Of a stretch of 43,401 nucleotides of DNA, positions 1 to 43,401 are shown piece by piece. The translations under genes and the position numbers were made by a program. The stretch is from Psammoneis japonica (lineage: Eukaryota). The notes beneath the pieces are model-generated. The model had not been told where the DNA came from, ran no database searches, and saw only the letters and a list, made by a program, of their open reading frames with translations. The stretch lies in NCBI GenBank assembly GCA_008632985.1, contig QPGO01000161.1, forward strand, positions 124,001-167,401. Direction: 5' to 3'. Numbering within the stretch: the stretch's first letter is position 1; the number at the start of each line of letters is the position of its first letter.

Positions 1-1
1 G

Positions 2-1917
2 GAGCTGAGTCAGGAGAATCGTGTTGATACGAGGTCTGGCTTCATTCTGAATCTCGTTTCATCCGATGGCTCGGCTGTTGGAATAGGAGAAGCAAGTCCA
101 CTTTCAGGACTGCACCCCGAAACAATCGATGAAGCCGAAGCTCAACTCAAACTTATCGACGAAGGACTCAAGCAGATAAAGGAAGAAGACGTGCTACGTT
201 TTGATGCCATGAAGCTGCTTTCCATGAATGGGGCTCTGGAGGAGTACATTGAAACTCTTGTGGCCGCACTCAATCTCGACGATCTCACTCCATCAGTGAA
301 AGCAGGCCTAGAAATGGCTCTCCTTTCACTTGCTTCTCAAGTTCTCAAGAAACCTTTACTTCAAGCTATCTCTGAAAACTTTCCGGGTGATTTATCAGCT
401 CAACCGAGTTGTCTTTCTCTGAACGGTCTAAGCATGAGGGGGCGGTCAACTTCAACTTCAAATCAGCCGCAACGAGGCGAAGACAAGGCGATTGCCTATG
501 AATCCATAAAGGTCAAAGTTGGGCATCAAAGTGTCAAAGAAGACGCCCTATCCATTTCAGCAGCCATCCAAGACATGGAAAGGTTCAGCAGGAATCGAGG
601 CAAAATTAGAGCCGACGCGAACCGAGCTTGGACAATGGAAGACGGTCAAGTCTTTACTAAAGCACTTGAGCGCCTTGAGGTAAGCTCCATGGCTCAAGTC
701 GAATTCATAGAGGAGCCCTTGAAAAAGCACGTTGAAGATACGAGTAAATGGTCATTTGCTATCCAAGTGAAGCAACTTGAGGAGTGGTACAAGCTCACCG
801 GAATACGTTACGCGCTTGACGAGACCTTGGCTGATTTGGCAGAACAATGTGGAAATGACTTCGAAAGCATGAAGAAAGAGATCGAATACGCATTCGCAAA
901 CGAGACGATTGGCTGTGCCGCTTTTGTGTTGAAGCCCTCACTGCTTGGTTTGGAGTTGTCTCTTCGGCTTGCGCGAATGGCTCATGAAGACCTAGCCATC
1001 GGAGCGGTCTTTTCGTCATCCTTTGACTCTGGAGTCGGACTGGCGTACATGTCGGTTCTTGGTGCTATTTCCGATGCCGGAAAGTCGATAAGTCCATCGA
1101 CATTATATGCTCATGGAGCGGGAACATTTAGTCTCCTTGGAGCAGATACACTCTCTCCACCGTTTGCGTCCTACGTCGATGATGCAGGCGTGCTGAACGT
1201 TGCATCATTGTCTAGGGCATTGTATGGTCTAGGCCTCGACGAAATGAGGGAATCTTTGGCAATGAGACTGCCAGAAGAGAAACTTGTTACTCGGACAACT
1301 ATATCCCAGGATACCGAAGACTTTCAATCGTCTGCAAAAACAAGCGGTAGCGGTAGGGAAATCAGCGTTGTCGTATCTCTCCCGCTCCCATTTTCGGACG
1401 ATATCGCCAGTGCACGCTTCACGGATCTTCCTCAAATGTCTCGTTGGTCCCCGTGGCTCAAATCGGTGGCGTATCTTGACGGACGAGAGACGGAATGGAC
1501 GCTAAATGTTCGAGGCGTGGAGCTGTCTTGGAGAGCTGTAAGCACAATCTTGACAGAACCACATCGTGGTATCATGTGGGAATCCGTTTCGGGGTTGAAA
1601 AACATGGGCGTAGCGGAGTTTATCCCCTCATCGGAGGATTCGTGCACAATGAAAGTGAAAATGACCATTGTGACCCCCCGGGTCCTTGCGGCCCTCTTTC
1701 GTGGCACTTCTGTTTTCATTGAAGACTTTCTCCAAAACAAATTCTCAAGTGGAGTCTTGAAATGTTTCGCGACGTTGTCAAAGGGGACTTGGCACTCGAA
1801 CGAGGTGATGTAGAGCTTGGCGATGCGCTATTCGGCGCAGTAGAAGGAAGAGCAAATGCTATTGAAGCGTCCTTGTCCTATCCAGGAGACAAGGAAATAC
1901 CAACTCAAGACTTTTAA
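2..1917 (+). CDS. 3' part of a PHYLLO-like phylloquinone biosynthesis protein: MenC (o-succinylbenzoate synthase, enolase superfamily) domain followed by a polyketide cyclase/START-like domain; 5'-truncated by the window edge
   Basis: The frame is open from position 2 (GIGEASPLSGLHPE), with MenC motifs SIKVKVG, IRADANRAW, EFIEEP, ALDETL, VLKPSLLG and FSSSFDSGVGL. The C-terminal region (FTDLPQMSRWSPWLKSV...WESVSGLKNMG) is START/cyclase-like. A 1-nt deletion in the A-run near 1740 shifts the frame; the corrected frame reads ILKWSLEMFRDVVKGDLALERGD...QDF* and stops at 1915-1917. Confidence 0.8.
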
Positions 1918-2755
1918 AATGAGTTGGTGTTGAAAAAAACGAGTGATATCGCGTACGGCCTTCGCATCGTGCAGTCCAACAGTTACAATGCTCACTACTT
2001 GCCATGCATTTGGCTTACAGTTATTGTTATTCGTTGTCTTTCTCTTGGTAGAGCTACCTACCTCCCGCAACAGAACGGCGGCACGTAGTTTGAACAGTAG
2101 ATCCCCAACCAAAGGCTCTATTATCTTTTCTTTTAATGCTGGATTGAACAGATCGCGCGCAGAGCATAGAGTACAGCAATTGGAGTATCCTGGTCTTGTG
2201 ACGACACGCGTATTGCGTTCTTCGCTCTTTTTTTCCTTGCTAACTGTCTATCAACTGTTTGGTGCCTTCGTCCGGGTTTTCATGGCGATGCCAGTGTAGG
2301 GTTTTTGTCTGAGACAGGATTTTTTTACCGTGACAGTCCACTAAAAAAGTTAGTTAGGCAATTACGTAAGAAAGTGTAGCACATCTTGCTACCCAAACCA
2401 AGCTCCCCTCTCAGGTTTGTTGTGTCGATCGATCATCGGACATTTTTGAAAGAGTTTAGTAGAATTCTACGTGCGTCATACGACACGTCAGCATTTTTGA
2501 AATTTTGAGCGGGAACACATCATCACGCAAGCACACGGAGATTTATATGTGTTCTTTCGCTTTTCGCTTTTCTGACACGATGCAGTCTTCTCCGAATTGG
2601 AACAAAAATGTTCTACTCCTGATGCCTGGAACAAACGGTTGATTGAATCTCTCGTTGCAGCTTTTTGACGTGGAGGGCAGTGTTGCTTATTATCTTCTTA
2701 CGTAAACGAGCCAGCAGGTAAAAAGCATCAGTCATGTGGAGAAAGATCAAAAAGC

Positions 2756-4288
2756 ATGTTGTCCCCGTTGAGCAGAAATTCCCAAACGGCACACGCATCT
2801 CAAAGGAATACTGCAGCCGCTACAATGATGAGAGAGGAGGAAGATATTTACAACATGTGTATTGGCGTGGTACAGAGCTATTGTTATTGTAGAGACAGGG
2901 GCAAGTGGATGTATAATGTCTTGTTCCCATGGTTAGATCTTGGGTGTCACAACGTGAACATCAAAATGACTGAAGAACAAGTAGCAGAATGTTGTAGCAG
3001 CGGTTTAACAGACAAACCGGAGGCTTATTATCGCTACTACTTTGGACCCTATGAAGATTATGATAACCGCGAGAACATGCTTGCCCGAGTTGAAGTCGAT
3101 TGGAAATTGTTTGGTCAGGATTTGAACCGTATACCGAAAATTGCGTTGGAACATGACTTCTGCCATTGTTCTGCTCTTCACTACGCCGTGTTAGCACGTG
3201 ACGTACCCATTGCCATTATTGAAAAGCTGTTGAAAATTCATCCAGAGGCTCGAAAAGAAAATCCTGATGGAGAGGACTGTCCTGGCATTTTGAACTGGAT
3301 CATTAATAGACGGAGAAACGAGTTCGACCAGTTCCGTTCCGATATTCTCCGGCTTGTGCTTTCTCGCGATCCCGATTTGGCAGTGGAAAGGAGAAACGAC
3401 ATGGAGCGTGCATCCTACGCAGTGGACGCCATCATTAGGCACACAATGGGCCCCATTAGCGATCAAATCAAGGTGGTCCTCGAGACGAGTCCCATTGCTG
3501 TGGGCAATCTACTTGCTCGACAGTTTGAACGTGGAGACGTTTTTGACAATGACAAGCTGTTTGAGTTTACGATGCGTTGCGCCCGCCGTCATCTAAGGAG
3601 TCACTTTGAAGTGTTTTGTATGGAACTGGAAGACATGCCTAATTTGTTGCATCGAGCGTTATTCTTGTACATTGGATCAGATGACGTAGATGATGGCGAC
3701 GACGAATCGCGCCGATTCACACTATTCGAAACAATCTTTCGCGCTCTTGATGACTCAAACAAGGCTTTGTTTCCACGGTACATTAAAATGTTTGCCGAGG
3801 CTCTACACGAAAAGGTACAAAGTGCAGAAGATTGTGCACCGAGAATTGATTTGAATTCAACGACTTGTTGCGTGCTGTACACCTTGTCGATTGTGCCAAA
3901 GCAATATTCGTGGGTATGCAAAGCCGAGGAGCTTTGGACATATTACTTTGAATACTTTTGCCAGGAAGTGAGCCGAGAAACAAAAGATTCTTCTCCACCT
4001 CTTTTTACCGCAATTCGACTCGGCCATGGCTGGAATCCTGTACTCAAGGACATTATTCAGCAAGACAAGACTGCTGTTGACTTTCAGCACACTCCGGCCT
4101 TTATCGTGGCGGCGACTGTAAATCCTGGTGATGAAATTGCTGCTGTCAACACTCTATTTGAGCTTCTTCGATATGACCCGGGTGTATTAGAGGCTCAACT
4201 TTGCAGAACAGACGCAAACACACCGGCTCAACAATGTGCTGTCCTACAGAACGTGCTGGAGGGAGTGTCATACACAACCAATTCATAA
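2756..4288 (+). CDS. Hypothetical protein, 510 aa, weakly ankyrin-like
   Basis: Long ORF with normal composition (Tyr present). It contains SALHYAV, NLLHRAL, PPLFTAI and a C-terminal FIVAAT...NTLFELLRYDPGVL resembling diatom ankyrin-like families. Confidence 0.6.
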   Translation: MLSPLSRNSQTAHASQRNTAAATMMREEEDIYNMCIGVVQSYCYCRDRGKWMYNVLFPWLDLGCHNVNIKMTEEQVAECCSSGLTDKPEAYYRYYFGPYEDYDNRENMLARVEVDWKLFGQDLNRIPKIALEHDFCHCSALHYAVLARDVPIAIIEKLLKIHPEARKENPDGEDCPGILNWIINRRRNEFDQFRSDILRLVLSRDPDLAVERRNDMERASYAVDAIIRHTMGPISDQIKVVLETSPIAVGNLLARQFERGDVFDNDKLFEFTMRCARRHLRSHFEVFCMELEDMPNLLHRALFLYIGSDDVDDGDDESRRFTLFETIFRALDDSNKALFPRYIKMFAEALHEKVQSAEDCAPRIDLNSTTCCVLYTLSIVPKQYSWVCKAEELWTYYFEYFCQEVSRETKDSSPPLFTAIRLGHGWNPVLKDIIQQDKTAVDFQHTPAFIVAATVNPGDEIAAVNTLFELLRYDPGVLEAQLCRTDANTPAQQCAVLQNVLEGVSYTTNS

Positions 4289-4480
4289 TTCTATTCAAAA
4301 GCATCATTGGAATGAGTCATTATCTACATAATTAAAAAGCTTTCATACGCACTATTTCTTGGGGCATGCTATCGCTTCTCTTCAATGCAAATACAAATAC
4401 CTTGCCACCATCCCGATCCGATTATTTCTAGAAGCGAGCAAAACCATGTTTCATCGGACTCCTGCGGTCGCACCAGGGTG

Positions 4481-5419
4481 TTACTCCACGGCAATAGAAT
4501 ATTCGGCGGGGTTAAGCTGATATGGCGATTCGGGATGAATGTATAGATCGGAGTTCTTCACCACATTGCTATAACGTTGATACCCGGCCGCGTGCAATAT
4601 ATCTCGTGTTTCCTGCACCGAAGCGCGGGCTTCCGGCTTGTCGTAATGGGCTTCCACCATGAAAACATCCACATGAATTTCCGAGAAATCCAACGTTTTC
4701 AATACCAGTGGTTCGGCATGCTCCACGTCTAGAGAAAAGAACGAAACACGAGGCATAAGGGCTTTCAACACGGGTCCCAGCGGACCACAGGGGACTGTGA
4801 TTTTCGTTTGAGCCGTGTCGTCCACATCAAATTGCCCCGATCCTGGTTTAGCTCTGGCATCAAATTCAATCGTCGAATTGACTTGCATGCAAGAAGCGGC
4901 AAAAGACAGGCGATGCGCATTGGGACGGTTCTTAATCAAATTTGGAAACACTCTTGGACTTGCTTCAATGAGGAGCCCTTTCCAACCGAGGCAGGCTTCA
5001 AAAAAGCGAGTGTTAGACCAATGATAACCATCAAAGGCTCCGAGTTCAACAAACGTCCCATTATAAGCCTTTTGGAAGAGGACTCGACTTAACGTCTCGT
5101 CTTCCCCAAACTGTGAGCGACTATATTTTCCTTGTGCAAAGTAGTCATGGAACTCGGGAGGCTCGCCACACAGCGACGAATCAATCACTGAATCCTTGTT
5201 TTGAGGTGCCTGATACTGATATCGCTGACGAAAAAATTCCAACTGACGTTGCTTTTCTGCTATTGTTGCGTCGTGCAAATAACGTGAGGTCGAGTTTCTC
5301 CAGAAATGATGCTGGACACAAGTCAGGCCAATGGCCGCTACAGCCATTATGGTTTTAACGTCACTGCATCCCAGTAGACATCCGTTTCTCCCATTTTTCT
5401 TTCGTGTGACAATCCGCAT
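4481..5419 (-). CDS. FkbM-family (Methyltransf_21) SAM-dependent methyltransferase with N-terminal membrane anchor
   Basis: Motifs SQFGED, GTFVELGAFDG..SNTRFFE..LGWKGLLIEA, FFSLDVEHAE. Confidence 0.85.
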   Translation of the reverse strand: MRIVTRKKNGRNGCLLGCSDVKTIMAVAAIGLTCVQHHFWRNSTSRYLHDATIAEKQRQLEFFRQRYQYQAPQNKDSVIDSSLCGEPPEFHDYFAQGKYSRSQFGEDETLSRVLFQKAYNGTFVELGAFDGYHWSNTRFFEACLGWKGLLIEASPRVFPNLIKNRPNAHRLSFAASCMQVNSTIEFDARAKPGSGQFDVDDTAQTKITVPCGPLGPVLKALMPRVSFFSLDVEHAEPLVLKTLDFSEIHVDVFMVEAHYDKPEARASVQETRDILHAAGYQRYSNVVKNSDLYIHPESPYQLNPAEYSIAVE

Positions 5420-5750
5420 GGTGTTGTATAGTGAGGGCCGCCAAGTGAGCCTCCGTTGTGTTTGCTGTCAGAATAACCTGTACAGCACATTATTTTCAGC
5501 AAAATTGTAAATTGTGAGAGCTTGCGGTCTTCCGTGCGTTGAACTCTTATTCTAACATACATTCTCTAGGGTTTTCATATAACTAAAGGAGTTGAGCAAG
5601 CCCACGATACTGTACAGACAGTACGATTGTGGCGATACTACTGTACAGTATCGAATTTAGATTCCATTCATTGTCTTGCTTTCCTTCAGTTCTGTTTGAT
5701 AGCATTTAAGACATACACCCGGCATTTTGTCCATCAACCAGACAAAATTA

Positions 5751-7275
5751 TAGGGCCCTACTTACATCATGTCCACATGTGGGCCGTAAAAAATTTGCGG
5801 CCCATGTGTGCTTGCATTTCCGTGCAATTTTTTGCCGATTTCTCCCTCCACCATGGCGGACCCTGCGGCTGGCCCCACCGGTGAAGGACATTCACTCCAG
5901 CAATCTTGGACGCCTGACAACATCATCAGGGAAATGCCAGATGTGTCAGAATTGCTTGCAGCGGGAACAGAGACATGCATTTTTTCTTGCCTCTGTTCAA
6001 GACACGCCGCAAAACCCGGCATCGCAGTCTGCTGATGAAGCACCACCTGTTTCTTGGGTGCACGACCCCCCTCCAAGTGTTCCTGTGGAGCATCCAGTGG
6101 CCAACAGAGTTTGGGTGCAACTCAGCTTTGCCAAACAAAAAAGTTGATTGTTTCTGATGTGAAGCACTTGCACCCTCGACATGAGCCGCTGCACTCCGCC
6201 GAGGAAAGCACATCACCGGCATTGACAAGGGTGGAGTCAGCACTGTCTGTCTCATTTTTGTCCTGCAAGGCAGCCAACAAAGACAGACCAGACAAATTCT
6301 GAGTGGACTTTGTTGTGCATTGGGCGCGCTTCAGCATTTTGTTCTCCACTTGGTTGAGGCACAAGATCAGCAGCTGTGGGGGTCGTGCAATTTTTGGGAT
6401 TGAAAATTGAAAAAAGGAACAACTGTTGCATCCATTTTGGACCAAGAATGGACACACGGATGCATTTGTTTTTGTTCTGTTGGTGCAAATGGGGTGTGAA
6501 GAGATGCGCTGTTAAGTTGCTTTGCCAGGAGAGCAAGGCAAACCCAATTTTAAGCAAAACAAGCACACAAAGATGGGGCACGGTTCTTGCAGCATCAGCA
6601 TGCATGCAGCACCAGCACATGTCACCTTCTGACAATCATTTGCATGGCCCAGGTCATCTGGCAACCATTCTCACAGCATTGGGAACTGCTCCATTTTGGA
6701 CTTGGCGGCGAAAGATCTGAGAATTTTTCATGATGCCCATGAGTCCATTGTTTGTGCTTCTTGTCCCGGTGGCCCACCCATTTGACATCTGCCCAAATTG
6801 TGCAAACAATGTGCAAATGACAAACTGACTGAGCACCATCCAAGCCATTGTGTTGACAATGAGCCTTGGGAGTTGCTGCTGCCTCCTCATCTTCAGTGGT
6901 TTTTGCACTCATCTCTTCATGTTCTTTCTCATCCTCTGCACCTTTGTGTGCTGTCACATCTTCCTCAGACACTTCGGGCTTGTCCCCCTCTTCTTGCTTG
7001 TGGCTCATGGCTGCCACTCAAATTGTTGCCAGCCACCACATGTTTGTCCTCAATGTTGCTTTCTTCATCAGCTGAACCAATCATCTCGTCTGGAGCTGGC
7101 ACATCGTCGGACATCATGTCATCCTCTTCTGAAGAGCTCATTGTTCAAATGGACACAAAACTGATTTTTCCTGTGCAAAAATGACAACAAGATGAGCTTT
7201 GTTTTAAGAATTGTGGCAAATTTGCGGCCCACATGTGGGTCGCAAAAATTTGCTTGGCCATGTGCAAATGTCAGA
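5751..7275. mobile_element. Probable degraded DNA transposon remnant
   Basis: Related palindromic motifs (ACATGTGGGCCG..AAATTTGCGGCCC) at about 5775-5805 and 7218-7252 bracket a TpA-depleted interior. No protein was confidently recognised. Confidence 0.35.
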
Positions 7276-7524
7276 TCATTTGGAGAAGAACCTGCCTCAA
7301 GTTTGCCATCACAGTGCTGGTGGTGGGTGACACTTGGTGCTGGTGAGTCATTGCCAAGAGATGGCTGCATCCCAGTCACTGCTCGTTCTGATGGTGAGAG
7401 ATGGAATTTTGAAGCTTCGGGTGCTGGTGTGCTTGTCACAACAAATGCTGCGCTTTCTGCCTCCAATGCCGTGCAAATCATTTTCCTGATTCTCACATCT
7501 GCACTGAGACACATGGGAAAAGTT

Positions 7525-7980
7525 CACAGAAAATGACAAAGAAGTGGATGGAAGAAAACAACAGCTCCTTGCTGCTGTCTAAACAGCAGCCCAAAAGATG
7601 TCATGTTGTGATGACAGCACTGCTGTCATCATTCTTGTGAGTTGAGTGGCTTGAGAGCAAAACTGCATTGCGTGGCTGCGTGGCTGTGTGCATGGAACCA
7701 AGAGCACACACGTCTGTGTGTGACAAACAAATGAACAAAGTCAGGCCACTCTCATTGTGCTTGAGGGAGCCACAGAGACAGATTTGAGGTTGGAGGGGCT
7801 GAAGACCTCTCAAGGTCTGAGTTCTAAGTTCCAGAACATGAGAGGACAGAGAAGATTCTGGATCTGCAAGTGACCCCAATGCTTGCTGAGAATTTCAGTG
7901 GGATTGCAGGAAGCTTCAATGAAGCGAAACTTGAGGAAACCAGAGGCAGTTGCCTCAGGAACATTGTGGAATGAGAGGGC
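7525..7980 (-). mobile_element. Degenerate 3' end of a CoDi-like Copia element (RNase H tail, PPT, LTR)
   Basis: 7525-7745 matches the reverse complement of the LTR at 41112-41387. 7740-7980 parallels 8300-8535. Confidence 0.7.
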
Positions 7981-7988
7981 TGTGTGTC

Positions 7989-8167
7989 AATTCATAATTC
8001 CATTCAAAAGCATCATTGGAGTTGTCCACATGATCAATGAGCTTTCATGAGCACTGTTTCTTGGGGCATGCTGTCACTTCTCCACCATGCAAATGCAAAC
8101 ACCTTGCCACCATCCCGATTTGATTGTTTCTGGAAGCAAGCAAAACCATCTTTCATTGGACTCCTGC
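7989..8167 (+). repeat. Mutated copy of 4280-4465 (region between two converging genes)
   Basis: Direct alignment by eye; the differences are mostly TA>TG/CA and CG>TG/CA. Confidence 0.9.
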
Positions 8168-9410
8168 CATGCTGCCACTGTCATTCTTGTGAGCTGAGCA
8201 GCTTGAGAGCAAAACTTCATCACGCGGCTGTGTGTGTGCAGAGCCAAGAGCAAACATGTCTGTGTGTGAAAAACAAACAAAATCCTGCTCAAATCCTGCA
8301 AGGCCACTCCCCATTGTGCTTGAGGAGGGAGCCACAGAGATGGGTTCAATGTCAGATTGTCCGAAGGCCTTGGGGTTGAAGCTCCAGAAGGACAATGATT
8401 CCAGATCTGTGAGTGACTCCAGTGCTTGCTGAGAGTGTCAGCGGGTTTGTGGGGACCTTCAATGAAGTGAAGCTTGAGAAAACCAGAGGACCAGATGCAG
8501 TCACCCTGCAAACACAATGGAGCAAGAGGGCGGCATGTTGCTTGTTGTGCAGCTTGGAGTGGTTGGGAGATGGCAGCACTGTCCACACAGCTGACTTGTT
8601 GCCCCCAAAACATGTGACACATGTCATGGATTGGGGCACCAAGGCAATGCAATGTGATGAACAGATCAAAGATCTGTTCAATGCATGTGCGGGCAGCAAC
8701 AAACTCAGATCCACCTGCAGGTTGCAGTCTCAAATGTGGCTTGTTTCTTGGAGAACCAATCAGCCAGAAACTTGTTGAGGAAATGAAAGATGCCCACAAC
8801 AGAGCATCCAGTGAGCAGGCAATGGAACAAGCTCACGCCAACACAATGAGTGGCAGTGACAAACTTGCCAAGAGGCTCGGGTGCATCTTCAGGAATCAGT
8901 TCTTTCACATTGCCACACACAGTGTTGGCCCAATCACACACAGGCTTGGGAAGGTCCAAACAGTTGCGTTCCTCAGTGTGCACATGCAAGGCACCATGTC
9001 GCATCTTGGACAAGTGATTGCAGACATGTTTTGCTTGATCTGGGTGGCCTTGGTGGGGGGTGCACTGCATGGAAGCTGGACAGAGATGTGGCAGCTGTGG
9101 CGACATCAATGCAACCAAGCAACACAGCCCATTGCAATGAAGAACCCACCAAAGGCTGAAGCTGATGGATGCCAACTGGGCTGAGCAGTTCAGAGGTTTC
9201 AAGCTCTGGGTGGTCTCCCTTGTTGAGGGGAGATAGCACATCAATGCAAGGTTTCTTCCCAAAGAGGTGTGCACAGCTGTCGACCATGCATCCAATGCAC
9301 TTGCCGCAGAAATGGCACAGAGTCTTTTCACAGGCATGACAAGGACTTTCTTGAGCAATCCAAAAGATGAACAGTGCTCTCTTTCCTTCTGGCCATGGAC
9401 ACCACAACTC
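8165..9410 (-). mobile_element. Degraded Ty1/Copia (diatom CoDi-like) retrotransposon: RT C-terminus/RNase H, PPT and partial 3' LTR
   Basis: Peptides SPLNKGDHPELETSELL, GNVKELIPEDAPEPLGKFV, DWFSKKQATFETAT, GSEFVAART and PADTLSKHW. A purine tract ATGGGGAG on the minus strand near 8307-8314 is followed by LTR-like sequence. Confidence 0.9.
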
Positions 9411-9901
9411 CGTGCTGGGTCCTTTTCTACGTTGGATTTACAATCATCACCCCCTTTGACGCCAATTTGCAGAACAAGAATGCCATTCTTTTCTTTGGGA
9501 GCAACCCTTTTGATTGACCTCCGGCTTCTCGCAAATGGAGTCTTGCGGCCCTGGAGATTTTAAATCTTTGCGGTTTTTGGACGACATGGTTGAATGTGGA
9601 CACGACAGTGACCAATTTTCGTTCTTGGATGAGTTCGGCAAACCTGGCAATCGTTACACGTGCAGTCAAGATGCAACTTTTCCCATGATGGCGGGAAGCT
9701 CTGAACCGCAGGAAATTCCTTTGGCTTCCATTACGACCGATTTTGATTGGCAGAAGTGAGTCCTCTTTGTGAGTGCTATTACAATTTTCATAGACCGGAA
9801 CAATGCACCTTCAATTTTTTTTGGTAACTTTCTTTACAGTAGTGACATTTTTTAAAACACAAAAACAACAAAGGCGGCGACTAGATTGTTCGCTCGGTGC
9901 A

Positions 9902-10929
9902 CTATCCAGCATACACTACAAGTACAAGGACAGCAACTGGAGACTTCGCAAAGTTATACGCGGCTGAATAAAGCAGCAAAGAAGCTGATCTATTAATTCT
10001 TTTCCTTGACATCCAAAGCACGAAAGTATGTAGCAAATGACTCCTCAAGCATTCCAAGCATGAAGTGGGTGAGAGTATCTGTTGTGCCAGAGTCCCAAGC
10101 TTTAATAGCCTCAAAGTATTGTGTCTTTTTGCGTTGCGGACGACGAGGGCAGGACAGCCTTCTCGAAGCAGAACATAGTTCATTAGAAGGCGCGCCATCC
10201 TACCATTACCGTCGCGAAACGGGTGAATCCGGGCAAAGATGGTGTGGCAAGACACAGCCAGAAGGAATGGATGAACCCCTTCGGCTGTGCTGCACGATAG
10301 CCAACTAAGAAATTCCGTCAGAAGGTTTTTCACCTCCCACTGTGGCGCAAATAGTTTTTTCTCTCCCGAAATCATCGCAATTTCCATGCCTGATCGCAAA
10401 ATTCCACCGACTTCCGATTCAAATAATACCATACCGTGCAGCTGCTTTAAGTGATCCATGGTAAGGTCGGTTTTCTTGCGACTGAGTTGCAGCGCCTCGT
10501 CGAATGCCCTTTTGTGACCAATAATGTCGTAAACATCGCGTAGCTTCTACCACGGCCGGGGCAGAAACCGGACAAGATAAGCGCTGTTTCTTTGGCAGTC
10601 AGCGGGTTCCCTTCAATAGCATTACTGTTGTATGTCATATCTTGGCCAATTTTTTCAAGAATCTCCTTGATAGCTTCGACCCGAAATGGTCTGTCTGGAT
10701 GCAACAAGTTCCGTTTCGCTGATAGCCCGGCTAGCCGTCGGCCATGTAAAGCCGCGAGATTGGTGAAGAGCTTCGCATATTCTTTGAATATCTTTCCAAA
10801 TGGATCCTGGTTACCTCGATACACCCTTGTCTGCCGCAGAGTTGCGTTGGCCGGGTTGGCTGCCGTGGAGAGTGACATGTTAGTGGCAGCACTGGCGGTG
10901 TGCTTGGAAGACGGAGAAGAATTGACCAA
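9902..10929 (-). CDS. Fic-domain (AMPylase) protein, class II type, split by frameshift(s)
   Basis: Canonical HPFRDGNGRMAR motif in ORF 9902-10459. The autoinhibitory-type SNAIEGN motif lies in the upstream ORF 10447-10929. The frames join around 10460-10540. Confidence 0.8.
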
Positions 10930-11054
10930 CGGAAATTAAAAGACAGCAAATTCATGCCGATCACGGAATGAATTGACCGCTGTTTTCTGACAAGGTAGTT
11001 TTCAAAGAAAGCTCAAGCTTTGGATGCGATTGAAATGCCGTTGCCAGTTCCTGC

Positions 11055-11790
11055 TTATTCTCTGTATGTTACCCACGGGTGATCTTTCACTTCACTCAAA
11101 GAAAGACGCTCATGCGGATCTTCTCGGAACATTCCTTGTAACAAATCAGCAGCCAATTCACTAATGGGACGCCCCCACAATCTGACCATTCGTTTTAAGC
11201 CACCTTCCACCACCATTCTGTATCGCGGATCCTCTTTCATAGCAAACTCCCACGGCGGCAGTCCAACCAACATGATGAACAAGGTGACGCCGGCGGCCCA
11301 CAAGTCTATGGCAAAATCATCAAACGGCTCTTGACTATGTAATACTTCTGGTGAAATGTAATTGGGCTTACCACAAGGTGTCAAAGGTGTGATAAGACGC
11401 CGTAATGTTCCGGCAGATACGTCTGTCACGTTGCCAGTTTCGGGGTCATTGTATGGTGCCCTCAAGCACATGCCAAAATCGAACACGACAGACTTCTTGT
11501 ATTCATCGACCAGTATGTTTTCAAGCGCTGTGTTACGGTGGCACACCCCAGCCCTCTGCAGATGGGAAAGAGCCTGAGAAAATCATAAAGAAAAATGAGA
11601 ACTAGGAATCAAGGAGTTTTTGCACAACTGTGTGAGTTGCAACGCACCTCTGGGATTTGTTGGAATCAGTAACGCGCCACGGGTTCTGAAAAGCGTCCTG
11701 CGCGCTGTACGAAGCCAAAAAGATTGCCCGGGGAATAAAATGGCATGAACATGAGCAGGTAGTCGTCATCCGCCAATGTTTCTAGTATCT
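11055..11790 (-). pseudogene. Ser/Thr protein kinase C-lobe fragment (CAMK-like), probably a pseudogene; intron at 11574-11647
   Basis: DFG, CGKPNYISPE and DLWAAG are present, but the catalytic loop reads HRNTALEN (no Asp). The upstream exon GNLFGFVQRAGRFSEPVARY*FQQ has an in-frame TGA. The 74-nt intron has GT..AG ends. No N-lobe was recognised. Confidence 0.7.
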
Positions 11791-12085
11791 TTCGAACTCA
11801 GCGTACCTGAGGCTTTTAAGTGCCTGCCGGGACATGCTTTTAACCACTGCCTTGGCTGGAGTTGACTCCCAAGGCACGGCCGCATCATTGCGATAGCGCA
11901 AAACACTACATTGTCGGACGACACCAAAGACGTTCTTTTAGTTTTCGTCCCACCCAATCCCCATCAATGGCGCACTTCTCATGCTGACCCCCGCTCACTT
12001 TTACCAAATGGTTCAAACGCCAAACTCCCCCTCGTGCCAAGAAAAGCTTTTGCAGTTTCTTTTCTTCCGTCAAGTCATCGTCGTC

Positions 12086-15000
12086 CTAAGGAGCTTCATC
12101 TTGCTGTTGCTTTTCTCGTTGTTCCGCGGCAGCCAATGGATTCTCCAAACTCACATCGCGCGAGAACGACATTTCGGAAAAGGCGACACTCACTTCTTGA
12201 TTCAAGTCAGGAGGAATTATCAATCCCAAGCTTCCCTTGGTTGTGTAGGGTTCCAACGACATGAGCGAAATGCCCGACATGGCTGAACTGTCCCTCGCAA
12301 AGTCAGGTTCGGCGGGCCCATCGACATCACTGGCGGCAGCGGCCTTGGGAGGAGGCGCCATTTTGGAAGCCTTGCTGCCATTGGATCCTTGAAACTGCTG
12401 TAAAGTGGCTTGCATCTTTTTCCATTCCTCTTCCTTTTCCATGGCGTCTTGAGCATCGTCCTCTTCGTCTTCGCGTTCCGCACACGATTTCTGCTGATCC
12501 AGAAACGTCTGCGTCTGAAACGAGAGAGGAGCGTCACTGTCTTTACGAAGCGCCAAAAATACATTTTGAATGTAATTGTGTTCGGCAGAATTGATGGAAA
12601 ACTGCGATCCGTGCGACAGTCCCGGTGGTTCCAAACCACCATCCACCGAAGCGACTCCTCGTCGTACGGATGACATGGACGCGGATCCAAACGACGTTCC
12701 GGTCGGTTCGGCAGAATTGATGGAAAAGTGCGATCCGTGCGACGGTCCCGGCGGTTCCAAACCACCATCCACCGGAGCGACTCCTCGTCGTACGGATGAC
12801 ATGGACGCGGATCCAAACGACGTTCCGGTCGGTTCGGCAGAATTGATGGAAAACTGCGATCCGTGCGACAGTCCCGGCGGTTCCAAACCACCATCCACCG
12901 GAGCGACACCTCGTCGTACGGATGGCATGGACGCGGATCCAAACGACGTTCCGGTCGGTTCTGCAGAATTGATGGAAAACTGCGATCCGTGCGACAGTCC
13001 CGGCGGTTCCAAACCACCATCCACCGGAGCGAATCCTCGTCGTACGGAGGACATGGACGCGGATCCAAACGACCTTCTGGTCGGTTGGAGTCTATGGTGT
13101 TCCACACTCGTCATGGACATGGAACCAAATGAAATGCCTGTTGGTTCTAGTGGCCGTTCCATGGACGCCATGGTCTCAAAATCAACTCGTGCACCCGGTG
13201 GTAGAGGCGGAGGCATGCTTGAATTGTTGCAATGTTGTTGTTGCTGCTGCGTCTCCGAGCCTCGCTTTGCCTTTGCTTGTTGTTCTTCTGCTTCCTTTGC
13301 AAACTTTGTCTTTTCTTCTTGCGACAAGCGCTTTTTTCCTCCAGTCTTTTCCCCCCTATCACCGCCACCAGCTCCCGGAGCCTGAGACGGTAAATGCTGA
13401 GGTATGGGTGGCATTCCCATAAAGGGCGATTGCTGCATCACCCGGCTTTGCGAAGACATGGGTGCAGGCGGAGGAACGGTGCTGCAATCTCCTGATGGTT
13501 GATAGGGTGGAACGAGTGTTGTCTTTGGAGCAACGGTGTTGGTAACTTCAAGAATATCTTCTGTCGCAGGATCATAGACAGGAGCATCGACTCCTTTGGC
13601 GCGTCCGATAGTTGCGCCGTCAAATGCCAGAGGCGGAGCCGATGGCCCGTTTCGCTCAAGGTCTGTGAACGACGCCGACGCATTCTCTCGAAAAGCTCTT
13701 TCGGACATTCCACTTCGGGGCGTCAAGTCCGTAGCCAGTGTCGAACGTGTTCCATCCAAGCTGGAAACTGAAGATTTGTTGCTGGCAATCTCCACCGCAA
13801 TCTCATTGTGATCCGATATGTTCTCAGTCTGCGGGAGTAACATCCACCCCCCCTCAGCAGCAACGTCACTTGCCAGCTCACTTAGTTTGAGTCCTCCATG
13901 GATTAGTTGCGCTCGCGCCTTATTGGAGGTTGGTAGCATCAGTTGAATTTCACCATGATTCCAACGCCATACATCAGGAAGGAGAGCCGTTTGTGAAGTA
14001 GCTAGTGCAACTGAGCATGGCATTGTAACCAAGAAGGCCGGTGACAATCCGTCAATGTGTGTATCCTCGTCTCCAATACGGAGATGCATTTTTGTCTCCT
14101 TAAGCTTCGCAAAGATCCTCTGAAGTACCTGTGTATGGGCTTCGAGAAGCATGTACAGCGAACCTTTCCACACGGAGCCAATCTTGAGATCTTCTATCTG
14201 CTCGTCTGTTGCACCGCACTCGTGCAGCACTTTGACAAGGTTCTTACAGATGGTGCGTACTCTTTCGATTTCATACTGCTTCAAATCGTCGTGGAGCTCA
14301 ATTACACAGTTTAATCTTACAACGAATCGTTCCTTCCAGAAACAACTCCCTCGCATGCGTTTCACTGAAACGTGTGGTCCGCCGTATTTGACTTCACCAA
14401 ATATGGCAAGTTGTGACAACCGCGACTCGAGCCTGTGAGCGGCTTGGATAGCACGGGCATTCCAGTGTTCCTGCTCATCCATATTTCTGGCATCAAAATC
14501 GACACCAACAAACCCCAATGACCCATCACTGGATGTCGATGAGCTATCCGACATCAAGACATCCCCTTGATGAGAATCGTCTTTGACTCCAGCCGAAGAC
14601 ACTTTTGTCGAATGGTTTCCGGTTCTTCTGCTTGAAGCAGGTCCTGAATGGACGCCCTCCGTTGTTGAACCTTCTTCGGCTGTCTGGCCAGCAATCCAAA
14701 ACAGTTTCTCTAATCCTTTGCGTGATTTTTCCCAATCCATCGAACGCCACTTGTTTTCATATGCCAGCAGCATCTCTTTGCATCTCTTTATCTCGCTCGA
14801 CTCGAACCTCTCAACGAGAAACTTTCGCAAGTTACCCAGAAAGCGCTTGGGTTCGTGATCGCTCTGATCATATACCTCACAATAAAGCGTGTCTTCACTT
14901 CTAACTCCAAAGGCGGCCATTAAATTCTGCATGTATATCGTCCGTTGAGGCCTTCGAATCGTCTCGTCCGCTAGAGTGCGCCGGCAACAGTAGGCATCTC

Positions 15001-15630
15001 TTCCTGCCATTATGCCAGTGCCCCGTTTCAAGATCCAGTCAGAAATCTTCATGGCAATCTCCTTTCTGCTGAAAGCACAATCGAAACAATCTTCTTCCAG
15101 CTCGACAAAATGGTACTGGAACTTCTCACCAAGACCTTGTTCATGTAGAAATCTAGTCTTTCTGTCTATTTCCGTCTCGGATAATCCAAAGCAAATGAAG
15201 CATAGTCGGATTTCCTTATGAGATTCCCCATTTGAAGCTAGCTGTAAAGCGGCCAAAAGTTCAAAAGGCACCATTTTGAATTGAAGTAACCCTCAGAAGC
15301 TAGGATTGCAACGACGCCGCCTCCGCGCGTCTGCAGTAAGCCTCCATCCAGAATGTTCTTTTGAATTACCCCATCAGGACTGTTCGTAAGCCTAGTCTCA
15401 TCAAAGAAGACTTCCAAGACGCCAAGACGCATATGCTCTGTTGTCCAGTGCGTCTGGAGAACACCGTCCTTCGCAAGAGCGCTAGCAAGGTGCCTAAGAG
15501 TGTACGGTTCGCAATCGGCGGCAGTTGATGTGCTTCGCCAGAGGACTTCGCTGCCGTGAAATGAAAGAAAGACATCGTTTCGCTGTTCTTGAACGTTCTC
15601 ACACATTCGCGTTGCCATCTTGCTTGACAC
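12086..15630 (-). CDS. TIR-domain protein, about 1180 aa, with a low-complexity repeat-containing C-terminus
   Basis: The N-terminus has DVFLSFHG...VFFDE...VVAILASEGYFNSKWCL. Restoring one T in the T-run near 15263-15266 joins the two ORFs to give WCLFELLAAL, the TIR WCxxEL motif. Confidence 0.75.
12581..13084 (-). repeat. Coding tandem repeat, 4 x 126 bp (42 aa)
   Basis: Units start at 12581, 12707, 12833 and 12959 and encode EPTGTSFGSASMSSVRRGVAPVDGGLEPPGLSHGSQFSINSA. Confidence 0.95.
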
Positions 15631-15994
15631 TCAACGTCCCATCCACTTTACTGTTAGCAGTAAACTTTACTGTTTATAACAAAGAAGCGCCATGGTGGAC
15701 GTGCGAGACGGCACTGAGAACTGGCCTCATCACATCACTCACGCACTCCATCCCAACTCCCAGCTTGGGAGGTCTGTAAGCCTCATCACAGCGTTGCGTT
15801 GGATCCTGCGCGTTGGATGAGCTGGATTCGGAAAACGCCCGATGGGACAATGACGAGGTTGCGAATGAATTCCGTTGTGCTGCGTCTTTCGTTTGCGTTC
15901 CTCTGTCATCATCATTTACTTCCCTTTATCCGCTGGCACCTGTTGTGGGGACATTGATGGAGTCAGCCAACCGATTGGTTTCACTGGATGGATC

Positions 15995-16110
15995 CACAGC
16001 ACTTTCAATTGCAGTTGAGTGACACCCTGGTGCAACCTCGAGGATTCCCATGAAACATCTCTCGCTTCCAGAAATCAAGCAATGGGATCAAGGTGGTGGC
16101 AAGGCATGCA
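15995..16110 (+). repeat. Diverged copy of the FkbM gene 3' end and 3' flank (about 4400-4510, inverted)
   Basis: attgcagttgagtgacaccctggtgcaacc versus attgccgtggagtaacaccctggtgcgacc; both encode ...SIAVE*, with the stop TAA in one copy and TGA in the other. Confidence 0.7.
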
Positions 16111-16359
16111 ACTTGCATGTCAGTGTCAGACATGCAACAGAATGCCCCGACTGATTGTGCATGTTGCCACCCACTCGGCCGTGCTTTCTGCCACTGTGGC
16201 CATGTGGCGCAGTCAATCAGACCTGTGTGTGTGTGACAGGTGATGTGGTTTTGGTCAAAGCAAGCAAACTGGTCAAAAAAGTGTCAATGGTCACCACTTG
16301 CCAGCATTGTGAGGGAAAGGACATTTTTGCACTGTTTCAGACACCACTGTCGTGGCGGT

Positions 16360-17065
16360 GACTCCCCAAACAACAAGACATCGCATGGTTTGATGTGCCA
16401 CTGATGCAACACAACACGTCCAAGCAGGAAAACAATTTTGGATAAATTCTGGAGATTCAACTGTCACATTGCTGGAATCACACCACTGGAGCCACATCTG
16501 AAATGAGGGACATCGTTGGCTTCTTCGCATCTGCGATTTCAGGGCTTGCAGCAACAGACGGCATGTTTTCTGGCAGACAAGCCCCCAGAAAGCTTTACAC
16601 ACAGCCTAAAACTTGAACCATTCTGTGAGTGACGTGAAAGGTGCAAGTCACACTGCTCACCACAGGTGCGGCAGCCTTCAGGAACTCGAACAAACTTTCG
16701 CTTTTTGTGCTGAACGGCTTCATCTGCAGCATTTTTGGCACCATTTTTGGCGCTTTTTGCAAACTCACACAGGGCTTGTGTCAGCAGAAATGGGCTCTGC
16801 TTCTGAAGCAAGGAAACATCAGCTTCAGGCATCTTGTCAAAGTTCAACCAGTTGTTGCAGAGAGAGCCCTGATGCACCTCCTCTGGAGATCCGTCAAGCA
16901 ACCTTCATCGTCTGGCTTGACAATGCCACGTTCAGTCTAAAAAAAAAAATTGCTGCATCTTGATGCACAACTGGCAAGTGCTTGGAATGAGTTGGCTTCT
17001 GAAAGACTTCTTGGGAGGTGCAGCAATTTCTCAAGAAGATGCTTGGGAGCTTGCTTGCACAGAAA
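16360..17065 (-). pseudogene. Hypermutated paralogous copy of the BTB gene 3' half and downstream region (20470-21430)
   Basis: Aligns to 20470-20950 and 21115-21430, e.g. PEADVSLLQKQSPFLLTQALCEFAKSAK. Confidence 0.85.
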
Positions 17066-17849
17066 ATGCTTGGGTCAGCGCCAATGAATGGCATGTTCTG
17101 CATTGCTGGAAAATGCCCTGAGAACTTGAGAGTCAACAAGAACAAGGCAACCTCAAGACCATCATTTGTCTTTCACACAAGCAAAGCATCAAGCGTTGAG
17201 TCAGTGCAACAAATTTCTGCATTTTTGTGCAAAATCTCAAGCAGCATTTCTTGAAAAATCACTCAAGAGAGCTGCCTTGTGTGCAATGCATGACAACCAA
17301 CTCAGCCACAAAACCAAAGACTGGCCTTTTTGGGGCAGGCCAGCCAATGTGGTGACAGAAAAATTCAGCAAACCACCTCAAATGCTGTGTGCACACTGTG
17401 CATTGCATTGCATGTGGGGAGTCACAAAGCTGGTGCTTTTGGTGTGTGTGCACACTTCAGCACACAGCTGGAAGAGTTGGGGCTTGTCCAGATGAGAGAG
17501 ATTTGCAAGAGAAGCGAAAAGAGAAAAGGCTGCAAGGTTTCTCACTTGTCATGAGCAGCTTCTTTTTCTAGAGAACCAGGCCCAGCTTCTGCACAGTTGC
17601 TTGGGGCAGTTGTCTCCAGCTCTCTCACAGTGGCTGGCAAAGGCTTGGCAGAAGAGCTGGCATTTTCAGTGTGGCACTTGGAAGTGGAAAACCATGCTTC
17701 AAATTTCAAAAAACCACAGCATTTTTGTGGGCATGGCCCCACAATTTTGGTTTTCATGATGTGCCTGTCTCAACATTTCTCATTTTTTTCATGTGAAAAA
17801 CAAAAACAATGGCTTTTGATTCTCAAACAATGGTTCATTTTCCACTGAT

Positions 17850-18900
17850 GCATGCTCTCACTCTGGAGGCAGGACCTGGGCCTCCCATGTGGCATTTTCT
17901 CACATTGCTTCTGTTTGATGGCCTTCTGCCAGAGCTTTGCAGGTGGCGCTGGTGTTGTTCCTTCCAACAAGGCACCCATGAGCATGGCCGTCATTGCCGC
18001 CATGCTTGAATGGCTTTTGAGGGTGGCTCTGTGTTGTTGTCCCAGCTGTTTTTTGATTTTGGGGATTTCATTGTCCTTTTTCCATGAGTTGAGCTGCAAG
18101 AAGCAATGCCGTGGTGTTTGCAGAGTTTCCATGGCTTTTTTGGTCATTTGCTGTTGTCCTCATTGCTGGGTTTGCAAGTGCATCTTGTGCTTTGGAAGAT
18201 TGATTTTGGCCCATCACATGTTGCACACCAGGTTGGCACTGTGGCACCTGCCTTGCTGAGTGGCTTGTTGTTTTTGCAGCTCTTCTTGAGCAGCTGAGAA
18301 GGGAGTCTTGAAGTTGGTCTGCATCTTGTTGGCATCCAGTTTCTTCCTCTGTTCTTTGCATGCATCGCAGTGTGTGACAGTTTTAAACTCCAGGGTGCAG
18401 GTGCAGTTGAGGCACAATCTTTGATTTGTTGGATGAGCAATTTGAAGGGGCACTGGGGTCTCATGGCATTCCCATGTGCAGAAAGACCATTGATCTTCTT
18501 GGGCATTGTTGAATTTTGGAAGGACTCAATGAAGTCATCAGGTGATGGCACATTGCGGTGGCCATGGCTCTGGGGTGCAAGGGTCATGTTGTTGTTGACA
18601 TTGCAGAGGCGTGCACTTGAGTGTCATTGACAAGGAGCACATGTGGTTTCAGCTAGAAGGGCATTGTTGCCATCTTCAGTCTGAGTGTGAAAGGACTGGC
18701 TCATCGCTGCTGTTGTGTGTGAGATTTGTTGCTGCAGGCTGCCTTTGGAAATTGGGGTGATCAGCAGGAGAGGAGCAGTTTGTGTGTGTTTGCAAAATTG
18801 CCTCTTTTTTTGTTGGCAATCACCCATGTGTGCATTGCCAGATGATTTTGCTGCAGAGCTCAAATGCAGAATTCTGTGGGCCAAATGTCACATGCAGCCA
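17850..18900 (-). mobile_element. Degraded gag-like region of a second diatom LTR retrotransposon type
   Basis: Fragments PFKLLIQQIKDC and KMQTNFKTPFSAAQEELQKQQATQQGRCHSAN resemble the diatom Copia gag pattern KTWxNFKxHFxxAQxELRxQ..GYHxAN as I recall it. Confidence 0.6.
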
Positions 18901-19195
18901 GCCCTGCTCAGGGGGATGCCACTTGCAGCCAGACAGAAATGTTTTTGCCCACTGTGGAAATTGGTCAAGACTGTCAAGTTGTTGTGCTTTGACAGTGTGT
19001 GTTGAACATGCAGGGATGTTGTTTCAAATGGAAATTTCAGGAAAAAGTGACAAATGACCCTTGATGGATTTTGTTTTGCCTGGAGGTGGAACCAGCTCTG
19101 CATGAGGTTGGGGTCAGAATTTTTGGCCTTTTTTGCAAAAGAATTTGGAGAAGGGAGTTTGGCACTTCAAACTCCTGTTGGTGTAAAAGAAAGGA

Positions 19196-20140
19196 GTGTG
19201 CACATCCCCATCACTTGCACAGTGCCATGGCAAACTTTCCCTCGTTGCACCCATCTCTGACAAGAAAGCAGTTGACAGGAAAATTGTCATTGCTGCTGCT
19301 TCTGATCTTCTTGTTGTCATCATCTTGATCATCCCCCTGTTGCAGATTCTGCAGACTGATGAAATCAGCACACATGATTCCTTTGCGGTGGCAACAGACA
19401 AACCCATGTCAACTGCTGATTGCTTGGATCTTTGTCTGGAGAATCAAGTGAATGGTTTGATTGCTCAAAACAATCAAGCATTTGTCACAATGCCAGCTAA
19501 AGCCACCAGTTCTTTCCTGAAATTGTTCACCAAGATTTGCACGAAACAAGAGCCTCTTGACAATTTTGTCAACTGCCATCAGCAGACAAAAGCATTCTTG
19601 ACTGATTCGTTGCACTTGCCACCAATGATTGCATTTCACACATCATTGGATCAACCGTTCATTGATCTGCAGAACACACCTCATCCAATGGTGCATTGAT
19701 CATCTGCATTCATTGACAAGAAACAGATTGACTGCTCTGTGGCATTCAAATGGTCTTGACCTTTCATGTTTGTCAGAGGCGTCATTTCAAGATTGGAAGT
19801 GCTGTCAGTCATTTCAACCTTGAAAAGAATGGGATGCATTGCATCATGGAGATGAGGGTCCAGCAATTGACATTGTCAAAAAGAGAACACAAGAGATTGG
19901 CTTTGGTTCATTCAATGTTTTAACATGCAAGTCCTGCAAAGCAATTGTGAACAATGAACCCAATCTGGTCTCTTTGTTGGCTGCAAGCAAGCAGATAAGA
20001 TCTAAAAACTGCTCTCAAAGAATCATTCTCCAGATGTGTTGGCAGGCCTCCCAGCAAAGACAAATGTCGAAGAGGAAAATTCAAGTGTTCCTGCATTTGA
20101 ACAATGAGAATCTCTTGTCGTGTCACTCAATGATTGGCTG
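19196..20140 (+). pseudogene. Degraded copy of a host-type membrane-anchored protein gene
   Basis: An N-terminal hydrophobic stretch is followed by TMPAKATSSFLKLFTKIC..DNFVN..FLTDSLHLPPMI. It has several frameshifts, no Tyr, and TpA is depleted. Confidence 0.45.
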
Positions 20141-20469
20141 AAGGCAAAAAGAGAAATGCTCTTGAGTGGGCTCTGAAATTGAAATCAAATGTAACATGTC
20201 AAGCCACTGCCAAGCACATGGAGAAAGAACTGTTTTCATGTCCCCATCATGAAGCAATGAGGTGTCATTGTCCAGTGTCAAGTGATGGCAGGCATCAAGA
20301 GTTTTGCAAGCACAAGAAAGTTTGCTGAAACAAATGAGGATCCATTCAGACAAGCCAAATCAATTGGGCTAAATCCAGGTGATGGTCGAAACAGATGCCA
20401 ACGGATGCCAGGAAGTATGACAAACGATGATGACTCAGGAATTCATTGGCAACCCCGTCATTTACACCA

Positions 20470-20960
20470 CTTCCCCACACAAGACACAGCGTGGTTGCAT
20501 GTGCCAGCGATGCAACAACACACGGCCCAAGCGGGATAATGACTTTAGATGAATTCTGTAGATTTAACTATCACATTGCAATAAAATTTCACCATTGGAG
20601 TGACATCTGAAATGAGGTGCACCGTCCACTTCTTTGTATCCGCGATTTTAGCCCATGTAATAAACAGCATGATAAGTTCCAAAGTGCCCGCCTTCATGAA
20701 GCCGAACAACCTGACCGGAACTTGAAGAACCATCCTGTAGGTTACGTGATCGGAGCCGCCCAATCATATCCTGCTGGTCACGGGAATGGCAGCCATCAGG
20801 AACTCGAACAAACTTTCTCTGGTTGCGCTGAACGGCTTCATCGGCACCCTTTTTGGCGCTTTTTCCAAACTCACACGGGGCATGCGTCAGTAGAAATGGG
20901 CTGTGCTTCTGAAGCAAGGCAACATCAGCTTCGAGTATCTTGCCAAAGTTCGAACACAGC
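20470..20960 (-). repeat. Partial tandem duplicate of the BTB gene C-terminal region
   Basis: 20848-20947 repeats 21113-21210 (EADVALLQKHSPFLLTHAPCEFGKSAKK). Confidence 0.75.
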
Positions 20961-21035
20961 ACAAGATTGGGATAATAATGTTAGATGAGTTCAGGAGATT
21001 AAACTATCATATTGCCTAATTCGCGACTTTGGAGT

Positions 21036-22168
21036 TACCCCCAAAAATCAAAGGCTTCACTTCTTCGTCTCAGCCGTTTAGTCACTACTGGCCTTCCCCG
21101 AGCTTGAGCAACCTTTTTGGCGCTTTTTACAAACTCGCACAATGCTTCTGTCAGTAGAAATGGGTTCTGCTTCTGAAGCAAGGTAACATCAGCTTCAGGA
21201 ATCTTGCCAATGATCGACCAGTCGTCGCAGAGGGCCTTGATACACCTCTTCTGGAGATCCGTAACGAAGCTGTCATCATCTGGTTTGACAATGCTACGTT
21301 CAGCCTCGATTTAAAAAAAAGCTGCATCTCGATGCACAGCCGGTAAGTACTCGGCACGAGTCAGCTTCTGAAAAGCTTCTTGGGAGGCACCGCAGTTCAT
21401 CAAGAAAATGCCTAGGAGCTTGCTTACATGGAGACTAAACTTCTCTGTATCACTTGGACTCGTTTTAGTGCCTTCTACGAGATCGATCCAAAATTCTTCG
21501 TCCGACACATGCATCAAACGGGACTTGTCGTCAATGCGAAGGATCTTCTTACGGCACGTTGCTGCAGCGGCGTCTCTGATCTTTTCATCATTTAGAATCG
21601 TGGCATGTTCAAAATACGTCCCACAAGTGCTCGCATTAAAAAGGTCTTTCTTCCAAAAGTGTTTGGCATCCCATCGAAGCCGACGAATCTGAAAATACCC
21701 GCCAAGATAATGAAGCGGAGTCGCCGTTTCCGTTGTTATCAGGAGCTCCGAGTCCAGAGAGTACATGTAATCCAGCACATTCGGAAACGCCTTTGCAGCA
21801 ATCTCCTCCAACTCTATCTGACTCTTCCTAGTGTTGGACTCTGCAAATCGACCTCCATCCTTGAACAATCGATCAAAATACTCGCTCTTGCGTGGGCCGG
21901 CTGCAAGTTGCGCCTTGTGCACATGATACGTGTCGGTTTTTGTCGTGTTGTTTTTGGTCTGATACTTGATTTCAATCGTCCAGTCCGAGTAATTATCTCC
22001 TGGATCTTGTCGCCACAATATCTTTTTCTTGTCATTTCGAATCGCCGGAGGAGCCACGTCAGAATCGTACGCATCGTACGATTCGCCGAGTTTTGAGCGC
22101 TTCTTCGAATTTGCTGCCACCTCCTCTCCGTTTGCTGCTATTGTCTTGCGCTTTGCTGTCGTGGCCAT
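21036..22168 (-). CDS. BTB/POZ-domain protein
   Basis: SDWTIEI...TYHVHKAQLAAGPRKSEYFDRLF...AFPNVLDYMY. The TAA at 21311-21313 lies in a homopolymer and is in frame with the continuation IEAERSIVKPDDDSFVTDLQKRCI..., so it is probably TTA (Leu) miscalled. Confidence 0.85.
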
Positions 22169-22885
22169 TGCTTCTCACTGCCTTCTGTTGCCAGAGAACT
22201 CAACAATGTTGTGATCTGATGAGCCTCAAACTGATGAAGAAGGTTTGCATACGATGAACATGCTAACACGAAGAATGTTTTGAAACATCTTGCGGCTTAT
22301 TGCGGCTTAGAGTCTTCAATCAAATCGCGATCTTTCAATCAAAAACTCCACCGCACTTTCGCGCCGTATTGAAAGCACGTAGATTCCACGTACAAAGATA
22401 CGTCGAGTGGAGAGCGGGAAACTATCCGCCCTCGCATGAGGTGATAACGGCTGCGTATAAAATGTACCTGGCTTCTGCGTAGAAAAAGCCCGCGCGAACC
22501 GAAGGTACACTCCGGCATTTTATTGCCCCCTCACGTTCGAAGGCCAACGTTTCCCAAACGATGCTGTAATGGCGGAAGACGGCTCAGATCACCTTCAACA
22601 CCTTGGTGACGTTGTCAATCCATGGACTGAAACATAAGACTGGCGAGAGAAACCAAATTTAAATTTGCAGTGGTGAAAACAGGTGCAACTCAGAGACGCA
22701 CCGGCATGGCATCGCAGTTCTGAAAGCAAATGCAGCTGAATGCTGAAAAGACATGCGGAGAGCATGTAAATCCTTCTTATGCGAGTTACACGCATTTCTA
22801 ACGGACGAAAAGGTTTAATGCACGAGAGGGAGAACGAATGGAATGTGTTTAATAGGTTACTGCAAGTCAACGACTGACTACATCG

Positions 22886-23878
22886 TCACCCAAGACCCGC
22901 GTCTGCCACGAGATTCTCGTTTCTTTCGGTCGCATCATCACCGGCAGGTGACTCGAAGACCAAGTCATCATGGCGAGTGGAGGCAGTGTTGATACCACCG
23001 CACTTGTTTGCCCGAGTATCGTTGGCATCACCACCAGTGGGTGCCATTTCAACTCCGGAAGCATCATCTCCAGTAGATGGCATTTCAGGTGCTGCCTCAA
23101 TGTCCGTATCGTCATTGGGTTCTGTATCGATACAATCAAAAGACAGATCCGTTCGTCCCAGTATCCATTGAATGGTATCCGTTATGCCACCAATGATCCC
23201 AAGAGCGAGAAATAAGTTGCTACTGGCAGCCACTGCCAAAATGAAATCGACAACGGTGCTAAAGCAACGAAGACCTACAAGCATTGTGGAAAATCCGCGG
23301 GACCGGTCCTCACTGTCGAGACCGCTCCAGGAAATGCCAACCCCATAGCTGCTCACCATTGATCCAATGCCAACGCATCCCAAAACCGCATAGGCACCCC
23401 ACATTGCTACATCGTCTTCTAAGGCAGACACCAAGGCCAGGTAAATATCAATGGCAACGGCCATGGTGAACCAAACGATCAAAAACAACTCCCAGCTGGT
23501 GAAAAAGTTGTTTATTGTGACAATTCCGTAAAGAGTCTTGTGGCATTTTGGAAGTGTCGGGCTCTGACGCCTGGCTTGTTCCACCCCCGTGTCGGACGCT
23601 TTGGCGCAAATCACATCCGTCACAAGCACCCAAATGAGATTGGTAAGAGCCACAAGCATGGGTCCGACGGTCGCAATGGTCTTTGTGGGAGCCAAAAGGG
23701 ATGACACCACGACACCACAATCGGCACCCACATCGGTTGCCGCCGTTACAACCGAAGCACGGCGCCGTTGCGGGAAACTAGTGTTGGGGTCGTTCAAAAA
23801 CCACACGCGGGTCACAAAGTAATAGATGCTGCTGGAAATCAAACCTACCAATGTTCCTAAAATAGCGGCGGACACCAT
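22886..23878 (-). CDS. Hypothetical multi-pass membrane protein
   Basis: ORF of about 330 aa from the ATG at 23878, with several hydrophobic helices and an acidic C-terminal tail. Confidence 0.65.
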   Translation of the reverse strand: MVSAAILGTLVGLISSSIYYFVTRVWFLNDPNTSFPQRRRASVVTAATDVGADCGVVVSSLLAPTKTIATVGPMLVALTNLIWVLVTDVICAKASDTGVEQARRQSPTLPKCHKTLYGIVTINNFFTSWELFLIVWFTMAVAIDIYLALVSALEDDVAMWGAYAVLGCVGIGSMVSSYGVGISWSGLDSEDRSRGFSTMLVGLRCFSTVVDFILAVAASSNLFLALGIIGGITDTIQWILGRTDLSFDCIDTEPNDDTDIEAAPEMPSTGDDASGVEMAPTGGDANDTRANKCGGINTASTRHDDLVFESPAGDDATERNENLVADAGLG

Positions 23879-24269
23879 TGTTATCTCAAGAGGTAATGAC
23901 ACTTTCTGGTGAAGCCTCAAGCGTTTGAAAAAATGAAAGATGAATATTATGAATGGAGTAAAATGCTTGAATTCTGAAACTAGTCACGGAGCAAGACGCG
24001 ACTTGAAGAGTCGCATCACGTCTCGCGTTCTTGCGAATTCGAAACTCGAACGTTATAGGTCGTGTCTTATTCTGTTGGTACTATAATGCTTCCACCGGTA
24101 TGCTAGCTAATAAAGTGCATAGGCAGGCGAAACCTTACCAAGGCACGACTAACTCGATAGTTCGCGCAGGGAAACACCAGAAAAGGTAGCATTCTTCCTA
24201 ATACCAACATGCTCTTTCACGTTCCCCATCGCCACCAGAAAAGTTTCCAGCTGTTCAACGATCAATGTG

Positions 24270-27200
24270 ACGGCTTTGGAAAGCAGAACAAAGCTGGAGC
24301 ACCCAGGTTCTAGTCTCCAATTTCGAGACATTTTCAGGCTATGCTGTCGCACAGCAAACAACGGGAATTTCACACGGAATGCATTTGCGAACACAGCACA
24401 TGCAACCAACCATGATTGGACGACTTTTCTGCACGCAACATTGTGGATTGCGAAGATTGCGGATTTTCACTGCACGGCTTGTCAATTGATTTTCAACCAC
24501 TCACAAATGACAAGAGCCATGCATCCTTGTCAGCTCATTTTTGTTTCGTTTTCATGTTGCAGCCCTCGACCAGCAGAGAGTCAGTGGAGGAGCAGCCAGT
24601 GTGAGAATTTTTCACTGCTGCCGCGGCACCCTCTCTCCAAGTCTCTTCTAAATCTGCCCAGCAATCTCTTTTCTTCAACCCCATCCCACAGTGACCAACA
24701 AGCCCCTGCTGCTGGAGTTGTGGAAGACAAAGCTGCTCCTGCATGAAAAAGAGGCCACCCCACAAAAAGCTTTTTGTGCACGCACACAGAGCAGCTCAGC
24801 AAAGGCATGAAGAACCTCTCCCCTGTGTCTGCCAGCATGAACATTTTGTTGCTGTCACAGCATTGTTGTCATCATCTGACTGCTGAATGTGCCCTTTTTG
24901 GTTCTTGTCTAAATCAAGCTGAACTGTCACTCTTGCTCTGCAAAAACCCAGGAGACCCAACGTGGTCAGATTGTTCAAGTCATTTGGCCTCTTCTTGTTT
25001 GAGTTTTCATTGGTGGCTTGCTCCAACTTTGCCAACTTTTTTTGTGGCCTGCAGCAGATTGTTGCTCTTTGGCAGCTTCCGCCACTTTTTTGCTGCACTT
25101 TGAGGTTACCAGACAGGCACTTTGGGGCTGGTGCCCACCCCATGACAGACCACAAAACTTTGAGCCATTTCTCCACCTCTAAATCCAAAACATGCAGGAT
25201 GGTTGTTTGCAGTTTGATGTGCCTGCTGGAAGTTTTTCTTGGGAGGCACAATGAATGACATGCTTGGCCCTCAACATTTCATTTGTGGCCAGCGTGATGG
25301 GCGAGAGGGACAGGCTTCTTTTTTTCTTGTTGGGGGGCAGCAGGGTTCTTGACCATTGCATTTGCTCAGTGTGTGAGTGGAGGGTTGCAAGCTTGTCTCC
25401 AGCTCTGAAAAGGTGGAGTCAACGGCAAATGAGTTTGTGCTCCATTTGGCCAACTGTCTTGCTGCAGTCTTTGTGCTGGTTCACTCACATGCTCTGCTGC
25501 TTCATGTGCTGCTGTCTAACATGTGCTGCACCGAAGGTGCTGCATGGAAGGAGAGGTTGTGTGTGACATGGCAAAACATGGCCCAGCACCCAGCACTTTC
25601 CTTCAAGCCCCTGCTTGCCACAGTGTCTTTGCTGTGAGATCTTGCTGAGATGGGCATGATGATGGATTTTGGCAGCTCTGTGAAGAGCTCTAAGATTTTC
25701 ACTCTGGCTGCCCCAGCTGAGTTTGGGGTGCATTGCTTTTTTGTTTGGCTGGCTTTGCAGCCACTTTTTGTTTGAAAGCCAGCTCAGCCCAGCATGATTG
25801 GCAGCTCCAGAGCTGCTCAAATGGGGAGAGGTGCACACACGTGTGTTCATTCCTTGTTTTGGTGCTGCAAAAAGCAGCAATCTGATGCACATGGGTGCCC
25901 CTTGTTGGCTCACACTGGGTTGGGTTTTTGAGCAACTTGGAGAGAGCTTTCTTTCTCAAGGCTTGCAAAGGTGCCAAAGAATTTTTCTTCACACTTCTTC
26001 AAGCTTGGACCAAAGTTGCCCAAAGCCACAGATTCTCTTTTCCTTGCTCAGGCTTGGGCTCAGGAGGTGCTGGCCCGCTCCTCCAAAAATGGAGCTGATG
26101 TGCTCTCTCTCTTTGTCAGCCCCACCTCACATTGTGCCCAACTTGGAACCCAAGCTGCAGCTCAGATTCCACCAGAAATCATGCACTGTGACACAAAAGG
26201 TTTGTTTCATCACCTCAGCTGTTGCTTTCAGCAGCTTGGAGCTGCCACAAGGAAGGCGCTGCACAATGAACATGGTGCTCTCATCACCAGAGGCATTGTG
26301 ATGTAAAAAAAATGAAATCTGTTTCACCGCGCCTCACCACCACCCACACCAACACCGACCACAGCAGACCCATGTTCCCCAGCACCCACAAAGGGCGGCA
26401 GGGACAATTTGAACACTGTTGAACGTTGTCAGAAAGCAATGCCATCAACATTGTCCAAAGGCAATGCCGTCAATGCATCATCAGAAAGAGGCTGTTTGTT
26501 TTAAGTCAGAATGGCACCGACCGGATGCTTGTTGCACCACTTGGGAGACACCAAAGTGAACACTGCAGAAAACTAAAACTCGTGTCTGTCTCCAAAGACA
26601 ATTTGTTTGAAGAGAATGTGAGCGAAATTCCTGGCATGAAACCATCCAGGAAGTCCTCCAACACGGACCCCAACGATGAAAGGAAATGATGATCGTGGAA
26701 ACTTGCCATCATGTGCAGAATTGTGCAGGAATTGTGTGCTGAAGCTGCAGCATCGAAGTGCAAAAAGAGCAAACACTCGGACCTGGAAATGCTGGCCACT
26801 TGAAAGACTTGTGAAGACCCACTTTGAAGCGCTGTGAAGTGTTGATCATGACATTGAACTGCACTGCAAAGAAAACTTGGAGGAAGAATATTGGCAAGAA
26901 AAACAAAGGATGAAACTTGAAATGGTCTCGACTCAAAATTCTGGCCAAATGCACAGAATTGTGCATGGAATTTGCACTGAAATGACTGACTTGGAAATTG
27001 CTGAATCATGCAGAGGTTGATGCAGAAAACACACTGACACATGGAAAGAAAATGCAAAGAGCTGCAACACCATGGCGGTGCCGCTCCCCTGAACGCAGAC
27101 ACAACAGAGCATCCCCTCCAACACCTTTTGGTTTCTCTGTCATTGACGCAACTGCCTGACGTCCCAAAGTGCCTGAAGAGTTTGGCATGCCACCACACTC

Positions 27201-27700
27201 TCACACGGGACAATCCTGCGGGCGCTTGTGCAGAATTGCGAGGCATTGTGATGCAGATTTCACCACTCACAATTTGATCACAAGAGGTTTGATTCTTTTG
27301 CACTCTGTGCTTTTTTCTTCTCAGATTTTGGCTCTTCTTCACCCGCACGTCTTCTGCCCACTTGTTTGTGACAGCGCCCCCTCTGCTCCATTGTGATGTG
27401 GATTTCACCACTCACAATTTGATCACAAGAGGTTTGATTCTTTTGCACTCCTGCCATTCTTCTCTGGCACGTCTTCTTCCCACTTGTTTGTGTCCGGGGC
27501 GAGGTTCTTCTGATGAGGTCTCTTTTGCTTGCTGGCGTGTGTCTTTTTCTGAGATGGTTCCTTCATCAGGAGTTGCAGATTTGGCTTCACCTTGCTCTCT
27601 CTCTCTTCTTTTGTCCCATTCCACGGTTTCCTCTTCCCTTTTTCTTGTTTGTTTTGTTCCTTCTTTAGTGCGTTTGCGGCCGACCATGGTGCGAAAATTT
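24270..27700. other. TpA-depleted tract of degraded, unassigned (probably repeat-derived) sequence
   Basis: Only about 14 TA dinucleotides by hand count in 3.4 kb. Many short Cys/His-rich ORFs and no recognisable domain. Confidence 0.6.
27245..27492 (+). repeat. Two-copy tandem duplication, period about 144 bp
   Basis: attgtgatg(ca/tg)gatttcaccactcacaatttgatcacaagaggtttgattcttttgcactc occurs twice, followed by cacgtcttct..cccacttgtttgtg. Confidence 0.85.
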
Positions 27701-27775
27701 TAGCTTGCTGTCTGTGCGACGTTCGTCATTTCGCCTTGATGCTCGGTCGTCGATCGTGCATGACATTTTTTCAAG

Positions 27776-28622
27776 ATGACAATGTTGAAACACCGCCTCT
27801 TTGCATCCCTCTTTTTCTCATTTCTTGCCTCACCGGCTGCTGCCAATCCATTATTGTTTTCCTCCAATGTCATTCAACTAACCGCGAAAAACTGGCAAGC
27901 ACAAGTCGAAGAGTCCGAGCACGCGGTATTTGTCATCATATGTCGTTCCGGATGAGGGTACTGCCAGCTGCTTGCTCCCGAATGGGAAAAGTTAGCTGGC
28001 GCTGTCAAGGGAACTGTCAAAATTGCACACTGGGACACTGAACAAAACACTAGACGACCGTCGTTGTTGGGTGAAATCAAGGGAACACCAACAATTCGTC
28101 TCTATGTTCCGAAACGGAAACAAGCCAACGGTAGCTCAACGAAAAAGTTAGTGTTGGATTATCCGTACGAACGAAAAGCTGTCGATATGAAGCGATGGGT
28201 GGATGAACACATGCCTAACTTTGTCGAGCCAATCCGTGATGGTTTGGCGGTCTGGAAAATTTCAAAACAAGGCCAACAAATACGGGCTGCCACAAGTTTT
28301 ACTCTTTGCGTCCAAACCCAACAAAACGCAGCCATTGACCAAGTATCTATCGACCGAATTTCGACGACGTTTGTTACTGGGACAAGTGGATCCAACCAAA
28401 CCCAACAAGGAACTTATGGACAAGTATGGAATTGTTCAATTGCCAGCCTTGCTTGTCATTCCGCCTAATGATTCTCAAGAGACTACTATCATTCGATACG
28501 AGGGCGATGGATTTACAAGAAACAAGTTACAGTCGTTCTTGTCGAAACATGCGCTCAAAGAAAAGGTATTGCCGAAAAAGAAAGAAGAAAAGAAAAAGGT
28601 TGGGGCAGACGGAGAGCTATAA
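27776..28622 (+). CDS. Secreted/ER PDI- or thioredoxin-like selenoprotein (UGYC active site)
   Basis: Signal peptide, then VIQLTAKNWQAQV...ICRSG[TGA 27953-27955]GYCQLLAPEWEKLA, continuing in frame to IKGTPTIRLY. A small indel near 28250 leads into a second Trx-like domain ending ...ADGEL*. Confidence 0.85.
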
Positions 28623-28668
28623 TAGCTTGAAAACTCGGTTAGGTAGGCTCGGGAGGGCATCATGATGC

Positions 28669-28733
28669 TGTTCTGTACTAGTCGAATGACGGTCTCGGTG
28701 ACAATAACATGTCCCCCAAGACCTGAAAGAACA
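28669..28733 (+). promoter_or_regulatory. Candidate eukaryotic SECIS element
   Basis: Helix I is TGTTCT/AGAACA. The core is ATGA (28686) opposite TGAA (28724). Helix II is GGTCTCGGTGAC/GTCCCCCAAGACC, with an apical loop beginning AA (AATAACAT). Confidence 0.8.
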
Positions 28734-29343
28734 TGGATATAAGTTTAGGCATTTTGAAGCACGCTTGCGTTTCCCTTGGGCTCGTGCTCAAAATGTCTCG
28801 TGTGTATCCATGCAATTGGTACGGAGCATCATTATTTGCCATCCTCGGGAGGTAGCTAAACCCAACGTTTATAAAATGCACTATTGTTCTTTTACCAACA
28901 CTTCTTTCAACTGCACTCTTTCAGCAGATATTATAAGAATAACGTGTGTGTGCTATACAAATCGAATTGGCGTACACCAACAACTTAACTGGCCTCTGAT
29001 AAGCTATACGCATCTATTCGAAAAGAGCCTACTTATTCTCAATGCGAAGGGAATTCTAAAATGAAAACTTTTATCCGGAAAGGTTGCTCAGCATAGATTA
29101 CTCTACTAGAGAACCTACTGTACAACTGTCACAACATAGAGTACTACAAACAGTTGTTAAAAGTAATCATTTCTATGTTCCGAGGCGGAATGGATTCATA
29201 TGAAACGAAATGAAAAATGAATGAAGACTCGGAGCGCGCTATTGGGATATCGTGATGCTTTTTTGGATTGCGCAAGAATAACAGTAGTGGAGGAAAACTT
29301 TTCTCGGTGGGAGATTGAGGCTAGGTAATTTGACCCACCTCTA

Positions 29344-29895
29344 CTACTGTTTGGCGGTGCCCTCTTGCACCTGTTGCTGTTGTTCCATTGTCTTGACTTG
29401 CTCCTCTAATTTTTGTTGATACTCCTTGACGGCTTGCAGTTTCTCCTTGTCAATGTCGGTTTCGACTTTTGGTTGAATTTTAAACCCAAATCCAAGTCCA
29501 CCAAAAGGAACAGGAGCTAGACCGGGTCCAAATCCCAATCCACCAAATCCACCACCTCCCAAGGGCTTGACTTCCCATTCGGAAATGATTTGCGTCGAGG
29601 ATGCCATTGGATGAATGACCAATGGTTCTGGAGGTGGAACTTGCGCAAGTAACACAACAAGCGCTAGCATAAACGATGTCAAGAAAACCATGGGACTTGG
29701 AGTGTGATGTCCAGTAGGGTTCGTACTACTTGTCATTTGCAGAGCAGAAGTCGTTGGAGTTGTGGACTCTTGTTTCGTTCTCATTATTGTGTGAGTTCGA
29801 ACTGCAATAACAGGTGGAACAAAGGAAGAAGAATGATCCACTGCCACTCCCAAGAGTATGGCTAGCAGAAGAGCAAGACGATGACAAGCCATCAT
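29344..29895 (-). CDS. Hypothetical protein with bipartite-type (signal plus transit) presequence, possibly plastid-targeted
   Basis: Hydrophobic signal ending SSS-FVPP (ASAFAP-like), then a Ser/Thr-rich segment, a second hydrophobic stretch, a Gly-rich motif and a coiled-coil tail. Confidence 0.55.
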   Translation of the reverse strand: MMACHRLALLLAILLGVAVDHSSSFVPPVIAVRTHTIMRTKQESTTPTTSALQMTSSTNPTGHHTPSPMVFLTSFMLALVVLLAQVPPPEPLVIHPMASSTQIISEWEVKPLGGGGFGGLGFGPGLAPVPFGGLGFGFKIQPKVETDIDKEKLQAVKEYQQKLEEQVKTMEQQQQVQEGTAKQ

Positions 29896-30495
29896 GGTTT
29901 CTTCGTTTTGAGTTTTGAGAACTCGACCATCAACCAACCTGATTTTTTGAAGATGCGCTGCAGCTGGGTATGTGTATTGCCTGATCGCGGATCACGATCA
30001 AACATTTATTCTCGACTCGTGATTCGGGCGTTTGAAATTCGATCAGTCGTGATAATCTTACAGTATATCGTGTAATCCGCCACCCGAACGTCTGTTGTTT
30101 TATATTCTTTCATGTCCAACACCTAAGTAAATGTAACATTTATGTGTCACAGGGCAATATAACAATAAAGAATCACTTGACAAAAGACATCCGAAGAATT
30201 TTGATTTCGCAGAGCGACAACCGCAAACAAGAATCGCAAGAACAGAGTTGCACAAGCCCTCTCTACTTCTACTTCTACTCTGGAGAGCTGGGAGGAGAGA
30301 CCAAGAGCAACCACCAACGCCTGCGTCATTTGTGCTCCTGAACCACACGGTGAGCAGAAAAGGGTCATTGTTTGCGTGTTGCAACATCACAATCGTTTGT
30401 CGATTCTGCACTCACTCTTTGTTTTCTCGTCAAATTTCAAATTCCGTCTTGCAAGGGGAGCTTTTTCCAGAAGAAAGAAGAGAAAGTGTCGAGTC

Positions 30496-32170
30496 ATGAA
30501 GCGAAACATTTCATCGACCCTGGTCATCGTTGGTGCCATCATGTCAATTGTTGAAACCGCAGCTCACATGGCTCCGGTGGGGTGCTCCAGAACAACAAGA
30601 ATCGCTCTGCACCCAATCACCATCCATGCGCCGACAACCACACGCACAGTCTTGTTTGTGCGTGACGCACACTGGTGGACATTGGCGGCGAGTGGAAACA
30701 GATGGGAAGTGACATTGCAGTTGGTGATGCTGGCGGCCCTGGAAATGTGGTCATTTCCAGTGACGGGAAGGTGGTGGCTGCCTCGCTCAGGAAACACATT
30801 GGCGTGCTGTTTGAGTCAGACAAAAAGAAATGGAAAGAAATGGGATCCAACCTTGAACTTAAACACAAACGCCTGAAAAATCCCAGACTTGCCATCTCCA
30901 AAAAAGGTGCTCACCTGGCCATGGCAAGTCACGTCGCGCAAGTCTTTAGGAGGGATGGGTCGGTTTGGACGCAAACGGGGCAAAACACAACCCACATTGA
31001 CCCTGTCAAAAGCCTGGGCCGACCTTTTGGCCTTGCAGCTACATCTGATGATGGGCACACTCTCGTCATTTCCTCGGAAGGCCAAGACATTTATGACGAT
31101 GATGAGTGTGGACCTTCAAGATGTTTCGTCGGCCATGAAGTCAGATTGTTCAAGTGGGGTGGGTCCAACTGGAAAGAAACTCACAGATTTGGTGAAAAAG
31201 GTTGTCCAGAGCAAAAATCCTTTGGCAGTTATGTGTCCATTTCAGGAGATGGAAAGCGTGTTGCGGTTTCATCGCGCTTGGGCCTGGAGGAACATGGACA
31301 TGGTGCCGTTCGCATTTGCGGGGATCTCGGAGGCACGTGGGACCGGCTGGGAAAGGATCTTTTCGACAAAAGAAGGATCACAGACTCCAGCTTTGGGCAA
31401 AACACTGCTTTCTTGCGAGATGGAAACCGAGTCGTTGTTGGCGATGCTTTTGGTGAGGGGTGCACTCGCGTTTTGGAGTGGAGTGGGAAGGCATGGGTGC
31501 AGGTGGGAGAGGATGTCGCAGGATCCAAGGACGTGGTTCGTGGTCCACTGTTTGGGTGGCTGTGTCTAGCGACGGGAATTGCATTGCCGTTGGTTTCTCC
31601 AAATTCTTCCGGAGCGATCAACCGACTTGGTCTGTGTCTTTGAACATGTGTGAATGGGATGGAATGGTGTGGAAGCAGAGAGGCAGTGCGACAGCGGCGA
31701 GCGATGGGGATGAGATCATCTTCGACTTTCTGTGTCTAACGATGGAGATCGTGTTGCTGTTGTGCGAAACTCAACCCAACTTGGGGTTTGTGAATTCGCC
31801 AAAGAAAACCCACCAACCAAAGCCGCTCGGAAAGTGAAAATTGACGTGAAACCCTGCAAGATGAGAAAGAAAATTAAATGGCGTGAAGGTGACATTGACG
31901 CCATTGTGCAAGTGGGAACAGTGGGCGCAAAACATTTTGACGTGTCGAAAATGAAACAGAGCTAGCGTGAAGTTTGGCAACGCCAGTCCGGTGGGAGAGC
32001 GTGTCACAAACTTCAATTCAGATGAGTGCATGGATTTGGTTCTTAAGTTTCGGGTGCACGAAACCAATTTTCGTCCAGGTGCCAACGTGAAGGTTTGCCT
32101 TTTGGGAGAAACAACGAAAGCCAAGAAGTTCAAAGGGTGCCAAAGAGTGATTGTCAGGATTCGAAAATAG
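30496..32170 (+). pseudogene. Secreted beta-propeller (FG-GAP-like) repeat protein gene, frameshifted and TpA-depleted
   Basis: Repeats WKQMGSDI..VVISSDGKVVAA, SFGSYVSISGDGKRVAVS and WVQVGEDV. Positions expected to be Tyr read Cys (VRIC, GCTRV). Confidence 0.7.
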
Positions 32171-32324
32171 AAACAGCTGGCTTAAAAAAAAAGACCCAGC
32201 ATGGGTTCATCCTAAACTTTGTCTCTGCTGCTGCTCTCTGGCAGAGTGGAATTGATCTCTAGAGTGTGTGATGGTGTCTGGCACTTCTCACCATGATGTG
32301 CGTGTTGCATTTCCACAGCAGCGA

Positions 32325-35300
32325 CACTCTCCATCGTGAGTCGATGCGTCGACCGTTCTTCGCTCACGCGCTCGCACGCACCCGAAGGTCAGACTCTCGC
32401 GGAAGTGAGATGGACGATGCACCAGGGTCGCATGTGGGCGGATTGTTGCAGTGCCATTTTTTCGCTCACACCGAACGCATGGGAATTTGGAATCTAAAAG
32501 GTGAACATTGTCTCGCTCAGTCATGATTCCCTCCCGCCGGAACACACTTTCCCTCCCGATGTCAGACAGAAGCAACTCGGCGCTTCGACCAATGCGCTGC
32601 GTGTTGCAGCAGTGTGGGTTAATCCTTTCATTTTAACCTTGCCACAAGACCCCACGTGTGTCATGTCTGCACGATGAATGGTGTCTGGATTGACAAAACC
32701 AAACTCGACTTTCTCGATTTGCGAGCAAATCTCCCTCCGACGGACCCAAACTCTGATCCCGACGGATCGCTTTCGAGGAAGCTTGCTTTTTGTGTGAAAC
32801 ATTTGCCAAAGCTCATTTTCGCCCCAGCTCAATCAAGACCAAGCCAATTCAAATGCGAAGTCAAACAAACAATGACTCGTTGAGCACGAGAACTGATGGT
32901 GCCTCATTCCGAGTTTGAGACATGCTGCTCGATCCACAAGGGCATGGCGGTTCTGCCAAGGGGGCATCGATGGTCGAAGACTTGCTTCATGTCAAGCCAG
33001 GTGAGTTGATGCTGTTGTGCATTCTGCGCAACAAAGAAAACAAGAACATCCATGACTCGTGTCAAGAAATGTGCACCCAGAATGAGCACCTGTTTTCCAA
33101 CTTCACCATTTGCGGATTTCGCAGCAGTTGTGACAGACGGGTTCCAGTCCCAGGTGGGACTCCGTGTGACATTGGGCCCGTGGAATTCCACGTGCGAGCT
33201 CCACAGTGCAAGAATTTAATTGGTGGATGTGTTCATCTTCAACATCAAATGAACGGCCAAGTTTGTGGCACAATTGTGCGTCTTGCCACTTGACGTTTTT
33301 GCAAATGCGCCTGCCCTGTGTTGTTCTTAAGACATTGTAGAATCGCGCTGCAACAAAAAATGTCAAAAGTTGTTGGACGGATCGCTCAATGAGTGCACCG
33401 TAAAATGACACAAAATGTCAAAAAAATCACCTAGAAATCTACGTGCGCGACATGCAACGTGATTCAAAAAACTGTCGATGTCACAGTTCAGCAGTGCGAG
33501 GTCCCACCTGGACCTGGAACGCGTCGACAAAATGAAAGTGATGCCAACCACCTCCAGATTCCTGTTGAGGTTGTTTCCAATCTGGCAGAGAACACTGTCC
33601 CTCTTCCAGGAGCTGCCGGCAACCCGTCCATGCCAAACCTTGACACTGGCATCAAAGTGCAATTCTTCTTCTCAAACTGCAAGAAAGCTCCAAAGACCAA
33701 TGGTGGCGAGTCATTGATTTCTTCACGCATGCATTGCAACACCATTTTCAGCTGCGTCGCATCAACAAGAATGAATTGCAACCACTGCCAGACTTCCTCC
33801 CTCTCTTTGTTGGCTCCAGTGCCAAAGCTGTCATTCGCAACAACTGCGGGCTGCTGATGCAGTTGCTTTTGGAAGCTGGTCCCGACCCGCAACTGTTTCT
33901 TGCTGTTGTCAACAATTTTCAATGTGTGCTGGAATGAAGGGAAATGAAACAGTTGAGAAGGCAAGTTGCAGCACTGAAATCCAAGGAGGAGAAAAAGGCT
34001 GCTGCTTGCCCAGCACTCACTCCTGTGAATCCCAATGCACTGGCTTCTCGAGATGCAATGGCAACGAAAGCAACTCCTTCAATCTGAGGCGACACCGCAT
34101 CGGCACAAAAGGCAGATGCTTTCCCGACACCCACTCCTGTTGATGCCAATGCACCAGTCGCTCCGGAGGAGACAAGACAGCAAATGGCAAAAGGTTAAGA
34201 CATGGAGCTCTGCACTGGTGGGTCTGTTTCCAAATTGACACAGAACTTTGACAATGTGGCGCGAGACTTGCTGACTTCTCTGTGCAGCAAATGGATTTCC
34301 TTTCTGCTGATGGCACATTGGACATTGAGGGGCTGATCACTTCATTGAAAAAAGAAGGACCACACACATGGGCAGCGGTTTCTTCAGCAAGAGCACCAAG
34401 ATCATGCGTCGAAAACAAAGACAGGGTTGTGATGCTTCACATCTTCTCGCTTCTGCATGAGCGCAGTCAACGCTTCCTCAGGAATGTTGCACTCATCCTT
34501 GCATTTGCCGGCATGGCGTGTGGTGTTTCTTCCTCATCACAAGAGGTGATCAGCACACTGCGCCTTGTTGCCAATCGAAAATCTGCAATGACGTTCATGA
34601 AGGACAATGAAGATGCATGCCGTGAGAATGTGTCTGAGCTTTTTCGAAAGGAACCGGCTCTTTCTCTAGCCTGGGATAATTGCCAACGTGGACAGCAATT
34701 GTCTGAGCAACGCAACATGCAAAGCAACCAGTTTGCAATCGCAACGAATGGTGTTGCTGTCCGAGAATGCATTCAGATGTGGCCGAAAGGTGCTGTTCTG
34801 AAACACAAGGACGGAGCCGAGTTTAAAGTGTTAGAGCAGGTTGACAAGGATCCCTCTCAGCACTGGGCAAAATGTTGTGCACGCCAAATGGATTCTCAAG
34901 CAAGTGAGGTCTTGACAACCTTGCCAAGTTTTGAGTGCAAAGCAAGCAAGTGTCCTGAGCTGGCCGAAAGGCCGTCCATCACCCACCTGACACAAACGAT
35001 TCCGCCGCCTTTGGGATGTGCATGGACGGCATCTCAATGCAAGCGAATGATGGACATTGCTCATTTGATGCAAGTCCTTCACCAGTTTGGAACTCACAAT
35101 GTCCTTGGGGAGCATTCGCTGCAACAAACACTTGCCCCACTCTGCAGCGAGCTGTTCCAAATGAGGGAGAAGATCTACAAGGAAGGGCTCGCGTGGAAAG
35201 GTTCCATCAAGAATGATGTTTCGCAGTTTCAGTTCATGGAAATCATGCCCTGCAACAAACGATGGAGAGGGGCTCCAGCGATGTCATGTTTCGAGTGTTG

Positions 35301-38300
35301 AAGGCAGTTGGAAGTCTGGAAGCAGATTCACAAGGTGCAATTCACACTGCAGACAAGACGGCCAATTGAAGGCAGTTTGTGTGCGGTGATCAACTTGCCA
35401 TCAAGCATGTCCAGACCATGGTCAACAAGCTGATGAAACCAGCCATTGAAACCGATGACCCAGAGTCTGCTCAAGCTTTTCCAAAGGCCGTGGAATCTGT
35501 CCACCCACTCATTGGCGACCTCCACGTGAATGTTCATGTTGTCGCCGGCATTTATCTCCATTTCTGTGGTGGCATCTTCCAACCAATCCAGGCAGCGCTT
35601 GGGTGGACCCGCATCCAACGGAACACTGTTCCGAGACACAAGCTTTCAGCAAAAATGCTGGTGTTGATCCATGACCAACTGAGCCGTTTGCTCGTCCAGA
35701 AATGGACACTTGCATTGATGCCAGACAGCAGTGTGAGATTGGTGCAATGCTTGGAAGTTGAAGACATCAAAGAACTTGCTCAGCAACGGCAGCGACTCTA
35801 CATTGACTGCACCACACAAGGATCTGGCCAAGCAAAACTCACAGACCATTGTGATGACACTTGTTGCCAGCCTCGAATCATTCACAAAGCCAAAGGAACA
35901 GTCAAAGGATGCATGCGTTTGTGTTGCCATGCAGTTGTGTGAGGAAGGGAAAGTGCACAAAGAGCACAACCGGGCAACTCATCTCGGCAATCCCCACCTT
36001 TGCGAAATCCTCCGCAAGCAGCTGCTTGCATTCTTTGGAGGTCTCAAGAAACCAAGCTGTGTCGAGTTGTTTGCATCTGCCATGGAAGTCGCAACAGCGC
36101 TTCAAGAGCAATGCCTCAACAGCTTTGTCCGGATGACTGAGGACAAGGGATGCATGGCTTTTGACAACATGTGCGACTTCATCAATCTCTTGATGAAACA
36201 CATGACAAACATGAAAATGGATGTGCTCGTCCACAGCTCCCTGTGCCTTTCTTCAATGCAAGTGTGCCGCAAGTTGCAGAACAAAACAATCGGAGTCAGC
36301 AACGAAAAATTCGAAGACTCGGCCAAGATCAACACAAAATTGAATGGAGAAATTGTGTCACACCTTTTGGATGACTGTTGTCACATTCTCGATGAAAAGG
36401 GCCGCACTGAGCTTCAAGATGACTTTGTTTGGAAGCATGTCCCAGCAACCATCGCCAAGTTCATGCCAAAGGCTGCTGCAAGCAATCGCACTTCTTTGCC
36501 ACCAGAGTCCAAAGCCATCAGTTGCTTGTTCGGTGATCTTGCAAAGCAACAGCCAATCTCGCAAAAGCAAGTCGAGCAAGAGGAAAAAGATTGTGAGAAA
36601 GAGTCCGACGCTGACGATGACAACAAAGGCGGCACCGATGAAAACAACACCATTGAAAACGCCGACCCAAACAGCACATGCCAACGAATCGCAAAAATGG
36701 CCAAGTGCCCTCTTCATCAGGCCGTTCGAGGTGGAAAGGACATCCGTGAGATGGGAGCCAAGAAGCCAAAGAATTTGAAAGAGAACAGAAGTGAGAAAAT
36801 GCAAAAGCAGCAATGCCTTCTTAGACGGCTGGGGGAAGCGACAGAATGGAACAAAAAGAACATGCGATCAGCGGTTCAACTGCAAGACAACACATCTCCT
36901 TTGGTTTTGAAGCTGCTTGGGGATTGCACTGGTGACGAAGAGAGAGAGAAGCACTCATCGCGGCAACGCTGCAGTCGTTGCTTCCGGAAGGGTAAATGCC
37001 GTGACCATTTCAAGTGGAAGGAGTCATGCATTTGGCAAGCAGTGGTGGGCCATTTCTCATGGCGGTCAAAACCGGACAGGGCAAATCTCTTCTAGCTCCA
37101 GCTGCCTCCCTTCCAATGGGAGGCATGACCATTGTGTTTGAGCCTTTGTTCTCTGTTGGCGGAGATCAGACATCGTCAACACAGTTGCCCCCCCCAATCC
37201 TCGTGTTCGCTGTTGTCACCTTGACAGTCTGCCAAAGGCAACGGTTGAAGAACTGTCAGCCAACGCGATGGAGTCCAAATCACACATGCATCACCTGAAT
37301 CATTCGACAAGCATGACAAATGGAGTGATTTGATCACTTGCGTGATTGAGGACCGCTTGTTGAGCGCTGCTGTGGTGCTTGACAAAGCACACAAATTTGC
37401 TCTTGACCAACATTGCCACCCCATGCTTGCATTGATGGAATTCAAGAAGGTCATCTGAGGTCCCATGGATTGCCGCATCAACCTGTCATTGGAAGTGAAA
37501 CCTGACATGTCCGAGTGCACGAAAGCAGTGAAGAAGCACACAAAAAGTCAGTTGTCAGCACCAAAGTGAAAGGTGATTACACACAAGCACTCAGCTTCAA
37601 AAGCAGAAGCACTTGTTGATCATCTGCATGACATCTGCACTGAGACAAGTGATGAGGCTGTGTGCCTTGCCAGCAACGAGGGTCGAGTGTGCAAAGGACA
37701 TGTCACCCACGTGTTCTGTTTGGATGGCACGAAGACTCGGGTGTTGGTGAGCACTGCAGCAGGGGATTGCAGCCTCAATTGCAAGCAGTGTGGAGCGGTG
37801 GGCATGATGGGTTTCCCGTTGAGCATCAGCGACAAGGCTCAACAAGAAGGACATGCCAACAGTTGCGGCGTTGATGCAGAAGTGCTGCACGAAGCTTGGC
37901 ACTTCATTTGCATCCCTTCCTTTTAACTGTCTTTTCCCACAGATTGCAGAGACAAAAGTTGAGGAAAAGGCAAATGGTCAGAGGAAAGTGAGCATTGACG
38001 AAATCAGGAAGGAAAAGCACGTCAATTTCATGGAAGCATTGAAGCTCATGATGATCCCAGAAGGCTGCATTCACTGTGCTTGCAAGCAACAACTTGAGGC
38101 CAGTCTCATCAGAACAAATCGTGACTCACCCAAGCGCCAGAACAGGGAATTGCTTCCGCCACCTAGACCAAAGCCGTGCGAAGACTGTTGTTGGCATTGC
38201 CACCAAGAGGACATGCTTCTGGTGTCATCGCGGGCAGCCTTGAAGGCCAAGCTGCAGGTGCGGATGAATGTGGATGGACCCATTGCTTTCAAAGAGCTCC

Positions 38301-40039
38301 CCCAATTCTTTTTTGAGCACCGCAAGCAGCTGTGGCCTTTAAAATGCACGAAAAACGATGAGCCAGAGGCAAGAGAATCTTCCATGCGATTGACGTTGAA
38401 GTTGATTGTGGCGGAGGTTCTGCAGCCCTTCGTCAAGGACACCGCAAAGGGTCATGTTGCACTTCGATGGGCAACTGTTTTGAATGAAGCTGGGCAATCT
38501 ATTTTTGCCTGTGACAAAGATGCATTGTGGGAAGCTGTCCCCCAACAACAGACGCACAACTGATGGCTCCTCATGCCACTGCATCTTTCCAATGAATCGG
38601 ACGTGTTCATCACATTCTCTTGGCTTGATCGCACTAGCCACACATCAAACCATGACCTGTGAACTGTCACGCCAGGTCATTGAGCTGGCAGTCATCCACC
38701 AGCAGTTGCCGTAGAGGCCAAAAAGAGAAGGGAGGACACAAGAAGTGAGAACATCCATGACACAGGATTCAAGAGAGGCAACAAAATTGGAGACATCAAT
38801 GCAAAAAACAGAAATGTTCTCACTGGCAATTGACGCCAAGGAAGAGACACAACAGTGCCACTGAGCACTGAGAGGTGCGTCAAAGAATGCCACTGAATCC
38901 CCACCAAGCCCGCCAATCAGCCTGTGTTTTCGATCCACGCTGTGTCTTAAAGCAGGAGATCTTGCCAGAGGCGAAAACAAAAACTGCAATTGTTGAGTCA
39001 CAGAAGCAAATTATGAGCAAAATCACAACACCAACTTGCCAATTGACCTTTGCGCACATTCTTTTGTGTCTCCTGCATGCACGTGCTTGTCACTGTGATG
39101 GCATTTGTCTCATGCCATTGCTGGAGGCATTCACACTGTCATGAACTGATGAACTCCTGCACGAGGCACAAGCCCCATTGAGTGAGTTTGAATGCCAATG
39201 GTTGACAATGTCATCACATGAGCTTGCCTCCTTGACTCAGTGTCGCCAAATGAGTGTGACCAATGCACTCAAATCTGCCCAAGCGGTGAGAAATCAATGA
39301 AACCGTCCAAAAATCTCCAAAAATGTCACAAAACAGTGACGCCCAACCAAAAATGAGACCCCAGACTGTCTTTGCCTTGAATCGGAGAGCTGTGGACAAA
39401 CCATGCCTCATGCAGACACCAACAAACAACGCCAAGGCATTGCATGGACTGAGAGCCTGCGTGACAACGAGGAAGAGCCCAACCCGTGAGTGAGCACATT
39501 TCTGGCAAAAAATGCAAAGCCATTTGTTACGAACAACAGAAACAATGGTTGTGCCACAAGAAAGACAATGCCGTTGCAAGGCAACAACAAAAATGTGCGC
39601 AAGTTTCCATGTCATGACTCACAGGGCGCAACGGAGCTGAACATGCAACGACAATCAACGACACACATCAGCACCTGCCGAAAAAGTGACGATTTTGCAC
39701 TTGGTCAGTCTCGGGGATAAATCAATGAAATGTTTGCCAATTTTCTCCGTTCCAACACCATGGTGCGCTTCAACAGCGAGCATCTGAACAACCACTGAAC
39801 GGTGCAAGGCATGGCGGTTGATGCGCCGATGAAATCGATCATCATCAGAACGGCCATTTTCTGGTGTGTTTTGTGCAGAAAGCTCTGTAGAGCATTTCGC
39901 CAAATCCAGGGAGGCATGGCAACAAATTGTGAGCCACCATCCATCTTGCTTCCGCGAGAGTCTATGAGGACACCTTTGGGTGTGTGCGAGCCACGCGCGA
40001 AGAACGGTCGACGCACAGACTCACGATGGAGAGTGCATG
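32325..40039 (+). mobile_element. AcademH-like DNA transposon (putative transposase plus RecQ-like SF2 helicase) with terminal inverted repeats, degraded
   Basis: Inverted repeats at about 32325-32460 and 39915-40039. Transposase-like motifs SLAWDN, GDQL, IGDLH and LGWTRI. Helicase motifs VKTGQGKSL, TIVFEPL..VGGDQ, VLDKAH, VLVSTAAG and GFPLSISDKAQQEGHA. Confidence 0.65.
37020..38563 (+). pseudogene. RecQ-like helicase, fragmented
   Basis: Degenerate motifs I, Ia, II (DEAH>DKAH), V and VI appear in order across frames, followed by a Cys-rich region (CIHC..CEDCCWHC) like the RecQ Zn-binding domain. Confidence 0.7.
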
Positions 40040-40124
40040 CGCAGCAGTGATGATGGCTCGACGAGCGACTTGTGATTTGATTTGGATGTTTGAACAATTC
40101 AAAGCAAAACCTTTCATCGACCCT

Positions 40125-40215
40125 TGTGGATGATGGGTGCAGACCTTCAAGACATTTTGTGGGACATGAAGTCAGATTGTTCAAGTGGGCTGAGTCCAAA
40201 TGGAAAGAAACTTGT
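40125..40215 (+). repeat. Fragment copy of the beta-propeller gene (31098-31192)
   Basis: gaccttcaaga...catgaagtcagattgttcaagtggg...tccaa.tggaaagaaact is shared. Confidence 0.8.
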
Positions 40216-40587
40216 GAAGGGGTTGTGGCTGTTGCTGAAGGGTGAAGGGTCGTGGCCGTTTTGTCTTGGGTTGTGCCCAAAGTGCAAATTGAAAAGAAGG
40301 TTGAGGATGGACTGTCATTTGGTGGTTTTTTTTTTTGCAGCTTGTGATTTAAAAATTTTGTCGTGCTTTGCCCGCATCATTTCACGACACCTCTGAGCAC
40401 CCCCAAACACTCATGAGTGTTCTCAACCCCCATCAGGGCTGTTGGGCCCATGCATGAACTGCATTTTTCAACCTTCAAATGCCAGTCATCACATCATTTG
40501 GCATGGTTGTTGTGTTCAACTGGCCACTGGGGCTGGAGCCCATCAACACAAAATTCCGCCAAAGTCGTGCAGAAATGTGTGTGAACA

Positions 40588-40675
40588 ACATGCGGCACAA
40601 TCCAAAAAACTGTTGTCACAGAAGCTTTGCAGTGCGAGATCCCACCTGGAGCTGGAGCACATCCACCAAACAATG
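40588..40675 (+). repeat. Diverged direct copy of 33451-33535
   Basis: IQKTVVTEALQCEIPPGAG versus IQKTVDVTVQQCEVPPGPG. Confidence 0.7.
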
Positions 40676-41111
40676 ATCCATCCTTGCATGTGCAGAAGTC
40701 ATGCACAGCAGCACAATGTTAGACAGATGACAGCCATGCAGCAGCTGACTGTGATTTGCAAGACAAATTGCCATTCAACGCCAACGGCAATCATGGCATT
40801 TTTCAGATGCTGTCAGAAGATGACTTTGCAGCAGACACTCCACTCATCAATCAACTGTGCTGTGTTGAACATGGACTCATGCAAAAAAAGTTCCCAGGAT
40901 GAACTCCCAGTCATCTGACAACCAAGTGCATCAAACAATGGCAAAAAAACTGAGCTTGTTGCCGGCATGACATTTTGCTGTCGAACGGAGGTTGCTTGCT
41001 CAGATGGTGCACACATGCCCCTTTTTGCTCAAATGCCAAATGTTTTGTGCTTTGTCCAACATTGGTTGCATTTTTTTATGATGAGATCAGCGGCTGTCAA
41101 TTGAAACAAAC

Positions 41112-41387
41112 TGACAGGATTTGAACAGGATTTGGATGCACGCGAAGTGTCGCGCGCTGTTTAGTTTACCGCGCACAGTTTTGTGTGCTTTAGTTCCGCG
41201 CATTCACGCGCGATGTAGTTTGCTTTCGAGCCACAAGGCTCACAAGAATAATGACAGTAGCCCGATTGTACCGACTTGCACGTCTTTCGGCTCCTGCAAC
41301 GGTCTCTGAGCGGAGACTCATCTGCTGTTTAGACAGCAGCAAGGAGTTGTTGTTTGAATTCTTGCCATTTGCCTTCATTTTCTGTCA
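41112..41387 (+). repeat. 5' LTR of a CoDi-like Copia element
   Basis: TGACAG...CTGTCA terminal inverted repeat. It is homologous to the sequence following the PPT in the elements at 7.5-8.3 kb and lies upstream of gag. Confidence 0.75.
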
Positions 41388-43401
41388 GATTAACAGTCTT
41401 GCTCATTGTCAACCCATTGAGCAACCGCCATTGTCGTCGTTGATTTACCAACGATGCTGTTTCAATTCTGCGTGGACCTCCGTGTGTGTTCTACATACAT
41501 CGGCAAGTCTACGCGCATTCAATGCCAGGGCATCGGCAGGAAGTTAACGTCACCGTCAAGTCTCCTTGCCGCTGGACATCTGGATTGATCATGCTGCCTT
41601 TGATCGCTGAAGACTTGTGTTCAACGGTCACATCCAAGTCTGTCCTTGATCAACATCCCTTGATGTGCCTGTTCCTCGGTTAACGGTCAAGAACCCTGCA
41701 CATTCAAGGATCTTAGTCGCTGAAGACATGCACATGTATGTGCATGTCTTCACGGCCAAGAACCTTTATCCACTCTTCGGACTGCGGTTTTGCTGCCACT
41801 CTACAAGCACACCGAGTCCATTGCACCTGATCTGCCCCGGACCACTGGTGCTCTGCAGTTCTGCCAGGTCCACGAGGACGACTGTGAGAGCAAGCAGCCG
41901 TGATTACAGCCTACGTTGGGGCGAGGGTGCTTTCCCGCGTTTGTTCGTTCGTCCACAGCGCCCAATGCCTACGTCAACTGGCCAGCCTGATCGGGAAATC
42001 CAACCGACATAAAATGAGAACAGTTCGGGGGTCTTGTCCACCTCCAGTCAGCTTACCTGCAGGGGTTTGCAACCCGCTGCTCCGCTCGTAAGCAACCCAA
42101 AGCACCGCTGGCTGTGGGTTCGGACGTGCCGGCACAACTCTACGGACCGGATGGGAAGTTTAGCACTTGACAACGAACGGGATGACAAAGCCCGGCGACT
42201 TCTGATTTTAAGATAGTTCAAGATTTCAAGTCAAGTCCATTTCAAGTCAAGTCTGTTCTCACCCAAGTTTCGAGTCTACCTTCGCTTCCCAACCAGAATT
42301 GATTGTCCTGACACCACTTTTGTCTGCCATGGTTCTCACTCGTCAGCAACAAACCGATGGTTTCGAGCACGTTGTTGGAACCGTGCTTGCCCAAGGTGCT
42401 GGGAGTCCTCTTCGTTTGGCTTTGGCCCAAGATGGCACGGACTCGCATCAGGAACCATTCACGTTCATGCCGTCCCAAATCGACTCGCTTGAGTGCGACA
42501 ACGGCACTGATGTGATCCCTTTGCCCCGTGGTTGTGAGAACATGTTAGCAGCACTGGTCAGTCTGTACATTGTCAAAGCACACAAAGGTCTTGACGTTGC
42601 CAACGACTCCTCTTTGTTCGCGCATGACGAGTTCCTTGCCCACCGCCTCAGCCCCGACTGCATGTCTTCTGTGTCCATCGGCAGCTCACCCCTTGCACCT
42701 CCACATGTCACCAATCCGACCAAGGCACGCGACCCGGTGCGGGACTTCAAGCAAGGCATCAAGCGTGATCCCACCGCTTTCACAGCTCTCAAATCCGACA
42801 AGCAGTGGCACACTTGGCACACCTCACTTGTGGCACAAGCCCGCGCCCAAGACGTCGAGTGCATTCTAGACTCGTCGTACAAACCGACCAGCCCCGAAGA
42901 CAAACTGCTCTTTGCTGAACAGCAAAAGTGCATGTTCGCCGTCTTTGAACGCATCCTTCTCACCGACAAGGGCAAGGCTCTCATTCGCGAAAATGTGGGG
43001 TCTTCTGACGCACAGACCGTCTGCCGCTCCTTGTCTGAGCACGCGCTTGCCTCCACCCGCGCATCCATCGAGTCCTCCACCCTGCTCACGCACCTCACCA
43101 CCGCACGTCTTGGTGATGGCACTTGGAAAGGTCCGACCCACGGGTTCATCCTTCATTGGCAAGATCAGCTGCGCAAGTGCGAGGCACTCATCCCGGCCAG
43201 TGACCACTTCTCTGAAGGACAGAAGCGCGTCATGCTCGAGAATGCCGTGCTGTCAAGAACCAAGCTGATCAGCATCGTACGCAGAGTGGCAAGAGCCTCA
43301 CATGTGATCAACACTGTGGCTTGCTCCTCTCCGCGGCAGCTCAGTGCGACAGCACGTTTCAACCCAAGACGACACCTTGAGCTCCCCGACGCGCCACACA
43401 C
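41112..43401 (+). mobile_element. CoDi-like Ty1/Copia retrotransposon, 5' part (LTR, leader, gag)
   Basis: Gag peptide at about 42740-43250: DFKQGIKRDPTAF..AQARAQDV..LLTDKGKALIRE..TARLGDGTWKG..FILHWQDQLR..HFSEGQKRVMLENAV. Confidence 0.9.

Follow-up and report, generated by a model that had tools for sequence, protein, structure and literature searches.

Sharply bounded TA-free tracts in a diatom genome suggest a targeted TpA>TpG/CpA mutator

Introduction

In the chlorarachniophyte Bigelowiella natans, Mettrop et al. described hypermutation that is directed at integrated NCLDV and virophage DNA. According to their preprint, mutations of the integrated viral regions in mutation-accumulation lines are almost without exception A>G or T>C and always fall at TpA, at ~6e-7 per site per generation, and 124 clusters are TpA-poor and CpA+TpG-rich (bioRxiv 10.64898/2026.01.13.699255).

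Here we analyze a window of 43,401 nucleotides from the diatom Psammoneis japonica (GCA_008632985.1 QPGO01000161.1:124001-167401), in which a preliminary description had noticed tracts with almost no TA and proposed a process not known to have been described in diatoms. Our literature searches found no report of TpA>TpG/CpA hypermutation in diatoms, and to that extent the claim of novelty stands; the kind of process, however, is no longer unknown, because the same hypermutation has been measured in B. natans, as reported in that preprint.

Results

TA is nearly absent from five tracts

Sliding windows and mapping of TA gaps delimited five TA-depleted tracts: tract 1 at 5788-9428 (7 TA, observed/expected ratio (O/E) 0.03), tract 2 at 15928-20370 (13 TA, O/E 0.04), tract 3 at 24341-27666 (10 TA, O/E 0.05), tract 4 at 30277-41077, and tract 5 at 42278-43401 (5 TA), which continues past the window end. 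Tract 4 consists of a left part (30277-33440, 22 TA) and a CpG-poor main part (33441-41077; 26 TA, O/E 0.05). These bounds agree with those of the preliminary description to ~0.2 kb, and its hand counts of 27 TA in 33460-41100 and 21 TA in 2761-3060 proved exact. Altogether the tracts contain 83 TA in 23,335 bp (O/E 0.05) vs. 720 in the 20,066 bp outside them (O/E 0.52; Fisher p = 4e-152), and the longest stretch without TA extends over 1,239 bp (7995-9234). TG and CA are in excess, with O/E of 1.69 and 1.65 respectively in the tracts and 1.18 for both outside (1.78 and 1.81 in tract 1), and their totals in the tracts are 2,442 and 2,422 respectively. The tracts retain a GC content of 0.46-0.57, and all six ORFs with Pfam matches lie outside them. 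CpG is also depleted (O/E 0.46 in the tracts vs. 0.99 outside; 0.26, 0.19, and 0.29 in tracts 1, 2, and 3 respectively, and 0.54 in the main part of tract 4), a point to which the preliminary description gave no emphasis.

The left border of tract 1 is abrupt: at 5787/5788, where an element terminates, normal TA density gives way to none, and conversion halts within a few bases of the element end. A terminal motif on the plus strand marks this edge (5791-5808) and recurs at 7218-7235, i.e., two matches where 0.13 would be expected by chance. A string resembling this motif also forms a loose end of k-mer contigs (see below) at 7253. Between tracts 4 and 5 (41078-42277), TA is near-normal over 1.2 kb; this stretch precedes the gag relic of tract 5 (see below) and may be the LTR of that element.

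We compared the window with a 57x DNA run from one sample (referred to as X1) in the form of Logan k-mer contigs. Tract 2 is spanned in full by a single X1 contig (7,686 nt, depth 57) that differs from the window at 21 letters. Ten of the 18 listed differences fall at CpG steps (nine CpG<->TpG/CpA and one G>T transversion), the window has TA where the contig has CA at 2 of the 13 TA sites of the tract, and six differences in ~4.4 kb involve neither CpG nor TA, which may faintly hint at a raised de novo rate at TpA. An assembly or base-calling artefact had been named beforehand as what would undo the proposal; the k-mer contig reproduces tract 2, although X1 is possibly the source data of the window assembly itself and hence not independent of it.

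Transposon relics and copied gene pieces within the tracts

Tract 1 is repeated DNA, with a summed X1 contig depth of 90-6,124 in all six bins of 5664-9647, whereas flanks and baseline are at about 57-58. Besides this raised depth, it holds at 7988-8167 (plus strand) a mutated copy, 83% identical, of 4279-4465. The unmutated partner (4279-4499, plus strand) lies outside all tracts, downstream of the gene at 2669-4288, and is TA-rich. A second mutated copy, of 4397-4499, is located in tract 2 (16004-16107, minus strand, 75% identity). Tract 2 is further linked to repeats by a copy of the gene-flanking 20479-21428, found at 16373-17059 (plus strand, 73-81% identity), and by one high-copy bin (18280-18943, X1 depth 4,302). 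The partner at 20479-21428 (plus strand) is unmutated with normal TA density, and comprises the 3' end of a BTB gene (21311-22174, minus strand, identified by a Pfam match) and downstream DNA.

In tract 4, the left part shares segments with 39940-40212. It carries the relic of a FG-GAP-repeat protein (30666-31640, plus strand), a host-type gene piece with nine relatives at 24-33% identity, seven of which contain PF14312. Its Tyr content is 0.6% vs. 2.5-4.8% in these relatives, which are too distant for the fates of individual Tyr to be followed. A degraded large element protein with DUF6589 and DEAD/Helicase_C domains extends over 32805-38163 (plus strand); eight colinear tblastn pieces in shifting frames cover residues 4-1675 of an intact relative with the same domains (P0150, 1,677 aa). 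Tract 5 coincides with the relic of a copia-type gag (P0003; 42212-43396, plus strand), which has 64 homologues with E-values down to 1e-73. The earlier statement that the tracts coincide with transposons or duplicated gene pieces therefore holds for four of the five (tracts 1, 2, 4, and 5). In tract 3, no ORF had a Pfam match at the curated cut-off and no element was recognized; this tract contains a direct repeat (27244/27389).

TA was converted to TG and CA

Three tract pieces could be compared with TA-normal partners outside the tracts. Among 41 TA of the partners, 18 are now TG and 15 CA in the tract copies, with one still TA and seven other, and so 33 of 41 bear out the TA>TG and TA>CA differences that had been noticed between paired copies. 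No tract TA stands opposite a TG or CA of the partner in the first pair alignments. The protein relics give the same picture. At 49 aligned Tyr of P0150, the tract 4 copy has 14 His, 12 Cys, and 4 Arg (two of them CGC, a double conversion of TAC), and not a single Tyr, while the gag relic at 10 conserved Tyr columns has Cys in four, His in two, and Tyr in one, and a Tyr content of 0.5% vs. 1.5-5.7% in its homologues. The process thus wrecks the encoded proteins, turning Tyr into Cys or His; frameshifts, stop codons, and ~45% protein divergence from intact relatives are also found in the tracts.

Specificity, strand symmetry, and neighboring bases

Counted per adenine, A>G affects 35 of 87 TpA (0.40), 17 of 176 ApA, 11 of 159 CpA, and 4 of 136 GpA (0.03-0.10), so that TpA exceeds the other NpA 4- to 14-fold and the process is limited to TpA. 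For ApA, the change toward the tract copy is set against 10/191 in the reverse direction. TG and CA outcomes are about equal throughout, in dinucleotide totals, pairs, and Tyr fates, and no strand runs were detected, the variance of TG-CA z-scores being 1.47 in the tracts vs. 1.53 in the background. Both strands are equally affected. The strand-symmetric A>G (equivalently T>C) at TpA that had been proposed, with rates above those at other NpA, is thereby supported.

The surviving TA sites, on which the evidence for context mainly rests, show that TAY is preferred over TAR (equivalently RTAY over YTAR). Residual TA is followed on the 3' side by a purine in 131 cases and by a pyrimidine in 37, compared with 667 and 773 outside the tracts (p = 2e-15). 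Relative to the background, TA survives at a level of 0.25-0.47 in YTAR and of 0-0.06 in RTAY. Outcomes in the pairs display a trend only (RTAR, CA 5 and TG 2; YTAY, CA 4 and TG 7; YTAR, converted in 7 of 7), and a purine precedes 11 of 14 Tyr>His and 7 of 12 Tyr>Cys, which is not significant.

Targets, timing, and relation to CpG decay

The process is not homology-triggered in the manner of RIP, because it has spared the partner copies (20479-21428 and 4279-4499). When tract copies are aligned with each other, CA stands opposite TG at 13 of 131 YR steps; conversion therefore postdates the separation of the copies, which were converted independently after they had diverged.

Two segments have lost TA with near-normal CpG, namely 30277-33440 and 42278-43401 (O/E of TA and CG, 0.11/0.82 and 0.09/0.87 respectively), and long-term CpG methylation is not required for TA loss. 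In the former, the O/E values give an estimate of ~79% of TA and ~17% of CpG gone, suggesting that the TpA process is several-fold faster than 5mC decay. We rejected 5mC decay as the sole cause, since CpG loss is present, yet TA loss is additional and separable. Fungal RIP was likewise rejected: TA O/E is 0.05, CA rises to 1.65, GC content is unchanged, and partner copies keep their TA. On both counts the preliminary description was right, the direction being opposite to that of RIP and TA loss separable from CpG loss.

Related copia loci in metagenomes

We collected 80 related copia loci from metagenomes with peptide patterns that contain Tyr, a search biased against mutated copies, and the signature is present in one of them. 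This unrelated contig (L004) has a TA-poor tract with sharp bounds, an almost intact gag-pol frame (two stops in 910 codons), and 19 of its 25 remaining TA in Tyr codons. Many of the 80 loci are CpG-poor (0.08-0.3) with ordinary TA.

Discussion

A targeted TpA mutator as the preferred reading

The TpA>TpG/CpA signature is best read as that of a real, DNA-level, element-targeted mutator. Transposon relics and copied gene pieces would have been mutated within the chromosome, TpA becoming TpG or CpA by A>G on either strand until TA was nearly exhausted. Targeting to silenced or selfish DNA would probably rely on chromatin or small-RNA cues instead of homologous pairing. The putative enzyme is a TadA/ADAT2-like deaminase that would act on DNA while it is double-stranded or briefly opened and convert its adenine to inosine, read as G, and the process may be the same kind of targeted hypermutation as in B. 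natans. Counting against it are the single signature-bearing locus among the 80 related copia loci, the lack of a recognized element in tract 3, and the near-normal TA of the 1.2 kb ahead of the gag relic. To this reading as a whole, including its adenine-deaminase chemistry, we assign a probability of roughly 60%.

The most serious competitor keeps the targeting and places the chemistry on thymine: T in TpA may be modified (e.g., to 5hmU or 5fU) by a dioxygenase of the JBP/TET type or by some other enzyme, or TpA may carry a symmetric maintained mark, with mispairing or faulty repair then giving T>C. TpA is self-complementary like CpG, the extreme contexts are symmetric too (RTAY most and YTAR least erased), which suits a two-strand mark, and TG and CA outcomes are equal. 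Moreover, T before A is the favored site both of dinoflagellate 5hmU and of base J in the telomeres of kinetoplastids, but the 5hmU:A pair is not strongly mutagenic. T>C and A>G at TpA cannot be told apart by sequence, since at this palindromic step adenine-side and thymine-side chemistry yield an identical outcome; we regard thymine chemistry as a real but distinctly less probable option. Rather improbable, in our judgment, is that no dedicated system exists and that a TpA-prone lesion, or error-prone repair of the Pol eta type (WA>WG), built up passively in poorly repaired heterochromatin. Most tracts are CpG-depleted too, suggesting long-term methylated silent chromatin, and ApA>ApG is slightly higher toward the tract copy than in the reverse direction. 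However, a WA signature falls on AA and TA to a similar extent, and with ApA barely affected next to TpA, Pol eta-type WA>WG fits poorly. The 4-14-fold excess at TpA, the two TA-free segments with near-normal CpG, sharp edges such as that at 5787/5788, and the CpG-poor copia loci elsewhere that retain TA also argue against passive accumulation.

The remaining explanations appear very unlikely. Elements could natively avoid TA or be selected to do so, e.g., because this shields them from a nuclease that reads TA or stabilizes their mRNA, and the near-intact frame of L004, with its residual TA mostly in Tyr codons, is as expected for selection-filtered TA loss. In the window, though, proteins are destroyed, with 0 of 49 Tyr kept and frames broken, and copies of host sequence are TA-depleted only within tracts. 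Slimmer still is the chance that element transcripts were edited by a UA-preferring ADAR- or ADAT-like enzyme and then reverse transcribed, so that copies were mutated before insertion. Tract 5 is indeed a retrotransposon relic, and the Discussion of the B. natans preprint states that known adenosine deaminases prefer a UA context (bioRxiv 10.64898/2026.01.13.699255). Yet sense-oriented ORFs were converted equally on both strands (His 14/Cys 12 and Cys 4/His 2), copied host gene pieces and the tract 4 element relic are equally mutated, and the CA/TG mismatches between tract copies place conversion after their separation; a domain search of P0150 found no reverse-transcriptase match for the tract 4 element. 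We give equally little weight to the idea that modified bases led to an artefact of assembly or base calling. In its favor one may cite the dinucleotide-specific signature, resembling base-modification errors, and the origin of all runs found from one sample. A depth-57 k-mer contig across a whole tract requires accurate reads, strand-specific miscalls of TA should leave mixed columns and some CG, whereas CG is depleted, and neither the frameshifts, stop codons, and protein divergence nor the matching signature in an unrelated metagenome contig would be expected from miscalling.

Comparison with known systems

Like RIP in ascomycetes, the targeted mutator proposed here leaves saturating dinucleotide-specific transitions, wrecked transposons, and sharply bounded tracts of odd composition. 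RIP, however, proceeds from CpA to TpA and creates TA, and mutates both duplicates, whereas here TA is destroyed with GC content kept at 0.46-0.57, and the partners are intact. Decay of 5mC likewise targets a dinucleotide that is its own complement, with TG and CA as products, and it is present in most tracts (CG O/E 0.19-0.54), but it cannot remove TA, which is lost here even where CpG is near-normal. Animal APOBEC3 and ADAR share deaminase-type editing with a neighbor preference, aimed at selfish nucleic acids; their substrates are single-stranded cDNA or dsRNA and their changes strand-asymmetric (G>A or A>G), in contrast to the conversion of both strands, in DNA that includes non-retro sequences, seen here.

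The closest likeness is to B. natans as presented in the preprint. In both, TpA changes only to TpG and CpA, on both strands; the change is limited to foreign or selfish DNA next to a normal genome (the content of tract 3 not being recognized); and the long-term footprint is TpA-poor and CpA+TpG-rich clusters. A further likeness is that TpA-poor CDS of B. natans are enriched for RT and DDE Pfam families, and the preprint proposes an ADAT2-like deaminase, similar to the mechanism proposed here. The hosts differ, a diatom (stramenopile) here and a rhizarian there. So do the targets, with relics of transposons and copied pieces of host genes here and NCLDV and virophage DNA in B. natans; no viral genes were found in the window, and searches of viral contigs returned no match. 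Erasure is near saturation here (O/E 0.05), compared with a Rho of 0.45 for a NCLDV region of B. natans. The TAY>TAR preference and the partial coupling to CpG decay are described here, while the words "CpG," "context," and "trinucleotide" are absent from the main text of the preprint. The TA-erasing signature is best read as the mark of a targeted mutator for which the only prior report that we found, the B. natans preprint, concerns an unrelated alga.

TpA depletion in five tracts

Counted in sliding windows, TA falls from 12-31 to 0-6 per 500 bp in five blocks of the window, whose bounds, taken from the spacing of successive TA sites, are 5788-9428 (tract 1), 15928-20370 (tract 2), 24341-27666 (tract 3), 30277-41077 (tract 4), and 42278-43401 (tract 5). 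Mapping of TA gaps gave a maximum stretch without TA of 1,239 bp. Pooled, the tracts retain 83 TA in 23,335 bp (observed/expected ratio, O/E, 0.05), vs. 720 in 20,066 bp (O/E 0.52) for the remainder of the window (Fisher p = 4e-152). This confirms the TA-poor tracts claimed in a preliminary description of the sequence, whose two hand counts of TA (27 and 21) were both exact. TG and CA are correspondingly enriched (O/E 1.69 and 1.65 in the tracts, both 1.18 outside), and GC content is unchanged at 0.46-0.57.

CpG is also reduced in the tracts (O/E 0.46 vs. 0.99 outside), and its loss is patchy. Tracts 1-3 have a CG O/E of 0.19-0.29 and 33441-41077 one of 0.54, whereas it stays at 0.82 in 30277-33440 despite a TA O/E of 0.11, and at 0.87 in tract 5 despite a TA O/E of 0.09. 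These two TA-poor, CpG-keeping segments (30277-33440 and 42278-43401) represent either younger insertions or an unmethylated 5' region. The CpG drop in tract 4 starts at ~33.5 kb, within a coding relic described below.

The left edge of tract 1 is sharp, with TA density passing from normal to zero at 5787/5788. It coincides with a motif that recurs at 7218, and here the depth of the contigs from one public sequencing run (set X1) changes from ~60 to repeated values. An inverted repeat, CCACATGTGGGCCG ... CGGCCCATGTGTG, spans this edge (5773-5812); its right arm is part of the motif repeated at 7218, which also turns up at 7253, where run contigs have a loose end. This inverted repeat probably represents either the terminus of an element or a nested insertion.

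Direction, specificity, and sequence context

Self-comparison of the window identified three tract pieces with a TA-normal partner outside the tracts: 16373-17059 (partner 20479-21428), 7988-8167 (partner 4279-4465), and 16004-16107 (partner 4397-4499, on the opposite strand). In the initial alignments, the 27 partner TA sites face TG (15), CA (8), an unchanged TA (1), or other dinucleotides (3), and no tract TA faces a partner TG or CA. Extending the alignments raised the number of partner TA sites to 41 (TG 18, CA 15, unchanged 1, other 7). With both strands pooled, A>G changes from partner to tract, counted per adenine, amount to 35/87 at TpA, 17/176 at ApA, 11/159 at CpA, and 4/136 at GpA. 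The rate at TpA thus exceeds that at every other NpA, the opposite of the lack of TpA excess that would speak against the preliminary description.

Conversion to TG and to CA is about equal on the two strands. At the 300-bp scale, no strand-specific runs of TG or CA rise above background (z variance 1.47 in the tracts vs. 1.53). Comparison of tracts with one another shows CA facing TG in 13 of the 131 aligned YR steps, which indicates that an ancestral TA or CG was converted in place, separately in each copy.

The residual TA sites reveal a neighbor preference. Relative to background, survival is highest for TTAA (0.47), CTAG (0.30), and CTAA/TTAG (0.25), and lowest for ATAC/GTAT (0), ATAT (0.02), and GTAC (0.06). 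The base 3' of the A in residual TA is a purine in 131 cases and a pyrimidine in 37, the corresponding counts for the rest of the window being 667 and 773 (p = 2e-15), and among trinucleotides the gains are greatest for TGC and TGT. Most simply, TAY is preferred over TAR on either strand, i.e., RTAY > RTAR/YTAY > YTAR. The bias in outcome predicted from the TAY preference appears as a trend only, in the paralogous pairs and in tyrosine codons.

Tyrosine loss in the encoded relics

As TA is converted to TG and CA, tyrosine codons are expected to yield TAY>TGY and TAY>CAY changes, and two protein-coding relics bear on this. Metagenome protein sets contain 64 homologues of a copia-type gag relic (42212-43396, plus strand), 41 of which were aligned to it. 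Among the 13 columns of this alignment with Tyr in at least 40% of the homologues, 10 are aligned to a window residue, which is Cys in four, His in two, and Tyr, Phe, Ser, and Leu in one each. The Tyr content of the relic is 0.5%, vs. 1.5-5.7% across all 64 homologues. The 1.2 kb upstream of this relic (41078-42277) is near-normal in TA (31 sites) and CpG-rich; if it is the LTR of the element, it was spared by the mutator, and the window stops short of any 3' LTR.

The second relic lies in tract 4, where an ORF at 34252-35298 (plus strand) matches an intact protein of 1,677 aa (P0150) with E = 3.5e-113. Residues 4-1675 of P0150, which contains DUF6589, DEAD, and Helicase_C domains, correspond to window positions 32805-38163 in eight colinear tblastn pieces with shifting frames. 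None of the 49 aligned Tyr residues of P0150 is retained; they face His (14), Cys (12), Phe (7), Ile (5), Arg (4), Lys (2), Leu (2), Ser (1), Pro (1), and Gly (1), and at two of the four Arg positions the codon is CGC, a double conversion of TAC. The replacement of Tyr by His and Cys in both relics shows that these are wrecked genes, and that their composition is not native. Another relative of the tract 4 protein, the 245-aa P0151, lacks Tyr entirely; it may derive from a further TA-erased copy present in a public assembly. In an FG-GAP relic, whose relatives (24-33% identity) are too distant to reveal the fate of Tyr, the conserved Tyr columns contain F (3), C, R, L, and W (1 each).

A search of 33 long ORFs of the window gave no Pfam match for the tract ORFs, and the curated Pfam cut-off was reached by none of the 147 tract ORFs that are 78 aa or longer (from a set of 183 of 70 aa or more). 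The strongest match below the cut-off, to Helicase_C (E = 0.013), is accounted for by P0150. A viral origin of tract 4 gained no support: scans of viral contigs with two query proteins (P0001 and P0002) found no relative.

Run contigs and neighboring host genes

The public runs covering this stretch come from a single sample, possibly the assembly's own data, and were consulted as Logan contigs rather than raw reads. In X1 the k-mer depth is ~57 in unique DNA, and a single contig of 7,686 nt corresponds to 13489-21179, i.e., the whole of tract 2 and both flanks, with 21 letters differing. Eighteen differences are listed for tract 2: 10 at CpG steps (nine CpG<->TpG/CpA and one G>T transversion), two at TA, and six of other kinds. 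In both TA cases, from just 13 TA sites, the window has TA and the contig CA. An artefactual origin of the signature is unlikely. The differences hint that the CpG and TA processes are recent or ongoing, although few sites are involved and their direction of change is inferred.

The intact genes of the window are eukaryotic. A kinase gene on the minus strand contains a 74-nt GT..AG intron (11572-11647), which is skipped by contigs of a second run (set X2). X2, at window positions 9937-24149, is labelled 'DNA?' yet is RNA-like, covering gene bodies and skipping the intron, and its cover of the tracts is sparse and given no weight here. None of the runs covering this stretch is catalogued as RNA, and a third set (X3) placed no contig on the window. 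The best named relatives of a MenC-like gene are in Odontella aurita (51% identity) and Pseudo-nitzschia australis (45%), and an FkbM-type gene clusters with a group whose commonest phylum is Bacillariophyta. The host is thus probably a diatom or a closely related ochrophyte. A 1,068-aa ORF (12086-15292, minus strand) has no Pfam match and includes a 126-bp unit repeated four times in tandem (12580-13086, 96% matches).

Related copia loci in metagenomes

Eighty metagenome loci with relatives of the gag relic have TA O/E values of 0.27-1.13. Many of them are strongly CpG-depleted (O/E 0.08-0.3) with ordinary TA, so CpG methylation decay is common in this family and TA erasure is rare (1/80). 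The loci were retrieved with peptide patterns containing Tyr, and mutated copies are therefore under-sampled among them. The best-matching locus (L004) is normal for its initial ~800 nt, and from there to its end has a TA O/E of 0.04-0.2 and a TG/CA O/E of 1.5-1.8. Its gag-pol frame (800-3516) is almost whole, with two stops in 910 codons; 19 of the 25 TA left are in Tyr codons, and the composition is 5.3% His vs. 2.1% Tyr. L004 is a selection-filtered form of the TA loss seen in the window, and supports the signature independently of it; the window, including the sequence upstream of the gag relic, has no similarity to L004 at the nucleotide level. It looks like an active lineage from which all dispensable TA has been purged, perhaps by the same mutator.

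Proposed process and alternative explanations

The process operates on DNA, in place, and is confined to elements, TpA-specific, and strand-symmetric, with near-complete removal of TA. It is separable from CpG decay. The core of the preliminary description, a strand-symmetric A>G process at TpA acting on repeats or heterochromatin and distinct from RIP, is supported. RIP runs in the opposite direction, and the partner copies are spared here, which rejects it as the cause. An RNA-editing footprint is likewise rejected, as both strands and non-retro DNA are mutated. Error-prone repair of the Pol-eta type, previously offered as a candidate, is not borne out, since ApA is scarcely affected. We favor adenine deamination by a candidate TadA/ADAT2-like enzyme. 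The main rival is modification of thymine or a maintained TpA mark, and thymine- and adenine-side chemistries are indistinguishable from sequence alone.

With untouched partners only 4 kb distant, silencing cues would direct the mutator to its targets. TpA conversion would outpace 5mC decay: in 30277-33440, TA loss is ~79% vs. ~17% for CpG, a rate ratio of ~8 under a simple exponential applied to the O/E values. We tentatively propose (at a probability of about 0.4) an old, dedicated genome-defence pathway common to diatoms and chlorarachniophytes, which would mark silenced selfish DNA at symmetric R-T-A-Y sites and convert them to TG/CA, faster than and independently of CpG decay. Its agent would be either an adenine deaminase acting on DNA or a base modification maintained at TpA and decaying like 5mCpG, and it would have driven active copia lineages, as in L004, to purge all TA but that in Tyr codons.

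Comparison with Bigelowiella natans and implications

No description of TpA>TpG/CpA hypermutation in diatoms was found in the literature searched. The window is a fresh case of a very recently described phenomenon, with one earlier report, from a rhizarian alga, released as a preprint in 2026. According to the preprint's main text, two integrated viral regions in mutation-accumulation lines of the chlorarachniophyte B. natans acquired ~6e-7 mutations/site/generation, nearly all of them A>G or T>C and every one at TpA, and only some lines were hypermutated (bioRxiv 10.64898/2026.01.13.699255). It also describes 124 genomic clusters poor in TpA and rich in CpA+TpG, finds TpA-poor CDS enriched in reverse-transcriptase and DDE domains, and puts forward an ADAT2-like candidate (bioRxiv 10.64898/2026.01.13.699255).

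A saturated example in a diatom-like genome places the process in at least two SAR lineages and adds transposons of the ordinary kind and pieces of pseudogenes to integrated viruses as its targets. Genomes that carry the footprint can be compared with those that lack it, a direct way of finding the gene responsible, and the TAY (RTAY) preference and independence from CpG decay set concrete limits on candidate enzymes. For base editing, a natural A>G activity that is specific to TpA in DNA would also be of interest. Because only TGA stops are left and Tyr is lost, TA-free tracts foil gene finders and transposon annotation, and recognizing the footprint thus matters for algal genome annotation.

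The footprints in B. natans and in the window are of the same kind. The window belongs to a different supergroup lineage and is far nearer saturation, and its footprint lies in relics of transposons and in copied pieces of genes. The window further adds the neighbor preference and the relation to CpG decay, neither of which is treated in the main text of the preprint.

Follow-up and report, generated by a model that had tools for sequence, protein, structure and literature searches.

Probable replacement of TpA by TpG and CpA in sharply bounded blocks of a Psammoneis japonica contig and its imprint on a duplicated host spacer

In a stretch of the Psammoneis japonica genome comprising 43,401 nucleotides (assembly GCA_008632985.1, contig QPGO01000161.1, positions 124,001 to 167,401, forward strand; hereafter the window), TpA dinucleotides are nearly eliminated from several sharply delimited blocks, and a host intergenic spacer duplicated into one of these blocks displays TG or CA at almost every place where its genic counterpart has TA. 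We consider it highly probable that the blocks were subjected to hypermutation of chromosomal DNA in place, restricted to their limits, converting TpA to TpG or CpA and running alongside the decay of CpG. To our knowledge, directed hypermutation of DNA from A:T to G:C is almost unknown in nature. The two spacers constitute a natural experiment in this respect, the same host sequence being found once in genic surroundings and once within a repeat block 3.5 kb off.

Comparison of the window with itself by BLASTN pairs 4279–4465 with 7988–8167 at 82.9% identity over 187 columns (E 3e-52), and identical columns with a single 7-base gap were obtained using MAFFT and global pairwise alignment. The 13 TA dinucleotides of the 4279 copy correspond in the 7988 copy to eight TG, four CA, and one retained TA, so that all 12 altered sites are transitions, and its six CG dinucleotides correspond to two TG, two CA, one AG, and one unchanged CG. 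Other positions are much less affected, 8 of the 142 bases outside TA and CG being different: three transitions and three transversions are found among 86 other A/T bases, and one of each among 56 other G/C bases. Transitions hit 12 of the 26 bases belonging to TA versus 3 of the 86 other A/T bases (Fisher p 6.5e-7), while the probability that at least 12 of 13 TA dinucleotides would be changed at the background of 8/142 per base is 3.5e-11. The 4279 copy has 24 TG/CA dinucleotides, and at none of them does the 7988 copy show TA. The preliminary description of this DNA, compiled by hand from the letters, had reported 12 of 13 TA converted (8 to TG and 4 to CA), four of six CG turned to TG or CA, and much rarer differences elsewhere; the global alignment reproduces these counts exactly. 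Outcomes of the two kinds are interleaved along the 7988 copy, forming 8 runs among 12 conversions within 180 bases, and therefore point to many separate events on both strands rather than to a single processive sweep or to the editing of a single RNA strand. With 12 of 13 TA lost against a background divergence of 5.6%, the rate per target base is at least about 40-fold above background, this value being a lower bound since TA sites are near saturation.

The genic copy, 4279–4465 on the plus strand, separates two convergent open reading frames (ORFs), 2669–4288 (+), for which no Pfam family was found, and 4481–5467 (−), encoding an FkbM methyltransferase domain. Every homologue of the latter that carries an organism name belongs to a diatom (39–49% identity), and no protein-level duplicates of the two spacer-flanking genes are present within the 43.4-kb window. 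At the left end of the window, positions 2–1813 are occupied by a gene fusing a MenC-like enolase with a polyketide cyclase. Copy number was estimated over 4000–12000 from the depth of contigs of two runs of one sample, which is probably the window's own and brings no independent support. Against the single-copy baseline of about 58 (58.4), the bin 4267–4533 containing the spacer has a depth of 69.7, that is, about single copy, and the depth rises to 15,556 at 7471–7737 and to 13,606 at 8539–8805. Therefore, the 7988 copy sits among high-copy repeats. The summed contig depth of these two segments is about 230–270 times that of single-copy DNA, and the block around them is devoid of any recognisable protein domain. 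The designation "TE fragments", given to this surrounding initially, has its basis in this depth; none of 123 block ORFs scored above the Pfam cut-off.

The structure of the repeat around the 7988 copy (plus strand) is peculiar to this locus. In other copies of the repeat, position 7987 is connected directly to 8662, and 7942 to 8693, and 7988–8661 is therefore an insert specific for this place. It consists of the spacer copy together with a local duplicate, 8181–8489 (+), of the unit 7629–7946 (+), which it matches at 72% identity; this second unit belongs to the stretch that is absent from other repeat copies. A contig with a depth of 57.9 bridges 7556–8764, which corresponds to a single-copy arrangement. 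A third, partial copy of the spacer lies at 16004–16107 on the minus strand, at the edge of another block, matching 4397–4499 at 75% and containing zero TA. The interval 15995–16110 had been put forward as an outgroup for polarising the changes: it does hold a real copy, and its location in a TA-free block makes it no clean outgroup. A third copy of the spacer in unmutated form is missing from the window, and no further copy with at least 80% likeness was found among the matches listed for the contigs of the two runs. A 19-base word of the spacer searched for in metagenomes gave eight loci, all eight being chance matches without extension, and the search for a metagenomic outgroup via the FkbM protein returned no relatives among 34 pattern matches.

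The 7988 copy shares its composition with the block around it, and this block has several counterparts. Four or five sharp-edged blocks account for about 22–24 kb of the 43.4-kb window with an observed/expected ratio (o/e) for TA of 0.04–0.11. Block 1 (5796–9428), largely composed of high-copy repeats, retains 7 TA in 3.6 kb, and the segment delimited there by the hidden Markov model (HMM), 5796–9729, has a CG o/e of about 0.30. Block 2 (15928–20370) contains 13 TA at a CG o/e of about 0.26, and block 3 (24341–27852) contains 12 TA at about 0.36. Block 4 (30281–41077) has 49 TA in 10.8 kb, with a CG o/e of 0.83 over the first 3.2 kb, and a further probable block running off the window (42219–43399) shows a TA o/e of 0.10 and a CG o/e of 0.84. 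In four blocks, TA o/e is 0.04–0.07 versus 0.51–0.62 in normal segments; TG and CA reach 1.5–1.9 in blocks, and CG in normal DNA stays at 0.93–1.03. The left edge of block 1 is abrupt, 26 TA being counted in the 320 bases before 5787 and none in the following 726 bases (5787–6513), and repeated DNA sets in no more than about 70 bases from this edge (5787/5796). The right edge of the block lies at about 9289–9428.

The bookkeeping of dinucleotides is nearly closed. Per kilobase, blocks have lost 35.4 TA and 27.6 CG relative to normal DNA and have gained 34.5 TG and 29.2 CA, i.e., 63.0 lost versus 63.7 gained, and for the remaining 12 dinucleotides the block/normal ratios are all within 0.92–1.14 (AA 1.07, AG 1.03, AT 0.92). 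GC content barely shifts, 0.469 in blocks against 0.485 in normal DNA, and the overall CG o/e is 0.44 versus 0.97. Two stretches, 30281–33500 and 42219–43399, combine a TA o/e of 0.10–0.11 with a CG o/e of 0.83–0.84, compared with 0.26–0.54 for CG in the other blocks. Such TA-poor, CpG-keeping stretches demonstrate that the two losses are separable, and the erasure of TA is faster than, or independent of, the decay of CpG. The context YTAR (CTAA/TTAG, TTAA, and CTAG) is over-represented among the TA dinucleotides that survive in blocks, accounting for 51 of 81 of them versus 125 of 675 in normal DNA (p 4e-16). This bias hints at a target motif wider than the dinucleotide itself; a strand test of such a motif (A followed by Y, or R-T before A) divided 19 asymmetric sites as 11 versus 8 (p 0.65).

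A TA-free sequence has consequences for translation. Tyrosine makes up 0–0.9% of residues in block ORFs versus 1.2–4.3% in normal ones, the codons TAT and TAC being reduced about 30-fold. Open frames in the blocks are long, up to 452 amino acids, and occur in several frames (for example, 35737–37092 and 34252–35298). Among the 123 block ORFs of at least 90 amino acids, Pfam gave two weak matches far under the cut-off and none was accepted, and a homologue search with the 452-residue ORF returned nothing. Such long frames devoid of homologues are there because TAA and TAG have been erased, and to judge from their composition, the block ORFs lacking tyrosine are probably false genes. The HMM also flagged as TA-poor a tandem-repeat ORF at 11951–13342; its TG/CA and CG contents are normal, and it was set aside as a case of ordinary coding bias rather than erasure. 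Positions 12454–13209 carry a tandem array in which a 126-base unit (42 codons) is repeated five to six times at 96–97% identity, enclosed in an ORF of 1068 amino acids (12086–15292) with no Pfam family; it is likewise TA-poor with normal TG/CA and CG, and has nothing to do with the erasure. To the right of block 1, about 470 bases beyond its edge, the minus strand at 9902–10546 contains an ORF for a Fic/DOC domain (E 4e-17).

Membership in a repeat family is not by itself sufficient for the loss of TA. A high-copy fragment at 41219–41355 (−), just outside block 4, belongs to the same family as 7556–7661 and retains TA and CG where two block copies show TG or CA; as it has not been erased, repeat-family membership alone does not explain targeting. 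This fragment possesses a 35-base stretch common to most other copies and missing from 7556–7661. Three host-derived pieces have one copy in genic DNA and one in a block: in all three pairs the genic copy keeps a TA o/e of 0.49–0.79, in line with the original remark on the spacer pair that only the copy inside the repeat block is affected.

Direction of change in the spacer pair has to be approached indirectly because no unmutated third copy is available. The TA o/e of the source spacer, 0.72, lies inside the range of 0.21–1.11 for ten other spacers in normal DNA, and a RIP-like gain of TA in the 4279 copy is therefore not indicated. The 7988 copy, at 0.07, resembles its unrelated block flanks, at 0.04 and 0.00. 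One site is found in three states, TA, CA, and TG, a different one in each copy, which takes two steps if TA is ancestral and three from either alternative. At CpG, two of the four changes in 7988–8167 are derived, since the third copy agrees with the source there. A counter-signal comes from the TA sites shared with the third copy, three of four being TG in both block copies, as ancestral TG would also give; the first of these three relies on the reading of a gapped stretch. From composition, the three-state site, and the two CpG sites we infer that the pair has changed from TA to TG/CA. Beyond this pair, five normal-versus-block pairs in the window contain 44 TA sites in their normal copies, 35 of which are TG (19) or CA (16) in the block copy, two are kept, and seven are otherwise changed, so that 35 of the 42 changed sites have become TG or CA; the opposite case, TG/CA in a normal copy facing TA in the block copy, was seen once among about 157 TG/CA. 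Discordance of CA and TG between block copies, observed at 14 of 20 double-transition sites, was considered as a proof of polarity and dropped, as CG ancestors yield the identical pattern. The units 7629–7946 and 8181–8489 differ from each other at eight CA/TG double-transition sites.

More telling for polarity is the duplicated 3′ part of a BTB gene, of which the copy at 16373–17172 (−) is erased and that at 20479–21540 (−) is normal, with a TA o/e of about 0.5. The duplicate spans 700–800 bases, its copies lie 4 kb apart, and one of them only has been mutated. The normal copy ends in TAT TAC and the stop codon TAA, and the block copy in TGT TGC TGC and TGA, so that the C-terminal tail is Y-Y in the former and C-C-C in the latter. 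In the family, which counts 1,337 proteins, the tail has Y or F in 15 of 15 cells (five homologues with a tail, out of six aligned), and by these protein outgroups TA, in the form of tyrosine codons, is shown to be the ancestral state of the pair. One site is at variance, the normal copy having GTA (Val) and the block copy GCA (Ala), as the closest homologue has Ala; two further amino-acid sites gave no polarity. The composition tests and the BTB outgroup thus agree with the initial claim that the repeat-embedded spacer has been converted and the 4279 copy represents the unaffected state. The normal BTB copy has features of its own: a 264-base internal tandem duplication of the C-terminal module (20844–21220) and, at 21311–21313 (−), an in-frame TAA after a T run where homologues continue (K-L-I-D), by which it may be a pseudogene, contain an intron, or reflect a homopolymer error.

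In the explanation we favour, the spacer 4279–4465 would have been copied into the repeat 3.5 kb away, probably via a local chromosomal rearrangement, and the captured sequence would then have been mutated in place along with the entire surrounding 3.6-kb repeat block. At every attacked TpA, A:T would be replaced by G:C, with TG as the result when A becomes G on the top strand and CA when this happens on the bottom strand, and both strands would be attacked site by site over many rounds. The action would be confined to the sharp-edged blocks, sparing adjoining genes and spacers, and would be accompanied in the same blocks by a decay of CpG (CG to TG/CA, as for methylated DNA), which would be slower and not ubiquitous. 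The other two host-derived pieces are located 4 and 12 kb from their sources; given nearby sources and an insert that is present once, capture appears to be a local chromosomal event, with erasure following in place on DNA. Directly observed are the spectrum of changes, their specificity for TA, their confinement to blocks, and the involvement of both strands. As for the chemistry, chances are about even that the adenine of DNA is deaminated to hypoxanthine by an enzyme of the TadA/ADAT2 kind, preferring A preceded by U or T, and we infer that the blocks may be marked as silent chromatin. Both suggestions follow by analogy the reasoning of a preprint on the alga Bigelowiella natans (Mettrop et al., bioRxiv 10.64898/2026.01.13.699255) and the part played by cytosine methylation in diatoms, where it controls young transposable elements of Phaeodactylum (PMC9998398).

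Three other readings have been weighed against hypermutation in place by a deaminase. That a RIP-like C-to-T process acting on CA/TG had created the TA sites of 4279–4465, the TG/CA of 7988–8167 being ancestral, is hardly credible; a comparison of two copies gives by itself no direction, and the three TG/TG sites mentioned above are on its side, but it meets a 4279 copy with no TA excess (0.72 within 0.21–1.11), flanked by normal genes, and demands an ancestor as TA-free as unrelated block DNA. It also needs the third step at the three-state site, contradicts the outgroups of the BTB pair, and leaves aside the balance, over 22 kb, between the lost TA and CG and the gained TG and CA. Editing of replication intermediates of a mobile element (RNA or cDNA), with the spacer mutated as a passenger and not in the chromosome, would account for a block edge lying so close to the onset of repeats and for an untouched unique promoter side, with its 26 TA in the 320 bases preceding the edge. 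Nevertheless, we hold it to be very improbable: the arrangement of the insert is single copy and missing from other copies of the repeat, sources at 3.5, 4, and 12 kb argue for local chromosomal events followed by mutation, and TG and CA are interleaved on both strands, unlike what editing of one RNA strand produces. Moreover, the Pfam search of 123 block ORFs revealed neither reverse transcriptase nor any other protein of a mobile element, and the process of B. natans is described in the preprint as acting on integrated single-copy DNA (bioRxiv 10.64898/2026.01.13.699255).

The remaining rival leaves the pattern intact and changes the agent: an identical in-place, block-restricted process at TpA would be driven by error-prone repair synthesis with mispairing at TpA or by a miscoding modification directed to TpA. 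Hypermutation of the polymerase-eta type targets WA, that is, AA as well as TA, and known eukaryotic adenine methylation is placed at ApT, not TpA. A sequence reveals the outcome only, A:T to G:C at TpA, and the YTAR bias of survivors could arise with any enzyme that reads sequence, both points being in favour of such an agent. However, AA and AG are unchanged in the blocks (1.07 and 1.03), and a polymerase error of the WA type is therefore disfavoured, while the preference for T-A is in keeping with the adenosine deaminases of tRNA and RNA that are cited in the preprint (bioRxiv 10.64898/2026.01.13.699255). We regard the rival as improbable, though less so than the two preceding ones.

Among known systems, the closest is the one described for B. 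natans, where TpA-to-TpG/CpA changes were reported to arise de novo in integrated viral DNA of mutation-accumulation lines (Mettrop et al., bioRxiv 10.64898/2026.01.13.699255). According to this preprint, 231 of 302 nuclear single-nucleotide mutations fell into two integrated viral regions, and all but one of those in the viral regions were A-to-G or T-to-C, all of these at TpA; the targets are integrated giant-virus and virophage DNA, and an ADAT2/TadA-like DNA adenine deaminase was proposed (bioRxiv 10.64898/2026.01.13.699255). As far as the preprint's account goes, both cases share the almost exclusive A-to-G/T-to-C change at TpA, giving TpG or CpA depending on the strand, the confinement to particular stretches of DNA, putatively unlike that of the host, with the remaining genome normal, and the long-term trace in the form of clusters depleted in TpA and enriched in CpA and TpG. 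With regard to a possible foreign origin of the targets in our window, block 1 has a high copy number by depth, but none of the 123 block ORFs reaches a Pfam cut-off, and the 452-residue ORF has no homologue. The two cases also differ: B. natans is a rhizarian alga, whereas the named homologues of the FkbM gene of the window are all from diatoms; the targets described there are viral insertions, and those of the window are repeat blocks in which neither viral nor transposon proteins can be recognised. Depletion in the viral region of B. natans is mild, with Rho TpA of 0.45 as given in the preprint, compared with a near-complete one here (o/e 0.04–0.11); the mutations were seen arising there, whereas the window displays the end state only. 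CpG decay accompanies the loss of TA in the window and is not mentioned in the main text of the preprint, in which the words diatom, stramenopile, and CpG have no occurrences (bioRxiv 10.64898/2026.01.13.699255).

In Neurospora and further ascomycetes, repeat-induced point mutation (RIP) is similarly a dinucleotide-specific transition hypermutation; it inactivates repeats and leaves skewed blocks beside normal genes. Unlike the process considered here, which destroys TpA, RIP makes TpA from CpA; it mutates both copies of a duplication, whereas the genic copy is spared in 3 of 3 host-derived pairs, and it lowers GC content, which stays here at 0.47–0.49. The length threshold of RIP lies above 187 bases, and a duplicate of that size would escape it. 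The contrast with RIP drawn in the preliminary description stands with regard to direction and the sparing of genic copies and is a weak argument for the 187-base spacer pair, the longer BTB duplicate being better suited to carry it. Methylation-driven decay of CpG has its likeness in the CG-to-TG/CA changes of the blocks, where four of six CG in the spacer pair have gone this way, the fifth having become AG, and CG o/e is 0.26–0.36 in three blocks; unlike the erasure of TA, it cannot touch TpA. ADAR-type A-to-I hyperediting of RNA from repeats and APOBEC editing of retroelement cDNA are comparable as deamination-based attacks on repeats or foreign nucleic acid, and ADAR prefers U before the edited A. 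They operate, however, on RNA or on one strand of cDNA, as opposed to the interleaved changes found here on the two strands of a host fragment that was captured locally and resides in the chromosome, and the sparing of AA sites here likewise sets the present case apart from them. A full-text search of the literature found no other description of a process erasing TpA, and none for diatoms.

Thus, a process described once so far, in a 2026 preprint on a rhizarian alga, is met here in a new lineage and on a new class of targets. The spacer pair adds evidence that what counts for targeting is position in the block and not where the sequence came from; it also speaks for an action in place on chromosomal DNA, with both strands affected. 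The enzyme, should it be found, would be a natural editor of adenine in DNA with specificity for TA. Long tyrosine-free false ORFs present an issue for annotation, as automatic gene prediction would probably accept them, and the TA-free blocks containing them could serve as marks of silenced DNA in diatom genomes. Tentatively, and with the balance inclining somewhat against so broad a view, diatoms may possess a genome-defence mutator descended from TadA/ADAT2, guided by chromatin domains and acting in place, which spares YTAR, is faster than and independent of methylation decay, and rewrites captured host DNA; together with the rhizarian case, it would represent an old, SAR-wide counterpart of fungal RIP.

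Follow-up and report, generated by a model that had tools for sequence, protein, structure and literature searches.

Loss of TpA and CpG from a BTB gene fragment in a transposon-like element of a diatom-like stramenopile

Introduction

RIP, which operates in Neurospora and other fungi, introduces C>T changes at CpA, raises TpA and mutates both copies of a duplication. To our knowledge, it was the only mutational genome defence of this kind known before a preprint of 2026 on the alga Bigelowiella natans. Host gene fragments and mobile DNA can be brought together by Pack-MULE-type transduplication, and the alternative transposition of Ac/Ds elements can yield duplications.

In the B. natans preprint (Mettrop et al., bioRxiv 10.64898/2026.01.13.699255), 231 of the 302 mutations in mutation-accumulation lines were located in a giant virus and a virophage, both integrated into the genome. 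Those mutations were almost all TpA>TpG/CpA, the spectrum was almost exclusively AT>GC, and the de novo rate in clonal lines was about 1000-fold over the background (10.64898/2026.01.13.699255). The same text reports 124 TpA-poor, CpA+TpG-rich clusters in the B. natans genome, enriched in transposon domains, and proposes an ADAT2-like deaminase (10.64898/2026.01.13.699255). As to diatoms, DNMT5a-dependent methylation of transposons is described for Phaeodactylum tricornutum in the text available to us (PMC9998398). A literature search for a TpA-loss signature in diatoms found no report; it returned the B. natans preprint alone.

Here, we describe 43,401 nucleotides of DNA from Psammoneis japonica (contig QPGO01000161.1), referred to as the window hereafter. 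As in the available account of B. natans, TpA>TpG/CpA changes occur in the window on both strands and in discrete regions, and the remainder is spared; unlike B. natans, the host is a diatom-like stramenopile and not a rhizarian.

Results

Composition of the window

In its dinucleotide o/e profiles, the 43.4-kb window falls into blocks with sharp borders. The depleted domains D1 (5788–9427), D2 (15928–20415) and D3 (24341–27851) have TA o/e values of 0.03, 0.04 and 0.05 and CG o/e values of 0.26, 0.19 and 0.35, respectively; D2, of about 4.5 kb, holds the BTB fragment and contains 14 TA, with TG and CA o/e values of 1.69 and 1.92. Domain D4 (30277–41076) consists of two parts: D4a (30277–33439; TA 0.11, CG 0.82), which is depleted in TA, and D4b (33440–41076; TA 0.05, CG 0.54). 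A possible further domain is D5 (42277–43401; TA 0.11, CG 0.87). The TG and CA o/e values of the depleted blocks are 1.4–1.9, and the rest of the window, the normal blocks, shows TA values of 0.42–0.61 and CG values of 0.91–1.01. The five or six depleted domains account for ~23.6 kb of the 43.4 kb (~54%). TpA loss can be separated from CpG loss, as is seen in D4a and D5, where the loss of TA is not accompanied by one of CG. The ApT o/e value (0.74–0.91 in depleted vs 0.82–0.96 in normal blocks) is not clearly lowered, so that a route through ApT methylation is unlikely. A strong local skew is seen in D2 at 17501–19000 (AT skew −0.25 to −0.28, GC skew up to +0.22), which TA loss does not explain because that loss is strand-symmetric.

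The ORFs bearing Pfam families were found in the normal blocks (OSBS/enolase, FkbM methyltransferase, Fic, protein kinase, thioredoxin and BTB), the sole exception inside the depleted domains in the Pfam search being the P0110-type relic in D4 described below. No Pfam family was found for the ORFs of at least 60 aa in D1–D3, those of 60–109 aa giving weak, below-cut-off, Cys-rich chance matches, and the depleted-domain ORFs of at least 110 aa gave no credible Pfam match. For the OSBS protein, all named relatives come from diatoms (Odontella aurita, 51%; Pseudo-nitzschia australis, 45%); together with the named BTB relatives given below, they indicate that the host is a diatom or closely related to diatoms. 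Within a 1068-aa ORF on the minus strand (12086–15292), four tandem 126-bp copies at 12580–13086, 95–96% identical, encode a Gly/Ser/Pro-rich repeat peptide.

Contigs of a second data set, X2, recorded as 'DNA?', look transcript-derived. The long pieces among those listed (9937–11572, 13489–15648 and 21150–24149) are gene-bearing stretches, and one contig skips 74 nt at 11572–11647, whose CT..AC ends correspond to a GT..AG intron of the kinase gene, read on the minus strand. The X2 contigs do not cover the greater part of the depleted domains; this gap is not taken as evidence of silence. For 15800–22300, the records listed include none of RNA.

The BTB fragment and its loss of TA and CG

The preliminary description of this DNA, made from its letters, recorded a host BTB gene duplicate that had been erased beside a spared source gene. 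Self-alignment places this fragment at 16341/16373–17065 on the minus strand (segments A-B-C), in the TA- and CG-depleted D2. It corresponds to the last ~690 bp of a BTB gene, comprising the C-terminal coding part and the 3′ flank, with a frameshift at a T-run near 16940, and no BTB domain was found upstream of it. Judged from its sequence, the fragment was copied from the 3′ end of a host BTB gene and is non-functional, with the BTB locus at 20464–22174 as its closest relative in view. In the self-comparison, 16738–17065 matches 21108–21434 with ~82% identity (81% over 16738–17059 vs 21108–21428). The homology noticed earlier is thus real, but it is larger than was stated, as 16373–16845 also matches 20479–20951, with 73% identity. 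The alignment of the fragment with the related protein P0002 reaches the C-terminal motif, and PF00651 is present in the parent gene, in agreement with a BTB/POZ family origin. The homology to the locus extends ~170 bp beyond the stop codon at 20648–20650; what was copied was therefore the host locus, as DNA or as mRNA, and not a foreign homologue. This non-coding extension, together with the Pfam BTB match of the neighbour, bears out the view of a duplicated host sequence. A purine/pyrimidine k-mer dot plot revealed no further homology between 17066–20478 and 21435–24584, and a simple 4.1-kb tandem duplication was rejected for this reason.

The normal copy at 21108–21434 has 11 TA, of which 10 are alignable. 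The fragment keeps none: five have become TG, three CA, one AA and one TC, which agrees with the earlier count of at least 8 of about 11 TA sites as TG/CA. The three example changes quoted at that time are all present in this alignment, and 11 of its 14 CG sites are changed (8 to TG/CA), so that most CG have indeed been lost. Across both non-overlapping BTB segments, 0 of 24 TA are kept and 18 are now TG or CA, while each of the four TA that the fragment itself possesses lies opposite a non-TA in the normal copy. When four normal-vs-depleted pairs were considered, transitions were found at 33 of the 83 TA-context bases vs 33 of the 433 A/T bases in other contexts (Fisher OR 8, p = 2e-12), and at 24 of the 91 CG-context bases vs 30 of the 352 other G/C bases (p = 2e-5). 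The divergence at other sites, ~14%, serves as the baseline and implies that the duplication is old. In small normal-vs-normal controls, TA was kept at 1/2 and 1/3 sites between the two copies of the B segment in the neighbouring locus (B′ vs B″) and at 3/3 sites in the 12.6-kb tandem repeat.

Direction of the change

The direction had first been argued from Tyr codons retained in the source copy. TA loss as the direction stands; the argument itself is thin, because the sole Tyr codon in 21115–21430 is Y276. At this residue, His in the fragment, nine homologues have Tyr (5), Ser (2), Leu (1) or Asn (1), and never His. Two further nonsynonymous TA changes in segment B-C of the fragment, Leu254>Pro and Val250>Ala, produce residues found there in 0/11 homologues each; Val349>Ala is ambiguous, as P0002 also has Ala. 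The C-terminal run reads ...FVRVPYG...AVYYYNG in P0002, ...FVRVPDG...AVYYMG in 20651–20980 and ...FVRVPEG...AVCCCKP in the fragment. In the two columns of segment B where both normal copies have TA, CA or TG is seen in the fragment. Cys and His are absent from the homologues at the changed sites, and TA loss and gain are far from equal (TA>TG/CA 18 vs TG>TA 1). Four lines of sequence evidence agree that TA was lost: the residue changes in segment B-C, the C-terminal run, the two columns of segment B and, as the largest sample, the relic in D4 described below.

The neighbouring BTB locus

The neighbouring BTB gene (segments D-C-B″; 21035–22174, minus strand) carries PF00651 (3.3e-11), and its protein has 14 homologues, the named ones being from Seminavis robusta (36%). 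The block that holds it, N3, has a TA o/e of 0.54 and a CG o/e of 1.01, as expected from the claim that the neighbour was spared. Segments B′-A′ on the minus strand (20464–20956), normal in TA, contain the 113-bp B segment for a second time, together with the 3′ flank and the C-terminal end of the ancestral coding sequence (...AVYYMG, stop). The two B copies (20844–20956 and 21108–21220) are 84% identical in the self-comparison, and between them lies spacer X (20957–21107), which is 151 bp long, TA-rich and without counterpart in the fragment. The neighbour accordingly carries a 264-bp internal duplication (B″-X-B′) that the fragment is without. Splicing across a GT..AG interval, exactly 264 nt long, could join B″ to B′ and restore the family C-terminus. 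An in-frame TAA is present at 21311–21313, where the homologues have Leu (7/9) or Phe (2/9); X2 contig record 11 reproduces 21150–21409, this TAA included, without difference.

The preliminary description called the source gene spared and protein-coding. It has escaped TA loss, but with its in-frame TAA and internal duplication it is not pristine, and it need not be the donor either. KNAA (four codons) is common to the fragment and P0002 and is lacking in B′-A′; because the fragment retains codons that the neighbour is without, the neighbour is the closest relative in view and not necessarily the donor. The organism also has a further paralogue, ~91% identical, which shows 22 differences over the 241 bases of the match (X2 record 12). 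The metagenome BTB loci L001–L009 are short and at most 41% identical, and no DNA outgroup was obtained from them.

The element around D2

D2 is bracketed by inverted repeats of ~160 bp, namely, a left terminal inverted repeat (TIR) at 15849–16007 on the plus strand and a right one at 20326–20462 on the minus strand. The alignment of 15849–16007 with 20462–20326 has 103 identities in 165 columns and a score of 84, where shuffled sequences reach at most 36. Of the outer 25 nt, 23 agree, and their pattern occurs twice in the window vs 0 times in 100 shuffles. Bracketed in this way, the fragment sits inside a 4.6-kb TIR-type, transposon-like element (15849–20462), which is probably non-autonomous. 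No target-site duplication was found at 15849 and 20462, the flanks ...CGATGGGAC and TACACCACT... being unmatched, and no transposase relic was found in D2 by the Pfam search of ORFs of at least 60 aa. In the public run X1, the summed depth at 18780–19443 (part of the D2 interior) and at 7492–8819 (part of D1) is 4000–6000 vs ~57, that is, high-copy, and the depth at the BTB fragment region is 61–70 vs 57, that is, about single-copy. The TA-free zone starts 80–125 bp inside the left end and stops 50–90 bp inside the right end. As the outer 50–125 bp of both TIRs retain TA and CG, the depleted domain does not coincide exactly with the element. The loss signature given in the preliminary description is confirmed. 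The fragment is, however, no special target: the TA-free domain is bounded by TIRs and carries it as one passenger.

In the neighbour, the BTB homology begins 1–17 bp beyond the right TIR. Alternative transposition or aberrant gap repair produces duplications of this kind, with their start at a transposon end. Given the start of the homology next to the right TIR, at its outer edge, we tentatively propose that the end of the flanking gene may have been duplicated into this place by a transposon-mediated event, while giving this proposal somewhat less than an even chance. A permissive alignment had hinted that the BTB homology runs into the right TIR; its score of 23 vs a shuffle maximum of 33 leaves this unsupported. 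The arrangement resembles the Pack-MULE and Ac/Ds products in two respects, the long TIRs on either side of a host gene fragment and the start of the duplication at the transposon end. It differs from them in that the present case shows no target-site duplication, transposase kinship or family copies.

A unit of 100–190 bp, unmutated at 4277–4499 between two convergent genes, recurs in mutated form in D1 (7986–8172) and, inverted, at 16004–16107 in the sub-terminal left TIR region of D2. The D1 copy at 7986–8172 is thus the mutated counterpart of the normal 4277–4470.

The transposon gene relic in D4

D4 contains a degraded large transposon-type gene (DUF6589 + SF2 helicase) at 32805–38163 on the plus strand. 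A 452-aa ORF in it (35737–37092) matches P0110, a protein of 1677 aa with DUF6589, DEAD and Helicase_C, residues 4–1675 of which align with 32805–38163 in three frames. No function for DUF6589 was found in the parts of the literature consulted. At the 52 aligned Tyr residues of P0110, the window has no Tyr but 15 His, 12 Cys and 7 Phe, vs 41/60 Phe, 11/13 Trp and 102/143 Leu kept. Arg is kept at 37 of 95 positions, the changes including 12 Gln, 7 Cys, 6 His and 6 stop. Inverted repeats, 95% and 86% complementary, bracket the relic (32325–32419 and 39935–40035) and outline a 7.7-kb TIR-type element; two 84-nt direct repeats (31098–31181 and 40129–40212) lie just outside it. The depletion in D4 extends past the TIR-like pair 32325–32419 and 39935–40035.

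In the D4a block, an open ORF of 325 aa with FG-GAP_2-like repeats occurs at 30666–31640 on the plus strand (TA o/e 0.11, CG 0.82). Its Tyr content is 0.6% vs 3.0–4.8% in eight homologues, and the five conserved Tyr columns of the repeat motif have Phe, Phe, Phe, Cys and Leu. This ORF could belong to a host-type gene that selection still maintains within a TA-editing domain, or to one that has recently succumbed.

Features of the mutation process

Between the normal 4270–4470 and the depleted 7979–8172, 12 of 13 TA sites (8 to TG, 4 to CA) and 7 of 8 CG sites are changed. A different comparison, of 7629–7946 with 8181–8489, both depleted, yielded eight sites at which the copies disagree, one having TG and the other CA; this indicates independent hits after the duplication. 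The two strands are affected alike: Tyr>Cys and Tyr>His number 12 and 15 in the P0110 relic, and TG and CA number 19 and 14 in the paralogue pairs. Equal strands and independent hits within a domain point to an action on DNA in place and not on a transcript.

Among the 82 surviving TA in D1–D4, YTAR accounts for 52 (63%) and RTAY for 1; among the 721 TA in the normal blocks, the numbers are 136 (19%) and 190 (26%), the differences having p values of 2e-16 and 2e-9, respectively. This suggests that the process reads beyond two bases, with RTAY preferred and YTAR resistant. New TA arising from CA/TG was ruled out as the source of the YTAR excess: YCAR and YTGR make up 22–24% of the CA and TG in the domains, where these precursors show no YNNR bias. 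As for the strand hit in relation to the flanking base, RTAR gave TG 3 and CA 4, and YTAY gave TG 12 and CA 8, by which a −2 purine rule and a +1 pyrimidine rule are unseparated.

X1 contig record 6 matches 13489–21179, the TA-free domain included, with 21 differing letters in 7686 bases; the stretch is therefore not an assembly artefact. Among the 40 listed of the 148 differences between the window and X1, 18 of those with record 6 fall in D2 (4.5 kb) vs 2 in 3.2 kb of normal flank. Ten of these 18 listed differences are at CpG. Two of the 14 surviving TA sites of D2 (16596 and 18654) are TA in the window and CA in X1 among the listed differences. Change in D2 may be continuing; the differences could also reflect alleles, divergence between strains or errors in the calling of modified bases.

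Discussion

Comparison with B. natans

The A>G/T>C transitions in the window are concentrated at TpA, as in B. natans, with 18 of the 24 TA of the BTB segments now TG or CA. They are likewise confined to regions of mobile origin, host genes being spared, with TA o/e values of 0.03–0.11 vs 0.42–0.61 elsewhere. The spectrum is not one of AT>GC only: CpG also decays here (CG o/e 0.19–0.54 in D1–D3 and D4b), unlike in the available account of B. natans, and the organisms may differ in this respect. This CpG component is most simply a second, separate process. Further differences from what that account contains are that the depletion is near total here (TA o/e 0.03–0.05 vs 0.45 in the NCLDV region of B. 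natans), that transposon bodies and a host gene fragment are affected in place of NCLDV and virophage, and that a tetranucleotide bias exists, the surviving TA being YTAR.

Proposed explanation

The window presents a signature of TA loss with a defined direction, sharp domains that match transposon bodies, no strand bias and a spared relative. The best overall explanation, which we regard as probable, is that the fragment is a passenger in a TIR element and that two transition processes have acted on element bodies. The first would convert the A of TpA to G on either strand, with TG or CA as the product, and would have gone almost to completion. The second, C>T at CpG, would be slower and separable from the first. 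The BTB fragment would have been erased as a passenger of the element. For the TpA process, we infer both an enzyme and a targeting signal. By analogy with the proposal for B. natans, the process might be an enzymatic deamination of adenine in DNA, an assignment for which we see the balance as even.

The fragment is erased and the 82%-identical neighbour and the TA-rich spacer X, 4 kb away, are untouched; the targeting is therefore by place. Recognition would depend on the element being silenced, and neither on homology nor on a foreign composition; we lean moderately toward this reading. The CpG loss very likely reflects deamination of 5-methylcytosine in methylated transposons. In common with such decay, CG>TG/CA changes are confined to the transposon blocks, and Arg has turned into Gln, Cys, His and stop. 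Unlike it, they form the smaller half of the signature, are absent from D4a and D5 despite the TA loss there, and the methylation is here a prediction.

Alternative explanations

A duplication-triggered defence resembling RIP, by which homology would be detected and the BTB fragment mutated as a duplicate, is improbable. It shares with the present case context-specific transitions that destroy repeated or mobile DNA and leave dinucleotide scars; repeats and duplicated pieces do occur inside the depleted domains, and the diatom DNMT4 enzymes are related to fungal RID in the text available to us (PMC9998398). The polarity is nevertheless opposite, as no C>T at CpA with a rise of TpA is seen and TA is destroyed instead of created, its o/e falling to 0.03–0.05. 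The partner copies, namely, the BTB neighbour and 4277–4470, retain normal TA, whereas RIP mutates both, and the BTB fragment region has about single-copy depth in X1 (61–70 vs 57). The pair of a normal 4277–4470 and a mutated 7986–8172 argues against both a RIP-like homology trigger and the recognition of foreign composition.

ADAR-like A-to-I editing of element transcripts, fixed by reverse transcription, is more improbable still. ADARs prefer a U 5′ of the edited A, according to the Discussion of the B. natans preprint (10.64898/2026.01.13.699255), in line with the TpA context. Such editing would act on the transcript strand only, but the strands are equal here (Tyr>Cys 12 and Tyr>His 15; TG 19 and CA 14). 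The carriers are, moreover, TIR-type elements and host-derived pieces in situ with non-coding flank, and two copies in one domain have been mutated independently.

Even less credible is the view that no mutation took place, the DNA being foreign and intrinsically poor in TA and CG and the BTB-like piece being a viral or transposon homologue. The sharp compositional borders of the blocks and the lack of a Pfam family in D1–D3 fit this view. The homology to the host locus, however, includes ~170 bp past the stop codon, the differences are concentrated at TA and CG sites, and the intact relatives have Tyr at the positions of His and Cys in the window. A sequencing or assembly artefact, such as miscalls at modified bases, to which the CpG location of about half of the listed window-vs-X1 differences in D2 could be ascribed, has a negligible likelihood given that X1 record 6 reproduces 13489–21179 with 21 differing letters in 7686 bases, the TA-free domain included, and X2 record 11 reproduces 21150–21409 with its TAA and no difference.

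Biological meaning

With two transition processes acting on element bodies as the preferred explanation, the window appears to hold a second, independent occurrence of TpA hypermutation. We also put forward, as a conjecture that we rate a little below even, that diatoms possess an active adenine-editing defence at the DNA level, old within SAR, which reads RTAY best and YTAR worst and is aimed at silenced transposon bodies with borders sharp to ~100 bp; it would have rewritten about half of this 43-kb region, erasing passengers and sparing an expressed relative. TpA loss can occur without CpG loss, and any candidate deaminase would have to reproduce the extended RTAY preference to which the surviving sites point. 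The depleted domains mislead ORF finders and domain searches, because they lose the TAA and TAG stops and all Tyr codons. The erasure of a host-derived passenger beside a spared, 82%-identical neighbour indicates targeting by location or state, and not by homology or foreign composition. If the conjecture of an adenine-editing defence is true, the TA-free domains would be a record, legible in the sequence, of what the cell treated as non-self.

What the first reader, a model, noticed from the sequence alone, without database searches (positions are those of the whole stretch)
30300..32500. TpA loss is uncoupled from CpG loss
In this tract, and in gag at 42500-43300, CG stays abundant (e.g. atcgcgcttg, actcgcg, gcgtcgaccg) while TA is nearly absent (about 2 in 31200-31620). 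In 6000-9400 and 17000-20300 both are lost. Inference: A>G at TpA is a distinct and faster process than methyl-CpG decay, and the two together give a two-stage clock for tract age.
Basis: partly seen in the sequence, partly recalled or inferred. Interest (0 to 1): 0.7.

Follow-up and report, generated by a model that had tools for sequence, protein, structure and literature searches.

The report
TpA erasure runs ahead of CpG decay
In silent and transposon-derived DNA of this diatom-like alga almost every TA has been rewritten to TG or CA, while CG loss is a separate change seen only inside those TA-stripped blocks and to very different degrees, so two mutation processes act on the same DNA at different speeds.

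Summary
At 30300-32500, TA is 15 (o/e 0.11) and CG 113 (0.82). At 42500-43300 the values are 5 (0.13) and 54 (0.86). At 6000-9400 and 17000-20300 both are lost.

- **Distinct processes: strongly supported.** In the copia gag relic (42329-43267), 1 of 10 conserved Tyr codons survives but 9 of 14 Arg codons do. In an older copia relic (7831-9329) the figures are 0 of 14 and 2 of 16. Sixty-five related copia loci from metagenomes show the reverse: CG o/e 0.02-1.18, with TA never below 0.44.
- **TpA loss faster or earlier: supported indirectly.** None of 41 TA-normal 500-nt windows is CG-poor; 12 of 45 TA-poor windows keep CG.
- **"Two-stage clock": unproven.** ORF intactness tracks CG (n=6). A copy-number proxy does not (p 0.16). 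One relic gene shows unequal CpG decay along its length (p 0.012). Methylation could not be tested.

The flagged tract holds an FG-GAP-like gene relic, not a recognisable transposon. The scan has already noted this hypermutation, and the uncoupling, on other pieces of this genome. The only published parallel I found is a 2026 preprint on Bigelowiella natans.

The parts
30276..33440 (.). TpA-depleted, CpG-retaining tract (class A), which contains the flagged region. It has a sharp left edge: 20 TA in 29969-30276, then 1 TA in the next 584 nt.
   Evidence: TA 23 (o/e 0.12), CG 160 (0.82); TA positions; CA+TG o/e 1.31-1.68
30666..31640 (+). 325-codon ORF resembling FG-GAP_2 beta-propeller proteins. 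It is a gene or gene relic, not a recognisable transposon. Only 2 Tyr remain, and about 2 copies at >=80% identity are present in the source reads.
   Evidence: 12 homologues, best E 9e-20, 28% identity; alignment keeps 23 invariant W/G/S columns; PF14312 in homologues; no Pfam hit of its own; depth 121-143 against about 56 for single copy; ORF length P 0.01 against Markov-1 simulations
32805..38163 (+). Colinear, frame-shifted relic of a 1677-aa DUF6589 + DEAD/Helicase_C protein. All Tyr are lost; Arg is partly lost.
   Evidence: P0076 E 5e-97; Pfam; 8 tblastn pieces covering aa 4-1675; Tyr 0/49 kept (15 His, 12 Cys), Arg 34/91 kept (31 to Gln/Cys/His/stop)
33441..41077 (.). TpA-depleted tract with intermediate, patchy CpG loss (sub-blocks at o/e 0.40-0.76)
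   Evidence: sub-blocks; pooled CG o/e 0.54; dispersion over the whole of 30276-41077 chi2 50.5, df 35, p 0.044
41078..42276 (.). High-copy segment directly upstream of the copia gag that keeps near-normal TA (29 TA, o/e 0.41; CG 0.91). It is probably the LTR/leader of the same element, which would put the hypermutation edge at 42277 inside the element.
   Evidence: summed contig depth 78,000-193,000 against about 56 for single copy; the LTR/leader assignment is inference
42277..43401 (.). TpA-depleted, CpG-retaining tract (class A) running to the window end
   Evidence: TA 6 (0.11), CG 76 (0.87)
42329..43267 (+). N-terminal (gag) part of a Ty1/copia polyprotein from a very high-copy family, with one frame change near 43240-43267
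   Evidence: conserved Tyr 1/10 kept (6 Cys, 2 His), conserved Arg 9/14 kept (all CGY); depth 72,000-99,000
5788..9428 (.). Tract with both TpA and CpG lost (class B)
   Evidence: TA 7 (0.03), CG 56 (0.26)
7831..9329 (-). Truncated C-terminal (RNase H end) relic of a copia polyprotein, with at least 3 frame changes and an inserted copy of a host fragment
   Evidence: tblastn; conserved Tyr 0/14 kept (8 Cys, 4 His); conserved Arg 2/16 kept (6 His, 3 Gln, 2 Cys)
15777..20370 (.). Tract with both TpA and CpG lost (class B); no protein domain found
   Evidence: TA 16 (0.05), CG 57 (0.23); Pfam negative; longest ORF not above chance (P 0.66)
24340..27852 (.). Tract with both lost (class B). The left part is single-copy at >=80% identity; 26070-27403 is present at about 20-30 copies.
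   Evidence: TA 13 (0.06), CG 71 (0.35); depth
7988..8167 (+). Mutated copy of the host fragment 4279-4465 (a before/after pair)
   Evidence: 82.9% identity; TA 12 of 13 converted to TG/CA, CG 5 of 6 changed, other sites 8 of 142 changed
16373..17059 (+). Mutated copies of the host segments 20479-20951 and 21108-21428 (before/after pairs)

Best explanation
Two separate mutational processes act on the same silenced DNA (transposon relics and dead gene copies). The first is a TpA-specific A:T>G:C mutator of the kind measured in Bigelowiella natans. It is probably adenine deamination on DNA. It converts nearly every TA to TG or CA on either strand, soon after a stretch becomes a target. The second is ordinary C>T decay at CpG, most likely through 5-methylcytosine, because diatom repeats are CpG-methylated. 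CpG decay is slower or starts later, so a stretch passes from normal, to TA-lost/CG-kept, to both-lost. The flagged tract and the copia gag at the window end are in the middle state. Shown here: the direction and dinucleotide specificity of both changes, their separability in both directions, and the nesting. Inferred: the enzymes, the methylation, and that time rather than methylation level sets how much CG is left.
For: Direction and specificity: in four normal-to-mutated paralogue pairs, 35 of 43 TA sites became TG (20) or CA (15) and 1 was kept. 23 of 46 CG sites became TG (14) or CA (9) and 11 were kept. 133 of 881 other sites differ (two short overlaps are counted twice). Mass balance: YpR steps are constant at 23.0-25.4 per 100 nt in all segments, and CA+TG = 117.9 - 1.06 TA - 0.91 CG per 500 nt, R2 0.84. 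Separability one way: in the copia gag, Tyr 1/10 kept against Arg 9/14 kept (Fisher p 0.013). Arg kept 9/14 in gag against 2/16 in the old copia relic (p 0.007), with similar control-residue retention (69/108 and 91/125). Separability the other way: 65 related copia loci have TA o/e 0.44-0.88 (none below 0.4) with CG o/e 0.02-1.18 and no correlation (rho 0.15, p 0.24). In the 26 loci whose coding segments have CG o/e <0.2, Tyr kept is 270/358 and Arg kept 272/497. Nesting: 0 of 41 TA-normal windows have CG o/e <0.6; of 45 TA-poor windows, 33 do and 12 do not. One of those 12, at 12001-12500, is a GC-rich gene without CA/TG excess. Both strands: Tyr>Cys 26 against Tyr>His 21 (p 0.56), with no runs (14 runs against 14.3 expected). 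Literature: in B. natans mutation-accumulation lines, 230 of 231 mutations in two viral inserts were A>G/T>C, all at TpA, at about 6e-7 per site per generation, and CpG is not mentioned (Results and Discussion read). Methylation in diatoms is mainly at CpG and on repeats (passages of PMC5124317 and PMC9998398). The nearest named relatives of the host gene at 2-1813 are diatoms (Odontella aurita 51%, Pseudo-nitzschia australis 45%).
Against: No methylation data could be obtained: only 3 runs of one sample hold the DNA, and none is bisulfite or RNA. The CG-rich tracts may therefore simply be unmethylated. Residual TA and CG co-vary among TA-poor windows (rho 0.45-0.64), which a single shared process would also give. 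CG loss is seen only inside TA-lost tracts, with edges that coincide to within about 250 nt. The log-loss ratio TA:CG is 11 in CG-rich tracts but 2 in CG-poor ones, so constant first-order rates do not fit without a slow TA class or a burst. The copy-number proxy for youth does not predict CG o/e (rho 0.30, p 0.16). Arg retention differs within one relic gene (24/47 against 5/26, p 0.012, blocks chosen after seeing the data). No deaminase or methyltransferase candidate was examined.
Confidence: 0.6

Rival explanations
1. The two processes are distinct, but how much CG a TA-stripped tract keeps is set by whether and how heavily it is CpG-methylated (targeting or chromatin state), not by elapsed time. 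The dinucleotide pair then gives no age clock.
For: CG density is patchy inside tracts while background is Poisson-like (T2 p 4e-7, T3 p 4e-4, T4 p 0.044; backgrounds p 0.6-0.8). Arg retention is unequal along one colinear relic gene (24/47 against 5/26, p 0.012). The copy-number proxy is not correlated with CG o/e (p 0.16). In Cyclotella cryptica some repeats are hypomethylated (passage of PMC5124317).
Against: CG o/e ranks with ORF intactness over six tracts (rho -0.90, p 0.015, n=6). The CG-poor copia relic is truncated with at least 3 frame changes, while the CG-rich gag has one. Residual TA is also lower in CG-poor tracts (0.045 against 0.115, p 4e-4), as expected if those tracts have simply been exposed longer.
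Confidence: 0.25
2. One machine does both: a deaminase with dual A and C activity attacks TpA efficiently and CpG weakly, so CG loss is a slow by-product of the TpA hypermutation. The preprint cites ADAT2-type enzymes of amphioxus and trypanosomes as having such dual activity.
For: CG loss occurs only inside TA-lost tracts and shares their edges. Residual TA and CG correlate. Dual-activity ADAT2 enzymes are discussed in the preprint.
Against: Relatives elsewhere lose CpG completely with TA untouched (for example L055 positions 500-2000: CG o/e 0-0.07, TA 0.65-1.13), so CpG decay needs no TpA machine. In B. natans 230 of 231 hypermutations were at TpA. The gag relic has lost 9 of 10 conserved Tyr but kept 9 of 14 Arg.
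Confidence: 0.08
3. No mutation process is involved in the flagged tract: the low TA there is native composition or selection (GC-rich coding sequence), as at 12001-13000.
For: The host gene at 12001-12500 has TA o/e 0.17 with normal CG and no CA/TG excess, so TA-poor coding DNA does exist in this window.
Against: CA+TG o/e is 1.31-1.68 in the flagged tract against 1.13 in that gene. Conserved Tyr became Cys/His in gag (8 of 10) and in the DUF6589 relic (27 of 49, none kept). The same copia lineage elsewhere has TA o/e 0.44-0.88. The tract edge at 30276 is abrupt.
Confidence: 0.03

Closest known systems
TpA-restricted hypermutation of integrated giant-virus and virophage DNA in Bigelowiella natans (Mettrop et al., bioRxiv 10.64898/2026.01.13.699255; Results and Discussion read)
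   Same: A:T>G:C changes confined to TpA, giving TpG or CpA on either strand. They are limited to sharply bounded regions of foreign or silent DNA. The long-term footprint is TpA depletion with CpA+TpG gain, and TpA-poor coding sequences are enriched in reverse-transcriptase and DDE domains.
   Different: That work measured new mutations in a chlorarachniophyte and does not mention CpG (0 occurrences). Its regions are still only about half depleted (Rho 0.45). Here the host is diatom-like and only the footprint is seen. Depletion is near complete (o/e 0.03-0.12). Targets include retrotransposon relics, a helicase-gene relic and dead copies of host genes. A second CpG-decay layer is superimposed to varying degree.
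CpG decay of methylated repeats; CpG methylation of diatom transposons (PMC5124317 Cyclotella cryptica, PMC9998398 Phaeodactylum DNMT5a; passages only)
   Same: CG>TG/CA transitions restricted to repeat or silent blocks tens of kb long next to unmethylated gene islands. Arg CGN codons become His/Gln/Cys.
   Different: Methylation of these particular tracts was not measured. Neither paper's passages mention TpA loss.
Repeat-induced point mutation (RIP) of Neurospora and other ascomycetes (recalled; no paper read for it here)
   Same: Dense, dinucleotide-specific transitions that wreck repeated and duplicated DNA in sharply bounded tracts, hitting gene duplicates as well as transposons.
   Different: RIP is C>T at CpA and creates TpA. 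Here TpA is destroyed and CpA/TpG are created, the opposite direction. Tracts that are single-copy at >=80% identity are also mutated (24069-26069).
ADAR- or APOBEC-type editing of retroelement nucleic acids (as discussed in the preprint)
   Same: Deaminase-style hypermutation of mobile elements. ADAR favours a 5' U before the edited A.
   Different: Editing of an RNA or a single-stranded replication intermediate marks one strand. Here Tyr>Cys and Tyr>His are 26:21 with no runs, and targets that are not retroelements are hit.

Membership tests
TpA-targeted A:T>G:C hypermutation (B. natans type) | Changes are A>G / T>C at TpA, giving TpG or CpA | tested here: met
   35 of 43 ancestral TA sites became TG (20) or CA (15) in paralogue pairs. 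Conserved Tyr: 12/14, 8/10 and 27/49 became Cys/His.
TpA-targeted A:T>G:C hypermutation (B. natans type) | No comparable excess of A:T>G:C away from TpA | tested here: inconclusive
   At 881 non-TA/non-CG sites of old pairs there are 68 transitions and 65 transversions, so no transition excess. A>G was not separated from the other transitions, and the pairs are old (up to 21% diverged).
TpA-targeted A:T>G:C hypermutation (B. natans type) | Confined to bounded regions of foreign or silent DNA while neighbouring genes are untouched | tested here: met
   Five tracts with TA-free gaps up to 1239 nt border genes with TA o/e 0.41-0.61. The tracts hold copia relics, a DUF6589-helicase relic and dead gene fragments.
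TpA-targeted A:T>G:C hypermutation (B. natans type) | Locally raised per-generation mutation rate (about 1000-fold) seen as new mutations | not testable with these tools
   Only assembled contigs of one sample were available. In the single-copy part of 24340-26366, 3 of the 4 differences between contig and window lie at a TA or CG step. This is suggestive only.
5-methylcytosine-driven CpG decay of silenced repeats | CG>TG/CA transitions concentrated in repeat or silent DNA | tested here: met
   23 of 46 CG became TG/CA in pairs. Arg became His/Gln/Cys at 11 of 16 columns in the old copia relic. The CG coefficient in the mass balance is -0.91.
5-methylcytosine-driven CpG decay of silenced repeats | The decaying CpGs are methylated | not testable with these tools
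   No bisulfite or raw long-read run holds this DNA. Methylation is inferred from diatom methylome papers.
Fungal RIP | C>T at CpA, raising TpA and lowering CpA/TpG | tested here: not met
   TpA o/e is 0.03-0.12 and CpA/TpG o/e 1.4-2.0 in tracts, the opposite direction.
Fungal RIP | Triggered by sequence duplication | tested here: inconclusive
   Duplicated host fragments are mutated only in the tract copy. However, 24069-26069 is mutated although single-copy at >=80% identity today. Past copy number is unknown.
RNA-level A-to-I editing fixed by reverse transcription | A>G on the sense strand only, in retroelements only | tested here: not met
   Tyr>Cys 26 against Tyr>His 21 (p 0.56). Targets include a helicase-gene relic and host gene fragments.

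The most novel reading that the evidence does not exclude
TpA editing is the first, fast layer of a two-layer genome defence shared by distant SAR algae (diatoms and chlorarachniophytes). Any newly silenced or duplicated DNA is stripped of TA within an evolutionary instant, independently of cytosine methylation. CpG decay follows slowly, so the TA/CG state of a tract really does order insertions in time. Slower conversion of TA in the YTAR context would be one reading of the biased residual TA; a simple TAY motif was tested and rejected.
Probability: 0.3. Interest if true: 0.8.

Novelty: new member of a known kind. Interest (0 to 1): 0.62.

Why it matters
If a diatom-like alga carries the same TpA-erasing mutator just reported in a chlorarachniophyte, the process is not a curiosity of one species. 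It would be a widespread, undescribed way of disabling invading and duplicated DNA, with chemistry opposite to fungal RIP.

Showing that it runs separately from, and ahead of, CpG decay matters in three ways:
- It tells experimenters that knocking out DNA methyltransferases should not abolish it.
- It warns that CpG-based or GC-based dating and repeat annotation in such genomes are confounded: Tyr codons and TAA/TAG stops vanish, random ORFs become about 200 codons long, and Pfam fails on the relics.
- It offers a testable ordering of insertions once a methylome and a whole-genome per-copy analysis are available.

Tried and rejected

**Pfam on tract ORFs.** I listed 173 ORFs of at least 75 aa overlapping the tracts. 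All 173 were scanned (83, 90). Nothing reached a curated cut-off, and the copia and helicase relics were invisible to Pfam.

**Taxon.** The ESM Atlas was uninformative and cluster members carried no organism names. The taxon was settled only roughly.

**Sequencing runs.** Three runs of one sample were found, none RNA or bisulfite. No methylation or expression test was possible. Laying their contigs printed only 40 of 904 differing places, so the between-copy spectrum could not be compiled.

**Copy-number proxy against CG o/e.** Not significant (rho 0.30, p 0.16).

**Constant-rate two-exponential clock.** Rejected: the log-loss ratio is 11 against 2.

**Strand bias and processive runs.** None found (26:21; 14 runs against 14.3 expected).

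**Strand-specific 5'-TAY-3' motif model for the biased residual TA.** Rejected. His outcomes are preceded by a pyrimidine in 8 of 21 cases (Fisher p 0.77), and YTAR sites are converted in 6 of 7 cases in old pairs.

**Native-composition explanation.** Rejected for the relics.

**Literature searches for a diatom report.** 'diatom, TpA, transposable', 'diatom, hypermutation, retrotransposon' and 'TpA, A-to-G, hypermutation, transposable elements' gave only the B. natans preprint as relevant.

**Ascertainment caveat.** The metagenome scan used two peptide patterns. One contains Tyr/Phe and the other Arg, so it is biased against heavily TA- or CG-mutated copies. Its zero count of TA-poor loci is weaker evidence than it looks, although the Arg-containing pattern carries no TA requirement.

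Full report
**What is in the window.** The window has GC 48%. It alternates between gene-bearing DNA and five tracts in which TA is almost absent.
- Gene-bearing DNA has TA o/e 0.41-0.61 and CG o/e 0.91-1.0.
- The five tracts are 5788-9428, 15777-20370, 24340-27852, 30276-41077 and 42277-43401. TA o/e is 0.03-0.11, with TA-free gaps up to 1239 nt.
- The number of pyrimidine-purine steps is the same everywhere, 23.0-25.4 per 100 nt.
- Over 86 non-overlapping 500-nt windows, CA+TG = 117.9 - 1.06 TA - 0.91 CG (R2 0.84).
Lost TA and lost CG have therefore become CA or TG, one for one, by transitions.

| Region | TA (o/e) | CG (o/e) |
|---|---|---|
| 30300-32500 | 15 (0.11) | 113 (0.82) |
| 31200-31620 | 2 | 25 (0.88) |
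| 42500-43300 | 5 (0.13) | 54 (0.86) |
| 6000-9400 | 7 (0.03) | 47 (0.23) |
| 17000-20300 | 9 (0.04) | 19 (0.11) |

Pooled values:
- CG-rich TA-poor tracts: CG o/e 0.84, TA o/e 0.115.
- CG-poor tracts: CG o/e 0.27 (ratio 3.0 against the CG-rich tracts, p 2e-29), TA o/e 0.045.
- Background: CG o/e 0.96 (the CG-rich tracts against background: ratio 0.87, p 0.05), TA o/e 0.55.

**Direction of change.** Four stretches inside the CG-poor tracts are copies of normal host DNA elsewhere in the window. I took the normal copy as the earlier state (two short overlaps are counted twice):
- 35 of 43 TA became TG (20) or CA (15), and 1 was kept.
- 23 of 46 CG became TG (14) or CA (9), and 11 were kept.
- 133 of 881 other sites differ, with transitions and transversions about equal.
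The youngest pair (7988-8167, 5.6% changed at other sites) has already lost 12 of 13 TA and 5 of 6 CG.

**What the tracts are.** Pfam finds nothing in 173 tract ORFs. Homology searches do.
- **42212-43399** is the N-terminal (gag) part of a Ty1/copia polyprotein (E 2e-65; tblastn 42329-43267). It belongs to a family whose contigs pile up to 1300-3400 times single-copy depth in the source reads.
- **7831-9329 (minus strand)** is the truncated C-terminal end of another copia polyprotein, with at least three frame changes.
- **32805-38163** is a colinear, frame-shifted relic of a 1677-aa DUF6589 + DEAD/Helicase_C protein.
- **30666-31640**, the core of the flagged tract, is not a recognisable transposon. 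It is a 325-codon FG-GAP_2-like beta-propeller ORF, present about twice in the reads.
- The host gene at 2-1813 has diatoms as its nearest named relatives. This agrees with earlier notes of this scan that call the genome a diatom.

**Codon test of the uncoupling.** Homologues give the earlier state at conserved columns. Tyr must have been TAY. Arg is mostly CGN here.

| Relic | Tyr kept | Arg kept | Notes |
|---|---|---|---|
| Copia gag (CG o/e 0.87) | 1/10 | 9/14 | Tyr: 6 Cys, 2 His; kept Arg all CGY |
| Helicase relic, 33441-36200 | 0/23 | 24/47 | |
| Helicase relic, 36201-36830 | 0/5 | 4/13 | |
| Helicase relic, 36831-38163 | 0/14 | 5/26 | |
| Old copia relic (CG o/e 0.16) | 0/14 | 2/16 | Arg: 11 turned into His, Gln or Cys |

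- Control residues are kept equally in the two copia relics (69/108 and 91/125).
- Tyr against Arg within gag: p 0.013.
- Arg in gag against the old relic: p 0.007.
TA loss is therefore essentially complete wherever it occurs, while CG loss ranges from slight to severe.

**The reverse case in relatives.** A scan of metagenome contigs returned 65 loci encoding relatives of this gag.
- None is TA-poor: TA o/e is 0.44-0.88.
- CG o/e runs from 0.02 to 1.18, uncorrelated with TA (rho 0.15, p 0.24).
- At codon level, the 26 loci with coding CG o/e below 0.2 keep Tyr at 270/358 but Arg at only 272/497.
- The 19 loci with CG o/e of 0.6 or more keep Tyr at 395/481 and Arg at 542/653 (64 of the 65 loci had a usable match).
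CpG decay therefore proceeds without TpA loss in other hosts, and TpA loss without CpG decay occurs here. This is the strongest evidence that the processes are distinct.

One caveat applies. One of the two search patterns required Tyr or Phe and the other Arg, so mutated copies were harder to find.

**Order and speed.**
- Of 41 TA-normal windows, none has CG o/e below 0.6.
- Of 45 TA-poor windows, 33 do and 12 do not.
- One of those 12 is a GC-rich host gene without CA/TG excess.
- CG o/e among TA-poor windows is continuous from 0.06 to 0.97.
CG loss is thus nested inside TA loss, which fits a TA process that is faster or starts earlier. In log units the CG-rich tracts have lost 1.56 of TA and 0.14 of CG. 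The CG-poor tracts have lost 2.50 and 1.25. A pair of constant first-order rates does not fit. TA loss behaves like a quick, nearly saturating first stage with a slow tail.

**Is it a clock?**

In favour:
- Longest-ORF significance ranks with CG o/e across the six tracts (rho -0.90, p 0.015, n=6).
- The old copia relic is more broken than the gag.
- Residual TA is lower where CG is lower.

Against:
- The copy-number proxy does not predict CG o/e (rho 0.30, p 0.16, 23 bins).
- CG is overdispersed within tracts.
- Arg retention differs along the single helicase relic (p 0.012, post hoc blocks).
- Whether the CG-rich tracts are methylated is unknown, because no suitable run exists.

I therefore rate the clock as plausible but unproven.

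**Mechanism.**
- Tyr>Cys and Tyr>His are 26:21, with no runs. Both DNA strands are hit site by site, and targets include DNA that is not a retroelement. This argues against editing of sense RNA.
- The only description of such a process that I found is the B. natans preprint. There, 230 of 231 new mutations in two viral inserts were A>G/T>C at TpA. An ADAT2-like adenine deaminase is proposed, and CpG is not discussed.
- CpG methylation of diatom repeats is documented (passages) and suffices for the second layer.
- Three literature searches found no diatom report of TpA loss.

**Relation to earlier notes of this scan.** The TpA hypermutation has been noted on many other pieces of this genome. 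The uncoupling from CpG was also noted at least twice. Those notes gave me the preprint lead and the diatom label, and I checked both. The codon-anchored tests, the reverse case in relatives and the tests of the clock are new here.

Noticed in passing
all five TA-poor tracts of the window: The few surviving TA are strongly context-biased. YTAR accounts for 53 of 91 (58%) against 126 of 674 (19%) in background. RTAY accounts for 4 of 91 against 182 of 674. ATAC/GTAT accounts for 0 of 92 against 100 of 674. CA/TG sites that could regenerate TA are only 23% YTAR. A simple strand-specific TAY motif model failed, so the bias is unexplained.
   Followed up: partly
window 41078-42276: This segment is as highly repeated as the copia gag beside it (depth 78,000-193,000 against about 56 for single copy), yet it keeps near-normal TA (29 TA, o/e 0.41). 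The hypermutation edge at 42277 seems to lie inside one element rather than at its end.
   Followed up: partly
window 24340-26366: The same-locus contig of the source reads differs from the window at 4 places in this single-copy, TA- and CG-poor stretch. Three are at a remaining TA or CG step (25107 TA/CA, 26076 and 26257 CG/TG). This hints that both processes are still polymorphic or active.
   Followed up: partly
window 32740-34073: The 5' part of the DUF6589-helicase relic coincides with a repeat present at about 1000 times single-copy depth, with many contigs starting at 33136. The rest of the relic is at 1-3 copies. This pattern is expected if short non-autonomous derivatives of a large mobile element have multiplied.
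   Followed up: no
window 12001-13100: A GC-rich host ORF with 126-nt tandem repeats has TA o/e about 0.2 but normal CG and no CA/TG excess. It is a TA-poor stretch that is not hypermutated and would be a false positive for a TA-only screen.
   Followed up: partly
window-wide, TA-poor tracts: Because TAA and TAG are gone, random ORFs in the tracts are long. The mean longest ORF is about 195 aa in Markov-1 simulations of 3-5 kb. ORF length alone is therefore no sign of a gene there.
   Followed up: yes
L055 positions 500-2000; L056 1751-2371; L057 1501-2500: The metagenome copia relative L055 has lost all CpG (o/e 0-0.07) with TA at 0.65-1.13. The related contigs L056 and L057 share a patch of about 750-1000 nt with TA o/e 0.14-0.20 and CA+TG 1.6. 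This may be a TpA-hypermutated patch in another organism.
   Followed up: no
window 31000-32000 and 17750-18750: There is a strong local excess of TG over CA (50-57 against 25-33, and 67-76 against 41-48 per 500 nt), with G>C and T>A skews. The skews are too large to come from TA conversion alone. Codon-anchored outcomes show no overall strand bias.
   Followed up: partly

What the first reader, a model, noticed from the sequence alone, without database searches (positions are those of the whole stretch)
33460..41100. Surviving TpA sites are mostly YTAR, implying a TAY target motif
Of about 27 residual TA sites I tallied here, about 13 are TTAA/CTAG/TTAG and I found no RTAY. Survivors in the other tracts are also often CTAA/TTAA. 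YTAR is the only context where neither strand presents TA followed by a pyrimidine, so the mutator appears to prefer TAC/TAT. Known: TadA's native target is UACG, and TadA-derived base editors favour TA contexts. Inference: this looks like an enzymatic sequence preference.
Basis: partly seen in the sequence, partly recalled or inferred. Interest (0 to 1): 0.8.

Follow-up and report, generated by a model that had tools for sequence, protein, structure and literature searches.

The report
Flank rule of the TA-erasing mutator
In the mutated repeat DNA of this diatom, the few TA steps that survive sit almost only where purines follow the A on both strands, which gives the unknown TA-to-TG/CA mutator a four-letter sequence fingerprint that can be used to find the enzyme.

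Summary
The count is exact: 33460-41100 holds 27 TA, of which 13 are YTAR (TTAA 6, CTAG 4, TTAG 3), 14 YTAY/RTAR and 0 RTAY. Over all five TA-depleted tracts of the window, 54 of 94 survivors are YTAR and 4 RTAY. Normal DNA has 136 and 190 of 714 (p 1e-16).

Survivors alone cannot separate a TAY rule from its mirror, RTA. The products can.

The rule also reaches the second 3' base. Per-strand cumulative rates are TAYY 2.5, TAYR 1.8, TARY 1.15 and TARR 0.13. The hexamer YYTARR is nearly immune: 31 of 94 survivors against 32 of 714 normal TA.

ADAR and fungal ADAT mRNA editing prefer a purine at +1, the opposite. Only bacterial TadA's UACG loop resembles this rule.

The TA-erasing process itself was already noted by this scan on other DNA of the same genome, and a 2026 preprint describes a like process in Bigelowiella. 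The flank rule appeared in neither. I could not replicate it outside this window.

The parts
33460..41100 (.). Focal stretch inside the largest depleted tract. It holds 27 surviving TA: 13 YTAR, 14 mixed and 0 RTAY; 6 of them are YYTARR.
30279..41161 (.). TA-depleted tract 4: TA O/E 0.07, CG O/E 0.63. It holds 50 TA (29 YTAR, 21 mixed, 0 RTAY), of which 15 are YYTARR.
5794..9731 (.). TA-depleted tract 1: TA O/E 0.04, CG O/E 0.30. It holds 11 TA, 5 of them YYTARR. It contains a mutated copy (7988-8167) of normal DNA at 4279-4465.
15783..20365 (.). TA-depleted tract 2: TA O/E 0.05, CG O/E 0.23. It holds 15 TA, 5 of them YYTARR. It contains a mutated partial copy (16373-17059) of the BTB-gene region 20479-21428.
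24342..27851 (.). TA-depleted tract 3: TA O/E 0.05, CG O/E 0.35. It holds 12 TA, 5 of them YYTARR.
42217..43383 (+). Weaker depleted segment: TA O/E 0.10, CG O/E 0.85. It lies in a copia-like gag reading frame (42212-43399, open at the window end). At the 10 columns where homologues conserve Tyr, this copy has Cys 4, His 2, Tyr 1 and other residues 3.
20479..21428 (.). Normal (unmutated) paralogue used to give the changes a direction. Over the three normal/depleted pairs, 27 of 34 aligned TA of the normal copies read TG or CA in the depleted copies, and 1 is kept.

Best explanation
The depleted tracts are repeat or transposon DNA that a region-targeted process has rewritten, changing the A:T pair of TpA steps to G:C (TA to TG or CA). 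Within a targeted tract every TpA offers two targets, one A on each strand, and the two are hit independently.

The hit rate of an A is set by the two bases 3' of it on its own strand. Cumulative per-strand rates are TAYY 2.5, TAYR 1.8, TARY 1.15 and TARR 0.13, roughly 19:14:9:1. A TA therefore survives well only if both strands read TARR, which is the hexamer YYTARR. YTAR is the one-base shadow of this rule.

Shown:
- the context-dependent loss;
- its reach (+1 and +2, nothing at +3 to +6);
- the good fit of a multiplicative two-strand model;
- the direction (TAY to TGY, equivalently RTA to RCA);
- its independence from CpG decay.

Inferred: the agent is a polynucleotide adenine deaminase acting on DNA. 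It needs T 5' of the A, as TadA/ADAT enzymes have U33 before A34, and its pocket tolerates pyrimidines but not two purines on the 3' side. Inosine is then copied as G.

My odds: flank rule real and mutational 0.85-0.9; 3' direction 0.85; adenine deamination as the chemistry about 0.55.
For: Survivor classes were compared against three baselines. YTAR survival is 0.25-0.35, mixed 0.05-0.07 and RTAY 0.01-0.02.

The half-site model fits (chi2 10.3, df 12, p 0.59), with per-strand rates TAA 0.43, TAG 0.76, TAC 1.84 and TAT 2.30.

Purine share at +1 is 77% in survivors against 46% in normal DNA (p 2e-15). At +2 it is 72% against 48% (p 9e-10). Positions +3 to +6 show nothing. Because all the changes are transitions, the purine/pyrimidine class of the flanks is not altered by the mutator itself.

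For YYTARR, 31 are observed against 37.8, 61.6 or 64.2 expected, depending on the baseline. Every other class survives at 0.24 or less. Each of the four clear tracts shows the enrichment on its own: 5/11, 5/15, 5/12 and 15/50, against 4.5% in normal DNA.

Mass balance: TA loss of 792 plus CG loss of 659 gives 1451, against a TG/CA gain of 1461.

The analogous asymmetry for the five control dinucleotide pairs is at most 97, against 234 for TG/CA.

Polarised checks:
- 27 of 34 TA of the normal paralogues are TG or CA in the depleted copies.
- Conserved Tyr columns of the gag frame read Cys 4 and His 2. The one Tyr codon preceded by two pyrimidines became Cys, as the 3' rule predicts.

CpG decay shows only a weak context effect (survival 0.36-0.69), and it varies between tracts independently of TA loss.
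Against: The ancestral sequences are not known. All rates rest on baselines taken from other DNA.

The window-baseline direction test is only moderately strong (P 0.002-0.007). It is confounded by CpG decay, which feeds the same TG/CA words.

Direct alignments give only 9 sites for the 3' rule and 5 against among mixed-class sites, which is not significant. The test of mixed survivors against local strand bias showed nothing.

I found no independent replication. None of the 79 related metagenome loci shows window-type erasure. In the one TA-poor stretch, L002:754-3514, survivors are 18 YTAY, 4 YTAR, 3 RTAY and 0 RTAR, and 19 of the 25 are in-frame Tyr codons. That pattern reflects selection, not this rule.

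At least one surviving TA (26889-26890) reads CG in six other contigs of the run, so some survivors are newly made.

The sequence cannot tell deamination of A from a lesion on the paired T, nor a preference in damage from a preference in repair. No deaminase gene could be sought, because no genome is held.
Confidence: 0.6

Rival explanations
1. The duplex event is the same but the chemistry acts on the other strand. The agent modifies the T of the TpA step, for example by oxidising thymine to a form that mispairs with G, and it prefers purines 5' of that T (RR-T-A). The result is T to C.
For: The product analysis fixes only which base pair changes, namely the one next to the Y(3')/R(5') flank. 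It does not say which of the two bases is attacked. RTA to RCA is the same event as TAY to TGY.
Against: No call speaks against it. The Bigelowiella preprint proposes an A-deaminase (ADAT2 homologue) only as a hypothesis (section read). The need for a T before the A matches the U33-A34 geometry of TadA/ADAT substrates; this point is recalled knowledge.
Confidence: 0.15
2. The lesion is made without flank preference. What depends on the flank is repair, for example removal of hypoxanthine or mismatch correction, which restores TA better in a purine-rich 3' context.
For: Sequence data record only the net outcome. The multiplicative two-strand fit is equally expected under this reading.
Against: The contrast is large (about 19-fold) and is set by purine/pyrimidine class, not by duplex stability. 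The order T > C > G > A at +1 does not follow nearest-neighbour stability (recalled values). This argues only weakly for direct recognition by one protein.
Confidence: 0.12
3. The pattern is not a mutational preference at all. It comes from the baseline (host coding DNA avoids in-frame TAA/TAG), or the survivors are new TA made after the erasure, or the survivors are kept by selection.
For: Normal DNA of the window is mostly coding, and YYTARR is its rarest TA class (TA fraction of Y-R steps 0.099). One survivor reads CG in other copies. In L002, selection clearly shapes which TA remain.
Against: The enrichment persists with a flat expectation (31 observed against 61.6 expected, while all other TA survive at about 0.08). 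It also persists with a baseline of unmutated transposon DNA (p 1e-17).

New TA drawn from the TG/CA pool would be about 23% YTAR and 24% RTAY (class counts), not 57% and 4%.

The tracts hold no recognisable gene: of 166 stop-to-stop frames of 75 aa or more I scanned 136, and none had a Pfam hit at E below 0.004. The survivors comprise eight different hexamers.
Confidence: 0.05
4. The changes are A-to-I editing of transposon RNA, by ADAR or by ADAT-type mRNA editing as in fungi, fixed in DNA through reverse transcription.
For: Both enzyme types prefer U before the edited A (PMC9600606 passages; PMC10661471 Table 1).
Against: Both favour a purine at +1. ADAR's preferred context is 5'UAG. In fungal editing A/G is enriched and C/U depleted at +1, and replacing +1 G or A by C cuts or abolishes editing. 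Here TAG and TAA are the spared contexts.

Both strands are hit about equally. A partial copy of a host BTB gene is mutated too.
Confidence: 0.03
5. The changes are errors of a polymerase-eta-like repair polymerase at WA motifs during targeted repair synthesis.
For: A to G at TA is part of the WA hotspot of polymerase eta (recalled, not checked in a paper here).
Against: AA is not depleted in the tracts. The four AA/TT flank classes stay within about 10% of the scaled normal counts. The process is therefore strictly TpA.
Confidence: 0.03

Closest known systems
TpA hypermutation of integrated giant-virus and virophage DNA in Bigelowiella natans (Mettrop et al., bioRxiv 10.64898/2026.01.13.699255). 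I read the abstract, passages and sections 11 and 12; the supplements were closed.
   Same: Only TpA is hit, giving TpG or CpA depending on strand. The process is confined to foreign or repeat DNA, and it leaves TpA-poor, CpA+TpG-rich clusters. An A-deaminase is proposed.
   Different: The host is a different lineage (a chlorarachniophyte, not a diatom). The main text gives no flank rule: the words context, trinucleotide and tetranucleotide occur 0 times. Here the erasure is near complete (TA O/E 0.04-0.10, against 0.45 for their giant-virus region), and it sits on transposon or repeat DNA that also shows CpG decay.
Bacterial TadA acting on the tRNA-Arg(ACG) anticodon loop. PMC10661471 Table 1 lists the context as 5'ACG; the loop sequence UACG is recalled.
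   Same: T/U lies before the target A and a pyrimidine (C) after it. TAYR is the second most mutable class here.
   Different: TadA works on an RNA hairpin. Here the substrate is DNA, TAT is hit at least as much as TAC, and the +2 preference is for a pyrimidine rather than G. No enzyme was identified.
Fungal sexual-stage A-to-I mRNA editing by Tad2/Tad3 with Ame1 (PMC9600606 passages; PMC11087585 and PMC11156358 seen as search listing only)
   Same: There is a strong requirement for U/T at -1, and the enzyme family is the one proposed for DNA TpA mutation.
   Different: The +1 preference is the opposite. In fungi A/G is enriched and C/U depleted, so UAG and UAA are frequent targets. Here TAA and TAG are the spared contexts. 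The fungal process also acts on RNA, not DNA.
Repeat-induced point mutation (RIP) of Neurospora and other fungi (PMC7296669 abstract in listing; details recalled)
   Same: It is a regional, repeat-directed transition hypermutation with a dinucleotide preference that kills transposons and gene duplicates.
   Different: The chemistry and direction are opposite. RIP turns CpA into TpA and makes DNA TA-rich. Here TpA is turned into CpA or TpG.
Amphioxus ADAT2/3 acting on DNA (PMC10354150, passages)
   Same: It is a natural ADAT enzyme shown to deaminate both A and C in DNA.
   Different: Its reported contexts in E. coli are 5'GAA3' for A and 5'TCG3' for C, not TA followed by pyrimidines. CpG loss here shows no TCG preference beyond a weak effect.

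Membership tests
TpA-specific A:T>G:C hypermutation of foreign/repeat DNA (Bigelowiella type) | Changes fall on TpA and give TpG or CpA | tested here: met
   27 of 34 aligned TA of normal paralogues are TG or CA in the depleted copies. TA loss plus CG loss is 1451 against a TG/CA gain of 1461, and AA, AT and the other steps are unchanged. Conserved Tyr columns read Cys or His.
TpA-specific A:T>G:C hypermutation of foreign/repeat DNA (Bigelowiella type) | Confined to discrete regions of foreign or repeated DNA, with neighbouring genes untouched | tested here: met
   The HMM gives five tracts with sharp borders. Pfam-recognisable genes lie only in normal segments. Contigs of run X1 pile up on parts of the tracts. 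A copia-like gag lies in one tract.
TpA-specific A:T>G:C hypermutation of foreign/repeat DNA (Bigelowiella type) | Observed as ongoing de novo mutation at about 1000-fold the background rate | not testable with these tools
   Only one run, probably the source sample, holds the stretch. No population or mutation-accumulation data were available.
TadA/ADAT-type polynucleotide adenine deaminase as the agent | T/U immediately 5' of the target A | tested here: met
   Only TA is lost, not AA, CA or GA.
TadA/ADAT-type polynucleotide adenine deaminase as the agent | Pyrimidine (C) 3' of the target A, as in the UACG loop of tRNA-Arg | tested here: inconclusive
   TAC is hit strongly (rate 1.84), but TAT is hit at least as strongly (2.30), and +2 prefers a pyrimidine, not G. 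Eukaryotic ADAT2/3 substrates carry G, C or A at position 35 (recalled).
TadA/ADAT-type polynucleotide adenine deaminase as the agent | A deaminase-domain protein (HxE...PCxxC) present and acting on DNA | not testable with these tools
   No genome is held for this window. No such gene lies in the window.
ADAR editing | Preferred context 5'UAG (3' G favoured), on dsRNA | tested here: not met
   The TAG per-strand rate is 0.76, against 1.84-2.30 for TAC and TAT. CTAG is among the best survivors (0.28). The ADAR context is taken from PMC10661471 Table 1.
Fungal Tad2/Tad3-Ame1 mRNA editing | A/G preferred and C/U depleted at +1 | tested here: not met
   The preference here is the opposite. The fungal preference is taken from PMC9600606 passages.
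RIP (fungal repeat-induced point mutation) | C to T at CpA, raising TpA and lowering CpA/TpG | tested here: not met
   In the tracts TA O/E is 0.04-0.10 and TG/CA O/E is 1.4-1.9.
Polymerase-eta-type WA mutagenesis | A mutated after A as well as after T | tested here: not met
   AA/TT counts in the tracts equal the scaled normal counts. The motif itself is recalled.

The most novel reading that the evidence does not exclude
It is directed at repeats. Transposons can escape it only by losing their TA or by placing them in YYTARR. Its specificity differs from every characterised adenine deaminase (ADAR, ADAT2/3, fungal editing complex), so it would be a new enzyme specificity and a possible source of sequence-selective A-to-G editors.
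Probability: 0.35. Interest if true: 0.85.

Novelty: new member of a known kind. Interest (0 to 1): 0.66.

Why it matters
A TpA-erasing mutation process has so far been described at dinucleotide level only. The sources are one 2026 preprint on another alga and earlier notes of this scan on this genome.

A quantitative four-base rule turns that pattern into a testable enzyme fingerprint:
- It argues against ADAR-like and fungal ADAT-like specificity.
- It gives a simple assay for candidate proteins: TAYY against TARR oligonucleotides.
- It makes a sharp prediction for the 231 de novo TpA mutations already recorded in Bigelowiella.
- It says which TA sites a transposon can keep.
- It gives annotators a way to recognise the process even in lightly mutated DNA, where the first sites to go should be RRTAYY.

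Tried and rejected
- **Pfam scan of tract frames:** I scanned 136 of the 166 stop-to-stop frames of 75 aa or more in the tracts. None gave a usable hit, so no Tyr-codon test was possible there. The 452-aa frame 35737-37092 has no homologue. Such long frames are expected by chance once TAA and TAG are erased.
- **Mixed survivors against local TG/CA strand bias:** no signal at four window sizes (p 0.27-0.86). Local bias is too weak to use.
- **Direct paralogue alignments:** only 14 informative mixed-class sites, 9 for the 3' rule and 5 against, not significant.
- **Sequencing runs:** one holder only, kept as contigs. Of 385 places with differences, 327 are transitions, but only 40 are listed, too few for a context count.
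- **Replication in 79 related metagenome loci:** none shows window-type erasure (TA O/E 0.27-1.13). Three short TA-poor stretches were flagged. The main one, L002:754-3514, is shaped by selection on Tyr codons and does not show the rule (3-class p 0.21; 2 of 25 YYTARR).
- **Rfam:** no family in the window.
- **Same enzyme for CpG loss:** considered and dropped. The CG context effect is weak, and CG loss varies between tracts independently of TA loss.
- **Literature:** searches for a flank rule or a diatom description found only the Bigelowiella preprint.
- **One misleading hit:** 'YAC' in a base-editing review turned out to mean yeast artificial chromosome mice.

Full report
**What the window is**

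The 43.4-kb window alternates between normal DNA and tracts in which TA is almost absent. Normal DNA has TA O/E 0.47-0.61, CG about 1 and TG/CA about 1.2. A two-state HMM on the chance that T is followed by A gives five depleted tracts:
- 5794-9731
- 15783-20365
- 24342-27851
- 30279-41161
- 42217-43383

Together they span 24,081 bp and keep 94 TA. Their TA O/E is 0.04-0.10, CG O/E 0.23-0.85 and TG/CA O/E 1.4-1.9. The normal remainder is 19,277 bp with 714 TA.

Pfam-recognisable genes lie only in normal segments: an o-succinylbenzoate synthase-like gene, an FkbM methyltransferase, Fic and BTB. Of 166 stop-to-stop frames of 75 aa or more in the tracts I scanned 136, and none gave a hit at E below 0.004.

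The best named relatives of the host gene at 2-1813 are from the diatoms Odontella aurita (51% identity) and Pseudo-nitzschia australis (45%). This supports the earlier scan notes that the genome is a diatom's.

**That the tracts are mutated DNA, not foreign composition**

Three normal/depleted paralogue pairs inside the window can be aligned. Of 34 aligned TA in the normal copies, 27 read TG (15) or CA (12) in the depleted copy, and 1 is kept.

Scaled to length, the tracts lack 792 TA and 659 CG and hold 1461 extra TG/CA. No other dinucleotide changes much.

The frame 42212-43399 belongs to a family with 64 homologues and a copia-gag-like consensus. At the 10 columns where homologues conserve Tyr, the window copy has Cys 4, His 2, Tyr 1 and other residues 3. 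Tyr makes up 0.5% of its residues against 3.6% in the homologues, and Cys 2.3% against 0.6%.

**Check of the observation**

In 33460-41100 there are exactly 27 TA: TTAA 6, CTAG 4, TTAG 3, TTAT 3, ATAA 2, CTAC 2, TTAC 2, CTAT 2, GTAG 2 and GTAA 1. That is 13 YTAR, 9 YTAY, 5 RTAR and 0 RTAY.

Normal DNA of the window has 19.0% YTAR, 54.3% mixed and 26.6% RTAY. On that baseline P(0 RTAY of 27) = 2.4e-4 and P(13 or more YTAR) = 5.8e-4.

Pooled over all tracts the survivors are 54 YTAR, 36 mixed and 4 RTAY, against 136, 388 and 190 in normal DNA (chi2 73.4, p 1.1e-16).

| Word (with complement) | Survival |
|---|---|
| TTAA | 0.47 |
| CTAG | 0.28 |
| CTAA/TTAG | 0.26 |
| six mixed or GTAC words | 0.02-0.09 |
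| ATAC/GTAT | 0 of 103 scaled |

Uniform depletion of the 16 NTAN words is rejected (chi2 119.7, df 15, p 2e-18). Three of the four RTAY survivors lie in the weak terminal segment 42217-43383. Without it the counts are 52, 35 and 1 of 88.

**A two-strand model**

Every TA has an A on each strand. I let survival be the product of two factors, each set by the base 3' of the A on its own strand. This model fits the 16 counts (chi2 10.3, df 12, p 0.59). The cumulative per-strand rates are TAA 0.43, TAG 0.76, TAC 1.84 and TAT 2.30. The order follows purine/pyrimidine class. It does not follow duplex stability, where A-C steps are among the most stable and A-T steps among the least (recalled nearest-neighbour values).

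**The rule reaches the second base**

Because every change is a transition, the purine/pyrimidine class of a flank cannot be altered by the mutator. Flank classes are therefore safe to compare.

| Position 3' of the A | Purine share, survivors | Purine share, normal | p |
|---|---|---|---|
| +1 | 77% | 46% | 2e-15 |
| +2 | 72% | 48% | 9e-10 |
| +3 to +6 | no difference | | 0.39-0.82 |

Adding +2 improves the fit (likelihood ratio 41.3, df 2, p 1e-9).

I then used a baseline that takes the number of Y-R steps in each flank class from the tracts themselves, which transitions cannot change, and only the TA share from normal DNA. With it the per-strand rates are TARR 0.13 +/- 0.08, TARY 1.15, TAYR 1.84 and TAYY 2.51. 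YYTARR survives at 0.82 (31 observed, 37.8 expected), and all nine other classes survive at 0.24 or less.

In raw counts, YYTARR makes up 31 of 94 survivors against 32 of 714 normal TA. In the focal stretch it makes up 6 of 27. A further 44 survivors have RR on one side, and only 19 have it on neither. In normal DNA these counts are 267 and 415 of 714. Each clear tract shows the enrichment alone: 5/11, 5/15, 5/12 and 15/50.

**Baseline caveats**

Normal DNA here is mostly coding and avoids in-frame TAA and TAG, which could inflate YTAR survival. Two checks address this:
- With a flat TA share the expectation for YYTARR rises to 61.6. Survival is then 0.50, against about 0.08 for all other TA.
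- With 58 unmutated loci of the gag-related transposon family from metagenomes (259,942 bp, 14,100 TA), survival is 0.25 for YTAR, 0.053 for mixed, 0.010 for RTAY and 0.48 for YYTARR. The YYTARR share is 31/94 against 4.9% expected (p 1e-17).

**Which side of the TA does the mutator read?**

Survivors cannot tell. A preference for pyrimidines 3' of the mutated A predicts the same survivors as a preference for purines two and three bases 5' of it. The products differ. Under the 3' rule YTAY gives YTGY and RTAR gives RCAR. Under the mirror rule they give YCAY and RTGR.

Results by baseline:
- **Window baseline.** The excess is 516-529 for YTGY+RCAR and 293-295 for RTGR+YCAY. The bootstrap difference is 223 +/- 81 with P(<=0) 0.0018, and the sign is the same in four of five tracts.
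- **Control dinucleotide pairs.** The same asymmetry for the five control pairs is at most 97.
- **CpG decay.** It feeds the same words, but its context effect is weak (survival 0.36-0.69). By my arithmetic it could move at most about 76 sites.
- **Hexamer level.** The slope of observed on predicted TG-minus-CA excess is 0.65-0.67 (CI 0.13-1.19).
- **Independent baseline.** With 20 related loci that have lost neither TA nor CG (72,886 bp, made strand-symmetric), the excess is 664 against 189. The difference is 472 +/- 64 with 0 of 2000 bootstraps at or below 0, and the slope is 0.88 (CI 0.57-1.19).

A slope of +1 is the 3' rule and -1 the mirror rule.

Small polarised data agree weakly. There are 9 sites for and 5 against in the paralogue alignments. 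The one conserved Tyr codon preceded by two pyrimidines became Cys. The test against local strand bias gave nothing.

**What this means**

The pair that changes is the A:T pair whose A is followed by pyrimidines. Seen from the other strand, it is the T preceded by purines.

The most economical mechanism is an enzyme that takes the A out of the helix, or meets it single-stranded. It would contact the T before the A and two bases after it, and convert A to inosine, which is copied as G. The sequence cannot exclude attack on the paired T or a flank-dependent repair step.

CpG loss looks like a separate process. It has almost no flank rule, and it ranges from CG O/E 0.23 to 0.85 among tracts with the same TA loss.

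**Comparison with known systems**

The only description of TpA-restricted A:T-to-G:C hypermutation that my searches found is the Bigelowiella natans preprint. There, 230 of 231 new mutations in two integrated viral regions were A to G or T to C, all on TpA. An ADAT2 homologue is proposed as the agent. Searches for a diatom description found none.

Against characterised adenine deaminases the flank rule is distinctive:
- ADAR's context is 5'UAG (PMC10661471 Table 1).
- Fungal Tad2/Tad3 editing has U at -1, but A/G is enriched and C/U depleted at +1. Replacing +1 G or A by C cuts or abolishes editing (PMC9600606).
- Amphioxus ADAT2 on DNA prefers GAA (PMC10354150).

Only bacterial TadA's natural loop, with C after the A, resembles the rule. 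Even so, TAT is hit at least as much as TAC. RIP runs in the opposite direction.

**Outside this genome**

The gag family gave 79 metagenome loci. None has window-type erasure (TA O/E 0.27-1.13), although many have lost CpG. The one long TA-poor stretch, L002:754-3514 (TA O/E 0.14), keeps 25 TA. Of these, 19 are in-frame Tyr codons of two long open frames, while the 753 bp before the frames hold 35 TA. That is a pattern of selection or codon choice. It does not replicate the flank rule. The rule therefore rests on this window alone: four independent tracts in one genome.

**Verdict**

The underlying TA-erasing process was already noted repeatedly by this scan in the same genome and has one published relative. 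The new result is a quantitative four-base specificity that can be tested directly.

Noticed in passing
L002:1-3516 (metagenome contig related to the gag family): An apparently intact copia-like element. Its coding part (754-3514) has TA O/E 0.14 and keeps 25 TA, 19 of them in-frame Tyr codons. Its 753-bp non-coding start holds 35 TA. This could be a transposon lineage that has purged every dispensable TA under a TpA mutator, or plain codon bias.
   Followed up: partly
window 42212-43399 (+), with 41162-43401: A copia-like gag frame with 64 homologues and no Pfam family. Contigs of run X1 pile up here and at 33058-33704 to summed depths of 7e4-2e5, so these are very high-copy repeats. This copy has lost 9 of 10 conserved Tyr, 6 of them to Cys or His.
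   Followed up: partly
window 16373-17059 versus 20479-21428: A partial duplicate of the BTB-domain gene region lies inside a depleted tract and is mutated (73-81% identity). The gene copy in normal DNA is intact. So the process hits duplicated host sequence, not only transposons.
   Followed up: partly
window 26889-26890: This surviving TA reads CG in six other contigs of the run. Some residual TA are therefore new, made from CpG by two transitions, rather than survivors.
   Followed up: no
window tracts 30279-41161 and 42217-43383 versus the other three: TA loss is the same, but CpG loss differs widely (CG O/E 0.63 and 0.85 against 0.23-0.35). TA erasure seems faster than, or independent of, CpG decay.
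   Followed up: partly
window 17783-19282, 24842-25841, 27342-27841, 31279-32278: Blocks of 0.5-1.5 kb with TG clearly above CA (bias 0.13-0.38), low A and high T on the + strand. This hints at local strand-biased mutation.
   Followed up: partly
window 12454-13209: Five to six tandem copies of a 126-bp unit (up to 97% identical) lie inside the 1068-aa frame 12086-15292 (-), which has no Pfam family.
   Followed up: no
window normal segments: In normal DNA, YYTARR is the rarest TA class: TA makes up 9.9% of Y-R steps in that flank class, against 12-23% in the other classes. This is the reverse of what the mutator leaves, so the genes show no trace of it.
   Followed up: no
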